Shown here: in pieces, positions 1-61,833 of the stretch
How the letters are laid out: each line of letters begins with the position of its first letter
Position numbering within the stretch: the stretch's first letter is position 1
DNA from: a virus
Taxonomy: Duplodnaviria; Caudoviricetes
Virus record (IMG/VR): IMGVR_UViG_3300044616_001723
Span: 1 to 61,833 of that record
Length of the DNA stretch: 61,833 bases
Strand: one strand, 5' to 3'
Translations under genes and position numbers: made by a program
The notes under the pieces: model-generated
What the model saw: only the letters and a program-made list of their open reading frames with translations
Told to the model about the DNA's origin: nothing
Databases searched by the model: none

Positions 1-127
1 TCGTCGCCGTTTCCGTCTCGTTCACGATTTGGAGCAATGACGCACGATCGGCTTCCGACCAATCGGTGACGTCGATGTCCTGAATCATCTTCTTGCCGTC
101 TTTGGTCTCGATTTTGATCTTCATTGG
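1..127. repeat. Terminal overlap with 61707-61833 (circular assembly)
   Basis: First 127 nt are identical to the last 127 nt; the overlap falls inside the tail chaperone gene; 127 is a common assembler k-mer. Confidence 0.95.
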
Positions 128-128
128 A

Positions 129-677
129 TCACCCGCTTACGCTGAGATTGCTATTGATGATCGTATCGATCCCATTGTTATCGATAGGATCGCGCACCAT
201 TGTGCAGACCTTGCCGTTGATTGTTCGGCGAATGGGCCGAATCACGCTCAGTTCGATCTTTTGGACGACGGCTTCGCCGCCCGTCTGGATGCCTTCTTCG
301 TGCGTGACGTACTTGCATCCCAAGATGTCAATCGCCGACAAACCGAGTGGGGCTGCCTCGCGCAGCTTCGCTTCGACGTTGAAGGGAACATCCCCCCAAC
401 CGTCGAGTCCGAGGCGATCGGCTTCGACTTGGAGCTGATAAATCAGCCGATCGCCTTGGCTCTTGATAATTTCAACCGACACGCTCGCCTTGTACACGCC
501 GCGCGTTCGGCCTATCGAGACGCCGCCCATGCCGTCTTGTGGCGTTCGAGGCACTTCCTCTTTCCAGTTGATTGTTCTGACGCCCACGTACTTGTTTTTG
601 AACAAGCGAATGACAGCGCTTGTCGCGCTGTACTCGTCGCCGTTCACGTTCAATACAAAACTACCGTTGCTGCTCAC
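129..677 (-). CDS. Putative tail tube protein
   Basis: 182 aa, between sheath and tail chaperone/tape measure across the circular junction; synteny. Confidence 0.7.
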   Translation of the reverse strand: MSSNGSFVLNVNGDEYSATSAVIRLFKNKYVGVRTINWKEEVPRTPQDGMGGVSIGRTRGVYKASVSVEIIKSQGDRLIYQLQVEADRLGLDGWGDVPFNVEAKLREAAPLGLSAIDILGCKYVTHEEGIQTGGEAVVQKIELSVIRPIRRTINGKVCTMVRDPIDNNGIDTIINSNLSVSG

Positions 678-692
678 GGATCACCACGCCTT

Positions 693-2480
693 TCACGCCG
701 CTGCTGGCGTGGCCAATTTTCGGACCAGCGAAATCGTCGCCTCGAACCCACCAATGTACGAAATCGGAATGATGCGGCACTCTGCCACAAGTTTCCCGTT
801 CGGGCCGATGATCGGCGCTGTTCTCGACACCTTGCATTGCACGAGCACTGCCCCCCGAGCAACGCCAGATCCTCCGACCGAAATCGCTTCGTTCACGGCC
901 TCGGTCAGGATCAAGTCGAACGACTGCGCCGCCGCTTCGTCGAGAAGTCCCGTGGTCTTATTTGTGGCAATGCCGAGGCCAAGCAAATCTTCTCCCACGA
1001 CCTGAAGAACTCCGCAGGCGATATCAAATATTCGCCGGTACGGGATGATCTTAAAATCATTGCCAGGCGGGGCCATTGTCGGAGAGCCGGCAAAATACAA
1101 CCCTTTGCGCCGTTTTCTTGTGGTCAACACGATGTAACGTGCGTCGTGTAAAACGCTCGATTTGCGCCCGTCGTACTCGACGATCGTTCCGTTTTCATCA
1201 CGGATATCTAGATCGTCCACGTCCCCAAGGGACCAATCGTGCAATGCCTCCGGAATCGGACGCGCGACAAGTCGCTCTGCGACTCGAAACGCTACCGGAC
1301 GACGCATCGACCAGCCACCACACGGATCAGTGATCCGCGCATATCCGCCGCTCACAAAGACTCTGTCCGCAGAGTTTGTCTCTGCCACAGTCGCCTCGGC
1401 TGCTGCATATTCGGTCATCGGCTCGCCCGGAGCTCGATCGCGCCCCGCGGTGAGAATCCCCGTGAACGTATCTTCCGCAACCAACGACGTAGCTCGCGCC
1501 TGTAGCGCGATGACGTCTGCACGCCGGCCCAAGTGGCCAACCGCGTGGACGAAAGAGAACTTCCCGGCGAAGGCGTCGTCCGCTTCGATCGCATCGAGCG
1601 CGGCAACCACGTCGGACGGTTGCGGTTCGGGTGGCGTCGTTCGGGCAACGATATTGTCGCCCGCCTTGTACGTGGACGTGGCCTGTAGCGTCAACGTGAC
1701 GCCGCTGCTCACTTCCGTGCCGTTCGGCTTCGTATAGTCCACCAACACGAACGTGTTTGCCGTCCCGAGACGCAATGCCTCTGTCCATCGGCGCCCGCCG
1801 TCAAGCGTGTACCGAAGCGTGATACCTTCGGTGCCAGTTGTTCCACCTTTGATGATTTCGGCCCGAATCTCGTATTGATCAATGGGCGTACCAGAAAACG
1901 CCATCTTCCCGCTGCTGCCGTCCTTTGTGACCGTCGTTCCGTACACCGTTGCCGACGCGGGAAGACACAGGATCGCCAAGGTCCCCTCGAACGCTTGCCC
2001 GGTTGTAAAAGTCACCGTAACGCCATTGGCCACGATGGTCAGGTTGGTGAGTAGCGTAGTAGTGGCTCCGTACGTCAATCCGCCATCCGTGGAGACCTGA
2101 TAAGAGGCTCCCGTCGTGCCGACCGTACCTGCGACGATGACCTTGATTTTGAGCAAACAACCCGTCGTGGGGGTTCCTGTCGGGGTGATCCCCGTGCCTC
2201 CAGTCCATTCGCCGAGACGCGTTTCAAAACTCGCCGCTCGAGCCGTCGCGGGGATGCGGACGAAAATCACGTTCGCCTCGTTCCTCGCGGCGACGTACGC
2301 GGCAGCCTTTACCGCGGGGCCGCCGCCAAACGTGTCGCACAAAGCGGAGTATCCGACCGTGCGAGGCGTATTGAGCGGACCATCCGTGGAACACCCGATG
2401 ACCAGGTGCACCAAGTCTGCGGCTTGCTCGATCAGCGCCAAGCCATTGTTTACGATCAGAATTCTGGATCTCGGAATCAC
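693..2480 (-). CDS. Contractile tail sheath protein (DUF2586-like)
   Basis: 595 aa; N-terminal VIGCSTDGPLN, C-terminal YFAGSPTMAPPGNDFKIIPYRRIFDIAC typical of sheath; synteny. Confidence 0.8.
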   Translation of the reverse strand: MIPRSRILIVNNGLALIEQAADLVHLVIGCSTDGPLNTPRTVGYSALCDTFGGGPAVKAAAYVAARNEANVIFVRIPATARAASFETRLGEWTGGTGITPTGTPTTGCLLKIKVIVAGTVGTTGASYQVSTDGGLTYGATTTLLTNLTIVANGVTVTFTTGQAFEGTLAILCLPASATVYGTTVTKDGSSGKMAFSGTPIDQYEIRAEIIKGGTTGTEGITLRYTLDGGRRWTEALRLGTANTFVLVDYTKPNGTEVSSGVTLTLQATSTYKAGDNIVARTTPPEPQPSDVVAALDAIEADDAFAGKFSFVHAVGHLGRRADVIALQARATSLVAEDTFTGILTAGRDRAPGEPMTEYAAAEATVAETNSADRVFVSGGYARITDPCGGWSMRRPVAFRVAERLVARPIPEALHDWSLGDVDDLDIRDENGTIVEYDGRKSSVLHDARYIVLTTRKRRKGLYFAGSPTMAPPGNDFKIIPYRRIFDIACGVLQVVGEDLLGLGIATNKTTGLLDEAAAQSFDLILTEAVNEAISVGGSGVARGAVLVQCKVSRTAPIIGPNGKLVAECRIIPISYIGGFEATISLVRKLATPAAA

Positions 2481-2492
2481 GGGCAGTTCCTT

Positions 2493-3155
2493 TCAAGGGG
2501 ATGGCTGAACCAAGGTCAACACGGCCACGGGTACGTTACCCGATGGCATTCCAGCAATCACCGTCACCTCGCCCGAAGGCTTGGCCAAAATCAATGGTTC
2601 GTCCGGTACTTCGGTACCGAGTGTTATTGTCAATTGAATCGCTGCACCATATTGGAATTCTTGCTCGTCTGGACGAACCCACGTCATCGGGATCGTCGCA
2701 GTCGGGCCGATGTGCAGAATATGGTAAACGGCCGCCAAAACTCGGGCGCGAAGTTGAAAAACGGACAACCTGGCAAGTATTGCCGGCTCGTCACCGCGCA
2801 AGTCGTCTGCCTCTTCGCCGCTCTCCGGAACCTGGCCAAGAATCGTCACCAGCATCCCGTCGAGACAAGTCCACAACGATCGCGTCTCGACGTCCACATC
2901 ATCGTCGTCGTCGTCTTTCATCTGCTGCCGAATGCCGAAGCCCGTGTTCGTTGCCCCGGCGCTCGGACGGGCTGCTACCGCGCTCGGTGCGAGGTCCACA
3001 TATACGTGCGGCGCGTCTTCTTGGCGGAAGGCAAGCCCCGACCCGTACGTGACGCGATCGGCAGTGAGAATGCCTTCGGTGACGAGTTTGTCTCGCAATC
3101 GATCCGCGAATGCGGAGAGCGGATCGTATACGGGAAAAGGCTTGCTTACGGTCAT
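2493..3155 (-). CDS. Putative tail terminator/completion protein
   Basis: 220 aa directly upstream of sheath; synteny only. Confidence 0.5.
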   Translation of the reverse strand: MTVSKPFPVYDPLSAFADRLRDKLVTEGILTADRVTYGSGLAFRQEDAPHVYVDLAPSAVAARPSAGATNTGFGIRQQMKDDDDDDVDVETRSLWTCLDGMLVTILGQVPESGEEADDLRGDEPAILARLSVFQLRARVLAAVYHILHIGPTATIPMTWVRPDEQEFQYGAAIQLTITLGTEVPDEPLILAKPSGEVTVIAGMPSGNVPVAVLTLVQPSP

Positions 3156-3523
3156 GTTATCTTCCCGAGCACGGCACCAAATGCCTTGTTGTGCTCTTCT
3201 TCAAGAATCTTGTCCCATTCAGCAGGCAGTTCGTCAGGAAACACGGGGCGCTTCTCGACGTGCCACTTTAGCACGTCCTCTGCCAAGCCAATGATATGCT
3301 GATCGTCGGCGTAAAACTCGACGGTTGCCGCGGGACGCTGAACTGCTACCTGCCCGTCCTTCCTTGGCTCCCAAGTCTTCTTGTCAGGACTTTGGCCTGC
3401 CTTGTACCCTGCACGCGCGTCTGTCTGAATGCGCGCTGCCGCCTTGTCCGCAGCGGTTCGCATGGTGCGTGCAGGATCGCCCAAGAATGCCGTGAGGGCC
3501 TGAAGTTCTGCCAAGCTGTTCAT
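3152..3523 (-). CDS. Putative neck/virion morphogenesis protein
   Basis: GQSPDKKTWEPRK resembles the PDGxxWxP motif of Mu gpG/tail-S proteins; synteny. Confidence 0.55.
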   Translation of the reverse strand: MNSLAELQALTAFLGDPARTMRTAADKAAARIQTDARAGYKAGQSPDKKTWEPRKDGQVAVQRPAATVEFYADDQHIIGLAEDVLKWHVEKRPVFPDELPAEWDKILEEEHNKAFGAVLGKIT

Positions 3524-3990
3524 TAGCACCCCTTCTTGCATGGGTTGCTGCCGAGAAACCCATACAGCACTTCTTTGGCTGGTGTCATCGATCCCAGAAC
3601 AGGGCCGCCTTCGCTCTTATTGGGTGTTTGGTCAGCCTCGCGATCCAATCGGGCCGTCAACGTACGCAAATCGTCGATCCACTTCTGAGCAAGATCGTGC
3701 TGTTCCTTGATCTCTTTTACCACCGCCGCAGTGGGCGATATCCCGCGCACCAAATACAGTTCCCAAATTACGATTTTTACGACGGCCCAGACGATGGCAG
3801 GCGGAAACGGCGTGACCAGTGGCGTCGAGTACCGCACGCGAAGATACGAATTGATCCGATCCGATATCGCCAAAATGAGCTTTGGGATTCGCGTCGGTCT
3901 GTTCGTATTGGCTTTGACGATATCGGCTTCCGGCATGCTGCCGAGGTCGATAACGTCGTCCAAATCCGCGTACGGTACTGTCGCCGCCAT
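3523..3990 (-). CDS. Head-tail connector (Mu gp36/DUF1320-like)
   Basis: YADLDD...INSYLRVRYSTPL...AQKWIDDL pattern; directly downstream of capsid gene. Confidence 0.75.
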   Translation of the reverse strand: MAATVPYADLDDVIDLGSMPEADIVKANTNRPTRIPKLILAISDRINSYLRVRYSTPLVTPFPPAIVWAVVKIVIWELYLVRGISPTAAVVKEIKEQHDLAQKWIDDLRTLTARLDREADQTPNKSEGGPVLGSMTPAKEVLYGFLGSNPCKKGC

Positions 3991-4008
3991 GCTCCCGCCA
4001 TGCTCCGA

Positions 4009-4950
4009 TCAGAAAACGCCCGGCTGAGACCAAGACACCTTCCACGCGGCCTGCCCAACCACGACGTCTTCCACGTCGGCGCGCCATTGATGGTTGAGCA
4101 CAAGCCCGTTTTTTTCGATGCCGAAGTACATGACCCTCGGTGCCAAGGTGGCGTGGTATCCGAGCGGTTTCACGGTGCCCTTGTTGCTCGCAAGCATCCA
4201 AGCGCCGTCCGGGAAGTCCTCGATCTCGACCAGCTTGACCGAAGGGTCGTAGTTCGGGTTTCCCTGCGCGACGCCGGGAATTTGTTCCAATCCAACGATC
4301 GCTTTTGCCGTCGCCTTCAAGTTCGACGAATGCAAGAAATGCGTCGGTTTGGTGCGTCGCGGAATACCGTTCGGCCCCTTGCGCTTGGCCATATCCGAGC
4401 GCACCTTTTCGTAGTTCGTCGCATTGCACGCCAAATTGTAAAGATTTGGATACGTTCCCGCAGCCGCACCTTTCGCCGGGTCAATGAGTTGCGTTTGGCT
4501 GAAGAAGTTCGTCCCACCAAGCGTTTTTGCATTGATCAGGTTTGGCACGCCCGCACGAACAGCGTCTCCTTTTCGGTTTGCTGCACGAACGCCGACTTCC
4601 TTGGCCGTCGACGAAATGAGCCCTAACTGCTCCATGCGCATGTCGCGTTCCGTGATCGAGAGGAGTCCGCCAAACGGAGCCGTAAGCACTTCCATGCCGG
4701 CGATCATCGGCACGTATTCTTGAACCATGCTTCCAGCAGCACTCTGGAAGTTGAACTCGTTCGAGGGGACCAACAGGATCCCCTTTTCGTTCACCATCAT
4801 GCTGTCTTCGACGAGTTCGAGAAGCAGTGCCAAATCGAGGCTCGCGCCTTCGTCCAGACCTTCCTCGTACTTCGCCATGATTACGGCGTGTGCTGCTTTC
4901 GCATCCGCCGGAATCGCGATATTTTCGTACATGAAAACTTGCTCGCCCAT
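4009..4950 (-). CDS. Major capsid protein (Mu gpT-like)
   Basis: 313 aa; GTNFFSQTQ, GIPRRTKPTHFLH, AWMLAS, VGQAAWK motifs match gpT pattern; synteny. Confidence 0.8.
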   Translation of the reverse strand: MGEQVFMYENIAIPADAKAAHAVIMAKYEEGLDEGASLDLALLLELVEDSMMVNEKGILLVPSNEFNFQSAAGSMVQEYVPMIAGMEVLTAPFGGLLSITERDMRMEQLGLISSTAKEVGVRAANRKGDAVRAGVPNLINAKTLGGTNFFSQTQLIDPAKGAAAGTYPNLYNLACNATNYEKVRSDMAKRKGPNGIPRRTKPTHFLHSSNLKATAKAIVGLEQIPGVAQGNPNYDPSVKLVEIEDFPDGAWMLASNKGTVKPLGYHATLAPRVMYFGIEKNGLVLNHQWRADVEDVVVGQAAWKVSWSQPGVF

Positions 4951-5004
4951 GACCTACGCTCTTCCTTATCCCGCGATTCTCACGCGATTGTTATGCCTTC
5001 CGAA

Positions 5005-5424
5005 TCACGCGAAGGGGTTGATGCAAACGAGAACGCAACCGTTCCCGTCAAATCCCATGATGAGCCCGGCCTTGGACCGCGTGCTGCTACCGTCCGTTTT
5101 CGCAACGCGAAACGGATCCGACGTTGCATAACACCAATTTCCAACGTCCGCTTGCGTAATGGCATCGCCGGAAGTGGAGTTCTGAAATTGCTCCCACCGA
5201 TCCTTGCTGCCAGGATTGACCGTAATCGGCTTGCCGTTTGAGCCGCCGGTATTGTCGAATTCGCAGGCAAAGGTTCCAATGGCCCGAGCGCCCGTGGTTT
5301 CTTGCCCTTGAATCACGTATCCGTTTTTGAGCATGGCAAGCCAACCAAGCTTGCCAATCGCGTTCGCCGCTGCTTTCAAGGGCCAAGTGCCCTGACCAAT
5401 CATCGCCATGACTACGCTCTGCAC
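5005..5424 (-). CDS. Capsid decoration/cement protein
   Basis: 139 aa between protease and capsid; DNTGGSNG...ITQADVGNWCYA...TRSKAG motif typical of Mu-like decoration proteins. Confidence 0.65.
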   Translation of the reverse strand: MQSVVMAMIGQGTWPLKAAANAIGKLGWLAMLKNGYVIQGQETTGARAIGTFACEFDNTGGSNGKPITVNPGSKDRWEQFQNSTSGDAITQADVGNWCYATSDPFRVAKTDGSSTRSKAGLIMGFDGNGCVLVCINPFA

Positions 5425-5450
5425 TTCCTCGGCCGTTGGCCGTTTTCAAA

Positions 5451-6614
5451 TCACGCGCTCAGAACCTTGCGAAGCGTATCGAGTTGCTTCGGCTTGATCT
5501 TCCACTTCGTTGCCATGCTGGCGACACGAGTCTCGAAAACCTGTTGCTCGGCAGGGGACTTCTGGCTGGGAATCTTCACCGTCGTTACACCCTTCGGTGC
5601 AACCGGCGATTTCGCCGGAAGACGCGCGTTTGCACCCATATCCGAGACAAACGACGCAACCGTGGCAAGCGATGCCTTCCGCAGCAATGGCACGGCCGTT
5701 TTCGGGATGATCGACAAGTTTTTCTCGATCAACGCGTCTCGAGCCTTGATATTTGCCGCCTTCGCAAGTTCCTGATTCCTGATAATCGCAAGGCTCGCCG
5801 CAACGCTCGTGTCATCGTCGACAGCTTGCGCTGCCGCTGCCTGCTTCGCCTTGTCCTCATCGGACATGCTCGCCGCCTTCTTTGCCTCTTCTTCGAGCGC
5901 AGCGACAAGCTTCGCCTTGTCCTCGTCGGACATTGCAGCAGCACCGTCGTCCTCTTGTTCGAGCTCGCCAGCGGCCTGCATCGCGGCGTTCGCGTTTTCA
6001 CCGAGAGCTTCGGTCAACGCCGCATTTTGCTCCTTTGCCCACGTCGCGAGAGCTTCGTTCGAAGCGCCCATGAGCGCGAGCAACGTAAGCAGCGTGCGGC
6101 CTGCCAAAACCAAATCTTGCTGATCCATGCCGATCCCTTTCCTGCCCTTCTCTGCTGCAAGGCTTGCGAGCCTCCAGCAATGCCACGTCTTCGGATTGTT
6201 GGTCAGACCGACGTTATTGACTCGCGTTGGAATCGCGATGTCGCCGACCATCTTAAAAGAATACCACGGGGAAAGATAGCGAACTTTTGGCGGGTTGCAC
6301 AATAACCACCCTTCGACCATCGGATCCCACTCGACACCAATCGCCCACACTTCGCCATCGCCACGGGCTTCGAGCTTTTGGATCCATCCGGCAGCGGCTC
6401 TATTCTCCGGCGGGGCCTCGAGCGTCGTCGTCGCGTGGTCATGGTCGATCACCATGACGTTTCCGCGCGCATTAAAGATCGCTACCAACGCGTCTGCGGC
6501 TGGCCTCGTCATTCGATGCGGGCCGTCGTCGGTCATGAAATCGCCCGCGGGAAAAATGCGAAACTCCCGTGGCGCCTCTTTTACATCTGCGCTTGCGCCT
6601 TGCCGATCAGACAT
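5451..6614 (-). CDS. Prohead protease/scaffold (Mu protease I-like)
   Basis: IFPAG, VIDHDHAT, AAGWI, VEW, YLSP, GLTNNP motifs; Ala/Glu-rich helical C-terminal scaffold with MSDEDKAK repeated twice. Confidence 0.9.
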   Translation of the reverse strand: MSDRQGASADVKEAPREFRIFPAGDFMTDDGPHRMTRPAADALVAIFNARGNVMVIDHDHATTTLEAPPENRAAAGWIQKLEARGDGEVWAIGVEWDPMVEGWLLCNPPKVRYLSPWYSFKMVGDIAIPTRVNNVGLTNNPKTWHCWRLASLAAEKGRKGIGMDQQDLVLAGRTLLTLLALMGASNEALATWAKEQNAALTEALGENANAAMQAAGELEQEDDGAAAMSDEDKAKLVAALEEEAKKAASMSDEDKAKQAAAAQAVDDDTSVAASLAIIRNQELAKAANIKARDALIEKNLSIIPKTAVPLLRKASLATVASFVSDMGANARLPAKSPVAPKGVTTVKIPSQKSPAEQQVFETRVASMATKWKIKPKQLDTLRKVLSA

Positions 6615-8661
6615 GTGCGTTCTCCTGAGTTTGGCTTGGCACAATAACACTACCAGGCGACTTTTGCCCTATGGCTCTCCACGTAATAGGCCACTTATGG
6701 GGCTGTCCCCTCTTGCCAGGCACCATGCGACGGACGCGCTCGATGCCACATTGCCAGCACCTATTTACCCGATTGTGATCATTGCACCGATCAACAGAGT
6801 GCTCGGTCATGAGCCGCGCCAATTCCACTGCATCGGCATCTGCCGGCATGTCGTCCGGCGATGCTTCGCCTTCGTCTTGTGCCGCTGGCGGAAGTGCCAT
6901 CATGTCCGCGCGAGCACTCGCCTGTTCACCGTCAGGCAATGACGTCGTTTCATCAGCTCCGTCCGCTATGGTTTTTCTCGGCGCTGCATGAAGGATTCCG
7001 ACGATGGTCGCAAGATCGACTTCTCGCCACCCGCCAACAAGCTCCGGCCTTCCGACGAGCCGATACCATGCCTCGCGTGCGGACTGCATATCGCCGAACC
7101 CGACAAACAGCTTTACCTCGTCAGGGTTGCCTTCGTGGTCCAATTGTTTGAGCACAAACAGCCTATTCGTGCCCCTCATTGGTCCGACAAATACGTCGAT
7201 CGCTTCGCCGTCTTCGCCCTGCGTCCCTGGGATGTACCCATAAGCAATGGATCCCATCGACACAGCCCAAGGCACGCCACGCTCGTCCGTGCCCGTGCGG
7301 ACACTACCGGCTGGATACTCGACGACAACCGGAAGGCCATCGACGATCACCGTTGGATCTTCGAGCGGCTCCAAGTCTTCGATCTCTATCCCGGCAAGAG
7401 CCGCGAGAGGTTCAGCCTTCACCCGCTTCCCGCGCTTCACGAGCGAGGCATCTGCCTTGACCAGACCATCACCGTACGCGATAAGCGCATCGCCAACGGC
7501 CTTGCGATCTCTCGGCGGGGTTGGATCCCACTCGGCGCGTGGACACGGGTAGCCTTCGCGTTCCGCCCACGGCTCGAGCCCGTACCGCTGAACGACCTCA
7601 GAAAGGTGATCCGCATATTCTTCAATGAACGATTGTGCGGTGTTTTCGTGAATGTCGCCCTTCGACCAACCAGTGCCAGTTTGACCAGACGTTACGGTTT
7701 GCCCTGACAATGCAGTGGCAATATCCGCATCGCTTTCGTTTTTCGTGGCGGTCCACTGCTGGTAACCTTCGCCGGAAATGGACGTGTGTTTTATGTCGTA
7801 GCCCTTTTCGAGGGCCATGACCGGAGGCGTCGGACTCGAAATGATATGCGCCACGATCGCATTCGCGTCTTCGTCGCGGCTTTTCCCTTCGGGCGTTTCG
7901 AGCCACGTGATCCCAAGCGCATGCCGGGCACCTGCCACCGTCCTTTGCTCTTGCGCCTGAATCTTGTCGAGCCACGCCTTACCGCACGGACGCCATTTCC
8001 CATGCAGCCAAAATCTATTCAAGCCCCATGGCGCAAAGACAAACCATCGCCCGTTTCCAGGCTCGATGATGTGTTCGCCATCTTCACCGATAATAAAAAG
8101 GACCTGCTGCCGTGTTACTGGATCGCGTCGCCAATTGATGTGCTGCGCTTCTACAAAATGCAGAACGGGAAGCCCCGTTTTTGGGCATTCGACGAATTCG
8201 CCAAAACCAGCACCGAAGAGAATGCCCCAAATGATGATTCGAATGAGAACGGCGGACGGGAACATCTTCCAAAAGATGCCATCGGTACGCAGGTCTGGTT
8301 TTCCCGCGAGCTTGTAAACAAGCTCCGCAGCACCGTCGAATGTCAACGGCAGCCGAATCAGACCAGCGGCTTGGCTTTGAGTGACACCGCTGATAATCCC
8401 ATCGCCAAGCATCGACTCGACGAACTGCGCGACCATGAGCAACGACTGACCATCCGCGGCAATCATCGCCGCGACGTCGTCGCCTGGATTCCAGACGAGC
8501 CTTGTGCGGTAGTAGGCAACGCGTAGTGGGGCAGATGCAGGCCCGCCCGCGCGACCATCACTTTGACGATGCGCGAGCGAGGTAGATGTCTGGCCTGCCG
8601 GCGGTAATGCCGGTGTGCTTGAGCGAGTCAAGCGAGAAGCTAGCCAACGGAAGACACCCAC
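6607..8661 (-). CDS. Portal protein (DUF935-like) fused to inorganic pyrophosphatase-like domain
   Basis: IATALSGQTVTS portal motif and position; C-terminal YGYIPGTQGEDGEAIDVFVGP...DEVKLFVGF PPase-like motif. Confidence 0.8.
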   Translation of the reverse strand: MGVFRWLASRLTRSSTPALPPAGQTSTSLAHRQSDGRAGGPASAPLRVAYYRTRLVWNPGDDVAAMIAADGQSLLMVAQFVESMLGDGIISGVTQSQAAGLIRLPLTFDGAAELVYKLAGKPDLRTDGIFWKMFPSAVLIRIIIWGILFGAGFGEFVECPKTGLPVLHFVEAQHINWRRDPVTRQQVLFIIGEDGEHIIEPGNGRWFVFAPWGLNRFWLHGKWRPCGKAWLDKIQAQEQRTVAGARHALGITWLETPEGKSRDEDANAIVAHIISSPTPPVMALEKGYDIKHTSISGEGYQQWTATKNESDADIATALSGQTVTSGQTGTGWSKGDIHENTAQSFIEEYADHLSEVVQRYGLEPWAEREGYPCPRAEWDPTPPRDRKAVGDALIAYGDGLVKADASLVKRGKRVKAEPLAALAGIEIEDLEPLEDPTVIVDGLPVVVEYPAGSVRTGTDERGVPWAVSMGSIAYGYIPGTQGEDGEAIDVFVGPMRGTNRLFVLKQLDHEGNPDEVKLFVGFGDMQSAREAWYRLVGRPELVGGWREVDLATIVGILHAAPRKTIADGADETTSLPDGEQASARADMMALPPAAQDEGEASPDDMPADADAVELARLMTEHSVDRCNDHNRVNRCWQCGIERVRRMVPGKRGQPHKWPITWRAIGQKSPGSVIVPSQTQENAHV

Positions 8662-8738
8662 AAAACGCAGTCTTACGTTCGTGTGCTTGTGATTGCAAAC
8701 GTTTTCTGCGTCGTCCTACAGTTCGTCTCTCATTGGCT

Positions 8739-9968
8739 TCACGCCGCTGTGACGGCCTTGGGCTGAAGCAAGATCTTGCATGTCTTTGCACCCGCATAAT
8801 TCGCCGGATCGAGACAAATACCCGCTTCGCTGACGAACCCTGCGACGGGCTTCGTAGCGGTGAACTTTCCCGCACCCGTATTCGTATCGTCGGCAGTAGC
8901 AGCGAGCCACACCCGCGCACCAGCGGCGGGCGAACCGCCTGCGGTGGTGAATTGAGCAGCCGCGACTTCGCCGCCCGTTACGAGCTCGCCAGAGGTCCCG
9001 TCGTACACGCCAGCAAATACGCTCTTCGCTTCGACCGCTCTGTCCGTTGCTGTCGCAGTGTTTGCCGCCGATATGTACGCCGCTTGCCCCGTTGCGAGTC
9101 CAGACGTTGTGAGTCCGTTGATCACAACTTGCTTGTGCTTGTGCAACGCTGTCGCGCTGCCTCCAGTGAGAGCGTCAAGGTTTGCCGCAGTGACATTTGC
9201 CGACACGGACGAACCTTCGATTTTGAACCGAGCGGTTCCGTTGTTCGGAAGGTTGAAATTGCCCGTACCCGTGGTTCCCAGCGTTGCGCCGGTTTGCACG
9301 GTGATCGATGTACCAGCGGAATCGATTTCCAGCGCCGTTGTTCCACCGCCCTGCAAACGCATTCCACCAGCACCGTTGACGGTCAAAAACCCGGCTGCTG
9401 TTGACCATGTTGCCGCTGCTGCGCTCGTCAACGTCAGTGCCCCGGCGCTCGTCGTGAAGCTTGACGCAGCGTTCGCCGTGAGTGCTACGGCCCCGCCCGT
9501 CGCGGTGAATGCGCCGACTCGCAACGCCTGCAATGCCCCAAGCGTTGCGTCATCGCCTTGGGTGATCAGCGAGAACACCCACCGCGCATTCGACTCGTCC
9601 CAGATGATCGCGGCCATGTCCCGCTTCGTTCCCGAAGCTTGCCCTCGATCCACGGCCACACCTACAATCGCCGCTGGAACAGCCTGATTACCAGTGCTCG
9701 CGTTCACGTGAATGACACGATCCGTGACGTTGAGCGTGTCGCTTGCGGTTTGCGTTCCTTCGACAATCAGGTTTCCTTTGACGATCACGTTTTTCGTGCT
9801 TCGCCCAAGTTCGACGCTTCCGGCGTTCGTCGCGCCAATCTTCATCGCGGCATCGGCCGCATTCGTGTCGATGCCGATTCCGACAAGAGCCGTATTCGCA
9901 TCCTCGATCGCTCCCTCGTCACGCACGAGTGCGCTATCGCGATAAGTCTTCACTTTTTCTTGTGCCAT
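8739..9968 (-). CDS. Putative virion fibre/decoration protein
   Basis: Ala/Gly/Thr-rich beta-type repeats (ALTLTSAAAATWST); GGAGG SD; sits between TerL and portal. Confidence 0.5.
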   Translation of the reverse strand: MAQEKVKTYRDSALVRDEGAIEDANTALVGIGIDTNAADAAMKIGATNAGSVELGRSTKNVIVKGNLIVEGTQTASDTLNVTDRVIHVNASTGNQAVPAAIVGVAVDRGQASGTKRDMAAIIWDESNARWVFSLITQGDDATLGALQALRVGAFTATGGAVALTANAASSFTTSAGALTLTSAAAATWSTAAGFLTVNGAGGMRLQGGGTTALEIDSAGTSITVQTGATLGTTGTGNFNLPNNGTARFKIEGSSVSANVTAANLDALTGGSATALHKHKQVVINGLTTSGLATGQAAYISAANTATATDRAVEAKSVFAGVYDGTSGELVTGGEVAAAQFTTAGGSPAAGARVWLAATADDTNTGAGKFTATKPVAGFVSEAGICLDPANYAGAKTCKILLQPKAVTAA

Positions 9969-10041
9969 GAGTCCTCCCAAAGAACACGTTGCACGGCATA
10001 CACCGTGCGTGAACGGCGCGCATCATACACCAGGTTCTCAT

Positions 10042-11757
10042 TCACTGCTGCCGGAATCCCGTTGGCCATCCGTTCGTCGTGCGAACCCCTTGCATAGCCC
10101 CAACCACAAGCGGCTTCCTTGGGCCCATGGCTGCCTCTGCGGCCTTCTTTTCGTCTTTGCTCACGACTTCCGCGCCGATGCCAAACAGGCCGTCGATGAG
10201 CGCAGAGACGGCGTCGGCGTGTTTCGTCGTCGTTCCCCTGCCATCGGCGAGATCCGCCACCGTCGTGCGCGGCACGATGATCACGATCTTGCCGTTTCTG
10301 TTCACGGCCGTGATTGAGTTGAGCTGCACCCGAAGCGATTCCCTTACTTGCTCCGGTAGCGAACCGAGACGAAAGCGGCGTTTCGCAAGCAAACCCTGCA
10401 AAACCGTATACCGCGCGATCTTTGCCTCATGCCCGTCCGGCGGATGACGCAACGTGATCCGATATGGATCCAAGTGCTCTTTGTACGCTTCCGAATAATG
10501 CCGGTCTGCCCACACCGATGCGATCTCGAAGCCTCGAAGGATCACGGCAAATTCTGTGCATGTCTTGCTCGGCAGCAGCGGTTGCCCCTTCGCCGGAGAT
10601 ACCTCGCGCAACGCTGGAGATCCATAAGTGCCGTCGTCGTACGCGTAGACGATTCCGAGCGCCGCCGAGTCCTTCGTAAAACCCAAGTCGCTCCCCGCGC
10701 TTCGGTCGATCGGAGCGTACTCCGGCAGCATCATTTGCAGCGCTTCCGCCACTGCTACTGCATCGAAGAACGAACGGCTTCCCTTCGGCAGCGGAATGGC
10801 CAGAAGCTCGCGATCTGCGTTGATGTCCCCGCCTGGCAGCGAACGCTGCGCAGCTTCGTCCGATCCGTCTGGATCGAAGAGCGGATTTAGCCACCTTGTC
10901 GGAACACGCGCGACGACAAGAGCATGCGCGTGTTTCCCCCAATTTGCCGCGATCAGCTCTTCCATGAGTCCTTCGCCTTCGACCCATGGCGTGGACACGA
11001 TCCAAACAGATGCGCCTCGAGCCAAGCGCGGGCGAAGGCCGTCGAACACGGCTTGATCGTTCACCGCTGCACCTGGATCGGCCGCGAAGAAACACGCCTC
11101 TTCTAGGCCGGCGAAGACGATCGTGAATCCGCGTGCAGCTTCGCCGCCCCTTGCTGCGCTGGTGACTTCGATGCGCACACGAGCGCCGTCAGGACGCTCT
11201 ATCGTGATGCTCTCTCGCGTGACCATCATCCGCCCGCGTTCGTCCCGAGCAACCGCCGCACTCAGTATCGGCGAACGTCGGATCATGCCGACGACAAACC
11301 TGAACGTTTGCTTCGCGTGCCGGCGCTTCGGGCCGATCAAAACGGCCGCTGCCTCTTCACCCGGAGCGAGCAAAGACAGGTCTGCCGTCCACGCACTGTG
11401 AACGCATTTTGTCGCTAGAAATCGCGAGGTTTTACCGCTTCCACGACCAGCTCCCAACGTGACGATTCGGGCTTGCTTTCCAATCGGAAGCATGGAGACG
11501 ACACACCCGAAGATCTGCTCTGCACGTTTGTCGTCGAGACGTGGACGAACCCCATCGCTTGCGTCGACGATCGCCCAACCAACATCTGTGTAAAGTTCTG
11601 GACGAACCCCTCTTGGATCGAGATACGGCCTTGCGAATTGGTCGCTTTCTAGAAACTCTCGAAACGATAGCTTCATCGACTGCGCCGCTTTTTTGCGCGC
11701 TATACGACGATCGATCGCCTCGACAAACGCACCAGATATCTCGTTCTGCTGACTCAT
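10042..11757 (-). CDS. terL: Terminase large subunit
   Basis: Walker A GRGSGKT, Walker B-like GLEEACF, IVSTP, nuclease motifs GSDLGFTKD and HADAVSAL. Confidence 0.93.
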   Translation of the reverse strand: MSQQNEISGAFVEAIDRRIARKKAAQSMKLSFREFLESDQFARPYLDPRGVRPELYTDVGWAIVDASDGVRPRLDDKRAEQIFGCVVSMLPIGKQARIVTLGAGRGSGKTSRFLATKCVHSAWTADLSLLAPGEEAAAVLIGPKRRHAKQTFRFVVGMIRRSPILSAAVARDERGRMMVTRESITIERPDGARVRIEVTSAARGGEAARGFTIVFAGLEEACFFAADPGAAVNDQAVFDGLRPRLARGASVWIVSTPWVEGEGLMEELIAANWGKHAHALVVARVPTRWLNPLFDPDGSDEAAQRSLPGGDINADRELLAIPLPKGSRSFFDAVAVAEALQMMLPEYAPIDRSAGSDLGFTKDSAALGIVYAYDDGTYGSPALREVSPAKGQPLLPSKTCTEFAVILRGFEIASVWADRHYSEAYKEHLDPYRITLRHPPDGHEAKIARYTVLQGLLAKRRFRLGSLPEQVRESLRVQLNSITAVNRNGKIVIIVPRTTVADLADGRGTTTKHADAVSALIDGLFGIGAEVVSKDEKKAAEAAMGPRKPLVVGAMQGVRTTNGWPTGFRQQ

Positions 11758-12794
11758 GCAGCCTCGGACAAAACTTTCCGAACAGGCGCAAGACACTCTT
11801 CGCAGATCGTGTCAACGATTTTGTTCACAGTCGTTGAGAAATGCGGATGGTTGATGACGTTGATCGTCGTGCCTGTCGGAAACAACCCGAGAAGCTTCCC
11901 GAGGCTGACGATCACGCCCTCGGCGGTTTTGATCGCCGCGCCGACTGCCTTCACGTTTTCCGCCGTCAATCCCCCTTCACCGTCTCCATCGCCGCCCGCC
12001 TTGGTGGTCAATAGCGACTTGGCCGTCGTCACAAGATTCTCCGCATCGACCACAAGCGCCTCGAGCCGGCCCCGGAAAGCTTCGGCAGTCGTGAGGTTTG
12101 CCCGTTCGAGCATTTCGAGCCGAGCCGCCAAAATTGCGCGACCAACGCATTCGTCCCGATGTCGCCGAATGCCAGTGTCCGACGTCCCCGGAAACATTCT
12201 TTCAATGCGTGTGTATGGGACGCCTTCGGCCATTGCATTCTCGATGGCCGTCCGTTCGTCGTGACTGCATACCTTGCACAAAGGGCCCGGCCTCGGCTTG
12301 GCCTGCACCAAAAGGATCGCCCTCGCTTGCTCTTCGGCGCTGACGTCGTTTTTGTTTTCTTCGGAACCATTTGTTGTGGTGGTGGATCCGCCGGTTGGGC
12401 CCGGTTCATCCGCCACCACAACAGCCACCACCGGCGCTTGTTCTGGTGGCGGATCGGTTTGTAGTGGTGGCTGATTGGACTTGGCGCTTGGTTCCGTTGG
12501 CGGGGCCTTGGCGTCCGACGCGTCATCGATTGGTGGGTCGGTCGGTACAGTTGTTTGGCGCGTTCCTTTTGAAGACGGCGGGTCGGTCCCGTGATTCCTT
12601 GCATGACGCTTCAGCGAACTTTCGTTCACCTTGAACCGACCAGCTATTTTTGCCCAGCTTTCGCCTGATTGCTCGCGCCCACGAAGAGCCGCATTTATCG
12701 GCTCGCGTTCGTCGTGGTTGCAGATCGTGCACCTCGTTCGATCCCCTTGGTCGCTTCGGTCGGTCGGATCGTTCGCTCCCGGTCGGTCGGTCAT
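11754..12794 (-). CDS. Putative terminase small subunit with two CxxCxH Zn-HTH domains
   Basis: Overlaps TerL start; CTICNHDER...SLKRHARNH and CKVCSHDER...GIRRHRDEC; C-terminal helical LGKLLG region. Confidence 0.65.
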   Translation of the reverse strand: MTDRPGANDPTDRSDQGDRTRCTICNHDEREPINAALRGREQSGESWAKIAGRFKVNESSLKRHARNHGTDPPSSKGTRQTTVPTDPPIDDASDAKAPPTEPSAKSNQPPLQTDPPPEQAPVVAVVVADEPGPTGGSTTTTNGSEENKNDVSAEEQARAILLVQAKPRPGPLCKVCSHDERTAIENAMAEGVPYTRIERMFPGTSDTGIRRHRDECVGRAILAARLEMLERANLTTAEAFRGRLEALVVDAENLVTTAKSLLTTKAGGDGDGEGGLTAENVKAVGAAIKTAEGVIVSLGKLLGLFPTGTTINVINHPHFSTTVNKIVDTICEECLAPVRKVLSEAA

Positions 12795-12823
12795 TTTTCC
12801 ACTTTATCACGACCGACCGACCG
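12780..12823. repeat. 13-bp inverted repeat of (CGGT)n flanking TerS start and -10 box
   Basis: CGGTCGGTCGGTC (12780-12792) and GACCGACCGACCG (12811-12823) with an 18-nt spacer. Confidence 0.8.
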
Positions 12824-12974
12824 ACTGCCACGTGTGATTGGTTCCTTTTATCGATTCTAAGTGGTGGCGGATCCGCCGCTTACTTCGTACGAATCACTAA
12901 TTTACGCGCGACGATGCAGCGCGTTGGGTGGATTCGATGAAGGACCAGTGTCCGTCTGCATGCTAAAATGGCGC

Positions 12975-13139
12975 ATGACTTCCACCCCCGATCCAAACCC
13001 CAAACCGTCGTCCGGCGCCGGCAACAATGCTTCACCGCGACGCACCGTGACGTCTTGCATTCGATCGTTCGTCTTGGGACTATGGCGACGCCTTCGAGGA
13101 ATAACCGTCCCATACCCCACGAAGCCCACCAAGCCATGA
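12975..13139 (+). CDS. Small hypothetical peptide, probably leaderless
   Basis: TGCTAAAAT extended -10 at 12961-12969 just upstream of ATG; ATGA overlap with next gene. Confidence 0.5.
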   Translation: MTSTPDPNPKPSSGAGNNASPRRTVTSCIRSFVLGLWRRLRGITVPYPTKPTKP

Positions 13140-13624
13140 TCGACCTGCAAAACCTTATCGCGCACATGATTCTGCCGTTCGTCGCATTCGCCACGTGGCG
13201 ACGTTCACGGCTCGTTTCTGCGGCCCTGGCAATCGCGTTTGTCGTCGCAACCGTGTATCTGCTCATTCCATGGGATCCGCTCCGTTGGGGATGTGCCGGC
13301 GTCACTGGCAGCTTGGGTATCGTTGCGCTCGTCCGTCAGATGCGTCTTCGGTACCAGCGAACGACGTTCGTCCCGTGGACTCCAGACGTACTTGCCGCGA
13401 TGCTCGTCGGCTCGTCCGTGGCCGATTACGTCTCGTTATGGCGCGAGGCCCATGGGCATCCGTGGGGTGCACTTTCGTTTTGGCAAATCGTCGTTTGTCT
13501 TGTCATGGCCGGTTTGTCATTTTCCGGCAAACGACCCGCCAAAGCCAACGATCGCGAATCCGTCTCGCGCATGCTCGCCGTCATGAAAACTGACCTTGCG
13601 GCACTGCAAGCGTTCAAAAACTAA
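13136..13624 (+). CDS. Multi-pass membrane protein
   Basis: 4-5 hydrophobic segments; translationally coupled to upstream peptide. Confidence 0.65.
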   Translation: MIDLQNLIAHMILPFVAFATWRRSRLVSAALAIAFVVATVYLLIPWDPLRWGCAGVTGSLGIVALVRQMRLRYQRTTFVPWTPDVLAAMLVGSSVADYVSLWREAHGHPWGALSFWQIVVCLVMAGLSFSGKRPAKANDRESVSRMLAVMKTDLAALQAFKN

Positions 13625-13703
13625 CCGCGTTTCATCGGACTATCTACGTCCTACCGCCCACGATCCGGCGCGGCTTTCTGAACTTGCGTGGTATAATTTG
13701 TCG

Positions 13704-13931
13704 GTGGATTGGTACGGCTTTGTTCTGGCAGGGCTTGCGCTCGCGACGACTACGGGCGCGATGCTTGGCTTGGCCGTTGCGTTCGCCGCGAGGGGCGCGG
13801 CGCGATACTTTCGGGAGCGCACTGAGCGGCTTCTGGACTTGGCGGAGGCGCTGGATCGGAAGGTGGCGGAAGACGTCCAGACCGTTCCAAACGATCCAGC
13901 ACACCCGACACCCGCTCCATTACCGCGCTAA
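13704..13931 (+). CDS. Small single-pass membrane protein
   Basis: TGGTATAAT extended -10 immediately upstream of GTG; TM segment followed by charged helix. Confidence 0.45.
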   Translation: MDWYGFVLAGLALATTTGAMLGLAVAFAARGAARYFRERTERLLDLAEALDRKVAEDVQTVPNDPAHPTPAPLPR

Positions 13932-14139
13932 GTTTTATGAGCGCCGTCGTCCCCGCATTCATTTCTTTACGAATGTCGGTTCCGACGCCGACAATGCCGA
14001 GTTTTTCCGACCCGCGCCAAATGACGAGGATTGTCGCGCAACCGGCGAACACGACGAGCACAACGGCGCCAACCGCCGTCATATCCCGGACAAACGCGCT
14101 TACCTCTGCCGGATTCAACCAACCGCTTTGAAATGACAT
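13750..14139 (-). CDS. Membrane protein, possible holin
   Basis: One TM segment, helical region, Pro-rich tail; ends the 14-16 kb gene run. Confidence 0.4.
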   Translation of the reverse strand: MSFQSGWLNPAEVSAFVRDMTAVGAVVLVVFAGCATILVIWRGSEKLGIVGVGTDIRKEMNAGTTALIKLSAVMERVSGVLDRLERSGRLPPPSDPAPPPSPEAAQCAPESIAPRPSRRTQRPSQASRP

Positions 14140-14326
14140 CGTCTACCCCTTTATCGCCTGATTATCCGATTGCCAGGCTGCATGACCTGCGGAGTTGGTT
14201 CTGTCGATGCCTGTCCATTGACGTCATTGACGGCAACACGGGTCGACCCGACCGGGGTCGTGGACGTTGGGACCGATGGATCGACGACTGCGTTTACGGG
14301 AACCTGTACGCTCGCCATTGGTCACC

Positions 14327-15454
14327 TCACGACGCAAGGAAATCTTGACCGGGAACCCACGGTCGGAACTGATCACCAACAACCGCAAGACGCCCCGCGG
14401 GATATGGCGACGACGCTGCGGAAATGTTGGTCGTGACAAGGGTCAAAGGAGCCCACCAAACGTCGTTCAATTCGCCGTGCACGCCTTGAACGGGGGCCGC
14501 CGATTTGCCAAGCGACTGTTCATACATGTCCCATTCGTCAGAAATTCCGTTCACCGCAGTTGCGAGCGTCATCGCCAACGTTCCGGCAATGTATGGCGCG
14601 GCCAGCGAGAACGTGACGGCCTGCGCTTCTGCGTACGCGTAAAAATTTGCCACGGTATGCATGAGCGAAACGGTGACAACCGAGTTTGCAGCGGATGCGC
14701 CTTTGCAGTACACGACCGACGGGTTTGTCCAATTGGCGCTGGACACGACCGGCTTTTCGACACGAAAGACCGTGTTTGGTTCTCCGCCGTTGCACATGAT
14801 CACTTCGAACACATCACCAACATCCGTTTTCCAGACGTGGATTTTCAGTGCTGCGTTTGTCGTGGAAACGCCACCCCACGCTGCCAACGTCTGCACAGTG
14901 TATGCACCTACTGGAGTTGACGGATTGGCCGTGGTTGTACCTGCGGCAAAACGATTGCCCGTTGCCGCGTACGGCGAAACGATGACGGTGTGCGTCGCTC
15001 CGCTCGCATTGGCAGCATCGAAGGCGATCATTACCTCGACTCCGATCACGGTGAAATCGAAGATTGCCCACGTGTGCGCATTGCCCGCCGCCGCGAACAC
15101 GAAGTGGGTCGGTAGCGTGATGTTGTTCACGCCAAGCGACGAAACTGCCGAGCCGTTGCAGGTGTATCGAATCGCCGCGAAGTTAGCAGGGGATGCAACC
15201 GCGTTGCCGTTCGTATCGTACCAGTCGAACGTTCCCGCTCCGACGTCTCCATTGACGTTATACGAACCGAGTCCGAGTAGCGCATTGAACATGTTGAGCA
15301 ATGCAGTGCGGTTGGTTGTGAGCGTGTCGGCTTGCGCGGCAAGCGCATTGTTAGGCGAGATCTGCCAGTTCTTTTTGAATGCGTAGAGAGTCATCGGTTC
15401 ACCTGGTTTGCAAGTGTAGTTTCTGGCCGGTGTGTCCGGCAGCGGCGACGACAA
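14327..15454 (-). CDS. Putative virion structural protein
   Basis: 375 aa, A/T/N/V-rich beta-type composition. Confidence 0.5.
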   Translation of the reverse strand: MSSPLPDTPARNYTCKPGEPMTLYAFKKNWQISPNNALAAQADTLTTNRTALLNMFNALLGLGSYNVNGDVGAGTFDWYDTNGNAVASPANFAAIRYTCNGSAVSSLGVNNITLPTHFVFAAAGNAHTWAIFDFTVIGVEVMIAFDAANASGATHTVIVSPYAATGNRFAAGTTTANPSTPVGAYTVQTLAAWGGVSTTNAALKIHVWKTDVGDVFEVIMCNGGEPNTVFRVEKPVVSSANWTNPSVVYCKGASAANSVVTVSLMHTVANFYAYAEAQAVTFSLAAPYIAGTLAMTLATAVNGISDEWDMYEQSLGKSAAPVQGVHGELNDVWWAPLTLVTTNISAASSPYPAGRLAVVGDQFRPWVPGQDFLAS

Positions 15455-16025
15455 ACCCCTGGTCGGCGTTTGTCATTCGAGGAATAAGAGCGCCTTCACG
15501 CTTGAGCCATCCAGGAGTATTCACCGAATCGATATCGGCATCCCCGAAGTAGATCGGATGCGTATTGTCCGCGTGCGCGATAACCAGCATTTCCGAACAC
15601 GGGATGTCCGGCAATTGCGTCAATCCGCTTGGTTCGACGCCAACCGTTATCAACGTGCTCGTTTTCCACATTCCGAGAGGCGCAGAAAGCAATCGCACTT
15701 CGTCCAGAATGTCCACAATGCTCGCGCCTGGCACGAACACGGGGAACATTGGTTCCCCCTCCGATGCGAAGACAACGATCAGCGGCAGCGCTGTGGTGCC
15801 TTCTTGAATCATCTCCTGACCACATCCAGGGAACGTCGTGCCCACGAGCTGATCGGTTATCGCGATCGTCTCCGTGGTTTGTCCCGTGAGAGGGCTCGCT
15901 GGTTTGATCACCAAATTGCCGGTGGCCAATGGCGTGATCGAGTTTATTTTCAGGCCCGGCGTAAGCTCGAACTTCAGCCCCCCGGCCGGGATCGAAGTGA
16001 CTTTTTTCATGGTGGCAGCGGACAT
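15399..16025 (-). CDS. Hypothetical protein, possibly structural
   Basis: 208 aa; LVIAHADNTHPIYFGD beta-sandwich-like motif. Confidence 0.5.
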   Translation of the reverse strand: MSAATMKKVTSIPAGGLKFELTPGLKINSITPLATGNLVIKPASPLTGQTTETIAITDQLVGTTFPGCGQEMIQEGTTALPLIVVFASEGEPMFPVFVPGASIVDILDEVRLLSAPLGMWKTSTLITVGVEPSGLTQLPDIPCSEMLVIAHADNTHPIYFGDADIDSVNTPGWLKREGALIPRMTNADQGFVVAAAGHTGQKLHLQTR

Positions 16026-16146
16026 ACCGACGACGCTGCCACGGTCGAACCCGCCTGTCTAGCAAAAAAGTGCTGTTGGATCCAGCCGTCTTGGGTGTGG
16101 CTGCTCGAGCTCCGGGCGACGTATCGTCGCCGGCGCCGAACGACGG

Positions 16147-16623
16147 TCATGGTGCGAAGGTGTATTGGGGCGATTCTTTGGACTCGCCGTCTCGAAGGCC
16201 GCAGAGGCCTCGAACGTATTCGAATGCCGCTTCGTGAGCATCGAATTGAGCATTTGTCAGGCGGTTGAACAGGTTCCGGTGAACGCTCTTTCCGGACGCC
16301 ACCAAGATCATCCTGTGCCCCGCGAGCGCTCGAGCGGCGAGAGCGATCCCGAGTTCCGTCGCGGCCCCTTCCGAGAGCTGCTGCGGAACGAGGATCCAGA
16401 CGATGTCTGCGGAAAGCACCGCATCGAAGTCTCGTTTCGCGACGCCCTGCCAAGCCTGGTGCACGTTTTTGTCCAGCCAACCCAAAAGCCAATCGGGATC
16501 GTAGCTGTCGCAAGCCGTCCAATCATAGGCGACTTCGATACCCGCTTCGCGGGCCCGCTGAATCCACTTCTGACCAACGTCGATCCGTTCGGTGGATCCC
16601 CCGGCGATGTAGACCCGCTTCAC
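16147..16623 (-). CDS. Nucleoside 2-deoxyribosyltransferase/dNMP hydrolase family protein
   Basis: RVYIAGG...DWT...DFDAVLSADIVWIL...SEGAATELGIALA. Confidence 0.8.
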   Translation of the reverse strand: MKRVYIAGGSTERIDVGQKWIQRAREAGIEVAYDWTACDSYDPDWLLGWLDKNVHQAWQGVAKRDFDAVLSADIVWILVPQQLSEGAATELGIALAARALAGHRMILVASGKSVHRNLFNRLTNAQFDAHEAAFEYVRGLCGLRDGESKESPQYTFAP

Positions 16624-16778
16624 GTGTTTGTCGCGACAGATGGCCCGTGACGAATCGCATGAAGCACCGCGAATGCCCGCGTGCCTTCGAGCCAAAGCCC
16701 TGCCGAGGATCGTCTCCGACCCGTCGCGGACTGCGTTCGTGCGCCCATTGCACGACGTTCGTTGGTTGCCGTCGTGAC

Positions 16779-17696
16779 TCATTGGCCACCCTCGACAACC
16801 GCGCCGCAATGCCTTCCCGAGTCCAGATGTTTGGAAATGATGGCTTCGGCTTTCGCGCGATCTTCTTCCTCGAGTTCGACGCCAGGATGCGGCGTCCCGC
16901 CATCATGCAGCGCGATCGCGAGCGGGACGCCGCCGCACCCGACACACAAGCCGTCTTGGTCCACAGCCGGCGATGCGGAGCACGCGCAAGTCACGCACGA
17001 TCCGCACGGGCATCCTTGCAATTGGAACGTGATTGGTGGCAACCCGTCGTTCAGCCTTTGTATTTCTGCTGCATCCGGCGTATTGCCCAATCCCATCACG
17101 TAAACAACAGCGTAGCCATTCGCTTGTGATATCGCGCGAAGCTTGTTCAGGTTCTCGTTCATCACATATTCCAACGAAATGCCCATGGAGTCAGCCATCG
17201 AATCAACAAAAGCGAGAATCTTGCCGAGTTCTTCGACAATCGACTTTTGACGATTCTCTGTCAGAGCGCCATAATCATCACGGATCGCCTTCTTCATGTG
17301 CTCGGCAATGCGTCCGGCGTGAATGACGATTTTGCAACCGAATGCGAGAGCCAACGGCAAGTCGCTTGTCGCCATTCTGTGATTGGTATCGAGTGCCGAC
17401 ATGTGCACACCCAATTCGTCGCAAATTGCCGCGATGTACCACAATACATCACCAAGCTCTTGTATGGTGTTCAGTCGTTGCCACGGGTGCAACAGCAGCG
17501 TTTCGACGACCTCGGAAGATTCGCCAACAAGGCCAAAAAAGATCAAGTGCCCCGAACGCTTGTCCGGGAATCGAGCAAGTCGCGCCGATTCGAGCTGATA
17601 CGCGTCAAGCGCAAGCCGCAACCGGGTCAACTCGTTTTCCCCGTACTTTGCTTCGGGTCCGTTTTTCACCAGCATACTTTCCATCGTACGATTCAC
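16779..17696 (-). CDS. MazG-like NTP pyrophosphohydrolase (tandem domains)
   Basis: GLVGESSEVVE...ELGDVLWYIA; second repeat EHMKKAIRD...EELGKIL...NLNKL. Confidence 0.85.
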   Translation of the reverse strand: MNRTMESMLVKNGPEAKYGENELTRLRLALDAYQLESARLARFPDKRSGHLIFFGLVGESSEVVETLLLHPWQRLNTIQELGDVLWYIAAICDELGVHMSALDTNHRMATSDLPLALAFGCKIVIHAGRIAEHMKKAIRDDYGALTENRQKSIVEELGKILAFVDSMADSMGISLEYVMNENLNKLRAISQANGYAVVYVMGLGNTPDAAEIQRLNDGLPPITFQLQGCPCGSCVTCACSASPAVDQDGLCVGCGGVPLAIALHDGGTPHPGVELEEEDRAKAEAIISKHLDSGRHCGAVVEGGQ

Positions 17697-17991
17697 CTTT
17701 CGATGCTTGTGGAGAGCACCGCGGGCACATCCGCGGTGTGCATTTCTTGTTCTTCAGCGACCGTTCAAAGATCCTCGATTCGCCTTCCCACGTTCGAGTC
17801 ACGGACCATCCGATCCCCGCTGCAATGAGGGCCGCGAGCAGCCTCGCGCCTTGTCCGAGGCGATGCTCGTTCAGGCGTCGATCGAGGTCCGAGGCCCATC
17901 CGAGGTAATGCCGAGCATGCGCCAAAGGACGTTCGAAGCAAAGCAGATAGACCGTCCCCGGTACGTTTTTCTGACCCTTGAACCTATCCAT
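17605..17991 (-). CDS. GIY-YIG-like endonuclease
   Basis: VYLLCF...HYLGWASDLDRRLNEHRLG...ERSLK plus CPRC. Confidence 0.8.
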   Translation of the reverse strand: MDRFKGQKNVPGTVYLLCFERPLAHARHYLGWASDLDRRLNEHRLGQGARLLAALIAAGIGWSVTRTWEGESRIFERSLKNKKCTPRMCPRCSPQASKGESYDGKYAGEKRTRSKVRGKRVDPVAACA

Positions 17992-18418
17992 GGGCTTCTA
18001 CCGCCTTTTCGCACCGTGTTGTCGAAGCGCAGCCGATGTCCCCTTTGACCTGCGTCTTCAATGCGTCGATCTCGCGCTGCATCCGTGCCGTCTTTGCCTT
18101 TTCTTCGGCAAGCTGCTGTTGCCATACTCGATTTTTATCGAGTTCATTCAATAGCCGCTCGTGCTCCCATCGAAGATCATTGCTTTGGCCATCGCTATGC
18201 TTGCGCAAAAATTCACAATTCTTTTCGGCGAGAGCAAGTTTTGCGAACACTTCGCGCAAGCCTTCCGCAGTGAGGGCTTCTGTCGACTTGTGATTATATG
18301 CGACAGCGACCAGCGCGATCGCGTTTTTTGCTTTTTCTGAAGCTTCGGGCCATGGCTGGATCATAAACCCAGCGGCCCGAAGCTCTTCCCACAATCGTTG
18401 TGCGTCCGATGTCATCAC
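17984..18418 (-). CDS. Hypothetical coiled-coil protein
   Basis: In operon, overlaps both neighbours. Confidence 0.55.
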   Translation of the reverse strand: MMTSDAQRLWEELRAAGFMIQPWPEASEKAKNAIALVAVAYNHKSTEALTAEGLREVFAKLALAEKNCEFLRKHSDGQSNDLRWEHERLLNELDKNRVWQQQLAEEKAKTARMQREIDALKTQVKGDIGCASTTRCEKAVEAHG

Positions 18419-19269
18419 GCCGCCTTCGCTTTTCCGCCCGCATTCTTGGCCAGGTTCTTCCCGCCTGCCCTTCGATTGAATTCGGCAAGCAGATCCGCCC
18501 TCAAGAATTCGATGTGCAGGTTTCCGTTTTTGTGCGCCTTGAAGCGGAAGTATTCGGTTTCTCCTGTCCCATCCGGAGACGCGTTGATCGCATCCTCCAG
18601 CTCGCTATTGTACCGCTTTCCCGCGGCGCCTTTGCCGTCAAGAGCCTTGAACACATTTTCCAACGTCCTGAGACGTTGTTGCGATCCGAATGCTCCATGG
18701 TCGAAGTCCACGCGAAACATGCCACGTCCAAGAAGACACGATCGAGTCACCATGCTTGGACGAATGACCTTGTTTCCCACCAGCTCTTGCTTGTTTGTCA
18801 CGTACTTCGCCATATACGAATCAGCTCGCGGTCGGAGCCAATTGAACACTTCCTCGATCAATTCGTCGACAAGTGCATGCAGTGCTTCCGGCGTAATAAA
18901 GTTCGCCGCTAATTGCGCCACGCTTTGCTCGTTCAGCTCCGGCATCTTGCCTTCATCGAGCAGCTTGCGGAGCTGCTCGGCCTTTGTCTCGCTCATGACC
19001 GGCCAAATTTCCAACCGATCAACGATATGTTTCCACGCGTCACGCTCCATGCGTGCAATGATATCGTCAGCAGAATCGAACCCGCGTCGATAGTAGCCTT
19101 CCAAAACGATATCGATGCCGGAATGCCCGCCAAGCTTAAAGCGCTCGTTCAATGCCAATTGCGCTGCATTGATGATGCCTACAGCAGTGCGGACATCGTC
19201 ACACGCCTTGTGAAAGACTTGGATCAAGTCGCGAACTGTGGACCTTTGGACAAGACCTTCGCTGCTCAT
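18415..19269 (-). CDS. DUF4942-like protein
   Basis: C-terminal ETEYFRFKAHKNGNLHIEFLRADLLAEFN. Confidence 0.75.
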   Translation of the reverse strand: MSSEGLVQRSTVRDLIQVFHKACDDVRTAVGIINAAQLALNERFKLGGHSGIDIVLEGYYRRGFDSADDIIARMERDAWKHIVDRLEIWPVMSETKAEQLRKLLDEGKMPELNEQSVAQLAANFITPEALHALVDELIEEVFNWLRPRADSYMAKYVTNKQELVGNKVIRPSMVTRSCLLGRGMFRVDFDHGAFGSQQRLRTLENVFKALDGKGAAGKRYNSELEDAINASPDGTGETEYFRFKAHKNGNLHIEFLRADLLAEFNRRAGGKNLAKNAGGKAKAA

Positions 19270-19290
19270 AGTTCCTCGTATGAAAGTAAA

Positions 19291-19557
19291 TCAATGGCGA
19301 ACGACTCGCGTCCCCGCCGGTTCCCACCACACCGTCAAAACGCTCCGCGGAGAATCGATCGACCCGCCGTCGAGAGTGAGCAGCGACGCCGCAAGGCTGC
19401 CCTTGTGCCCATACCCGAACGATGCCGTCGAGAGACGGGCAAACGAATACCGATGCTCGATGCCATCCATTCCGGCCTCGAGCGCTGCGTCTACGGCAGC
19501 AATCACGGCCGCATCTTCAAGCCCTGGATTCGCAACGATGTCTTTCAATTCGATCAT
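19291..19557 (-). CDS. Hypothetical protein
   Basis: ORF with SD-like GAGGG; fills operon. Confidence 0.45.
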   Translation of the reverse strand: MIELKDIVANPGLEDAAVIAAVDAALEAGMDGIEHRYSFARLSTASFGYGHKGSLAASLLTLDGGSIDSPRSVLTVWWEPAGTRVVRH

Positions 19558-19583
19558 GACAAGGCCCTCTTTCGTCGCTTCGT

Positions 19584-28959: not shown

Positions 28960-29403
28960 TCACGCCGCAGGCGGGCGCATCGGCGTTTTCATGGCCCTGT
29001 GCGGCTCGACAAAGACTGCCGTCTTTGCCATTTCGATCAGGCGTTCGTCCAAGTGGTTGCAACGCTTTCGATGAACATCGAACTGCCATCGAAAGGTTCG
29101 CGCGTCCGTCGCCACTTGCTTCTCGAGTTGCGCAACACGCGGCGCGATGTCGCCATTGTTCGGGCGCATGAACGCGTCCAGGCGATCCACTCGAAGAGCG
29201 AGCGCCGGCGCGATCGGTGCGGCTTCGAATAGCTCGCGGAGCGTCTGCACGTCCTGTTTTGCATCCTTGGCGTCCTGCCGCGCCTCTTTTAGTTCCGCCT
29301 CCATCGGCCGAAGCTTCACGGCCCAGAGAGCGGCGTACGCGAGCCCGATACCAATCAACAAGAAGATCACGCAAGCGCCAAAGAGAACCATCGGAACCTC
29401 CAT
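28960..29403 (-). CDS. Membrane-anchored coiled-coil protein
   Basis: N-terminal TM segment then heptad-like region. Confidence 0.55.
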   Translation of the reverse strand: MEVPMVLFGACVIFLLIGIGLAYAALWAVKLRPMEAELKEARQDAKDAKQDVQTLRELFEAAPIAPALALRVDRLDAFMRPNNGDIAPRVAQLEKQVATDARTFRWQFDVHRKRCNHLDERLIEMAKTAVFVEPHRAMKTPMRPPAA

Positions 29404-29798
29404 TCAGGCAGCAACGAACAACAGATCAGAAGCGCGCACGCGATGTACTGCAATGGCGACACGATCCATTCATTGATCGCCGCCGAAGCAGGCAAGGCCA
29501 GCACATCCAAAACCCCAGATACGAAGACAACCAAACCGAGCAACGCAGGACGCGACGAACGCCGGCCTCGATACGCCTCGGCGAAGAGCTTCGAGAAACC
29601 CAAGATTGCCGAAAGAATCGGCACGATCGCGCGTGCAGGGTGATCCACCGCAAGCTCAATGTGGGTGTGCATCACGTAAAAGTTTGCCATCACGGGACAC
29701 GCGATCGCCAACGTCACGATCCACGAATGCCGCGCGGCAAAAAGCGCCGTGATGCTCATGAGTCCCGTCACGATGTATAAAAGCGCCTCGTTCATCAT
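29367..29798 (-). CDS. Multi-pass membrane protein
   Basis: About 5 hydrophobic segments from MMNEALL. Confidence 0.55.
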   Translation of the reverse strand: MMNEALLYIVTGLMSITALFAARHSWIVTLAIACPVMANFYVMHTHIELAVDHPARAIVPILSAILGFSKLFAEAYRGRRSSRPALLGLVVFVSGVLDVLALPASAAINEWIVSPLQYIACALLICCSLLPEWRFRWFSLALA

Positions 29799-29980
29799 CA
29801 CTGCCCCGTCGACGGCGGAGGTGGTGGCGGAGGCGGGGGAAGTGGTGGCGAAGGGGTTTGCGACGGCGGCGGCTTTGCAATGGTCAAGGCCGTGTTGGTC
29901 GTGGCCACCGGCGCGCACGCCGGAACGAAGACGACGCTAACCGCCGCAACAGACACGAGACATCGAATTGATCTTTTCAC
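29798..29980 (-). CDS. Small Pro-rich putative lipoprotein
   Basis: Signal peptide with VPAC lipobox-like site; coupled on both sides. Confidence 0.5.
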   Translation of the reverse strand: MKRSIRCLVSVAAVSVVFVPACAPVATTNTALTIAKPPPSQTPSPPLPPPPPPPPPSTGQ

Positions 29981-30882
29981 GATTTTGCCCTTTCACTGAA
30001 TGCCGGATGAACCTCTTCGGGATCCGGATCGTAGCTGTTCCAAATGGTCCCGACCATCCGCGCCCGAGTCACGCACATATCGTTAGGCGGACCATCTTCT
30101 TCGTCGAAAACAGATTTGCCGCTGGCCATTCGTTCGGCCATTTCCTTGTCCGCGAAAAACGCTAGTTGTTCACCTGGGAATGATTCTGAACAGCCGACTG
30201 CCCAATATTTTCCAGCATCGATCGGCGCTTCGCCACCACTTCTTGGCCATTCTCGCACGTGGACGATCATGTTGTCGTCGTCGTGCTGCTCGTAGGTTCC
30301 TTGCGCCTGAATGCGATCGGCAAGGTATCGAAGGTCATTCGCGATATCTTTCGGAGAATCGCCAAGTAGCTGGATCGTTGCAATCAACGACTCGGCGCGT
30401 TGCTTCGGTTTCTCCGCTTCTCGGACGGTTTTCCATTCGACGCGCGACTTGCGCCACGCCGGCATAAGGACGCGCCCCCATGCGACACGCACGAGCGTCG
30501 TCCCAACGGATACCAAGAGCACGACGCCAAACAGCTTGCTCTCCGCGGCCTGCACGAGCGCCGCCAACCCCGGCCAGATCCACGTCACCAGCGCGAGCGT
30601 CTTCGTCCGTTGTTCCGCCCTTGCAACTTTTTCCGATGGCAACGGGAGCACGCCACCACGTTCCGCGTGCCGACCCGCCACCGAGGCATCTTCCCGGCGA
30701 AGTTCGGTCTCGTAGAGGCGAAGCACTGCGACCAGGCCATAGGCCAAACCGGATCGGACGCTCGTCACGATCGGCAGCGCGCCTACGACGAGCAAAACGA
30801 ACTCCAAAAGAAAGTTCGCCGCACGCTCATACTCGAACGTTTTACGGCGCGACTTGTCCAGGTATTTGTGAATGAAAGACAT
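29977..30882 (-). CDS. Membrane protein
   Basis: Several TM segments; GGAGG SD; first gene after site 5. Confidence 0.6.
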   Translation of the reverse strand: MSFIHKYLDKSRRKTFEYERAANFLLEFVLLVVGALPIVTSVRSGLAYGLVAVLRLYETELRREDASVAGRHAERGGVLPLPSEKVARAEQRTKTLALVTWIWPGLAALVQAAESKLFGVVLLVSVGTTLVRVAWGRVLMPAWRKSRVEWKTVREAEKPKQRAESLIATIQLLGDSPKDIANDLRYLADRIQAQGTYEQHDDDNMIVHVREWPRSGGEAPIDAGKYWAVGCSESFPGEQLAFFADKEMAERMASGKSVFDEEDGPPNDMCVTRARMVGTIWNSYDPDPEEVHPAFSERAKS

Positions 30883-30937
30883 CTTGGATCCTCCGTTGGT
30901 CTCGAACGCTGCCATGTAACCGACGTAATGTCTAGAG

Positions 30938-30962
30938 AAAAGTTTCAAAGACTTGAACTTTT
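30938..30962 (-). promoter_or_regulatory. 25-bp palindromic site 5
   Basis: AAAAGTTTCAAAGACTTGAACTTTT; 3 nt upstream of TAGACA. Confidence 0.85.
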
Positions 30963-30978
30963 CTCCGTTGCCTATGCT

Positions 30979-31434
30979 TCACGGGGCGCGAGACTTTCGT
31001 CTGCCGACTTGATCGGCACGCATGTGCTCGCGTTTACGCGCATCTTCCAGCGCCTTGTCTCGCTGTTCTGATGGAATGTGGTTCACGAACGTGGCAACAT
31101 CGGCAGGCGTCGCACCAGCGCACCACGGCGGAACTTGCTCGAGCGTTGACCACATGCATCTGCCTTCATCGGGCAATTTCAGAACGCGTTCCTTGCTGCC
31201 GGCGAACCGTTGCCTTGGGCAACCTGATCCGCCTTGCTGCTTCACTTCGGCGCATACCACGCACTTGTTCAGGAATCGATGCAGGTAATCGACCTTGTCT
31301 TCGGCGCTCTCCGTTGCGCGTGTCTTATTGTAGGCGGCCCGTTCCTCGGCAGCCCTGGCACTTCGCCGATCGGCGCACTCCATGCACTTGTCGGCACTCG
31401 GCAAGCAGGGCGGCCCATTCTCGCATCCGAGCAC
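30979..31434 (-). CDS. Hypothetical Cys-rich protein
   Basis: CMEC and CVVC motifs. Confidence 0.45.
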   Translation of the reverse strand: MLGCENGPPCLPSADKCMECADRRSARAAEERAAYNKTRATESAEDKVDYLHRFLNKCVVCAEVKQQGGSGCPRQRFAGSKERVLKLPDEGRCMWSTLEQVPPWCAGATPADVATFVNHIPSEQRDKALEDARKREHMRADQVGRRKSRAP

Positions 31435-31643
31435 GATCGGCTCGTCCGCGGTCCCTCATATCTTGAACTCGTGCAGGCGACGCCCGTGCGGGCATTCTTC
31501 GACGCACACTTTGCCGTGAGGACACTTGTGCGCGATGACCCGATCCACCGGGACCGCGCCCCACTTCGCCGCGCGCCATGGCTGAAGCGTCAGGCACCGC
31601 GGGCATTCGATAACGAACTTCGGGATCGGAACTTCTTTGGTGC

Positions 31644-32186
31644 TCATGGTCGCTTCGCGATGGCCATATCTTGCAAAAGTTCACGCACGAGCGCCCATTC
31701 GCGATTTCCGGCACCGCTCGCTACGTACACCCGCAGTTTCTTAAAGTTGTGCGAGTTCTCTCGGATGAAGTCTTCGCAAGCCGACTCGGTAAAACATGCT
31801 GTGACGAACTTCCACCGCTCCTTTCCGCGTTCGACACGTGACTCCTGCACCAAAAAGATCGGGTTATGCGTGGATTGGTTGTCCTGATCGACGATTCTTT
31901 GGCCAATCGCCCGCAGTCGCCCGAGCAGCACGACCTTCGACGAATCGATTATTTCGCCGCCTTTCGCGCAGATCAAGACGAGTTCTGCACAAATAGCACG
32001 TCCAAGAATTCCAAGTGGCATTTCAAGCCCTATGGTCCCACCGTCTGGCGTCCGAATCTTGCCACGGAAAACGAACTGACCTGGCCATATTTTAGAAAGT
32101 CGCTTCTCTTCGCAGTCTTTTTGCACATGACCATCTAAGCCGCATTTTTTGCACGTATTCAATGACGCATCCATATTCGTATTCAC
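31644..32186 (-). CDS. Hypothetical protein with CCHC zinc knuckle
   Basis: CKKCGLDGHVQKDC; C-terminal FVTACFTESACEDFI phage-type motif. Confidence 0.6.
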   Translation of the reverse strand: MNTNMDASLNTCKKCGLDGHVQKDCEEKRLSKIWPGQFVFRGKIRTPDGGTIGLEMPLGILGRAICAELVLICAKGGEIIDSSKVVLLGRLRAIGQRIVDQDNQSTHNPIFLVQESRVERGKERWKFVTACFTESACEDFIRENSHNFKKLRVYVASGAGNREWALVRELLQDMAIAKRP

Positions 32187-33277
32187 TCCGAAATGTCCTC
32201 GGTTCCTCGCGAACTTGCCGCCGCTGCCTCTTTTTTGCGAATGTTCCGTTGGGCGAATTCGCGCCCACGTGCATCTTTTTGATGCTTTTTGACCAGAGCG
32301 TCGGTCCCCGGCGGAAGCACCGGGCCAACATGCGCATCACGAAGTCTTTGTTCGTGCTCCTCTCGCGCCTCATCTGAAATGGGCGTGTCTGGCATGAGCC
32401 CCCAAGGATCCGGTTCGCTCGCGGGTATCGACGGCAATAACACGTCTCTGTCGTCCTCTTGTTCTTCGATCTGAAGAATTCTTTTGTACGTTAGTCGCAA
32501 TGCGTACGTCGACGCACTGCTTGTACGAAAATGATAATCCTGCGATTTGTCGCTCGGTATTATCATATCCGTCTCGATGTATTCCAATTGCGCCGGGTTC
32601 GTCCTGACGTATCGAAGCAAGTACAGCAACGTCAGTACCGGCGTTCGACTGACGATTTTCACGGTTTGGCTGACCTGCGTCAAAACGATCCCCTCGGCGA
32701 GCAACGCTGCACGACCGGCCCGAATGATGTCCGTCGTGCGTGCCGTTTTGTATTTCCGTCCGTCCGCCGCCACGGCCGGCTCGGTTTTTCGAATTGTTTC
32801 CACCGCCATTTGCGCGCGGCCCAAGGCAGCATCGAGCGTATTGGCCTGAAGATAGTTCCTTGCCGCCGCGCTATCGTTGCCCTCGTTTGCCGGCGCGAGT
32901 CGAAGCTGTGGAGCGATCCACGCCGCCGGTGGCGGTTCTGATGGCTCTGCCGCTTGTTCTTCCTCGTCTTCTTCTTCGTCCGGCTGCTCTTCGTGCGTTT
33001 CCTGTTCACCATCGCTATCGCCGCCACCACCAGATCCCGGAGCGTCCGCCACTTGTGCCGGTGGCTGGTGGCTGGTGGCTGGTGGCTGCTCTGAATCCGC
33101 GGAAGCTGGTGCGCCCGGAAGGTGGTGGCCTTGATCTCGATGCCGGCGAAGTGGTGATTCCGCCACTTCGAAGCGCCGTGCGACTTCGGCGATCATGTGT
33201 TTGACAGAAAGCGCCGCGTCTATTTCGACGCGTCTTTCTTGCTTGCAAATGCCGCATTTGGGCTGTCGTGTCGACAT
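32183..33277 (-). CDS. ERF-family single-strand annealing protein with N-terminal Zn-HTH
   Basis: LDAALGRAQ...YKTARTTDII...LLAEGIVLTQ...SSASTYALR...EDD ERF pattern; N-terminal CGICKQERRVEIDAAL...LRRHRDQGH. Confidence 0.7.
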   Translation of the reverse strand: MSTRQPKCGICKQERRVEIDAALSVKHMIAEVARRFEVAESPLRRHRDQGHHLPGAPASADSEQPPATSHQPPAQVADAPGSGGGGDSDGEQETHEEQPDEEEDEEEQAAEPSEPPPAAWIAPQLRLAPANEGNDSAAARNYLQANTLDAALGRAQMAVETIRKTEPAVAADGRKYKTARTTDIIRAGRAALLAEGIVLTQVSQTVKIVSRTPVLTLLYLLRYVRTNPAQLEYIETDMIIPSDKSQDYHFRTSSASTYALRLTYKRILQIEEQEDDRDVLLPSIPASEPDPWGLMPDTPISDEAREEHEQRLRDAHVGPVLPPGTDALVKKHQKDARGREFAQRNIRKKEAAAASSRGTEDISE

Positions 33278-33415
33278 CCTCACCTCAATATCGAGATCCG
33301 CTCGATGCGTAGCGGGTCAAAGAAAGCCGCCCTTGACGGTGACTCGTTTGTCTCTAACGAACCTCGACCGTCCACCGCTTCACTGAATACACCACCACCC
33401 ACCACTTCGCAAGCG

Positions 33416-33440
33416 AAAAGTTCAAGACGTTAAAACTTTT
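33416..33440 (-). promoter_or_regulatory. 25-bp palindromic site 6
   Basis: AAAAGTTCAAGACGTTAAAACTTTT; 3 nt upstream of TTGCGA. Confidence 0.85.
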
Positions 33441-33826
33441 TTGGTGGCTGATCTGGTGGCGTGCGGTGACGTGTCACGGCTTGTCATTCTGGATTCTATT
33501 CATTCGCCCGCCCCGATGTTGGGCAGGACGTTCGCGCGTGTTCTACTCTTCGCGCAGTAGGCTTCGGGGCTCGGTGCTCTTCGCGGTTGCCGGGCCATGC
33601 CCGCCTTCTCCGCTGCCGCTTCCCGCCGAGCTGACCACGTGACGGATGCACACGAGCAAGGCGAACCGTAGCGCCATTCCAGCGAGAAGCAGGGCGGCCG
33701 TCTTCCCGCCCGGAATGGCCCAAAGCCCAACGATGACCGCGAACACTTCGACGGCGAGCGTGTCCGCGTACTTTTTGAACGATTTGACGAGCATGCCGCC
33801 ACGTATACACCATCCAACGCAGTGCG

Positions 33827-34447
33827 CTAGTTCGTTGCCTGCGCCCGACCCGATCCCATGTTGATCGGCGTCTTGCCCAAGATTCCGCATGCAATCTTGA
33901 GATCTTCCCACACCGTCGCCTTGGACTTCGGAACCCGAAGGCAATATGCCGGGTGAAACGTCGGGATCAGCTTTGCCCCACTCGGCAGATCGAACACTTT
34001 CCCGCGCACGTCCCCGAACTTCGAGAACAGCTTCGGCACGAGCACTTCGCCCGCCGTCTGACCTAGTGCAACGATCACCTTCGGCTTGACGTGCTCGAGC
34101 TGGGAAATCAGGTACGGCTTGCACGCGTCCACTTCGTTCGGCGCAGGCTTTCGGTTTTCCGGAGGCCGGCATTTCACGACGTTGCATACGTAGACTTCGG
34201 ATCGCTGGTATCCCATTGCCTCGATCATCTTATTCAGCAATCGTCCAGACGCACCGACAAACGGCTCTCCGCTCGCGTCTTCGTCCGCGCCGGGACCTTC
34301 CCCGATGAACACGAGTTCCGCATACGGATCCCCGCTCGCGAACACGACACGCGTGCGCTTTTCATGGAGACGGCAAAGCTTGCAGCTTCCCGCCCCCGCC
34401 GCCATCACCTGCAAAACATGTTTCCTCGAGTCTTCCGGCTGTCGCAT
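33827..34447 (-). CDS. udg: Uracil-DNA glycosylase, family 4
   Basis: CKLCRL, GEGPG, PFVG, NVVKCRPPENR, TFHPAY. Confidence 0.93.
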   Translation of the reverse strand: MRQPEDSRKHVLQVMAAGAGSCKLCRLHEKRTRVVFASGDPYAELVFIGEGPGADEDASGEPFVGASGRLLNKMIEAMGYQRSEVYVCNVVKCRPPENRKPAPNEVDACKPYLISQLEHVKPKVIVALGQTAGEVLVPKLFSKFGDVRGKVFDLPSGAKLIPTFHPAYCLRVPKSKATVWEDLKIACGILGKTPINMGSGRAQATN

Positions 34448-34480
34448 GCTTTCCTCGTTTCCTTCGTACGATTCGTTTGC

Positions 34481-34930
34481 TCACTTGCAATAACAAACGT
34501 ATTCTGGGCACTTCTCGCAAATAACAGACTCGCCGACGAGCACGTCTCGCTGCGCGACGATTGTACGGTCATTCTTTCCGTCGTATTGGCGAATCGTGAT
34601 CGTGTCGTAGATCGGAATGATCGGCCCATCCAAACCGAGGTATTTTTGGACATCGCCCTCTGCTTTGCCGATCCGTTTGGGGGTCAAGATCCGCCTACGC
34701 TCCGCGAGATAGACCGCACACACGAATGCCATCAAAAGCTCGTACGGCGTGCAGAGTACCCGATCGTCACGGGCAACAGCATTGCGCAGACTTTCGGGCG
34801 CACCAGCGAGCAAACAGCCCGCTTGTGTTCGGTCATCGAAATAAAGTTCCCAATACATGTCTCGACCTTTCTGCGACAGCATCAAGTGATCGGCGTCCGT
34901 CCGATCACTCGATGCGTCATGCCCAATCAA
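34481..34930 (-). CDS. Hypothetical protein
   Basis: In operon; C-terminal Cys cluster. Confidence 0.45.
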   Translation of the reverse strand: MIGHDASSDRTDADHLMLSQKGRDMYWELYFDDRTQAGCLLAGAPESLRNAVARDDRVLCTPYELLMAFVCAVYLAERRRILTPKRIGKAEGDVQKYLGLDGPIIPIYDTITIRQYDGKNDRTIVAQRDVLVGESVICEKCPEYVCYCK

Positions 34931-35601
34931 TTCAACTGATTCTTGGAACGCTTCGGCTTGTCGTCCCGCACTTCGAGGATCTTGGCTTGCTCTTCTCGGA
35001 GCGCCTTGTTCTTTTCGCGCAACAAATCGGCCACCTCTCCGATCTGTTCCGATGCCATTTCGTACATCTCCGAATCTTTAACGATCGCGACGGCTAGTCG
35101 CTTTCGGCGAACGCTGAACAGCGCTACACACACCGCCAGCAACGCTATCGCCAAACCGGAAAACCAAAGCGACGCCGCGCCATTTAGAAGTATTGCAGCA
35201 AGCACGAGCGTCACCACGATCATGAATTCGCGCAATGCGTCGAACATCTTCACAACGTACCCGACAACCGGCATCGTCTCCGGGCTCGTCTCTTCCTCGT
35301 CTTGCGGGGCATTTTCTGACCAAGGCCCAACCGCAAAATCGTCTCCGATGTATTGCGAAAGCATAATTTGGCTGTTCAGCCCCTTGCCCTTCGCACTGCG
35401 CTTGCTCGTGTCCTCGATCCACACGTGCGCGATCGGTAGACCAGAGACGATCAAGCCATGCTTCCCTGATTCCAGCAACGTGTGAAACCTTGCGAGCGCC
35501 GTCTCTCGACTGCATTCGTGCGCTTCGCCATCTGGCGCATACACGTGAGGTTCGCCGTTTTCAGCCGCGATTTGACTTTTGAAGAAAACCTTGAAGGTCA
35601 T
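34927..35601 (-). CDS. Membrane protein with coiled coil
   Basis: Two TM segments; GAGG SD. Confidence 0.55.
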   Translation of the reverse strand: MTFKVFFKSQIAAENGEPHVYAPDGEAHECSRETALARFHTLLESGKHGLIVSGLPIAHVWIEDTSKRSAKGKGLNSQIMLSQYIGDDFAVGPWSENAPQDEEETSPETMPVVGYVVKMFDALREFMIVVTLVLAAILLNGAASLWFSGLAIALLAVCVALFSVRRKRLAVAIVKDSEMYEMASEQIGEVADLLREKNKALREEQAKILEVRDDKPKRSKNQLN

Positions 35602-35686
35602 AAGCTGCACCTCTCGATCGGCAATGCCCCGGCGATGCGGTTGTCCGCATGCAGCCGAGGCCATTACACGAGCGCGCGGTGCGTCG

Positions 35687-36025
35687 TTATCTGATTTCGG
35701 TGCGCACCAGGTAGAACTGCGCGGCGTCGAGAAAAACGCCCTTCCCTCCGGAGTATGCATCGAACGAAGCCCACATACTTTTTGAAGCCCCCGCGAATTC
35801 AGGCTTGTCGAGTTCGTTGATCCCGATAGGCAAGTCCACGTCCGAATCTTCCAGATCCGAGATCACCAAATACCCCAACACTGCGCTGCCTTCGCACCAC
35901 TGCGGATCCTCGCCATTGAATTCTCGGCAGAATTCTTCCAATTCAACGCTATCGTCCCCAAACAAAACCGTATCTGATTTGCGTCGTTTCGCTCCGTACA
36001 TCAAGCTCAAAACTTGTCTGCCCAC
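35687..36025 (-). CDS. Small acidic hypothetical protein
   Basis: D/E-rich 112 aa. Confidence 0.5.
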   Translation of the reverse strand: MGRQVLSLMYGAKRRKSDTVLFGDDSVELEEFCREFNGEDPQWCEGSAVLGYLVISDLEDSDVDLPIGINELDKPEFAGASKSMWASFDAYSGGKGVFLDAAQFYLVRTEIR

Positions 36026-36359
36026 GATCCACCTCGTTCCGTTCTATTGTTTTACCACAATGGCAAGACTGAAAAGCAGCATGAGTGCTCGCGCTGCACC
36101 TGCACTCGATTCGCCTTCCGTGTGTTCGCATTGCTTGCGCGAGCAGAACACGCGCTCAGTTTGATCGTGTTTGACCCACGTCCAGTTGCCGCAATGGGCG
36201 CAAGGTCGGGGCGCGTATCCGGCATTCGCCGCATCGATGGCCGAACCATGGAATGAGGGCATCATTGGCCAACTCCTTGGGTAACTTGTCCGAGGTGGGT
36301 CGTATGCAGCTCGATTTGCATACCCGAATGATGCATCCGTCCAGTGCACCGTGCAAGAG

Positions 36360-36384
36360 AAAAGTTCAAGTCTTTAGAACTTTT
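36360..36384 (-). promoter_or_regulatory. 25-bp palindromic site 7
   Basis: Identical to site 1; 3 nt upstream of TTGCAC. Confidence 0.85.
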
Positions 36385-36409
36385 CTTTCTGGTCTCGTTT
36401 CGTAGCTGT

Positions 36410-36781
36410 TTACGCGATGCCGCGTGCGCCGAACATGGCCATGGCAACCAACGGCGTCATGGTCCGCTTGTATCCAAGCGTCTTCGTGTGTTCGCTCGGC
36501 ATAAACGCCACACGTGCGCCGCCCGGACCATCGGCAGCGATAAGCAAAGGACGCCCGAACGGGCCGGGGACAACATCAACCACGACCCTCGGTCTGCCAG
36601 TGCACTCGCCCTTTCCGCAGTCGCACGAGACCACCGTGCCCGGCGGATATTGCACGAGCAGCGCACGTGCCTCGTTTGGGTACGGGAACAGCATCGCCTT
36701 GCACATCGTCTCGATCGAGTTTGGGCAGATCGGCGCCTCGAGCCATGCGCCAACCCACTGGTTTGTCTTTGCTTCGTTCAT
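36410..36781 (-). CDS. Hypothetical protein
   Basis: Follows a TTGACA promoter near 36815-36820. Confidence 0.5.
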   Translation of the reverse strand: MNEAKTNQWVGAWLEAPICPNSIETMCKAMLFPYPNEARALLVQYPPGTVVSCDCGKGECTGRPRVVVDVVPGPFGRPLLIAADGPGGARVAFMPSEHTKTLGYKRTMTPLVAMAMFGARGIA

Positions 36782-36816
36782 GGTAAAACCTTGATAATTC
36801 CGCACGTTTTTCGATG

Positions 36817-37092
36817 TCAAGCGGCTTTTTCTTGTGCTCGTACTTTTTTCTCGACGCGCACAAGCGTTTCTTTTCTCACACGTTCCACTTCTGAAGCCTG
36901 CCGGTGTTGCGACGCCGTGTCGTGGATCTCGACGTACGTGTACGTGTCGCCGTGCTGCCATTGCCGAACCGCGCACGTCACCTTGCCCGTGCGGCGTTCC
37001 GCCAAGATCCTTTGCTCCAATGCATCGAGCGCTTCAGGCGTTGCCTCGTTTGGGTGAATCGTGCGAACTTCTTCGATCGTGACTGTAATCAT
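36817..37092 (-). CDS. Hypothetical protein
   Basis: Coupled ORF. Confidence 0.5.
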   Translation of the reverse strand: MITVTIEEVRTIHPNEATPEALDALEQRILAERRTGKVTCAVRQWQHGDTYTYVEIHDTASQHRQASEVERVRKETLVRVEKKVRAQEKAA

Positions 37093-37550
37093 GTTCCGCT
37101 TCCTCTATTCTCGAATTCCGACAGATCGACTTGCCAATTCTCGATCACGCCACTGGCATTGATGTTCATGATGACGTAATCGCCATATCCATCATCGCCG
37201 GGGGACATCATCGTTGGCACGTATTCCCTAATCAATGCCTTCACGACGTTACGAGCCTCATCGAGCAGCTCGTAGTCGCCATCGTCGCAAACCTTGTAAT
37301 GAATTTGGGCCCTCGTACCTTTGGGCCAATCCTCGATCGTCCCAGTTTCCAAGACGATCGTCGGACGCCAATTCCCACCGCCGAGGTGATCGTTATCGGC
37401 TGCCGTTCCCTCTCGGCACGGAATACGTGAACCGTCATCGTCTTGCTCGCCATTAACGATCGCATCTTCCCAATATCGGACACCGCAACGGACGCGTAGA
37501 TATTTCACCTCGGCGGCTTGTCGAACGCCCACACTACTTGTTCTGCTCAT
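37089..37550 (-). CDS. Conserved phage hypothetical protein (acidic)
   Basis: GVRYWEDA...HYKVCDDG...GYGDY motif I recognise from phage genomes; function unknown. Confidence 0.65.
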   Translation of the reverse strand: MSRTSSVGVRQAAEVKYLRVRCGVRYWEDAIVNGEQDDDGSRIPCREGTAADNDHLGGGNWRPTIVLETGTIEDWPKGTRAQIHYKVCDDGDYELLDEARNVVKALIREYVPTMMSPGDDGYGDYVIMNINASGVIENWQVDLSEFENRGSGT

Positions 37551-38001
37551 CTTGTTACCTCTTGTTTCACCAACGTAGAAAACGACTTCGCCACCATCCC
37601 AAAGACATCCGGCGGAATCGATAGAACAGCATGCAGCAAATACCGTGTCGCGTACATTGAATCTCCAGACAATCGAAACACGAATTCGCCGAGACCAGCG
37701 CCATACCTTTCCCTCACGACCATCCGAAAGTCATCACCAGCGATCTGTTCGAGCGAAACGCACCAATGCCGTTCGAGTCTTCGAGCGATCAAATCGGCCA
37801 ACCACGGGACGTGAGTCAAGACATTGATTCCGGTGTAGTGATCACCCACCAGCGCAAATGACTGAGCATTCAGTTCTTCGCGCATTCTCGGCGTGCTCGA
37901 TCCGCCGATCCACTTCTCGATCGCCCACATTAGCGGCTTACACCGATCGCATTGTTTGCACAATGTCTCGCACCCAATTGGAGCCCTATCGCGACGCGCC
38001 A

Positions 38002-38736
38002 TCACCGCACCCGCACACCTTTGGCCAAAAGATTGCCGTGCCCTTGCTCTCGCATGGCTTTCGCGAGACTTTCCGGGATATTCGCGAGCGTCCCGCCGTT
38101 GCCGATGTTCTTCGTACGATTCGTTTTTGTTGCGGCTTTCGATTTTTGGATCGCCTTCGCTCGGAACAACTCGGCGCCATACCGGATTTTCCGCCCAAGG
38201 ATCCACGACCCGATCACAAATCCCGCCGCTGCTGCGTCGCGCCCGTGGACATTGCACCGCCCAACGATTCGAATGTTCCCCTCGAGCGCCGCCGTGACTT
38301 CTGGATCCGTTGCGGATTTGTCAAGGCACAAGCCTGGGAATACCAGCCGGCCATTCGCCACGCGACCGCCTCGAACTTCGTGCGCCGATAGCTGCTCGAC
38401 ACGATATCCGAGCGCCCACGCGATCGACGCAAAGCGTTCTGCCGCGAGACAAGTCGCGTTCACGTCCCTGCCTCGAGCCAAGATTTCTTGCGTCGTCTCG
38501 CCAAACGGGATCCCTTCTGGCGTTTCGACAGCCACCACGCACCGTTCGCGCTCGATGCCCGCGAATGCCGCCTCAATCGCCACCACGACGTCTTTGCGTT
38601 CTGGACCGATCGCGATGCCTCCGGACCACTCCGGGAGCTGTTGCGGCGAGAAGTCCAGGCACGCGGCCCATCGGTGAACCTTGCCAGGGTCGTACCCAAG
38701 CACGCGAAGCTTGCCTTCGTGCTCATTCAGCGTCAT
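38002..38736 (-). CDS. RuvC-like Holliday junction resolvase
   Basis: RVLGYDPG, VAVETP, HGRDAAA. Confidence 0.7.
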   Translation of the reverse strand: MTLNEHEGKLRVLGYDPGKVHRWAACLDFSPQQLPEWSGGIAIGPERKDVVVAIEAAFAGIERERCVVAVETPEGIPFGETTQEILARGRDVNATCLAAERFASIAWALGYRVEQLSAHEVRGGRVANGRLVFPGLCLDKSATDPEVTAALEGNIRIVGRCNVHGRDAAAAGFVIGSWILGRKIRYGAELFRAKAIQKSKAATKTNRTKNIGNGGTLANIPESLAKAMREQGHGNLLAKGVRVR

Positions 38737-38815
38737 TGTAAGTTCTCCCGTAGAAAGCAACGGCCGGGTTTATGCGCCCCGACCGTTGCATCATCACTTT
38801 GCTTTGACGAACCGA

Positions 38816-39196
38816 TCAGTTGCAGCACCAGATCGGATTCGGCACGCCTGTAGACGGCGTTTCAATAAAGAACACATTGCAGTGCTTAGGCGGGTCGACC
38901 GGGTATCCACACAAATATCCGGTCTCCCCGTGCGCACATGCCTTCTCGCGCTTCGGCCAGCAGTCTCGTTCGGGCTGCTGGCATAGGTTCCAAGGCTGCT
39001 CGTAGAGGCATTCCTCGGCAGGCGGCGTCTCTGCCGAATTCTGCTCGCTTTCTCCATTCCCGACACACGACTCGGATCCCTTCGACTCTTCGTCTTGGCA
39101 TTCCACCACCACTGCGGCGCATCCGCCACCACCAGCCACCAACGCCGCCACCACCAACCACCGCCCCATTTTTACTTCGTACGATTCGCGATTCAT
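38816..39196 (-). CDS. Cys-rich putative lipoprotein
   Basis: Hydrophobic signal ending GGC; many Cys; ends IWCCN. Confidence 0.6.
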   Translation of the reverse strand: MNRESYEVKMGRWLVVAALVAGGGGCAAVVVECQDEESKGSESCVGNGESEQNSAETPPAEECLYEQPWNLCQQPERDCWPKREKACAHGETGYLCGYPVDPPKHCNVFFIETPSTGVPNPIWCCN

Positions 39197-39343
39197 CTGA
39201 TGATCCCTTTCCGCGGCGCAACGTTTCCACGGTTCGCCACGAAACAAGCCAATTTCCACGCCATGGATCACATGACGCTTGCAACGATAATGCCTGTCTG
39301 AGACGTCGCGGTACGACTTTCTTTCTTTTTACGTTTCGTCACG

Positions 39344-40147
39344 TCACCCACCACTTGGCATGACAACAAGTGGTGGGTAGCCGAAATGCGCCGCGATCCG
39401 CTCTGATTCTTCCCTGCACGCCCGCTGTCCTCGCGCGTAGGCTTCCGAGTAGATTGCTCCGGTGCGGGGATGATCAAACCAGTTCGGACGCATCGCCATA
39501 CCCCCTGCACCATCCCTCCAACCCTGGACGGCAGCGTAATACCGGCGGACTGGAGGCGTCTCCGCTTCGGCTTCCGTGGCGCCTTCCTTGGCCGGCACGA
39601 GGTCTTCCTCGGCGAAGTGCCGTGTGGCTCGTTTGCGCCCCTTTGCGGGTCGTTTGCAGCCCGCCGGGGAATCGAGGTACACGACCCAATCGTCGTTGGG
39701 CAGAGGCGACTTGTACCCGATGTCGCCCCGTCGCCCCTCGTAGTTTCCACCCACCACTTCCACCCGCATGCCTTCTTCGAAGTGGTGGCTGGTGGTGGAT
39801 ACCGTCTCTCCGAACATCGCGTGAAAGATGGCGACGAAGATCAATGATCTCGATGTCTCATCCAGTGGCACACATCCAATCTCGCGGCTCAGTCTACGAG
39901 CGTTCGGGACGTCAAGCCGCAGAACCATGCATGCAGCCTTGGGCCCGCGCATGAGAATCGCCTTGTCCTTCGCGCAACGGAGCTCGAGCAGCCCGTCTTG
40001 GAATGATGCCGCCGACGCCACCCCGCGATCCGCAAGCTGCTGCTGAATCATCGAAGCGATGTCGAACAGGCGCGCGTCAGGCTCTTGATTCGATGATGCC
40101 ACGGCGGTTTCCCTGTCCCCTTCGTTGTGTACTTTTGGGTAGCTCAT
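39344..40147 (-). CDS. KOW-motif protein
   Basis: FEEGMRVEVVGGNYEGRRGDI. Confidence 0.55.
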   Translation of the reverse strand: MSYPKVHNEGDRETAVASSNQEPDARLFDIASMIQQQLADRGVASAASFQDGLLELRCAKDKAILMRGPKAACMVLRLDVPNARRLSREIGCVPLDETSRSLIFVAIFHAMFGETVSTTSHHFEEGMRVEVVGGNYEGRRGDIGYKSPLPNDDWVVYLDSPAGCKRPAKGRKRATRHFAEEDLVPAKEGATEAEAETPPVRRYYAAVQGWRDGAGGMAMRPNWFDHPRTGAIYSEAYARGQRACREESERIAAHFGYPPLVVMPSGG

Positions 40148-40649
40148 AGTTTTCGACTCCCATCCTCCGCAAAATTCTCTCGATTGCTTTGAGGTGATTC
40201 CCTGGCCAGCAACCGTGTGGATGCCAGTTTTTCGGTAGGCGAACCATGCTCTGCAATTCGAGCGTTAGTTCGTGTTTCGTTGGTTTCCGCCGATCGACTC
40301 GCGGGCCCGATTCGTGGTCGAATTGGCTCCACGTTGGGTCAACCCTCGTTCCGCATGCTGTTCGCGCAAAATAATGTCCCGGCACATACCGAATCGTCGC
40401 GTCATAACCACGTTCGTTCAGCACACGAACGACGATATACGCCGCGATGCAGCATGCACCACGAAGAAACCGGCCAACGTACCATGTCCGCGTCCACGTC
40501 TGAATCCACGCCAAACCAGTTTCTAGACGGACCACGTGCTGAAACGAGCCTTGCCCTCGCTCGTACTCGATCCAGCACGCGACCTCGTGCGCAATCCGCA
40601 CGGCATCCGCACGATCCAGCTTCCTGATACTCGTGCTGCCGATGCTCAT
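40077..40649 (-). CDS. Putative papain/transglutaminase-fold protein
   Basis: GACC...GHYF...VDPTWSQF, a Cys-His-Asp order. Confidence 0.5.
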   Translation of the reverse strand: MSIGSTSIRKLDRADAVRIAHEVACWIEYERGQGSFQHVVRLETGLAWIQTWTRTWYVGRFLRGACCIAAYIVVRVLNERGYDATIRYVPGHYFARTACGTRVDPTWSQFDHESGPRVDRRKPTKHELTLELQSMVRLPKNWHPHGCWPGNHLKAIERILRRMGVENYELPKSTQRRGQGNRRGIIESRA

Positions 40650-41125
40650 TTCTTCGACTCCGCGCGTGCCACGAACTCGGACACCCTGATACCAAGGCCC
40701 TTACAAATCGCCTCGAGCGTATCGAGCGTCGGTCTTTTGCGCTCCGCTTCGATGTGCGAAATGTAGCTCTTGGACAAACCGCACGTGACCGCGAGCTTTT
40801 CCTGAGTCAACCTTTTTTCTCGACGAATCGACCGCAGTGCCTTGCCGTACTTCGTAATCGTCACGAAGCCGTTCGGAATGGTTCGCATGTCATAGTTCCA
40901 TTGATTGTATCCACCGGGACCGACTTCGACCTCGTGCCATGTCTTCACGTGGCCAGGTACGCAATGACAAACGTCACCGTCTCGGCTTATCGCTCCGCAC
41001 TTCCCGCGCTTCTTGGCTTCTCTTTTTGCGGCGCGGGCCCACCTGTCGTTCGTGCAGTTGCCTCGACGATAGTTGTCCAGTTCGTCCGGGGACAAGCCCG
41101 TCGCCCATGCCCGGAGCTTGTTCAT
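40646..41125 (-). CDS. XRE/Cro-C1 HTH regulator with N-terminal extension
   Basis: LRSIRREKRLTQEKLA...YISHIEAERKRPTL. Confidence 0.85.
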   Translation of the reverse strand: MNKLRAWATGLSPDELDNYRRGNCTNDRWARAAKREAKKRGKCGAISRDGDVCHCVPGHVKTWHEVEVGPGGYNQWNYDMRTIPNGFVTITKYGKALRSIRREKRLTQEKLAVTCGLSKSYISHIEAERKRPTLDTLEAICKGLGIRVSEFVARAESKK

Positions 41126-41658
41126 GTATCCCTCGAAAACTCGCCCATAATCGCGATCGCCATTTCGCGCGGCGACGGAGCCCCGAGCGTCTCCAAGAGA
41201 CGCAACAGAAGCGCCGGGTAGTGCCGGCAAATCGCGTGATAGTCTGCGTCGACGTTCTCCCACCTGTCGCCATGTTCGGCGCTGCTATGCGGCAGCACGT
41301 GCCCCTTGGCCCGATCGCACGTCTCTTTTTTCTTCGCTTGCTCTCCGCATCGCTCGATGCCGCGAGACTTGAGAATCGTCTTCAGCAATTGAGCCCTGCC
41401 CTTTCGCGTAGAAACGACGAGCAGCATTTGCGTCTGCGCAACCACGATCGGAATGGGGGAGAGCGGGTTCGGCGTGGGCTCGAGGTTCCTCTCGTCAGGC
41501 TGAAGCAACTTCGAGCGACGGGACCGAAATTCAGACCACCACCGGATTGCCTCCAGATGCCGCGGATTGTCGAGATCCATCTGACGAAGATCTTCTACCG
41601 ACGTGCGTGTCTGCTTTCGTTTCGGTTTTTCTTGGCTACGCTCGTGAGTTTTTTGCAT
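41122..41658 (-). CDS. Hypothetical protein
   Basis: Fills operon; start uncertain. Confidence 0.4.
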   Translation of the reverse strand: MQKTHERSQEKPKRKQTRTSVEDLRQMDLDNPRHLEAIRWWSEFRSRRSKLLQPDERNLEPTPNPLSPIPIVVAQTQMLLVVSTRKGRAQLLKTILKSRGIERCGEQAKKKETCDRAKGHVLPHSSAEHGDRWENVDADYHAICRHYPALLLRLLETLGAPSPREMAIAIMGEFSRDT

Positions 41659-43102
41659 ATCGACGTCCTTCCTCAATAAGCTTTTCCGCAAGTCCCAACG
41701 CGTCCACGCGAAGCGCCTCGATCGTGAGATCCGGCAGGCACTCGTCGCGCAGACGAACCAATTCCCGACAAACCCGGATGCGTTCCGTGTTTGCCTGGAA
41801 AACCTTTCGGTACTTCGCAGGCACCCAATAATAATTTGCGCCGCGAAGTAGCTCGGCGAGCGTCTTGCCATCCGAGCCGTTCAGCAGTTCAGCAGCCTTC
41901 GCCGGTCCCCAACCCGGCACGCCGCTGATCCCGTCGCCTTCATCCCCCGCAAGCGCGAGCAAGTCACCGAGGCGCCACGGCGGAACCTTCCACCGTTTGA
42001 GGATCTGCGCGGCCCCAATCGCCGCCGAGACGTTCCCGCCCTTCGCGCCGTCCCAAAGCATTACTTCTTCGGCATCGTCGACGATCTGCCCCATGTCCTT
42101 GTCCGGCGTCATGACGACAACCGGCAACTTTTCTTCTTCCGAAAGCCCACGACAGAGCCTTGCGGCGGCTGCCAGCACATCGTCAGCCTCGAAGCCGAGC
42201 GGTGCGTATACAGGCGCCAAGAGCGCGATCAAGATGTTCTTCACGGCCTGTTCGTCGCGAACGAGTTCCGCGGGCGAAGGCTTGCGCGACGCCTTGTATT
42301 CTTTGCTTTCTTCCTCGCGTATCGAGCCATCGCCCTCGAAGGCGAAGATCGCATGGGTCGGCTGCCGCGCCCGGAGCATCCGCGCGAGTTCCTTGCACAC
42401 GGCTTCCACCACCGCCCCCGGCTTCGGGCCTTCCCCCTTTTGCATCCCGTAGAAGATGCGCCGAAGACTCGGAACGTCGAACGCCACCAGATGTCGCGAG
42501 CCTTGCGCCGGCAGTTCGACGGCCGCGTATATTTCAGGCTCGCGCTTTGGCAGAACAGGTTCCGGCTGTTTCACCGCGACAAGACGAAAGCCTTTCGCAC
42601 CAGCGTCCTCCATGAGCCCCTTGATCACTTCGAGCGGATCGCGCCCATTCAGCTCGATCGTTGCTGGATTTCCTGAATCGGTTATCTGCCTAAGAATCGA
42701 ACCTTCCGCCGGGACGAACGCATGCCCGTCAAAAAATACCTGTTCGACGCGACGACGCACTTCCGGATCCATGTGCGGAAGCATGCGGTACAGTTCGCCA
42801 CGACGAAGCAGGTATCGTGCACGCATCACGCGTACTTCTCGCGGCTTCAATTCCAGCGTTACATTATCGTAATAGACTCGATAGTCGCCGTTTTCGAGCA
42901 GCACACACTCGCACGGCCATTCGTTCGGCCCTCTCGTCACAATCACAGGCGAATACGCGACGTCGAGCATCACGCTTTCGGCCGCCTCTTCGACGTTGCA
43001 ACCATTGACGATTTCAGGCGCAAACGCTTCTGGAAATGAGTTTTTTAGGGCATTCTCAAACCCCGTCACCAACTGCTCTGAATCCGATCCCGTTTCGTTC
43101 AT
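41636..43102 (-). CDS. 5'-3' exonuclease (Pol I N-terminal/FEN-like) with N-terminal extension
   Basis: EYKASR, FEADDVLA, PDKDMGQ, LAGDEGDGISGVPGWGPAKA. Confidence 0.9.
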   Translation of the reverse strand: MNETGSDSEQLVTGFENALKNSFPEAFAPEIVNGCNVEEAAESVMLDVAYSPVIVTRGPNEWPCECVLLENGDYRVYYDNVTLELKPREVRVMRARYLLRRGELYRMLPHMDPEVRRRVEQVFFDGHAFVPAEGSILRQITDSGNPATIELNGRDPLEVIKGLMEDAGAKGFRLVAVKQPEPVLPKREPEIYAAVELPAQGSRHLVAFDVPSLRRIFYGMQKGEGPKPGAVVEAVCKELARMLRARQPTHAIFAFEGDGSIREEESKEYKASRKPSPAELVRDEQAVKNILIALLAPVYAPLGFEADDVLAAAARLCRGLSEEEKLPVVVMTPDKDMGQIVDDAEEVMLWDGAKGGNVSAAIGAAQILKRWKVPPWRLGDLLALAGDEGDGISGVPGWGPAKAAELLNGSDGKTLAELLRGANYYWVPAKYRKVFQANTERIRVCRELVRLRDECLPDLTIEALRVDALGLAEKLIEEGRRYAKNSRA

Positions 43103-43115
43103 GTTGCCTCTCCAT

Positions 43116-44780
43116 TCATGCCGATTGGAACATTTGCGCAAACACGACGCGCTCTGCTATCGGCGGACAAACCGAGTTTCCAGCAAGTGCCGTTTGCGCC
43201 GTTTTCGTAAGCGGCTTCCCGTTGTATATTGGCGAAATGTTGTAATCGCTAGGAAAGCCCTGCGCGGCGAACAATTCGCTCGGATCCAACATCCTCATGC
43301 CAATGTCCACGATGTCGTACAACTGCCCTTTGATGCTGATTCGCCCCATGTCTCTCGACTTGTCGCCAGAGGCATCCGATCCGAACGTCAATTGGACATT
43401 CGCCTGCCTTCGGTTCTCTGCATGCTTTTTAAGAAAAGCACGCACCTCGGCGATATGACCGCACCCGACGATTGTCGGCAGCGGGTGGTCAACCGTCGCG
43501 CCGGTGCCTTGCCCGTAAAACTTCGTCAAGAATGCAGCGGCTAGACCGTGGTGGTCGGTTTCTGTAACTGCACCAAGCGGCTCATTGATATCTAATCCAG
43601 GCGGTGGTTTGCCATTGTCCCCACCTCCGAAGTGCTTCATGACGAACGGCATAACGATATGCTTGTCATTCGTCGCGCATACCGTAGCCAACGGGCTTTC
43701 GAGCGGCTGTCCTCGAAATGTCCCTGCCCCGCATCCTTCATCGATGCCTGCACCTGTGATCGTCGAGTAGTGCCCGTGTCGCACGATGAACGGAGCCACG
43801 ATCGCGTGATGGTCTACAGTCGTTATCGTACCGATCGGCGTTCGTGCATCGGCACCAGACGTGCCCCTTGGGCCGCCAAAATGCTTCGCGATGAACGGCG
43901 CAACGAATGCCAGTTCGCCTCGATTCGCCGCCGTCACGGTGCGCATCGGGTCATCGATGCCGTACGCCCTCGGCTCCCCTTGGTGGGTCAATGGGATGAT
44001 AAACGGCTGCTTCGCCCCAAAGACATAACGATCAAGTCCTTTCGCGATGCGCTTCAGCGTCGCATCCGCGAGCGGACGAGAGCGTTCGAATATGCTCGTG
44101 CATGGGATGTTCCAGTTGATCACTTCCGACGCCGGCCGCCACGCCTTGCTTCGACCTTTGCCATGCGTTGGTTCTGGCCAAACGATCGGCTGTCCGTCGC
44201 ATCGCGCCACAATGAAAAGACGGTTGCGCGTTGTAGGTGCGCCATAATCAGCAGCTACCATCGAACGGTATTCGACCTTGTATCCAAGATCCGACATTCG
44301 CCCGATCCATGCCCTGAAATCGCTCCCGATCTGTTCCTTTATCGGACGCCCTTCGTCATCGAGCGGGCCCCATGTTTCGAACTCGGTTACGTTCTCGATG
44401 CAAATCACCCTCGGACGAACCGCCTCGATCCACCGAATTACCACCCACGCCAAACTGCGGATCTCTTTCTTCCTCGGTTGTCCGCCCTTCGCTCGACTAA
44501 AATGCGTGCAGTCCGGGCTTGCCCAAAGCAATGCCACGCTTTTGGACCCGCACGCCTCACGTGGATCCACGCTCCAAATATCCTCTTGATAGTGTCGCGT
44601 TTCCGGATGATTCGCGGCGTGCATGGCAATCGCGCGAGGGTCATGGTTGATGGCGATATCCACCGAACGATTGATGGCCTTTTCGATGCCCGTCGACGCA
44701 CCGCCACCGCCGGCGAACAGGTCAACCACCATTTCGTCAGAACCGACTCCATAAACGCGCAACGCAGGGGGACGTGCCAT
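43116..44780 (-). CDS. C5-cytosine DNA methyltransferase
   Basis: DLFAGGGG, SPDC, ENV, RNRLF, AQGFP, GNSV. Confidence 0.95.
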   Translation of the reverse strand: MARPPALRVYGVGSDEMVVDLFAGGGGASTGIEKAINRSVDIAINHDPRAIAMHAANHPETRHYQEDIWSVDPREACGSKSVALLWASPDCTHFSRAKGGQPRKKEIRSLAWVVIRWIEAVRPRVICIENVTEFETWGPLDDEGRPIKEQIGSDFRAWIGRMSDLGYKVEYRSMVAADYGAPTTRNRLFIVARCDGQPIVWPEPTHGKGRSKAWRPASEVINWNIPCTSIFERSRPLADATLKRIAKGLDRYVFGAKQPFIIPLTHQGEPRAYGIDDPMRTVTAANRGELAFVAPFIAKHFGGPRGTSGADARTPIGTITTVDHHAIVAPFIVRHGHYSTITGAGIDEGCGAGTFRGQPLESPLATVCATNDKHIVMPFVMKHFGGGDNGKPPPGLDINEPLGAVTETDHHGLAAAFLTKFYGQGTGATVDHPLPTIVGCGHIAEVRAFLKKHAENRRQANVQLTFGSDASGDKSRDMGRISIKGQLYDIVDIGMRMLDPSELFAAQGFPSDYNISPIYNGKPLTKTAQTALAGNSVCPPIAERVVFAQMFQSA

Positions 44781-44791
44781 TTGATCACCAA

Positions 44792-45292
44792 TCAAGCTGC
44801 AATACCAAGCGAACGAAGCACCACGCTTCGATCGACGCTGGAAAACTTTTGCGGGCCTCGGAATGGCTCGTGATGCACGAACCTTCGCGCGTGCTTCAAT
44901 GGCCACGCGTATCGATCCGCCGCATAAAAACACGCCGCCGCTTCGTCTTCCGGCAGCAGCAGCCGAGACGGCGCCTCGACCCAAACCAGCCCCGCCAATT
45001 GGCCAGACAAGTACCCGAAGAACGGCAACCCGAGCCGATTGCATACCGACTTGTCGAGATGTTTGGCCGCTTGAATCACGAGCCAACTCGACTCGTATGG
45101 CCACGGCCACGTGCGCGTCTCAATGGTTTTCTTGCCGTCCACGACCAAACTCGCGTACGGCTCCCATAACGAAATCACTCGCACCATGTCCGGCAGTGGA
45201 AAGGGCAAGATCCCGCATTGACCATTTGCCGCTTTTGGCAATGAGTCATCGAATAGAAAAAGACTCGCCGTCTTTGCGCGAGCGATTGGCAT
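44792..45292 (-). CDS. ASCH domain protein
   Basis: ISLWEPYASLVVDGKKTIETRTW. Confidence 0.85.
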   Translation of the reverse strand: MPIARAKTASLFLFDDSLPKAANGQCGILPFPLPDMVRVISLWEPYASLVVDGKKTIETRTWPWPYESSWLVIQAAKHLDKSVCNRLGLPFFGYLSGQLAGLVWVEAPSRLLLPEDEAAACFYAADRYAWPLKHARRFVHHEPFRGPQKFSSVDRSVVLRSLGIAA

Positions 45293-45369
45293 ACGCTTCC
45301 CTTGCGCCCGTTCACTTGGGTGATGACGCGTGGTCAACTGTTACACGCGTTCGGAACGGTGTGCAAGCG

Positions 45370-45394
45370 AAAAGTTACAACGCGTTGAACTTTT
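45370..45394 (-). promoter_or_regulatory. 25-bp palindromic site 8
   Basis: AAAAGTTACAACGCGTTGAACTTTT; 3 nt upstream of TTGCAC. Confidence 0.8.
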
Positions 45395-45408
45395 CTCTGA
45401 CGCCTTTT

Positions 45409-45945
45409 CTACTCGTCGCTTTCGATGTGTATTTCATCGAAGATTCCAGGCCTGTCAGTCGACTCGATCGGGCCCGTGGCGAGCAGCTCTTTCAAGGTTG
45501 GATGCTTCCGCATCTTTTCAAGCAAGGTCAATTCGATCTGTCTTACCCGCTCGCGTGTCATATTGAGCAGCGTGCCAAGTCCCTCGAGCGTGACTGCGTC
45601 ACGTTCCGCGACATCCAAGGCGCACGTGTCGCTCATGAGTTCAAGTATCGGCGTGTCATCATCGCCGAGAAGATCCGGGAAATTGAACTTGATGCTGCCC
45701 CTTTTGGCATCGACGTCGAGAAACAGGTGGTATTTGCAAGAAATGAAAGGGCACGGGCGTTCGGCCTCGGAACACTCCGATCGAGTCATCGGAAGCCGTC
45801 TTCGGCCATCGTCCGGTTCTTCTTCACGCCACCGTGCGATTGTTTTTTTTGTTAGCTTTCCGACAGCAAGCGTCGTCGCACGAACGACACGCTTGCGTGT
45901 GTTGCGCGTGTCGTGGCGTTTTCCCGACGCAGCATCCGTGGACAT
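45409..45945 (-). CDS. Sigma-70 region 4-like HTH protein with Cys cluster
   Basis: EC...RPCPFISCKYHL...TCALD...TLEGLGTLLNMTRERVRQIE. Confidence 0.8.
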   Translation of the reverse strand: MSTDAASGKRHDTRNTRKRVVRATTLAVGKLTKKTIARWREEEPDDGRRRLPMTRSECSEAERPCPFISCKYHLFLDVDAKRGSIKFNFPDLLGDDDTPILELMSDTCALDVAERDAVTLEGLGTLLNMTRERVRQIELTLLEKMRKHPTLKELLATGPIESTDRPGIFDEIHIESDE

Positions 45946-47033
45946 CAGATCGCCGTTCCGTTGGAAATGGTGGCTGAAGTGGTGGGTGGTGGAATCGAAA
46001 TCGTTGTGGTGGCTGCCGCAAAAAGGCCGAGCTGTCCGGTGCGTTTTGCCTGCACCGACAACCCCATGGCTTCGGCTTCGAGCCGCTCCGCGCCTTTTGC
46101 CGCTTGCTCTGGGCGCATCTCGAACATGTCGCACCGGCGCTCGAGCCGCATCGCCGCAACGCCAGTGGTGCAGCCGCCGGCGCAAAAGTCGTAAATGAGA
46201 TCGCCCTTGTCGGTAAAGTCAGTGATCAGTTCGAGCATCAAAGCTTCCGGCTTTTGGGTCTCATTGATTCTGACCTCGCCCCCGAATCGTTCCACCACCA
46301 CCGGATGGCTGTAGATTCCGCGCTTCCCGCCCCCATTCCATCGGCGTCGTTCGCGGCCTTTCCCGGAATATGGATGCGCGCAGATGATCGCGTCTGCGCC
46401 GAGCGGCTCGTCGCATTCTGGGCAGATATCGTGTCGGCTTCGGAGATCGGACAGAACCATCCGCGCAAGCTTTTCGATGTCTTTCTTTCTTGCCCCGCCT
46501 TTTTCGACCATCCGCGCAAGCAACGCCATCTCTCGCATGTCAAATCCGGCCATCGGTGCGCCGCTGCTGGCGTGCGCGGCCACTATGCTTTCGCATGCGA
46601 CGGCAGGCTGATCGCCCGTGAACTGCGGCGTGCATGCCTGTTTTTCCCAAATGCACGTGCGCCTAAAATCGAGCCCCGCCGCCATTAGAGCGAACTTCCA
46701 AAGCCATCCCGACTCCATGTCGCAAAACGTGAGCGTCCATCGCTTGGACAAACGCGCGGCTTCTTTCGCGAGAAAGCGGCGAAGCTTTGGATCCAAGTGG
46801 GCAAACCCGAAGTCCACGGCCCGCGAAATTGCAGCCTTGCCGATCTTCCCATTGCCCGATGCAAGCGGCTCCGTTCGAGCTCCTGCACGCGATTTCGAGT
46901 GAACATGCCGCGAGTACGGAGGATCCATTATCACCGAACCTTGCTCGGTGAAGAGCTTGGTCAGATCTTCGGCACGGCCGCAGAACAGTCGCACGCCACG
47001 GCCTTCCCATAACGGCTTCGGCAAGCTTTTCAT
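45945..47033 (-). CDS. N6-adenine/N4-cytosine DNA methyltransferase (beta class)
   Basis: DPPY, TQKPEALM, DFCAGGCTTG. Confidence 0.9.
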   Translation of the reverse strand: MKSLPKPLWEGRGVRLFCGRAEDLTKLFTEQGSVIMDPPYSRHVHSKSRAGARTEPLASGNGKIGKAAISRAVDFGFAHLDPKLRRFLAKEAARLSKRWTLTFCDMESGWLWKFALMAAGLDFRRTCIWEKQACTPQFTGDQPAVACESIVAAHASSGAPMAGFDMREMALLARMVEKGGARKKDIEKLARMVLSDLRSRHDICPECDEPLGADAIICAHPYSGKGRERRRWNGGGKRGIYSHPVVVERFGGEVRINETQKPEALMLELITDFTDKGDLIYDFCAGGCTTGVAAMRLERRCDMFEMRPEQAAKGAERLEAEAMGLSVQAKRTGQLGLFAAATTTISIPPPTTSATISNGTAI

Positions 47034-47977
47034 TGTGCACCATCTTCCGGCCACATACCCAAATCGATCACGTTTGCGTTCTCGAACAATCGCCCAGCTA
47101 CCCCGTCGCCATAAAGCGCCGCTATGGTTTCGCGTGGAAAACCAGTTGTCGTCAGCATGCGTTTGTCTCTGTTCGACCTTCGTTCAACGACGGCCTTCGA
47201 GAGCGCAATCCGCGACGTGATCCATCCGGACCCAAGCGGCGCAGAATCAAGTTCAGCCCCGAAGTCGTCAAAGACAAGAAACGGCGCTGCTATGGCTTCC
47301 TCGCGCAGCGCGATCGTCGTCGGCGTCTGTTCTTTGAGCAATGCCACTGGTAGGAACCTCGCGCCTCTGGCCATAGTCACCTGCGGTGGCAATATCGCCG
47401 TCTTTCGCCATTCCAAGATCGTTTCTGCGCTGCATGACGTGAATTTTCCGCGCTTGATAATCCAGTGCATCGCCAGCATTGCAAGGCTTGTTTTTCCGCG
47501 TCTCGCCCCGCCGGTGATGATGATATTTTTGTTCGTTGCCAGCGCTTTTCTGAGCTGTTCTCGCGCAATGTCCCAACCTTGCACGGCTGTCTTGAAAAAC
47601 GCGCATTCGCTGCCTTCGCGAGTCCACTTGAAATGCTTCGGAACCGTCTCGTGTGCGGGTCTAAGTTCTTCAAGCCATTCGCGTCTTGTCGACTCGTCGC
47701 CACACCGCCGGCAAATTCCGGGGAACTCCAGCTTCGCATCGCACACCCACGGCTGGCCCGTTTTGACGTCCGTTTTGAGCCACAACACGCCCTTGCATTC
47801 GTGGTCCCCGCCCGCAAACTCCGGAACCTCTGCAAACGAAGGTATCGGCCGCGCAATCGGAATCGTCTGCCTTGGGACGATCTTGGCCACGAATGCTTCG
47901 ACTTTTTCATCGTGAAGCACTTCCGCACGCGTACGTTTGTCCGGCCCAAAGATCATTCTTTCAAGGTCGTTGTTCAT
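47030..47977 (-). CDS. DnaC/IstB-like helicase-loader ATPase
   Basis: Walker A GGARRGKT, Walker B LVFDDFG, YGDGVAGRL; downstream of initiator. Confidence 0.85.
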   Translation of the reverse strand: MNNDLERMIFGPDKRTRAEVLHDEKVEAFVAKIVPRQTIPIARPIPSFAEVPEFAGGDHECKGVLWLKTDVKTGQPWVCDAKLEFPGICRRCGDESTRREWLEELRPAHETVPKHFKWTREGSECAFFKTAVQGWDIAREQLRKALATNKNIIITGGARRGKTSLAMLAMHWIIKRGKFTSCSAETILEWRKTAILPPQVTMARGARFLPVALLKEQTPTTIALREEAIAAPFLVFDDFGAELDSAPLGSGWITSRIALSKAVVERRSNRDKRMLTTTGFPRETIAALYGDGVAGRLFENANVIDLGMWPEDGAQ

Positions 47978-49053
47978 AGGTCGATCACCTTTGCCTTCTC
48001 ACCTAAGTTTCTTCGATCTTCGTCGGTCATCGACAGCCCAGATTGCCAGCTCGTAGCCTGGTTTTTCCCGGCAGGCTGCACGCCTATCGGCTTTTGCACT
48101 GCTGCCTGATTCGACGTCGATCCATTTAGCCAATCATTAAATTTGTGATACGCGAACGGGACATTTCCAAAGCGCTTCCCGAATTCTTCGGCCTTGGATT
48201 CGATCCACGCGAGCAAGTCCGGCCCGCGCAGTTCGCTGCCGTCCGCGGTCGATTTTGCGTGTGTTTTGCAGCATCGGACCAACACATGGTCCGGGCCGCG
48301 AATACCTTCGAGCGAAACAACCTGGCCAACCCCACGCGAGAATCCCGTCTGAAATGCCGCGACGTACCCGCGGAACCGCTCGGCTTTGGACACCTCTTTG
48401 GGAGCTGCATCCGCTGCCTTCTTCTTTTCCTTCGTACGATGTCGTTTTTTCGGAGCTAGTGGTTCGAGCACGAACGTTCGCACTGTCGTGGGCACTCGAG
48501 CGGCGTCCGGAACAGCCCCCTCTTGATCCTCATGATCCTCAGAGAGATCCTCAATGGGGGGCACTGTGTCCGCTCTGAGGGGACCGCTTGTCCGCTCTCC
48601 GGGGGACACGGTGTCCGCCCTCGTCCGCTCTGAGAGAGGATCCAGTGTCCGCTCTGAGGGGACCGCTTGTCCGCTCTCCGGGGGACACGATGTCCGCTCT
48701 CGACGTCGCCGTGACGGCCGCTCTTGGTTCTCTGCCGCTTCCGTCGCCGCCTCCATCGCGCCAAGGTCGATGCGGTAGACGGCCGATGACCTTGGCGTCT
48801 CTGGCGTCACGCAAACGACCACGCCACGCGCAAGCAACCCCGGCATGACGCGACGGACGGAGCGCACGTCAAGGCTCGTTCCGTCGCTGATACCGCTATG
48901 CCCTGGGCTCGATTCGCCTGTCTCGTCCATGGACGCGACGATGCCATACAGGCACAACCGCTCGGCAGGGGTGAACACACCGACCGCGCGGCGAACAGCC
49001 CACAACGCGAGGAACGTTGGACCTGTTTTTTTGGCTTGCGCTTTTCTTGTCAT
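47974..49053 (-). CDS. Replication initiator (winged HTH, lambda O-like organisation)
   Basis: N-terminal wHTH, internal iterons, adjacent loader. Confidence 0.8.
   Translation of the reverse strand: MTRKAQAKKTGPTFLALWAVRRAVGVFTPAERLCLYGIVASMDETGESSPGHSGISDGTSLDVRSVRRVMPGLLARGVVVCVTPETPRSSAVYRIDLGAMEAATEAAENQERPSRRRRERTSCPPESGQAVPSERTLDPLSERTRADTVSPGERTSGPLRADTVPPIEDLSEDHEDQEGAVPDAARVPTTVRTFVLEPLAPKKRHRTKEKKKAADAAPKEVSKAERFRGYVAAFQTGFSRGVGQVVSLEGIRGPDHVLVRCCKTHAKSTADGSELRGPDLLAWIESKAEEFGKRFGNVPFAYHKFNDWLNGSTSNQAAVQKPIGVQPAGKNQATSWQSGLSMTDEDRRNLGEKAKVIDL
48566..48700. repeat. Putative replication origin iterons
   Basis: Seven TGTCCGCTCT-like units (48567, 48589, 48612, 48622, 48646, 48668, 48691); 45-bp direct repeat 48566-48610 and 48645-48689. 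Confidence 0.85.
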
Positions 49054-49093
49054 GTGGTATCCGCCGCGGTCCAAAAAGCAAGTTTTGCCAAAG

Positions 49094-50197
49094 TCAAGCG
49101 CTCTTTAGAGTTCCCACCGAATTCACACCGAGCCAACCATGCCGCGGTTCTGGTAGCTGCCGCACACGCAAACGCTCGGGAAGCTCGGCAAGATCACCGC
49201 CCTTTTTGTCTGCCAGCTTCAGGCGTCGTTTGTTGCCGTCGACGATGTCCACGGGGTTGCGCCCGGCCTGCTTCACGAAGCTGAAGACGTCGGCACGTTG
49301 GAATTGATCCAGCATCGATTGGATCGCCGCGTACTCACAATCGCGTGCGCGTGCTCCGCCGCTTTCTCCGCCGATGATGCCCCAATCGAGGAAAGACCCG
49401 CTGCCTTCGCACCAATGACATGCGCTGTCGAATGGATCGCCACCAACCGGGGACGCGACTTCACCCGCGCCAAACCCGCTGCACATTGGACACGAAAGCA
49501 GTCCGAGTCGATTCGACGTGCTTTCGATGTCTATGCCGAAGTCAATGTCCTCTAAAAGAGGCTCGAACGAGCCAAATCGAACGAATGCCGGCAGTTTCGC
49601 GAGCAGCGGCAATCGTTCTTCCGCGTCTCGCTTGGTCGATATCGAGACACCTTGCCACCAATTCTTCGGCGGCGAGATCTTCCAATTCTGCGGAATGATA
49701 TCCGCCATGAACTCGGGCCGCTTCGTGAGCAGCAAGAAGTCGAGGTTTGTGCATTTCTCGACAAGCTCGAAAAGCCGGCACCTTGCTTCGTCGCACACGC
49801 GTTGATTTCGTTGCACGGCCGCGATGTGCTCAGACGTCGGGACAATGCCATGCAGTTCGATCCACGCGTCGAATTCGCGCATCGGCATTTCTCCTACGTC
49901 GCCGAGGCTGTAGCAAAAGACGCGGTGTCTTTCCCCTTGGGCCAAGGCATCTTTGTCCCATTGCAGCGGCGCCTTCCACATTGCAGGCGACGCAAGCACG
50001 CGCGTGCCGAGGACACCCCACACGCCGAGCAATCCAGGATTTCTGTACGACATCGTCTCGGCGTAGCAGTTGTCGCATCCGCTCGTGTAAAATCCTTGTT
50101 TTGGATCGGTATCCACCCGAGCGACAAGCTTTTTGGTGCACCCACGCATACCGTTCAAGGTATGCGTGCACCATTCTATTTTGGAATTAGCTCCCAT
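49094..50197 (-). CDS. Phage Gp37/Gp68 (DUF5131) family protein
   Basis: SKIEWCTHT, GCDNCYAE, LLLTKRPE, SFEPLL, IIGGESG, FVKQ. Confidence 0.92.
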   Translation of the reverse strand: MGANSKIEWCTHTLNGMRGCTKKLVARVDTDPKQGFYTSGCDNCYAETMSYRNPGLLGVWGVLGTRVLASPAMWKAPLQWDKDALAQGERHRVFCYSLGDVGEMPMREFDAWIELHGIVPTSEHIAAVQRNQRVCDEARCRLFELVEKCTNLDFLLLTKRPEFMADIIPQNWKISPPKNWWQGVSISTKRDAEERLPLLAKLPAFVRFGSFEPLLEDIDFGIDIESTSNRLGLLSCPMCSGFGAGEVASPVGGDPFDSACHWCEGSGSFLDWGIIGGESGGARARDCEYAAIQSMLDQFQRADVFSFVKQAGRNPVDIVDGNKRRLKLADKKGGDLAELPERLRVRQLPEPRHGWLGVNSVGTLKSA

Positions 50198-50513
50198 CTG
50201 TTTCACCTGCATCCGCTCGCACGGGCCCAAGTCTTGCCGAGTTTGGCGTCCAAGCCCATTCCCAGACCGCCCCGTTGCCTTTTGCGATCGTCAGCTTCCC
50301 GTCGAGAAACCAGATCCCATCGTCGTCAGGCGTGCACTGAATCAATGCCGCTCTGCATTCGTCGGCAATCCCTTGCCAATCTCGCGGCAACAGCGTTTTG
50401 CGCTGCGGATCAATCGAAAAGCCTTGGCCTTCGTATTTGGCAAGAATTGCCCTCAATTGTTCAAGCCATTGAGGCACGCATGCGCACACGTTTGCTGTCG
50501 CGAGCCCGCCCAT
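50187..50513 (-). CDS. Hypothetical protein
   Basis: Coupled ORF. Confidence 0.5.
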   Translation of the reverse strand: MGGLATANVCACVPQWLEQLRAILAKYEGQGFSIDPQRKTLLPRDWQGIADECRAALIQCTPDDDGIWFLDGKLTIAKGNGAVWEWAWTPNSARLGPVRADAGETDGS

Positions 50514-50926
50514 TACGGGCCTCCCGCTTCGCGACTCGCATCATGGTCGCTTCCCGCCGCCTTGCGCTTCTTGGGCCTGGCCTTCGCTTCGGCCTCGAGA
50601 GCCGCCACGAACTCGATCACGCGTTGAATGGCAGGCTTGTCGAGTCCGCGCACGGAAACCTCGCCCGAATGAGCAGCGAACGCCACCCAAAAGTCGCGCG
50701 CATCTTCTTCGTCGCGCGCCAAATGCTTGATAAGCAGCGCCGCCTTTTCTCGCGAAATAGATCCGGTTCCGCTTTCCAATGACGAAATGGCGCCTTTCTG
50801 GTTTTTGCTGCCAAACGCCAACTCGGACAATTCCGCCATCGTCAGGTTTTTTCGTTCGCGTCCGGCGCGAACCTGCGCGCCAAGTGCTTCGTACTTCTTT
50901 TTGGTAATGGTCGTTGTCATGTTCAT
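50513..50926 (-). CDS. XRE/Cro-like HTH regulator
   Basis: VRAGRERKNLTMAELSE...AISSLESG. Confidence 0.8.
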   Translation of the reverse strand: MNMTTTITKKKYEALGAQVRAGRERKNLTMAELSELAFGSKNQKGAISSLESGTGSISREKAALLIKHLARDEEDARDFWVAFAAHSGEVSVRGLDKPAIQRVIEFVAALEAEAKARPKKRKAAGSDHDASREAGGP

Positions 50927-50933
50927 CCCTCGA

Positions 50934-51236
50934 TCAAAACGGAGCATCTTCGAGCGCAGCCTCTGCACGTGCCAAACCTCTCGATGTACGTGCGCCGTCG
51001 CCTTCTTGATTGCATTCTCCGCACGATGTAACCAGGTTTGTCGTGTCGTGCTTCCCGCCCTGGGCCCGTGGTACGAAGTGGTCTAGCTGCGGTTTCAGTC
51101 CGCTCTCGTGCGTTGCTTTCGGATCGAGCTTCTTGCGGCACCACACGCACCGCAATTTGTCCCGCAAAAGAATCGCACATCGCGTCGCGGGAGACATCGA
51201 CCACGACCAGCACCACGTCGAATTTCTATGACCCAT
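50934..51236 (-). CDS. HNH endonuclease
   Basis: RDKLRCVWC...LDHFVPRAQGG...NLVTSCGECN. Confidence 0.85.
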   Translation of the reverse strand: MGHRNSTWCWSWSMSPATRCAILLRDKLRCVWCRKKLDPKATHESGLKPQLDHFVPRAQGGKHDTTNLVTSCGECNQEGDGARTSRGLARAEAALEDAPF

Positions 51237-51246
51237 GAGCAGGCTC

Positions 51247-52536
51247 CTACGCCGTTCTGCCGAGACGCCGGCGTCGCAATGGGCTGCCGCCTTCATCCGT
51301 TTCAATCGGGCGTCGCAATGAGCCGCCAGCGACCGGCGCTGGTGCTCTGCTCAAATGTTGTATCTCAATCGTGGCCACCTGCATCGGGCCGCCGTGGGAA
51401 AAGTCCACAACGACTTTTTCGCGATAGTCCTCGAACCGGACTATCTTTCCGCGCTTGTTTGCGTGTGCCGGATGATCTGACGCTACCCGAACGTATTCGT
51501 CTACCTCGAGTTCTTTGTCGCCTGTTTTCTGCGACGAAGCACCAACGTCTTGCGGCGCCGGCGACGACGCATCGTCGTCCACGCTAATGGCTTGCTCTTC
51601 GGGATCGACCTTCTTGCCCCATTCCACGCCATCGGGGCCGATAAGTCGTTGGCGGCATTCTTGGACAAGAAGCGAAAATAACGCCGGTGTGTTTTCTCCG
51701 AATGTCGACAATGCCGCATCAGTAAACCCGAAAAACACCAGCGAGTGCGCACGGATTAGGCTTTCTCCCATTGATGGCGTGGCAACTCGGATGCACACAT
51801 GCCGCCCATCGTGTCGACGGATCCTCTTGCCAAACGTGCACTTCAGCGTATGCCCGCTCTCGTACGCCATTTTGTACGGATCCAATTCGATCAGCCTTTG
51901 GATCTCCGCGGCACACTCGGCGACATCGCCATCGCTTCCTTCTGGGCCCGCAAAGATGATCGCCAAAACTTCTTCCTCTGGTGCCTGTTTGCTCAAATCA
52001 ACATTCCAAGCCGCATGAATTGCGGCCTTGATCATTTCGTGGAATGACGGCAATTCCTTCGCCACCACGTCAACCGCGCCCGAACCACTTCCGCCACCAC
52101 CCACCGGATCCGCCACTGGCGACTTCTCCGGTTCAGCCACCACATTCCCCGGCTCTTCGATGATCGCCCGCGTGCCCCTGCCGTCTCCGACCATTATCGT
52201 GATTCTACGGGTCGAGACGTTTTGCGCATCGGTATGCACGTTGTCCCAACGGACGCGTCCCACCGCGCCCGTATTCGGGCCATTGACGACACGCACGAGC
52301 GTTCCCATCGAGTAGCGTTTGTCGAACGCTTCGTTGCTTGCGCGGTCATCGTCCTTCGGTGCGTCTTTGGTCTTTTCCGTCCGCTCACTCCATGCGATGA
52401 ACCCGCGAGCGGCCCATAGCGCGGCTGTTTTTGCCGCATTCTGGATCAGCAGCGGGACCGATTTGTTTCCGCCCATGACCACGAGCCCGATAAGGCCGTG
52501 CAAAAATGCCATCATTCCGGTTTTTGATGCGCTCAC
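51247..52536 (-). CDS. Protein with two KOW/SH3-like motifs
   Basis: GTLVRVVNGPNTGAVGRV and DEYVRVASDHPAHANKRGKIV. Confidence 0.55.
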   Translation of the reverse strand: MSASKTGMMAFLHGLIGLVVMGGNKSVPLLIQNAAKTAALWAARGFIAWSERTEKTKDAPKDDDRASNEAFDKRYSMGTLVRVVNGPNTGAVGRVRWDNVHTDAQNVSTRRITIMVGDGRGTRAIIEEPGNVVAEPEKSPVADPVGGGGSGSGAVDVVAKELPSFHEMIKAAIHAAWNVDLSKQAPEEEVLAIIFAGPEGSDGDVAECAAEIQRLIELDPYKMAYESGHTLKCTFGKRIRRHDGRHVCIRVATPSMGESLIRAHSLVFFGFTDAALSTFGENTPALFSLLVQECRQRLIGPDGVEWGKKVDPEEQAISVDDDASSPAPQDVGASSQKTGDKELEVDEYVRVASDHPAHANKRGKIVRFEDYREKVVVDFSHGGPMQVATIEIQHLSRAPAPVAGGSLRRPIETDEGGSPLRRRRLGRTA

Positions 52537-52991
52537 GATTCGTCTCCATGCGTGGGTTCTTCCCACGGTATTCCGATGTTTTCTGCCGCCAATGGCAATG
52601 AAAAGATCCTGCTCTCCAATGCCGCAAGTTCGTCCGCCCCGATGCCCATGCAGACCATTTCGTCCGGCCAAATCTGCACCGATCCGTTCCATGGCCACAC
52701 GCCAGCAAAATCGCCATTCAGGCGCCACAACACGGCCACTTGCACAGGAACCACGCACGCCACCTCGAGCACCTTCATGGTGAAGGCAGCACCGATCCCA
52801 GCGCCCAACGTGGTTGCAGGTTGGCCACCTTCGTGCGCGTCCCACGCCATTGACGCGGCCAATCGTTCGAGCGCGTTCCGACGCACGAGCGGATCTGGAT
52901 CCTCTCCGTATCGGGCGGCATGCTCGTCATCGGCCCGCACCATCTCGGCGAGCGCCTCTGCAAGCGTGGGTTGGTCGGGTGAAATGTTCAC
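52533..52991 (-). CDS. Hypothetical protein, leaderless first early gene
   Basis: Directly after the promoter next to site 9. Confidence 0.55.
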   Translation of the reverse strand: MNISPDQPTLAEALAEMVRADDEHAARYGEDPDPLVRRNALERLAASMAWDAHEGGQPATTLGAGIGAAFTMKVLEVACVVPVQVAVLWRLNGDFAGVWPWNGSVQIWPDEMVCMGIGADELAALESRIFSLPLAAENIGIPWEEPTHGDES

Positions 52992-53030
52992 GCCGCTAGA
53001 ACTAACCTAGCGCGTGACACGACGCAAGAG

Positions 53031-53055
53031 AAAAGTTACAACGAGTTGAACTTTT
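53031..53055 (-). promoter_or_regulatory. 25-bp palindromic site 9
   Basis: AAAAGTTACAACGAGTTGAACTTTT; 3 nt upstream of TTGCGT; at boundary of tail and early genes. Confidence 0.8.
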
Positions 53056-53077
53056 TTTTGATCGCTGCTTTGCGTGG

Positions 53078-54091
53078 TCAGGATAACCCGACTGCGTATC
53101 CCACAGGGAAGGTCAGTCCAAGCAATATCGAGTCAAGCTGCAATCCAATTGCGGAATCGGATCCATACTCAGGAGTGAGCTTTGCGTAATATGTGTAGTT
53201 TACGCGGTCAACCGTATGGTTCGAACAGGTAACCTCGGTCCAATGAGAATCTCGGTATGGTTGAGCGGTCGCCGCCGAGCCATCAACATTTGTTCCCACG
53301 ACGGTTTCCGCGTGTGTCTCTACGTGCCGACGTATTACGCTGTACGTTGGCAAGTATTCAGGATCTGGGTTTGCCCCGGCTCCCTGCGAATTGAAGTTCA
53401 CGTTTGTCAGCACGGACTTATCAGGCAAATCCAACTGGATGTAGCATTCTGCTTCCGACGCGATCACGGCTTGCTTTGCTGTACCAGTGCTTGTGGGGAC
53501 CCAAGACTCGGCCCCACTTACGATTGCGCCACGCCAATGTAAAGGTGCAGAGCGATTGACAGATACAGCGGTCTTGAGTTTGAACGCATTTCCGTTGACG
53601 TAACCACTTGCATCGTACATCGCTATTGTGGTTGGCGTGGCGATCTGGTTGGCAGCATCGATTTTTGTTTTATCGGCTGCACTCATGCTGCCAGCCGCGC
53701 TCGTCGTTGCTGCCGAAATTCCGATAGTAGGCGAAAGCGCGGCGCCTGATTTCGTTATCGGTGCAGTGACAGAAACAGCGGTGACGTAGCCGAGCGCGTC
53801 CAGACCGTCGAGCTTCGCTTTGTCCGCCGCGCTCATAAAACCGGCAACCATCGTCGTCGCGAGTGCATGGAGCGCACCGCCAGCAAGGCTTCCGTGCTGA
53901 GCAACTGTAATTTCAGGCAATGAAATCACCGTCGAAGCAGTGGAAGGATCATCGTAAGCGATAAGTCCTTCGACTCTAATCTTTGCCCGTTCGGGAAGCT
54001 TATCGCCGATGTGGCTGACGATTACTCGGATTCCAAACAGGCGTCCGATCCATCTTGTGTAAATCGAACTTTCACCAGTGGCCATGTTCAC
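53078..54091 (-). CDS. Tail fibre / receptor-binding protein
   Basis: Two ATTxxAGxMSAADKxKxD fibre repeats; last tail gene. Confidence 0.75.
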   Translation of the reverse strand: MNMATGESSIYTRWIGRLFGIRVIVSHIGDKLPERAKIRVEGLIAYDDPSTASTVISLPEITVAQHGSLAGGALHALATTMVAGFMSAADKAKLDGLDALGYVTAVSVTAPITKSGAALSPTIGISAATTSAAGSMSAADKTKIDAANQIATPTTIAMYDASGYVNGNAFKLKTAVSVNRSAPLHWRGAIVSGAESWVPTSTGTAKQAVIASEAECYIQLDLPDKSVLTNVNFNSQGAGANPDPEYLPTYSVIRRHVETHAETVVGTNVDGSAATAQPYRDSHWTEVTCSNHTVDRVNYTYYAKLTPEYGSDSAIGLQLDSILLGLTFPVGYAVGLS

Positions 54092-54861
54092 TCTTCTCCT
54101 ATTTTCGACCGCGAGAACAACACTCGCGGATGGAATACGCGGAGCCCTTGATCGGCGTATGTCGCCGCTGCTACCGCATTAAGGCCTTCTTCGCCTCGAA
54201 CGCCGATGACAAGTATGTCATCCGCGCCCCACGATGAATAGCTCAATGTGATCGACAGATCGTGCGCGGCCTCGTACGCCGTCACGTCAGGCTGCGCATC
54301 TTGTACCGTCGTGATCGACGTCATCAGCCCAAGATTTGACGTGGTCTGTTTCCACAGCCGAAGTATTGGCTGCTCGGCGGGCAGGTTGCCACCGCGTCCG
54401 CCGGCAGCCGGCTTGATATGCACCTTGACGCTCGTCAGGGTGCTCCCCGCTGGAACGCGCCACCTGAACGTCAGCCACGGCGCTGTCGGCGAAAGCGGGG
54501 AATACGCCTGTTTGTACGCCGGCCGTGGCGTAGTCGCTTCCTCTTCCGCTTCGGCCCACCACGACGCCGGATTGCGACTTGGCAGGCCATCGACGACACG
54601 TGGATACGAGCGGGCGCTTGGAGAGGCTACGCTTATGCCCGTCGCCCCCGCAAGCACCAACCCGCCTGAAAAAATAAACGTGCCGCTATTTTGCGGCGTT
54701 GGATGCGTCGAATCATGAAGAAACGTCGTGTACAAGTGGTCTGTTCGCCACTTCAATGCCTCGAAAGAGATGTTGAGGTTTGCCGCTGAACGGCTGTCGC
54801 CGTCAGTCGGTTTCACCACATCGTCTACCCAGGTCGGATCAAAAGATATCGACGTTGCCAC
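54088..54861 (-). CDS. Tail fibre-associated protein
   Basis: Follows baseplate genes; C-terminal domain resembles that of the 53078 gene. Confidence 0.6.
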   Translation of the reverse strand: MATSISFDPTWVDDVVKPTDGDSRSAANLNISFEALKWRTDHLYTTFLHDSTHPTPQNSGTFIFSGGLVLAGATGISVASPSARSYPRVVDGLPSRNPASWWAEAEEEATTPRPAYKQAYSPLSPTAPWLTFRWRVPAGSTLTSVKVHIKPAAGGRGGNLPAEQPILRLWKQTTSNLGLMTSITTVQDAQPDVTAYEAAHDLSITLSYSSWGADDILVIGVRGEEGLNAVAAATYADQGLRVFHPRVLFSRSKIGEE

Positions 54862-54864
54862 GGC

Positions 54865-55713
54865 TCAAACCCCTTTCCAATATCGTGCGGTTTGCAGCCG
54901 CGTGAGTTCATTGTGATCGCCAACAATGATCGAATCGTTGGCCCATGTTCCGTCTGGCATGCCCGGCGTTCCCGCCGCTGCCGTATGATCGAAGCTACTC
55001 GGATCGAATGCCAAGACAATCCATTCGATCAATACATCTGCCGGTTTGAGCAGATCCGCCGTCTCGCGAGTACGTGTCGCGTATTCGAGGAATGCGTTCG
55101 TCCCGATCGTCGGGAAGTCGATCACTCCATCGAACCTGATCTTCGTCTCGCCAAACGTGCTCAGACCATCACCGAACGGGCCTTCGATTTCTGTCGCAAG
55201 CGCCGCCGGAACCCAAATAATGAGCCACGCGCGCTTTTGCTTATTGACGCCGTCCCAATCAAAGTTTGTCGGCGTCTGTACGTGTTCGACGAACGTGCCG
55301 TCTGAATTGCGAATTGTCCATCGTGCACTCGTCGTTCCACTCGCCCAACCGAAGTTTCTGACGAATGCCATCTTCGGCGGGTTCGGTCCCCAGACGGCCG
55401 CGATCATGCCCAAAACGACGCGCGTCCTTCCCGACGCGGCCCATATTTGCCGCCACAATGACGCACGCTGCATGTACGCTCGTGCGGTCTCGAAAAACCC
55501 CGGCGGAATGTTCCGGTCTTTCGAGATCAATGGGGGCGCATCGGCAGCGACGTCATCACCGAAAACGTCCAGAATGCCCATGCGCACGTCCGAAGCTGCG
55601 GACATGAGCACGTCCAAGACGAGCGCCCACGCGTCCATAAAGTCCCTGCCGGGGCCTTCGGCGAGCCAACCCGGCAAAGCTTCCTCATATTCGCGACTCC
55701 CGAGGATGCTCAC
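54865..55713 (-). CDS. Baseplate wedge protein (gp48/gpI-like)
   Basis: Follows J-like gene; ALPGWL...DRNIP...AYMQR pattern. Confidence 0.6.
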   Translation of the reverse strand: MSILGSREYEEALPGWLAEGPGRDFMDAWALVLDVLMSAASDVRMGILDVFGDDVAADAPPLISKDRNIPPGFFETARAYMQRASLWRQIWAASGRTRVVLGMIAAVWGPNPPKMAFVRNFGWASGTTSARWTIRNSDGTFVEHVQTPTNFDWDGVNKQKRAWLIIWVPAALATEIEGPFGDGLSTFGETKIRFDGVIDFPTIGTNAFLEYATRTRETADLLKPADVLIEWIVLAFDPSSFDHTAAAGTPGMPDGTWANDSIIVGDHNELTRLQTARYWKGV

Positions 55714-56882
55714 TTGTCGATCCTTTCAATCGCGATCGACACGGACCCGAGCACAGGGACGCCGCTGGTGCTCACGCTCGTGTCCACGTCCACAGAATCG
55801 ACCAGGAATATCGCCGGATGCGCGGCCGATATGATCGCAACGATTTCCGCGACGTACACCTTGCCCGTCGCTTGCACGTTCGATTTGAAAAACCCGCCGA
55901 TTGGTGCCGTCCGGAAAAACTCGACAAGCAACACTTTCGCCAATGCGACAAGATCAACGTTCGCAGGAACAGACCCACGTTTGACGTACAGCGTTGCGGA
56001 AACGTTGACCACTACGTTCGTCGCGGACGCTACCGTTGCCGTCGTGCACAACGGTTCTACCTTTTCGACGATTGCCGTCTGGATCAGGGTGACGTCCGAT
56101 CCATCGACCGCCCCCGCGGGCCCCGCGATGTATATGGCCAGCGTGCCGTCTCCAAGCGGGGCAGGAATGTGCACCCGCGTGATCGGTATCGTTGACCCAT
56201 TAGAACGTTTCGTGCTGCGCGCGACGCGGTCGTAGGCGAGCTTGGGGCCGCCGTCCGAACGCTCCGCAGCAGCGCCGCGAGCTCGCACCCGAAGATCGGC
56301 ATCACGTTCCTGATCCTGTCCGACCCATGCACTTTGCTGAACAATGTGCAGGCCGATTTGATCCGAGACCACCTCGAGCGGATCGACGCCCTGGACGAGA
56401 ATCGAGCCGCTTCCGATTTCTTCGGCTCGAAAGAGGATGTCGGGAAGCGTTGGGTATGGGCCCGATCCGCTCCATGCAGCGAGATTGCCGCCAGTGACGT
56501 TCGTGTAAAACTTGCCATTGATTCCGCGCACGCGGATATCGCCAGCCGAAAAGCTGAACACGTCGCCATCGCGGTTCTCTATGTCGGCAAAGCCTTCGGA
56601 GAACGTTGCTTCGTACCGCAGCGTCCCATAGAGCGCGAACGCGACGAGCGTCAAAATATCGCCGACGCAATAATCGAGGAATGGTGCGGACAGGATCGGC
56701 AGAACGCCTTCGTTCCAAAGTTTGGCAATGATTCTGGCGATGATTTCCAGTATCGCATAAACCGGCTCTCCGGTTTGCCATGCCGTTGTCGGCAAACCGA
56801 TCACGACAGCCGCCTCGAAAAAGAGGTCTAGGATCTCTTGCTCGGATAGCGGTTTCAATACGTCGGTTATGGGGACAGCCAT
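55710..56882 (-). CDS. Baseplate J/gp47-like protein
   Basis: GQDQERDADLRVR...GPKLAY...GTLAIYIAG. Confidence 0.88.
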   Translation of the reverse strand: MAVPITDVLKPLSEQEILDLFFEAAVVIGLPTTAWQTGEPVYAILEIIARIIAKLWNEGVLPILSAPFLDYCVGDILTLVAFALYGTLRYEATFSEGFADIENRDGDVFSFSAGDIRVRGINGKFYTNVTGGNLAAWSGSGPYPTLPDILFRAEEIGSGSILVQGVDPLEVVSDQIGLHIVQQSAWVGQDQERDADLRVRARGAAAERSDGGPKLAYDRVARSTKRSNGSTIPITRVHIPAPLGDGTLAIYIAGPAGAVDGSDVTLIQTAIVEKVEPLCTTATVASATNVVVNVSATLYVKRGSVPANVDLVALAKVLLVEFFRTAPIGGFFKSNVQATGKVYVAEIVAIISAAHPAIFLVDSVDVDTSVSTSGVPVLGSVSIAIERIDK

Positions 56883-57314
56883 TTAAGATTTGCCCTTCAA
56901 AAGCGAGACCTTATCACTCGTGAGAGTGAACGTCATTTGAAACGGTTCTCCCGTCCTCGGCACGACCGACAATCGAACCTTGACCATCGCGTCAGGCGTC
57001 CCGAGTCCAGTTACAGAAAACACCTTCGCTTCGGCCTGAAGAACACGCTCATCTTCTTCGGCCTGCGACTTCATGGCCAGCTCGAGCGTGCCGAGCGAGT
57101 CCGCAGTGATGCCCTTGCCGATCAAGTCTTCTAGATTCAGCCCGTGATCCGGGTCGGTGAAGTACGTGCCAGGATTCGTCGCAAATCTACGCGACAATGC
57201 ATTTGCGAGGATCTTTTGCCCCGCCGCGTCGTTTTCTTCCTCCGAACGCAGAACGGTCCACGCTGGATTGATCCCATCGGCATCTGCATCGAGCGTGATT
57301 TGGATGTTCGCCAC
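56883..57314 (-). CDS. Baseplate gp25/gp46-like sheath initiator
   Basis: RRFATNPG...DPDHGLNL...DERV. Confidence 0.75.
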   Translation of the reverse strand: MANIQITLDADADGINPAWTVLRSEEENDAAGQKILANALSRRFATNPGTYFTDPDHGLNLEDLIGKGITADSLGTLELAMKSQAEEDERVLQAEAKVFSVTGLGTPDAMVKVRLSVVPRTGEPFQMTFTLTSDKVSLLKGKS

Positions 57315-57908
57315 TCATGCCCCCTTTATCTTCGTCGCCTTCGCGCCGATAGGGTAATTCTGTACAACGTTCGAAGCTGCCGTGGCGAGCAGCCCGCGGG
57401 CACTCGTGACGACTCCCATCGCCCCCACCAAAGGCCCCGGTGACGGTTCAATCAACGGCGTAGCCGCGACCATCCAAGCCTGCACCGAAGTCACATACGT
57501 ATTCAGCGACGACAGCCACGACGAGAACGGATTGAAGAGCATCACCGGCGAAGTGGACGCCGAGCCCTTCCCCTTGATCGTGACCTCATTTTCAACCTGA
57601 ATCGTGATCTCCGACGCCTCTTCATCGCCAAAAGAATGAACAAAAGGCGCGTTCGGATCCCCTCCCTCGAAAACGATCCAGACCGTTGTTCGATTATTGA
57701 TGCGCGATGTCATCCCCGGCGTGCCGTGCGACATTTCGCACGCCTTCAATGTGCGCAATCCGAGTTCTGCATTCACCGGCACAAGGTCCGGTTTTGCCGG
57801 CGGGTCTCCGATGAACCGCGCCCTGTACCGATAGATACCGTAGTACCTAACGCGTCCGAGGATTGCCTCTTCGACGAATTGGTCGATTTTCCTCTTGACA
57901 TCACTCAC
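57315..57908 (-). CDS. Baseplate spike (gpV/gp45-like)
   Basis: VWIVFEGGDPNAPFV motif; synteny. Confidence 0.75.
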   Translation of the reverse strand: MSDVKRKIDQFVEEAILGRVRYYGIYRYRARFIGDPPAKPDLVPVNAELGLRTLKACEMSHGTPGMTSRINNRTTVWIVFEGGDPNAPFVHSFGDEEASEITIQVENEVTIKGKGSASTSPVMLFNPFSSWLSSLNTYVTSVQAWMVAATPLIEPSPGPLVGAMGVVTSARGLLATAASNVVQNYPIGAKATKIKGA

Positions 57909-57912
57909 GGTT

Positions 57913-58629
57913 TCACCTGTACACCGTCACGCGAAGCGTCTTTTCTTCGACGATGCGCATTGTTTTGATCTCAAACGATCCCGTGATCGGGTCTCCAGAA
58001 ATCGAACCTTTCACCGCATTTACAAGCGCCGCAAGTCCAGCGCCGTTGCGTATCGCAAGCGGCAGATTGTCGCCGTGTGCGTCGACATCTTGCACTGCAT
58101 AATCACTCGCCGGCACGACGTTTGTCGTTGCGTACCCGACGTTCGTGGTGCCGTCTGCACCGACAAACCACGGTACTCCGAATAAGTGAATCAGTGCGCT
58201 CCCCGCTGCCGTCATCGGCGCCCATGCCTTCCCGAGTACCTTGTCTCCCGCGTGGAGTTTGATGCTCTCGGCGTGGCCAATCCCGCCGCTCTTGCTCGCC
58301 ACGTTTGCGACGTCTTGCTCGAGCATGTCGAGCGCTGTCGCCAATCGAATGCCGCCATCCGAGCGGAGCGCTGTCGGGGCACATTTCAGCCGCCACCCAC
58401 CACCACCACCCACCACCACGAACTGGCCACGTCCGACAAATGGCGGATTGCGGATCACGCACCCTCGAAACGTGACGACTTCCTCCATGATGATCTCGAC
58501 AAGCGAGCCGATCGGAATTGGCGCCTCTTTGGTGGTGCGCACTTCCCCGCGCCACACGCGATGACCGTATGACGAGATGTCCACGAAGCTCGTGCCGTAA
58601 TCGATTCCATTAAAACGGAGCATGCTCAT
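57913..58629 (-). CDS. Baseplate hub protein
   Basis: Synteny; VVGGGGGW and WFVGADGTT. Confidence 0.6.
   Translation of the reverse strand: MSMLRFNGIDYGTSFVDISSYGHRVWRGEVRTTKEAPIPIGSLVEIIMEEVVTFRGCVIRNPPFVGRGQFVVVGGGGGWRLKCAPTALRSDGGIRLATALDMLEQDVANVASKSGGIGHAESIKLHAGDKVLGKAWAPMTAAGSALIHLFGVPWFVGADGTTNVGYATTNVVPASDYAVQDVDAHGDNLPLAIRNGAGLAALVNAVKGSISGDPITGSFEIKTMRIVEEKTLRVTVYR

Positions 58630-61833: not shown

Follow-up and report, generated by a model that had tools for sequence, protein, structure and literature searches.

A clustered G/T-rich word in a tailed-virus genome looks more like simple-sequence DNA than a protein-binding address

Described systems nearest to the repeated word

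Cryptic simplicity and coding microsatellites are simple sequences generated by slippage and located in low-complexity regions of proteins. The uptake sequences (USS and DUS) of competent bacteria have a strongly conserved core of 9-12 bp, occur as single copies or as inverted pairs in terminators, and are a property of the host chromosome. In the headful-packaging phages P22, SPP1 and P1, the pac site lies inside the small-terminase gene and is normally one locus.

We analysed a window of 61,833 nucleotides, the full stretch of a Caudoviricetes record (IMGVR_UViG_3300044616_001723), in which a G/T-rich word recurs. The phage resembles cases of cryptic simplicity in its triplet-repeat core, local clusters, codon homogeneity and linker or tail placement, in runs that vary in length between relatives, and in the use of several frames and both strands. 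It differs in that only 2 of 10 triplet families are enriched, C(G/T)GA and rare-codon strings recur, and some motif pairs have unrelated spacers. As with USS and DUS in genes, the word occurs about once per kb, in both orientations and all frames, and prefers weakly constrained parts of proteins; unlike them, it is in excess in clusters only and has weak flanks. The likeness to pac is that the gene immediately preceding the large terminase holds the densest cluster, inside it and just upstream, and encodes DNA-binding-like domains. However, there are 12 further clusters in unrelated genes, and the small-terminase (TerS) identity is putative.

Chi-rich phages form another group for comparison. 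In the part of PMC12315714 that concerns them, Chi is the commonest octamer of some phages (23 sites in LLS, 50 in P1), its sites are co-oriented (20/23 in LLS, 32/32 in MD8) and spread over kilobases, the word is the host's Chi, and the Chi-rich lambdoid phages have no Rec module or recombinase. The window phage shares with E. coli LLS and P1 and Pseudomonas MD8 a TGGTGG-containing G/T-rich word that is among the most frequent and is not explained by codon usage (PMC12315714). In contrast to them, it shows no polarity beyond base skew, has clusters of 10-50 bp, and encodes an ERF recombinase and a 5'-3' exonuclease. As reported in the portion of PMC8022716 on Proteobacteria, GGTGGTGG is among five candidate Chi octamers, and octamers of this type, over-represented in GC-rich genomes, are treated as likely false positives. 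The word family over-represented in our phage is the same, and its GC content of about 58-60% is similar to that of the flagged species. That study demands polarity between strands and an excess in the core genome of bacterial chromosomes, whereas our comparison concerns a phage genome.

Size of the excess and its DNA-level component

The ten exact copies of GTGGTGGCKGA listed by the sequence-only reading were all found, five per strand, where dinucleotide shuffles averaged 0.04 and never exceeded 1. Its ten one-mismatch copies were likewise present, out of 21 such sites, and sites with at most one mismatch numbered 31 against 2.41 expected. The real core of the motif was GTGGTGG, with 53 copies against 8.7 expected. 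Under shuffles that preserved protein, codon usage and junction dinucleotides, coding GTGGTGG fell to 18.09±3.28 from the observed 49, a value reached in 0 of 100 shuffles. In the same shuffles, GTGGTGGCKGA in coding DNA was expected 0.99 times (9 observed) and, in the refined gene set, the exact coding 11-mer 0.55 times (6 observed). The excess persisted, and therefore part of the signal lies at the DNA level. The earlier claim that protein coding and codon usage do not suffice as an explanation thus stood under both synonymous and junction-preserving shuffles; enrichment was kept in the codon-preserving test, beyond chance under simple and strict nulls.

Post-hoc choice of the motif was corrected for by the best count of any k-mer in null genomes. 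Of 100 null genomes, two contained some 11-mer that reached a count of 6, and none contained a 10-mer that reached the observed 10-mer count of 9. In a cruder first gene set the exact 11-mer had 5 coding copies, a count that another 11-mer equalled in 11 of 60 null genomes, so that the 11-mer by itself is borderline. It is the word family, not the single 11-mer, that stands out. GGTGGTGG was the top 8-mer of the window by z-score (23 vs 2.07), and GCTGGTG was also enriched (21 vs 8.6). The extension C(G/T)GA recurred, with 7 of 53 cores exactly GTGGTGGCGGA, whereas the 11-mer makes up about 1% of the cores in a bacterial MAG (G004). Codon homogeneity was observed in unrelated genes: GGT GGT GGC GG(A/C) is used in 3 of 6 Gly runs of at least 4 residues, with GGT usage at 16%, and the string ACC ACC ACA recurs in Thr runs.

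It is highly improbable that protein sequence and codon-context rules alone produce the word, without duplication or selection at the DNA level. In that case codon choice would be driven towards GGTGG/CCACC by frequent VVA, GGGG, TT and PP peptides and by the avoidance of CpG-rich repeats and of Shine-Dalgarno-like GGAGG. The proteins do raise the expectation (18.0 in the synonymous shuffle vs 11.75 in the codon shuffle), and GTG GTG in VV pairs of non-structural genes is at expectation (21/95 vs 0.43 squared). Moreover, GGT-GG and GGC-GG are over-used and GGA-GG and GGG-GG under-used, the AGG/CCT family of triplets is far below expectation (2 vs 14.3), and 7-mers such as GACAAAC and GCTCGAG show a similar excess over synonymous shuffles. 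Yet the junction shuffle, which keeps codon-next-base counts, leaves both gaps (49 vs 18.1 and 9 vs 0.99), and GTG GTG occurs in 10 of 16 VVA tripeptides against about 18% expected. An in-frame 7-nt repeat, (GGTGGCT)x4, is impossible as a protein-level repeat, and the copies at 12861 and 33392 lie in non-coding DNA.

Cluster layout and host genes

The 53 cores form 27 loci, of which the multi-copy ones and selected others are given in Table 1. Thirteen multi-copy loci hold 39 cores, against 3.4±1.1 such loci (maximum 6) in the null, whereas the 14 single-copy cores compare with 15.0±3.1. The entire excess is local multi-copy loci, with singles at the null level.

Table 1. Positions of clusters and selected single elements in the window.
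Position	Strand	Element	Context
12376..12474	.	Densest cluster, 5 GTGGTGG cores	Gene 11754-12794
12409(-), 12464(+)		Exact 11-mers of densest cluster	One-mismatch copies 12376(+), 12421(-), 12443(+)
12861..12871	+	Sole exact copy outside an ORF	Overlaps palindrome GGCGGATCCGCC; 67 nt upstream of TerS-like start (12794), 9 nt past stop of ORF 12880-13305
19876..19907	-	Two copies 21 nt apart, spacers unrelated	N-terminus of gene 19584-19946 (GEVVADLSQVVAVR)
22089..22135	+	Four cores, spacings 3, 12, 21 nt	Antisense codes T/S-rich SprT-like N-terminal tail MASATTKTESPTTSATTTS
29821..29852	+	21-nt tandem duplication, 85% identical, two copies	N-terminal tail of ORF 29367-29918 (FATTSPASATTSA)
33020..33130	.	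Three elements	ERF-protein linker past Zn-ribbon-HTH
33020-33030	-	GGT GGT GGC GGC	ERF linker (GGGG)
33060-33088	+	In-frame 7-nt repeat (GGTGGCT)x4.1	ERF linker, read as EQPPATSHQPPA
33122	+	GGTGGTGGCC	ERF linker, read as GHH
33392..33405	-	GTGGTGGGTGGTGG	Non-coding leader, about 110 nt upstream of ERF start
38528..38586	-	Two copies 48 nt apart	VVVAIE, CVVAVE
39102..39154	-	Four cores, incl. exact 11-mer 39122	Hydrophobic lipobox-like N-terminal segment LVVAALVAGGGGCAAVVVEC, gene 38816-39271
39344..39376	.	Two inverted copies; perfect 12-13 bp stem, 9-nt loop	Last codons of gene 39344-40147
39751..39798	.	Three cores, mixed orientation	Gene 39344-40147; STTSHH, EVVGG
45967..46016	+	Three cores and one-mismatch copies	Antisense codes N6/N4 DNA methyltransferase C-terminal tail AAATTTISIPPPTTSATIS
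46291..46301	-	(GTG)3 run	HPVVVER, inside methyltransferase
52058..52143	-	Three copies, two frames; exact 11-mers 52090, 52133	Linker of gene 51247-52515; NVVAEP, VGGGGS, DVVAKE
58386..58419	-	(GTG)3(GGT)4 run	FVVVGGGGGW, tail-region gene 57913-58629

The clusters extend over 10-50 bp, and orientation is uniform in 10 of the 13 and mixed within the others. The overall strand split of 35:18 is the value predicted by G/C skew alone. Each position outside TGGTGG carries at most 0.46 bit, and the only pattern in the flanks is a G at every third position, as GNN codons typically give. No helical phasing was detected (R 0.31 at 10.5 bp over 30 distances, within scan noise), nor were the cores placed or oriented regularly with respect to gene starts. 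Pairs 12 nt apart occur at 12413/12425 and 22092/22104, and copies exactly 21 nt apart at four loci; since the spacers are unrelated or weakly similar, the 21-nt pairs are not recent duplications. Among same-strand spacings in coding clusters, 8 of 19 are not multiples of 3. Tandem Repeats Finder reported periods of 3, 7, 10, 13, 19 and 21 nt at four cluster loci (29813, 33060, 39124 and 58393). The core itself is a triplet repeat of 2.3 units, and the runs extend up to (GTG)3(GGT)4.

By the refined ORF calls, 49 cores are inside and 4 outside genes. The peptides proposed earlier were borne out, namely VVA(D/E) at 12409, 19897 and 52133, GGGG at 39122 and 52090, and, in antisense, (A)SATT at 22092, 22125 and 29821 and QPP at 12464, as was the one intergenic exact copy (12861). 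We rejected an intergenic position for 22092 and 22125, which are coding and belong to the SprT-like gene's N-terminal tail. This gene has in-frame starts at ATG 22144 and TTG 22177 only, and residue 19 of the 272-aa form is the first in the PHROG match. Low-complexity residues (37% of the total) hold 38 of the 49 coding cores. Outside this mask the cores are still about 2.5x enriched (10 vs 4.0), the mask being partly circular because VV, GGG and TT themselves reduce entropy. Most clusters encode low-complexity linkers, tails or one signal peptide; the linkers and tails belong to the TerS-like, ERF, SprT-like, methyltransferase and 51247-52515 proteins. As the sequence-only reading had noticed, head and tail genes lack exact copies (zero in 1-11757 and in 53078-61833), where the protein-preserving null predicts about 2 cores anyway. 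The sole multi-copy locus in structural genes, 58386..58419, is identical in one relative.

The peptide at 19876..19907 is identical in two relatives of at least 90% identity. At 22089..22135, one relative's contig keeps three cores and lacks one GTG unit at 22087, and its substitutions (22086, 22103 and 22121) all lie outside the cores of the SprT-like tail. The methyltransferase tail of one relative keeps AATTTI.IPPPTT and then diverges to TSTTTEAVA. Several unrelated metagenome contigs align to 29813-29850 alone and are dissimilar beyond. This locus is in the tail if the membrane-protein ORF 29367-29918 has its 183-aa form, and otherwise 24-55 nt upstream of ATG 29798. The protein carrying 38528..38586 is read as RuvC-like from its sequence alone, with no family match in support; its two peptides look like structured beta-strand-Glu motifs. 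The inverted copies at 39344..39376 form a predicted hairpin (centroid -21.9 kcal/mol, z -2.7).

Recognition motif, host signal or simple sequence

Only two proteins contain the Zn-ribbon-HTH domain: the TerS-like protein, with two copies, and the ERF recombinase, with one at its N-terminus. Clusters adjoin the domain's coding DNA in both genes. The densest cluster lies inside the low-complexity linker joining the two domains of the TerS-like protein, where it encodes QPPLQ, PVVAVVVADE and GSTTTT, and its inverted copies form a predicted hairpin (-36.2 kcal/mol, z -3.0); the one predicted at 12861..12871 lacks significance (z -0.9). All four aligned sequences (the window's protein and three relatives, identity down to 66%) have QPPLQ and PVVAV.VA unchanged, and GSTTTT is not conserved among them. 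The two invariant peptides are no exception, since conservation is fair across the remaining linker too. The gene directly precedes the large terminase; the TerS-like label derives from this position only, and Pfam and PHROGs gave no match for the protein. A role of the cluster as a packaging site is putative. In the ERF protein, an alignment of the window sequence with seven relatives has indels in the G-run block and in the QPPAT..SH.QPP block, while GHH is invariant. The copy in the ERF leader comes 9-16 nt after an AT-rich palindrome (33408-33449), on its downstream side.

These observations bear on a selected double-stranded recognition motif, TGGTGGC(G/T)GA, to whose clusters a phage protein would bind cooperatively, a possible but rather unlikely explanation. 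The candidate binder would be the Zn-ribbon-HTH domain, the main TerS-like cluster would serve as the pac site, and selection would put sites where the protein tolerates them, in any frame with an acceptable peptide. Consistent with this are the DNA-level excess under protein-preserving nulls, rare codon strings shared by unrelated genes, the use of all frames and both orientations, and the 12-nt and 21-nt pairs with dissimilar spacers. The same holds for the invariant linker peptides (4/4), the confinement of the domain to two cluster-adjoining genes, the position of the densest cluster and of the sole intergenic exact copy next to the large terminase, and a cluster at most 100 nt downstream of 3 of 9 AT-rich palindromes (coordinates read by eye). 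Nevertheless, the earlier proposal of a protein-bound DNA address was unsupported: single copies are unenriched (14 vs 15.0), there is very little information outside the hexamer, helical periodicity and regularity at gene starts are absent, and only 4 of 53 cores are outside the refined ORFs. Furthermore, the invariant peptides do not stand out within their linker, neither the GSTTTT copies nor the ERF G-run is conserved, and the TerS identity is positional. A parS-like site, also suggested, found no backing, with no ParA or ParB domain in the 78 ORFs scanned and a motif that is not palindromic.

A host-related signal is improbable, whether a Chi-like hotspot of the GGTGGTGG / GNTGGTGG type modulating host RecBCD or AddAB on phage DNA, or an uptake-like word common to the host genome. 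The rank of GGTGGTGG, the enrichment of GCTGGTG and the published Chi parallels speak for the former, and a density of about 0.86 per kb on both strands in tolerant protein parts would suit the latter. However, the strand split is explained by skew, clusters of mixed orientation occur, clustering is at 10-50 bp and not kilobases, singles are at the null level, and the phage has its own ERF and exonuclease, in contrast to the Chi-rich lambdoid phages. The false-positive status of such octamers in PMC8022716 also weighs against it. The 11-mer reaches 113 per Mb in the phage; neither in five MAGs with distant terminase relatives nor in 101 genomes sampled from one of those phyla did it exceed about 14 per Mb or lie much above the reversed control.

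Our best reading, a tentative one at somewhat below even chance, is a cryptic simple sequence of the (GGT·ACC) type, amplified locally in tolerant coding DNA. The motif would be the commonest member of a (GGT·ACC)n-type family, seeded readily by common GNN codon strings, e.g. GTG GTG GCG GA, at tolerant sites of non-structural proteins (a signal peptide, disordered linkers and the tails at either terminus). During replication, strand slippage and template switching may duplicate and locally homogenise such words, directly and occasionally inverted. With local amplification, one double-stranded word would therefore be read as VV/GG/WW or TT/PP/HH, the frame being set by the gene. The excess, its clustering in low-complexity coding DNA, the codon homogeneity and the two length differences in relatives are observations; both this mechanism and the lack of any dedicated reader protein are inferred.

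The simple-sequence reading is favoured by triplet-scale length changes in relatives at two runs (SprT-like and ERF), by the purely local excess, the uniform orientation of most clusters, the tandem periods and triplet core, the weak flanks, the low-complexity placement and the similar enrichment of a second triplet family. Against it count the recurrence of C(G/T)GA, the shared rare-codon strings, the 21-nt spacers, the spacings that are not multiples of 3, and the enrichment outside the (partly circular) low-complexity mask. The enriched triplet families were ACC/GGT (100 vs 54.1, 1.85x; multi-copy loci 12 vs 3.0) and AGC/GCT (76 vs 42.5, 1.79x; multi-copy loci 3 vs 0.6), whereas CCG (0.78x) and ACG (1.01x) were not. 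Since these are only 2 of 10 families, slippage alone is insufficient and some sequence filter is needed. A further point against is that two reference phages of similar GC showed no excess, with 4 vs 4.2 in datas and, in BcepF1, a word whose expected count fell under the cut-off of 2. In favour, the word family is over-represented elsewhere too: GGTGGTG numbered 57 against 15.3 over the opening 50 kb of Myxococcus phage Mx4, and GTGGTGG 75 against 29.5 in ten loci above 65% GC.

The GTGGTGG word family

The sequence-only reading had listed ten exact copies of the 11-mer GTGGTGGCKGA (K = G/T; the K-11-mer), and all ten are present in place, against 0.04 expected. Its ten one-mismatch copies are equally real, and sites with at most one mismatch total 31 vs 2.41 expected. 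In the 21 one-mismatch sites, the mismatches fell at positions 1, 5, 8, 9 and 11, and the part that stayed constant was TGGTGG..G. An unbiased k-mer scan returned the core, GTGGTGG, as the top 7-mer (53 on both strands vs 8.7 under an order-2 Markov model), with a signal that decayed outward (TGGCGGA, 27 vs 13.7). By z-score the word was the top 7-mer and 8-mer of the genome, and members of its family were the commonest 9-, 10- and 11-mers by count, an AT-rich palindrome tying at 11. The commonest 8-mer of coding DNA was, however, CGATCGCG, with 28 copies to 21 of the word. The frames assigned to the copies by the earlier reading hold, with the correction that those at 22092 and 22125 are not intergenic but fall inside the SprT-like gene, where the N-terminal tail is encoded; the copy at 12861 is the sole exact one outside an ORF.

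It had also been claimed that coding does not explain the copies, and the excess indeed survived shuffles preserving protein, codons and junctions. With the first gene set, 44 GTGGTGG were observed vs 18.0 ± 3.6 after synonymous within-gene shuffling (0/500 shuffles reached 44), 11.8 expected after codon shuffling, and 19.4 ± 3.6 (0/150) under a strict null keeping protein, codon usage and codon-next-base junctions. In the refined set of 76 ORFs, the strict null gave 18.1 ± 3.3 vs 49 observed for GTGGTGG, 0.99 vs 9 for the K-11-mer and 0.55 vs 6 for GTGGTGGCGGA, each with 0/100 null genomes reaching the observed count. Correcting in the same set for the post-hoc choice of the word, any 11-mer reached 6 in 2/100 null genomes, and no 10-mer reached the observed 9. 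Nulls built on the first, cruder set of genes contained an 11-mer as frequent as the exact one in 11/60 genomes, so that it is unexceptional there. Ranking of 7-mers under the strict null placed GACAAAC/GTTTGTC first (z 6.2) and GTGGTGG second (z 5.6).

The preference was also visible in codon choice. GTG GTG was used in 10 of the 16 VVA tripeptides. GGT GGT opened four of the six Gly runs of at least four residues (GGT makes up 16% of Gly codons), three of the six reading GGT GGT GGC GG(A/C). Threonine runs were written ACC ACC ACA in the TerS-like and SprT-like tails and ACG ACG ACG in the protease and terminase genes, and CCA CCA accounted for 8/37 PP pairs in the non-structural genes. At 33060-33088, an in-frame 7-nt repeat, (GGTGGCT)x4.1, codes for the non-repetitive EQPPATSHQPPA. 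The word family is real, exists at the level of DNA and is clustered.

Clusters and their proposed origin

The 53 cores formed 27 loci. Thirteen of these, the clusters, held two to five cores (39 cores) vs 3.4 ± 1.1 multi-copy loci under the null (maximum 6), whereas the single-copy loci numbered 14 vs 15.0 ± 3.1. Since singletons stood at the null level and multi-copy loci above it, the entire excess is local clustering. Orientation was uniform in ten of the 13 clusters and mixed in three. At four clusters Tandem Repeats Finder reported periods of 3, 7, 10, 13, 19 and 21 nt. The strand split of the cores, 35 (-) to 18 (+), was close to the G/C-skew prediction.

As judged from their translations, the majority of clusters code for low-complexity segments (see the table), and 38 of the 49 coding cores lay within the 37% of residues flagged as low complexity by a mask that is partly circular. 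The VVVAIE and CVVAVE copies, in a protein read as RuvC-like, look from their sequence like structured motifs. That head and tail genes hold few cores is mostly due to their protein sequences: the null expects 2.1 there vs 16 in the non-structural genes. We also observed a perfect 12-13 bp inverted repeat at 39346-39378 (ACCCACCACTTG / CAAGTGGTGGGT, 9-nt loop), made of two motif copies and covering the last codons and the stop of gene 39344-40147. Its RNA fold had a centroid of -21.9 kcal/mol (z -2.7), and it may be a 3′-end or coupling structure.

Features of the window and segments encoded by the clusters
Feature	Coordinates	Content
Structural genes	129-11757 and 53078-61830	Mu-like portal, protease, capsid, large terminase, DUF2586 sheath-like protein, baseplate J
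Non-structural block	11.7-52.5 kb	ERF, 5′-3′ exonuclease, UDG, two DNA methyltransferases, DnaC-like loader, MazG, SprT-like, HTH proteins
ERF	32183-33277	PF04404
5′-3′ exonuclease	41636-43102	PF02739/PF01367
DnaC-like helicase loader	47030-47977	
AT-rich palindrome	19977-20018, 22173-22214, 24587-24628, 27029-27070, 30934-30983	
AT-rich palindrome	33408-33449, 36352-36393, 45362-45403, 53023-53064	
Cluster segment		Linker between the two Zn-ribbon-HTH domains, TerS-like protein
Cluster segment		Linker following the Zn-ribbon-HTH domain, ERF
Cluster segment		N-tail, SprT-like protein
Cluster segment		C-tail, methyltransferase
Cluster segment		Linker, protein of gene 51247-52515
Cluster segment		Lipobox-like signal segment
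Cluster segment		Gly loop, tail-region protein

The core is a short-period word, (GTG)2G. Of ten double-stranded triplet-repeat families, two were enriched alike and the remaining eight were not: ACC/GGT (1.85x; 12 multi-copy loci vs 3.0) and AGC/GCT (CAGCAGC etc., 1.79x; 3 vs 0.6). The CCG family was depleted (0.78x), and AGG/CCT words (GGAGGAG etc.) were nearly absent from coding DNA, with 2 vs 14.3 under the null. The codon pairs GGA-GG and GGG-GG were likewise under-used. Both shortages would fit an avoidance of Shine-Dalgarno-like sequences inside genes.

The likeliest account, to which we give slightly less than even confidence, is that of cryptic simple sequence amplified locally in tolerant coding DNA. 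Words of the (GGT·ACC)n type would be seeded by common GNN codon strings. Wherever coding DNA tolerates insertion, strand slippage and template switching would then multiply them and make neighbouring copies alike, and avoidance of Shine-Dalgarno-like and CpG-rich repeats would act as a filter. One duplex word could in this way yield V/G/W or T/P/H runs according to frame and strand. Such an origin accounts for clustered copies in direct orientation, for singletons at the null level, for weak flanks and for the siting in linkers and tails, as well as for the sister AGC family and two length differences among relatives. If it is right, the pattern of the same word in four frames is explained by simple-sequence dynamics in tolerant coding DNA, and the discriminating controls are protein-preserving shuffles, cluster-vs-singleton counts and other triplet families.

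Relatives were compared through proteins and a few short contigs, among them contigs from runs X2 and X3. Length changes at runs appeared in two cases, the other clusters being unchanged in the few relatives seen. One was a 3-nt loss: a contig from metagenome run X2, matching 22053-22362, kept three cores, lacked one GTG unit (22087) and carried three substitutions outside the cores. Because this sole cluster-spanning contig is ~3% diverged, the zero substitutions in 24 core bases are uninformative on constraint. The other case was the ERF linker, where eight sequences showed indels in the QPPAT..SH.QPP block and in the Gly run; the run is longer in the window than in five relatives, and GHH is part of the conserved domain end. 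In the TerS-like protein (four sequences, down to 66% identity with that of the window), QPPLQ and PVVAV.VA were invariant, GSTTTT was variable and the remaining linker was likewise fairly conserved. The methyltransferase tail remained T/P-rich in the comparison, with a diverged end, and the cluster peptides of two other proteins were unchanged in relatives of at least 90% identity. Several unrelated contigs matched 29813-29850 only, hinting that this is a generic, Gly-codon-like stretch.

In the window, GTGGTGG reached 6.1x the order-2 expectation; in 123 other loci, unrelated or only distantly related, the factor was 1.2-2.5x. Myxococcus phage Mx4 (70% GC) had 57 GGTGGTG vs 15.3, and two phages of 55-56% GC had no excess. 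Five MAGs with distant terminase relatives carried 0.16-0.59 cores per kb vs 0.86 in the window, and the 11-mer at 1.3-6 per Mb, at or below the reversed control, vs 113 in the window. Among 101 genomes sampled from the phylum of one of these MAGs it never exceeded ~14 per Mb, a count that includes two unpublished genomes (G062 and G102) used for no other result. The motif was thus not enriched in the genomes searched, all of them from the five MAGs and this one phylum, which is uninformative on the true host.

Proposed roles in recognition, recombination and packaging

Three features fit the simple-sequence account poorly: the recurrence of the C(G/T)GA extension, the use of the same rare-codon strings by genes that are unrelated, and the pairs 21 nt apart whose spacers differ. 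They keep alive a selected recognition motif, which we regard as unlikely. The natural candidate reader of such a motif is the Zn-ribbon-HTH domain of the TerS-like and ERF proteins. It seems to us quite improbable that the TGGTGGC(G/T)GA clusters are binding sites of this domain, which the phage lineage would have fused to both proteins. They would then form one address that couples packaging initiation to recombination and is placed, in any tolerated frame, where early genes encode disordered linkers and tails. If the word is a selected recognition site, a phage lineage that is almost uncharacterised (best cultured relatives at 23-33% identity) would have a new dispersed cis-element, and terminase and recombinase might be linked through a common DNA-binding domain. 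The protein-bound address proposed by the sequence-only reading is disfavoured by an excess confined to clusters, by weak flanks (at most 0.46 bit, save a period-3 pattern of G such as GNN codons typically give) and by the lack of helical phasing, the best value, R 0.36 at 11 bp over 30 distances, being scan noise.

Under the recognition-motif reading, the candidate function would be that of a pac site. The densest cluster, 12376-12474, and the copy at 12861 lie in or near gene 11754-12794, which overlaps the start of TerL, a pac-like position; the TerS identity of this gene derives from its position, and 12 other clusters lie elsewhere.

The Chi-like and parS-like roles suggested earlier were not supported. 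For a Chi-like signal, the strand polarity is that of G/C skew only, a criterion less compelling in a headful-packaging phage, and the phage encodes its own ERF and 5′-3′ exonuclease. Chi-rich phages were reportedly the subject of an earlier study, in PLoS Genet in 2013 (PMC3784561). According to PMC12315714, Chi is the commonest octamer of phages LLS, P1 and MD8, being the same word as the Chi of the host; the sites are co-oriented (20/23; 32/32), and the phages have no Rec module. Unlike these phages, the window shows no polarity beyond skew and contains a Rec module. GGTGGTGG is one of five candidate Chi octamers of Proteobacteria in PMC8022716, whose authors consider candidate matches to be probable false positives when the genome is GC-rich.

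A parS-like site is disfavoured by the asymmetry of the motif and by the lack of ParA/ParB: neither family was found among 78 ORFs at E ≤ 1e-3, and PHROGs gave no ParA/ParB match in the 41 ORFs scanned (76-78 called). Only the copy at 12861 overlaps a 12-bp palindrome, parS being a palindromic site of ~16 bp. Replication-origin iterons were rejected as well, the 13 loci being dispersed instead of forming one direct-repeat array at initiator or loader genes. An RNA-level role was dismissed, as sense (34 vs 15.7) and antisense (10 vs 3.7) copies were both enriched and Rfam gave no match. Copies of a mobile mini-element were also discounted, since the flanks of the ten exact copies have in common only further motif copies. 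Scans of 19-37 kb for sigma-70 promoters and intrinsic terminators remained at shuffle level.

Genome organisation and other repeats

The window comprises the complete record, 61,833 bp in length. Bases 1-127 recur exactly at 61707-61833 as a terminal direct repeat. This overlap shows circular assembly only, of 61,706 bp, so that any feature within the final 127 bases counts twice unless these are trimmed. The ORF model holds ~76-78 genes, almost all on the - strand, and no tRNA genes were found in the window. A single run, from a lake-water metagenome, contained every sampled word of the window.

Cultured phages are remote, with a best TerL match of 32.6% identity (a single tblastn match) and best portal matches of 23-27%. 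Among 50,697 phage records neither megablast nor blastn found a match, searches of IMG/VR and the species genomes with TerL or its 93%-identical relative retrieved no relative, and 185,579 species genomes held no close prophage. A TerL profile retrieved relatives at 35-41% identity only (five genomic and seven viral loci), with a GTGGTGG excess that was at most moderate, and an ERF profile retrieved one fragment (33%) from JGI metagenomes. Homologues of the portal and DUF5131 proteins were scattered, at 23-35% identity, over Meiothermus, Myxococcus, Pseudomonas, Burkholderia and actinobacterial phages. The Mu-type portal protein (6607-8466) carries PF06074 at residues 16-353 and an extra inorganic-pyrophosphatase-like PF18823 at residues 373-470; its residues 322-485 match the 'minor head protein' of Pseudomonas and Burkholderia phages.

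Two copies of the Zn-ribbon-plus-HTH-like domain (CxxC ... RRHRD..H/C) lie in the TerS-like protein (residues ~20-70 and 172-220), whose gene is immediately upstream of that of the large terminase, and one at the ERF N-terminus (residues 1-52). Six-frame translation gave no further copy, and the domain matched no Pfam or PHROG family.

Whichever reading of the GTGGTGG clusters is right, three other elements merit annotation: the AT-rich palindromes, an iteron array and the dispersed GTTTGTC word. The palindrome, AAAAGTTC-N9-GAACTTTT followed by (C/T)(C/T)CTTGCG in gene direction, has nine copies, all intergenic and frequently extending over a stop codon. Its likely role is regulatory, as an operator, promoter or attenuator at operon boundaries, and it fitted neither consensus in sigma-70 and intrinsic-terminator scans. 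Judging by coordinates, a GTGGTGG cluster follows three of the nine at a distance of no more than 100 nt downstream. An IMG/VR scan for the palindrome returned 111 stretches, none of them a new locus matching the window (blastn, E ≤ 1e-5).

Arrays of 22-23-nt repeats built on inverted half-sites GGACAC..TGTCC were located at 24649-24690 and 48556-48701. The latter, larger array (23-nt repeats) lies inside gene 47974-49074, adjoining the DnaC-like loader. It is probably a replication-origin iteron array inside an initiator gene, and a better origin candidate than the GTGGTGG clusters.

GTTTGTC/GACAAAC had 41 sites vs 8.0 under the order-2 Markov model (e.g. 337, 1374, 11293, 13237, 40773, 47161 and 58120), and 37 vs 13.8 in genes under the strict null, where it was the top 7-mer. 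Unlike GTGGTGG, it is spread evenly without clustering, uses both strands (24/17) and every frame, and also occurs in structural genes; it is the better candidate for a dispersed DNA-level signal. Close to the iteron array, between 46747 and 47161, its orientation switches.

GGATCC occurred at about twice the order-2 expectation (80 over both strands vs 39.8), and the palindrome GCTCGAGC was also in excess (26 vs 5.6). Phages often avoid 6-bp palindromes, and in that respect both excesses are unusual. The genome with this GGATCC excess encodes one C5 and one N6/N4 methyltransferase.

Follow-up and report, generated by a model that had tools for sequence, protein, structure and literature searches.

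The type member of the ERF superfamily is the Erf protein of phage P22. Annealases of this type serve as recombineering tools and are generally taken to have no sequence preference. On the packaging side of the phage life cycle, pac sites are known inside the terS genes of P22 and SPP1. In the 61,833-nt stretch of viral DNA analysed here (the window), an ERF-family annealase carries at its N-terminus a zinc-HTH domain that is also present, in two copies, in the protein encoded directly upstream of terL. An initial annotation had proposed that this domain could give the recombinase the same DNA specificity as the packaging machinery and direct annealing to packaged genome ends or to a dispersed GTGGTGGC-type motif.

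The ERF-family annealase and the TerS-position protein

The annealase gene lies at 32183..33283 on the minus strand and encodes 366 aa from a GTG at 33283. The source's own gene call begins at an ATG two codons further in, giving 364 aa. Judged from its sequence, the product belongs to the single-strand annealing proteins of the ERF superfamily, with putative annealing activity. Residues 153-280 (32444..32827, minus strand) form the core and match the Pfam ERF profile (PF04404) with 26.9 bits for a cut-off of 25, while the protein matches the Erf-like phrog_155 with an E-value of 3.4e-5. Seven of the eight members of the clade match Pfam ERF at E<=0.01, the best of them at 9.5e-7. The gene is set in a DNA-metabolism region, with a uracil-DNA glycosylase gene nearby. 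Regarding structure, no PDB sequence matched a profile of the eight ERF homologues at E<=1, the core obtained TM values of 0.34-0.42 in an ESM Atlas structure row, and the AlphaFold2 model of the full-length protein is poor (mean pLDDT 45).

The zinc-HTH domain of the annealase, delimited by BLASTP, alignment and AlphaFold2, occupies residues 5-56 (33116..33271, minus strand), and its putative ligands, according to the ligand pattern, are C10, C13, H48 and H53. It is followed by an acidic, Pro-rich linker (residues 57-145; 32849..33115, minus strand), which holds a TGGTGG cluster and for which a low-confidence model predicts an absence of secondary structure up to about residue 135.

The TerS-position gene (11754..12794, minus strand) encodes 346 aa and is located directly upstream of the large terminase gene terL (10042..11796, minus strand; identified by profile matches), which it overlaps by 43 nt on the same strand. 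Its product consists of an extra zinc-HTH and a linker, then a complete unit of a ~160-aa family. Domain 1 covers residues 17-72 (12579..12746; BLASTP, HMM and alignment) and domain 2 residues 168-222 (12129..12293; BLASTP, HMM, alignment and hhalign), and the helical C-terminal part (11757..12128) has its homologue in the C-terminal region of the ~160-aa family members, all three being on the minus strand. Residues 172-332 align with columns 6-145 of this family (hhalign 99.1%, E 7e-19). Because searches of Pfam, PHROG and NCBIfam, with E-value limits of 1 or 10, returned no TerS family, the protein is named here after its position.

The homology of the ERF N-terminus to both domains of the TerS-position protein, which the initial annotation had seen by eye, was confirmed by whole-protein BLASTP, with E-values of 8e-8 (domain 1) and 1e-4 (domain 2). 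In the alignment of the three window domains, C, C, R, I, A, F, R-H-R and G are invariant, and the pattern CxxC...H-x(2-5)-[HC] around a helical core of ~35 residues is present in each of them. When the window was translated in six frames and searched with an HMM of the three domains, no further copy appeared; the next match had an E-value of 0.043.

Conservation and rarity of the fusion

The fusion proved to be real and conserved. The domain is present in all eight ERF homologues, which show 49-100% identity and come from separate contigs, and its residues C8, C11, H46 and H51 are invariant; a search with the ERF core alone retrieved the same eight proteins. Since homologues on eight separate contigs share the architecture, a misassembly or gene-call artefact was ruled out as its source. 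The two-domain TerS-position protein and the fused ERF are found together on three related contigs of 67136, 61556 and 37943 bases.

At least eight proteins have the zinc-HTH-ERF fusion, which is found in 2 of the 150 cluster representatives listed. A profile search with the ERF alignment found no relative in the viral or genome contig sets, and the same alignment gave a single weak, linker-level match (L009) in metagenome contigs. Likewise, a terL search of the viral contigs found no relative, and tblastn with the ERF and TerS-position proteins found no match in the phage collection. The main text of a 2024 survey of 10,280 annealase models does not contain the words zinc, HTH or fused. The fusion is rare and belongs to one small phage clade, and constitutes a new domain architecture for a known kind of recombinase.

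The zinc-HTH family

The zinc-HTH family is uncurated and is defined here by the profile A2. The profile of the three window copies matched 2908 protein clusters at E<=1e-3. A typical member has ~100-260 aa with the zinc-HTH at its N-terminus, the domain being placed within the first 12 residues in 140 of the 156 family proteins examined. The pattern CxxC...H...[HC] is kept in 201 of the 217 domain instances of these 156 proteins, and 42 of the proteins hold two to four copies. Members with 2-5 tandem copies also exist; one protein with tandem copies was named AraC-like DNA-binding protein by one source.

In Meiothermus phage MMP7, Thermus phage Riverbug and the archaeal virus vir515, the family gene lies right against terL or overlaps with it, and in MMP17 the features listed under the family match include a terminase ATPase subunit. 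Usually, the module forms the N-terminal part of a ~160-aa protein whose gene immediately precedes terL. The module appears to be the DNA-binding head of a small-terminase-type protein and to mark such genes in bacterial and archaeal viruses. In four viral records examined, the family gene is annotated as hypothetical. A few family members match the TerS PHROGs 83, 51, 4102 and 1482 or Pfam Terminase_4, and a few give weak matches to a 'DNA binding protein' PHROG. Matches of family members to Pfam HTH_23, HTH_28, HTH_38 and psq are sub-threshold or marginal. The zinc-HTH matched no Pfam or NCBIfam family at or above the curated cut-off, and the three window domains matched nothing in NCBIfam. 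The zinc-stapled HTH is a large family that none of the curated libraries searched models as such.

The AlphaFold2 model of the zinc-HTH (pLDDT 73) predicts three helices, at residues 18-26, 31-38 and 42-51, the third of them bearing the putative R-H ligand. According to this model, the module is a three-helix HTH of ~50 residues, which zinc would staple. Its structural neighbours by VIA-align are DNA-binding tri-helical HTHs, namely those of the Tc3 transposase (Z 5.2), the Sin recombinase (Z 5.2), Hin (Z 4.2) and the G20C small terminase (PDB 4xvn; Z 4.1, rmsd 2.4 over 43 residues), a Z near 5 being within what the tool itself classes as a common arrangement. A Foldseek search of the PDB with the model returned nothing at E<=1e-3, and the best PDB sequence match of the domain profile was a MerR-type HTH (E 0.024). 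The ligand pattern suggests that the module binds zinc, and it is presumed to bind DNA.

The dispersed motif and the repeats

The dispersed motif described in the initial annotation is a real feature at the DNA level. For GTGGTGGCKGA, the window has 10 exact copies (0.04 expected) and 31 copies if one mismatch is allowed (2.4 expected), and GTGGTGG occurs 53 times compared with 14.9 expected under a third-order Markov model. Within genes, GTGGTGG is more frequent than in synonymous-codon shuffles both in sense (31 versus 12.9 +/- 3.2) and in antisense (17 versus 3.9 +/- 1.8), and none of 300 shuffles reaches the observed counts. The sites use all six frames and both strands, and 5 of the 53 are intergenic. 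Among the 12 same-strand neighbour distances of up to 70 nt, 6 measure 20-22 nt, equivalent to roughly two turns of the helix, and the spacers in between are unrelated. The flanks of the core hold little information and show a three-base G periodicity, and the peptide contexts of the sites are mostly of low complexity (TTTT, GGGG, VVV, PPP).

The repeat-dense linkers, the tandem repeat and the upstream copies reported for the two genes were all recovered. The densest TGGTGG cluster of the genome (39103-39156, 7 sites) lies in an unrelated gene, and the TerS linker (12377-12470) and the ERF linker (33024-33128) tie for second place with 6 sites each. In the TerS-position gene, a motif count delimits the cluster of GTGGTGGC-type sites, on both strands, to 12376..12474 of the linker-coding part. 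In the ERF linker, GGTGGCT is repeated four times in tandem at 33060..33087 (plus strand) and is read in all three frames in turn, the minus strand encoding QPPATSHQPPA. The (GGTGGCT)4 piece was found alone in other contigs of two sequencing runs, one of them at a depth of 403. Upstream of the TerS-position gene, an exact motif copy (12861..12879, plus strand), 67-85 nt from the start codon, overlaps the perfect 12-nt palindrome GGCGGATCCGCC; the copy upstream of ERF, at 33441, has one mismatch. The GGNGGATCCNCC palindromes occur 7 times with at most one mismatch (2.6 expected), a marginal excess that 2 of 100 shuffles reach.

The region upstream of ERF is long (~540 nt). It contains, 140 nt upstream of the ERF start, a palindromic element AAAAGTT..N..AACTTTT followed by TTGCGA (33416..33441, minus strand), flanked by four TGGTGG/CCACCA sites (33392..33459; motif scan). 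Nine such promoter-like elements were found in all, and the one upstream of ERF is the only one with GTGGTGG in its spacer. A further candidate, the E. coli Chi octamer, was set aside: it occurs 9 times in the window, 5 on the plus and 4 on the minus strand, with 3 copies inside the 7-nt tandem repeat and with no strand polarity.

Specificity of the ERF domain

The proposal that ERF shares its specificity with the packaging protein, or that either of them binds the motif, was not supported. The best non-ERF BLAST matches of the ERF domain are foreign family members (47-49 bits), whereas the TerS domains of its own phage score 33.5 and 29.6 bits in a separate two-sequence BLAST with word size 2. 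No residue common to ERF and a TerS domain has a frequency below 17% among the remaining 206 domain instances, and none of the rare residues of the ERF domain, including P40 in the third helix, is in common with the TerS domains. Because the family is very large, similarity alone does not imply a common DNA target. In addition, Meiothermus phage MMP7, an outgroup with a single-domain family member, has 14 GTGGTGG for 11 expected, hence no enrichment. Nothing in these results indicates that the ERF module and the TerS domains have the same specificity.

Within the family, the ERF domain is atypical, with Q after the CxxC where 84% of the instances have H, and K where 82% have G, and it may therefore have changed in function. 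A tree of 99 domain instances, built on 61 columns, is mostly unresolved. Since the AU test is compatible with the ERF and TerS domains forming one clade (p 0.537), the ERF domain may still descend from the TerS of its own phage.

Possible roles of the ERF zinc-HTH

The most likely role of the ERF zinc-HTH, which we consider fairly probable, is that of a DNA tether. In this reading, the ERF of one small phage clade would have acquired an N-terminal zinc-HTH, and the ~90-residue acidic, proline-rich linker, which is presumed to be flexible, connects it with the annealing core. The zinc-HTH would then hold the annealase ring on phage DNA, probably on duplex DNA beside resected ends, and annealing would thereby be concentrated on the phage chromosome, where it could help to circularise a terminally redundant genome or to form concatemers. 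Holding duplex DNA is one of several roles possible for an HTH. It is unlikely that the module is instead a regulatory or protein-contact head, repressing its own or other phage promoters or docking ERF on a phage protein. The tandem copies of some family members and the one AraC-like name look like transcription-factor use, and the long region upstream of ERF, with a promoter-like palindrome flanked by GGTGG-type sites, is consistent with it. However, the ERF promoter showed no operator of its own, the palindrome being common to the nine promoter-like elements, and a covalent fusion in all eight homologues with a long, presumably flexible linker fits enzyme tethering better.

Two further explanations concern the motif. 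We regard it as quite improbable that ERF and the TerS-position protein recognise, through their zinc-HTHs, one and the same dispersed word, GTGGTGGC(G/T)GA, so that the annealase would be directed to packaging-recognised sites or genome ends. The excess of GTGGTGG over both the Markov model and the synonymous-codon shuffles, in all six frames and with intergenic copies, would agree with such reading, as would the 20-22 nt spacing of half of the close neighbours, the tied clusters in the linkers of both domain-bearing genes, the copies upstream of both, and the location of pac sites in P22 and SPP1. Nevertheless, the ERF domain is closer to foreign members than to the TerS domains and has no rare residue in common with them, MMP7 has a family member without motif enrichment, and the uninformative flanks with their G periodicity resemble slippage-prone low-complexity DNA. 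Moreover, the (GGTGGCT)4 piece also stands alone in other contigs, and because the densest cluster and others sit in unrelated genes, the motif is no marker of a single pac site. An extended form, in which the zinc-HTHs (two per TerS-position chain, one per ERF chain) would read GTGGTGGC pairs ~21 nt apart and the annealase would be loaded at the marks of the packaging initiator, is very improbable; if true, it would be a sequence-addressed single-strand annealing protein, with recombination coupled to packaging. That the GGTGGC-type linker repeats have no function and no connection with the domain, having arisen in low-complexity coding DNA through slippage and biased repair, is possible, though we rather doubt it. 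The perfect four-fold repeat in the ERF linker, the periodic flanks, the low-complexity peptide contexts and the repeat unit alone in unrelated contigs all argue for this origin, but slippage alone would not be expected to yield an excess over synonymous-codon shuffles on both strands, a recurrent 21-nt spacing with unrelated spacers or intergenic copies beside both genes.

A naturally occurring annealase that has its own DNA-binding head would reveal how annealing is localised by a phage, and such a head could be copied to target recombineering proteins. Defining the zinc-stapled HTH family would also improve the annotation of a gene that is often left hypothetical.

Comparison with known systems

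Members of the zinc-HTH family resemble the TerS of Thermus phage G20C (4xvn), a weak structural neighbour, in being small proteins that begin with a three-helix HTH and whose genes precede terL. The family differs from the HTHs of phage small terminases in being stapled, as its ligand pattern suggests, by a CxxC knuckle and an H-x(3-5)-[HC] pair. A 2022 TerS review mentions zinc, in the part of its text considered here, for herpesvirus TerS only. The tri-helical HTHs of Tc3 (1tc3), Sin (2r0q) and Hin (1hcr) are the best structural neighbours, with Z in the common-arrangement range, whereas homeodomain-like HTHs of this type (HTH_23, HTH_28, HTH_38) are without the zinc ligands and their sequence matches are below or near the cut-offs. 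With the annealases of the ERF superfamily (PF04404), the window protein has in common the core, matched above the Pfam cut-off. Compared with the nearest ERF clusters of the ESM Atlas (147-193 aa), which are to be taken as a lead only, it has ~145 extra N-terminal residues, corresponding to the zinc-HTH and the linker.

A putative zinc-HTH domain in the ERF annealase

The ERF annealase, with a zinc-stapled HTH typical of small-terminase-type heads, is a real and rare architecture. The gene product (ORF 32183..33283, minus strand) is 366 aa long from a GTG start (the source annotation begins two codons later, 364 aa) and matches Pfam ERF at residues 153-280 (26.9 bits, cut-off 25) and phrog_155, "Erf-like ssDNA annealing protein" (E 3.4e-5). 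The initial annotation had aligned its N-terminus by eye with both domains of the TerS-position protein encoded beside terL, and this likeness was borne out: residues 5-56 can be aligned to both (residues 17-72 and 168-222), the three domains have invariant C, C, R, I, A, F, R-H-R and G, and whole-protein BLASTP between the two proteins gives two matches (E 8e-8 and 1e-4). An HMM of the three copies, run over all six translated frames of the window, detected no fourth zinc-HTH.

A word-index search of 5.8 billion clusters with the ERF protein returned 8 proteins of 356-382 aa with 49-100% identity, and the ERF core alone (residues 141-340) retrieved the identical set. All eight carry an N-terminal zinc-HTH in which C8, C11, H46 and H51 are invariant, and seven match Pfam ERF. 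The linker of about 90 residues between zinc-HTH and core is acidic, proline-rich and poorly conserved, and it has no predicted secondary structure in a full-length model of low confidence. The fused ERF and the two-domain TerS-position protein occur together on contigs of 67136, 61556 and 37943 bases; the pair is a trait of a clade. A literature search on annealase domain architectures, covering article listings, found no ERF-HTH fusion, and a survey published in 2024 and covering 10,280 annealase models has none of the words zinc, HTH and fused in a term search of its main text. We are nearly certain of the homology of the domains and of the ERF fusion.

Three small genes directly downstream of ERF (31644-32186, 31456-31647 and 30979-31434, all minus strand) encode Cys-rich motifs in translations read by eye, and may be part of a recombination module. 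In the product of 31644-32186, the N-terminus resembles a zinc knuckle (Pfam zf-CCHC, E 0.013, under a loose threshold); this protein also matches phrog_3205, a PHROG without assigned function.

Genome setting

The record (61,833 bases, G+C 57.7%) has a 127-base direct terminal repeat, and a codon-usage model trained on genes with Pfam matches accepts 69 genes, every one of them on the minus strand. The genes are arranged as in a tailed phage whose head module is Mu-like, and include sheath DUF2586 (693-2480), a Mu-like protease (5451-6650), a Mu-type portal (6607-8661, minus strand), terL (10042-11796) and baseplate J (55710-56882). Residues 438-535 of the portal additionally match Pfam InPase, an inorganic pyrophosphatase domain, at 90.8 bits. 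The ERF gene belongs to a DNA-metabolism block together with MazG, SprT, a HAD/PNK-type hydrolase, UDG (33827-34447), two DNA methylases and a 5'-3' exonuclease.

Nine palindromic elements of about 25 nt, AAAAGTTC..N9..GAACTTTT, each lie at or between gene boundaries (19992-20002, 22188, 24602-24612, 27044-27054, 30955, 33416-33441, 36367-36377, 45387 and 53048), and there are 9 copies of TTGAACTTTT where 0.14 would be expected. Where read on the minus strand, the elements are followed by TTGC(A/G) and, 17-18 nt on, by a TA-rich hexamer; they probably represent phage promoters that have an operator in common.

The zinc-HTH family at the terL start

The ORF at 11754..12794 (minus strand) encodes 346 aa and shares 43 nt with the beginning of terL. 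Because its product matches no curated TerS family, nor any other in Pfam, PHROGs or NCBIfam, we name it by location, as the TerS-position protein, and do not treat it as a proven TerS. Its two-domain form is preserved in a homologue of 45% identity. A profile of 60 ordinary family members (columns 6-145) aligns with residues 172-332 (hhalign 99.1%, E 7e-19); the protein is therefore a complete family unit behind an extra domain and a Pro/Thr-rich linker of about 95 residues. Close to the C-terminus, a second CxxC pair, CEEC at residues 331-334 (within 11757-11800, minus strand), is invariant in three aligned homologues.

Among 1.84 billion cluster representatives, a profile built on the three copies matches 2908 proteins at E<=1e-3; at the stricter cut-offs of E<=1e-10 and E<=1e-30 the matches number 28 and 2, respectively. 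Fused ERF proteins account for two (P0001, P0007) of the best 150 of the 2908. The other 148, together with the 8 ERF homologues, make up a sample of 156 proteins, in which the zinc-HTH lies within the first 12 residues in 140, is single in 114, and is present in two, three or four copies in 30, 5 and 7, respectively. CxxC...H-x(2-5)-[HC] is found in 201 of the 217 domain instances. The typical member is about 160 aa long, a domain followed by a helical region (median 160.5 aa for 64 single-domain N-terminal proteins). Most of the 148 representatives have no Pfam match, some marginally matching HTH_23, HTH_28, HTH_38 or psq; most likewise have no PHROGs match, but about 10 match phrog_664, "DNA binding protein", and single members match TerS families. 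A fusion-partner scan of the same 148, with the ERF clusters P0001 and P0007 set aside, revealed as sole further partners a ribbon-helix-helix (P0016), a C-terminal Terminase_4 match (P0079) and a stray piece of an arginase (P0044).

By tblastn against 50,697 phage records, the ordinary member P0038 matched 6. A family gene labelled "hypothetical protein" overlaps the terL start in Meiothermus phage MMP7, Thermus phage Riverbug and archaeal virus vir515, the features listed under the match in MMP17 include the terminase ATPase subunit, and in Methanoculleus virus L4768 the family gene lies two genes upstream of terL; the sixth record has length and coordinates identical to those of L4768. In Riverbug (L011, PQ109080.1), the depositors' 'TerS' sits downstream of terL, and the small-terminase label may belong to the zinc-HTH gene overlapping the terL start. 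Full-text literature searches brought up no listed article on a zinc-HTH phage TerS, and passages of a 2022 small-terminase review mention zinc solely for herpesvirus TerS.

The GTGGTGG motif

GTGGTGG is the most over-represented 7-mer of the window (53 copies against 14.9 expected under a third-order model), and the longer GTGGTGGCKGA has 10 exact copies against 0.04 expected. Within genes, GTGGTGG occurs 31 times in sense (12.9 +/- 3.2, maximum 21, in 300 synonymous-codon shuffles) and 17 times in antisense (3.9 +/- 1.8, maximum 10, likewise); composition alone does not account for it. Counted by frame, 19, 10 and 2 of the 53 sites are in sense frames 0, 1 and 2, while 3, 11 and 3 are in the corresponding antisense frames and 5 in intergenic DNA; since all frames are used, this is one DNA word read as VVA, GGG, TT, PP or HH. 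Same-strand neighbours at most 70 nt apart are spaced by exactly 21 nt in 4 of 12 cases and by 20 or 22 nt in 2, and the spacers between copies about 21 nt apart are unrelated.

What had been noticed of the motif around the two genes proved accurate: GGTGGCT is repeated four times in perfect tandem at 33060-33087, and upstream copies lie at 12861 (exact) and 33441 (one mismatch). The TerS and ERF linkers, with 6 TGGTGG sites each, tie as the second-densest clusters. The densest (39103-39156, minus strand) has 7 sites, all on the sense strand of gene 38816-39271, where it codes for a hydrophobic Gly/Val/Ala-rich stretch of an unrelated 151-aa protein without family. The SprT, methylase and structural genes hold further clusters. 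Perfect 12-nt palindromes of two GGYGG half-sites are found at 12866-12877 (GGCGGATCCGCC) and 20802-20813 (GGTGGATCCACC), both intergenic, with gene starts 72 and 27 nt downstream of them, respectively; the wider pattern, with 7 copies where 2.6 are expected, is only marginally enriched.

In favour of a mutational origin of the motif are its flanks, which are low in information and have a three-base G periodicity, a cluster that is a perfect 7-nt tandem repeat (33060-33087), and stand-alone copies of this repeat in contigs from two other runs, one with a depth of 403. The repeat at 33060-33087 lies inside a coding region, where gain or loss of one 7-nt unit would shift the ERF frame. In the linkers of ERF homologues, VVAE, VVAD, VVAG, QPP and SGGG, all encodable by the word, recur at shifting positions, and VVA is preserved in the TerS-position homologue of 45% identity, which hints, at the level of peptides, that relatives may keep the DNA word. 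No enrichment is seen in Meiothermus phage MMP7, although it too encodes a family member (14 copies against 11 expected). The motif is worth study in its own right.

Probable role and predicted fold of the fused domain

It had been proposed that the ERF and TerS-position proteins read one DNA target, making a recombinase addressed by sequence to the target of a packaging protein. We consider this improbable: the data give it no positive support, either from BLASTP or from residue comparison. Against 220 domain instances, the best non-ERF matches of the ERF domain are the foreign members P0033, P0157, P0031, P0039, P0067 and P0084 (47-49 bits, 45-59% identity), and the window's TerS domains are absent from the first 14; a separate pairwise run under other settings scores them at 33.5 bits (41%) and 29.6 bits (29%). 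Each residue common to ERF and either TerS domain has a frequency of 17% or more among the remaining 206 instances, and the rare ERF residues G7, K24 (a column with G in 82% of instances), M26, P40 (helix 3) and Q47 have no TerS counterpart. Counting against a reading with no shared target, ERF and TerS domains as one clade are not rejected (AU test, p 0.537) on a mostly unresolved tree of 99 instances over 61 columns, and the TerS gene of this phage may be the source of the ERF domain. The likeliest role is that of a flexible DNA tether for the annealase; we rate this explanation as a whole as somewhat better than even.

Structure prediction, also proposed initially, agrees with an HTH: AlphaFold2, applied to the ERF domain (84-row alignment, pLDDT 73), places three helices (18-26, 31-38 and 42-51) after the CxxC knuckle. 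We read the model as a homeodomain-like HTH in which a zinc, itself inferred, would staple the N-terminal knuckle to the end of helix 3. Foldseek returned no PDB match at E<=1e-3. The best VIA-align rows, with values weak by the tool's own note, are tri-helical DNA-binding HTHs, namely those of Tc3 transposase and Sin recombinase (Z 5.2 each), GcrA (Z 5.0) and Hin (Z 4.2), and the G20C small terminase scores Z 4.1.
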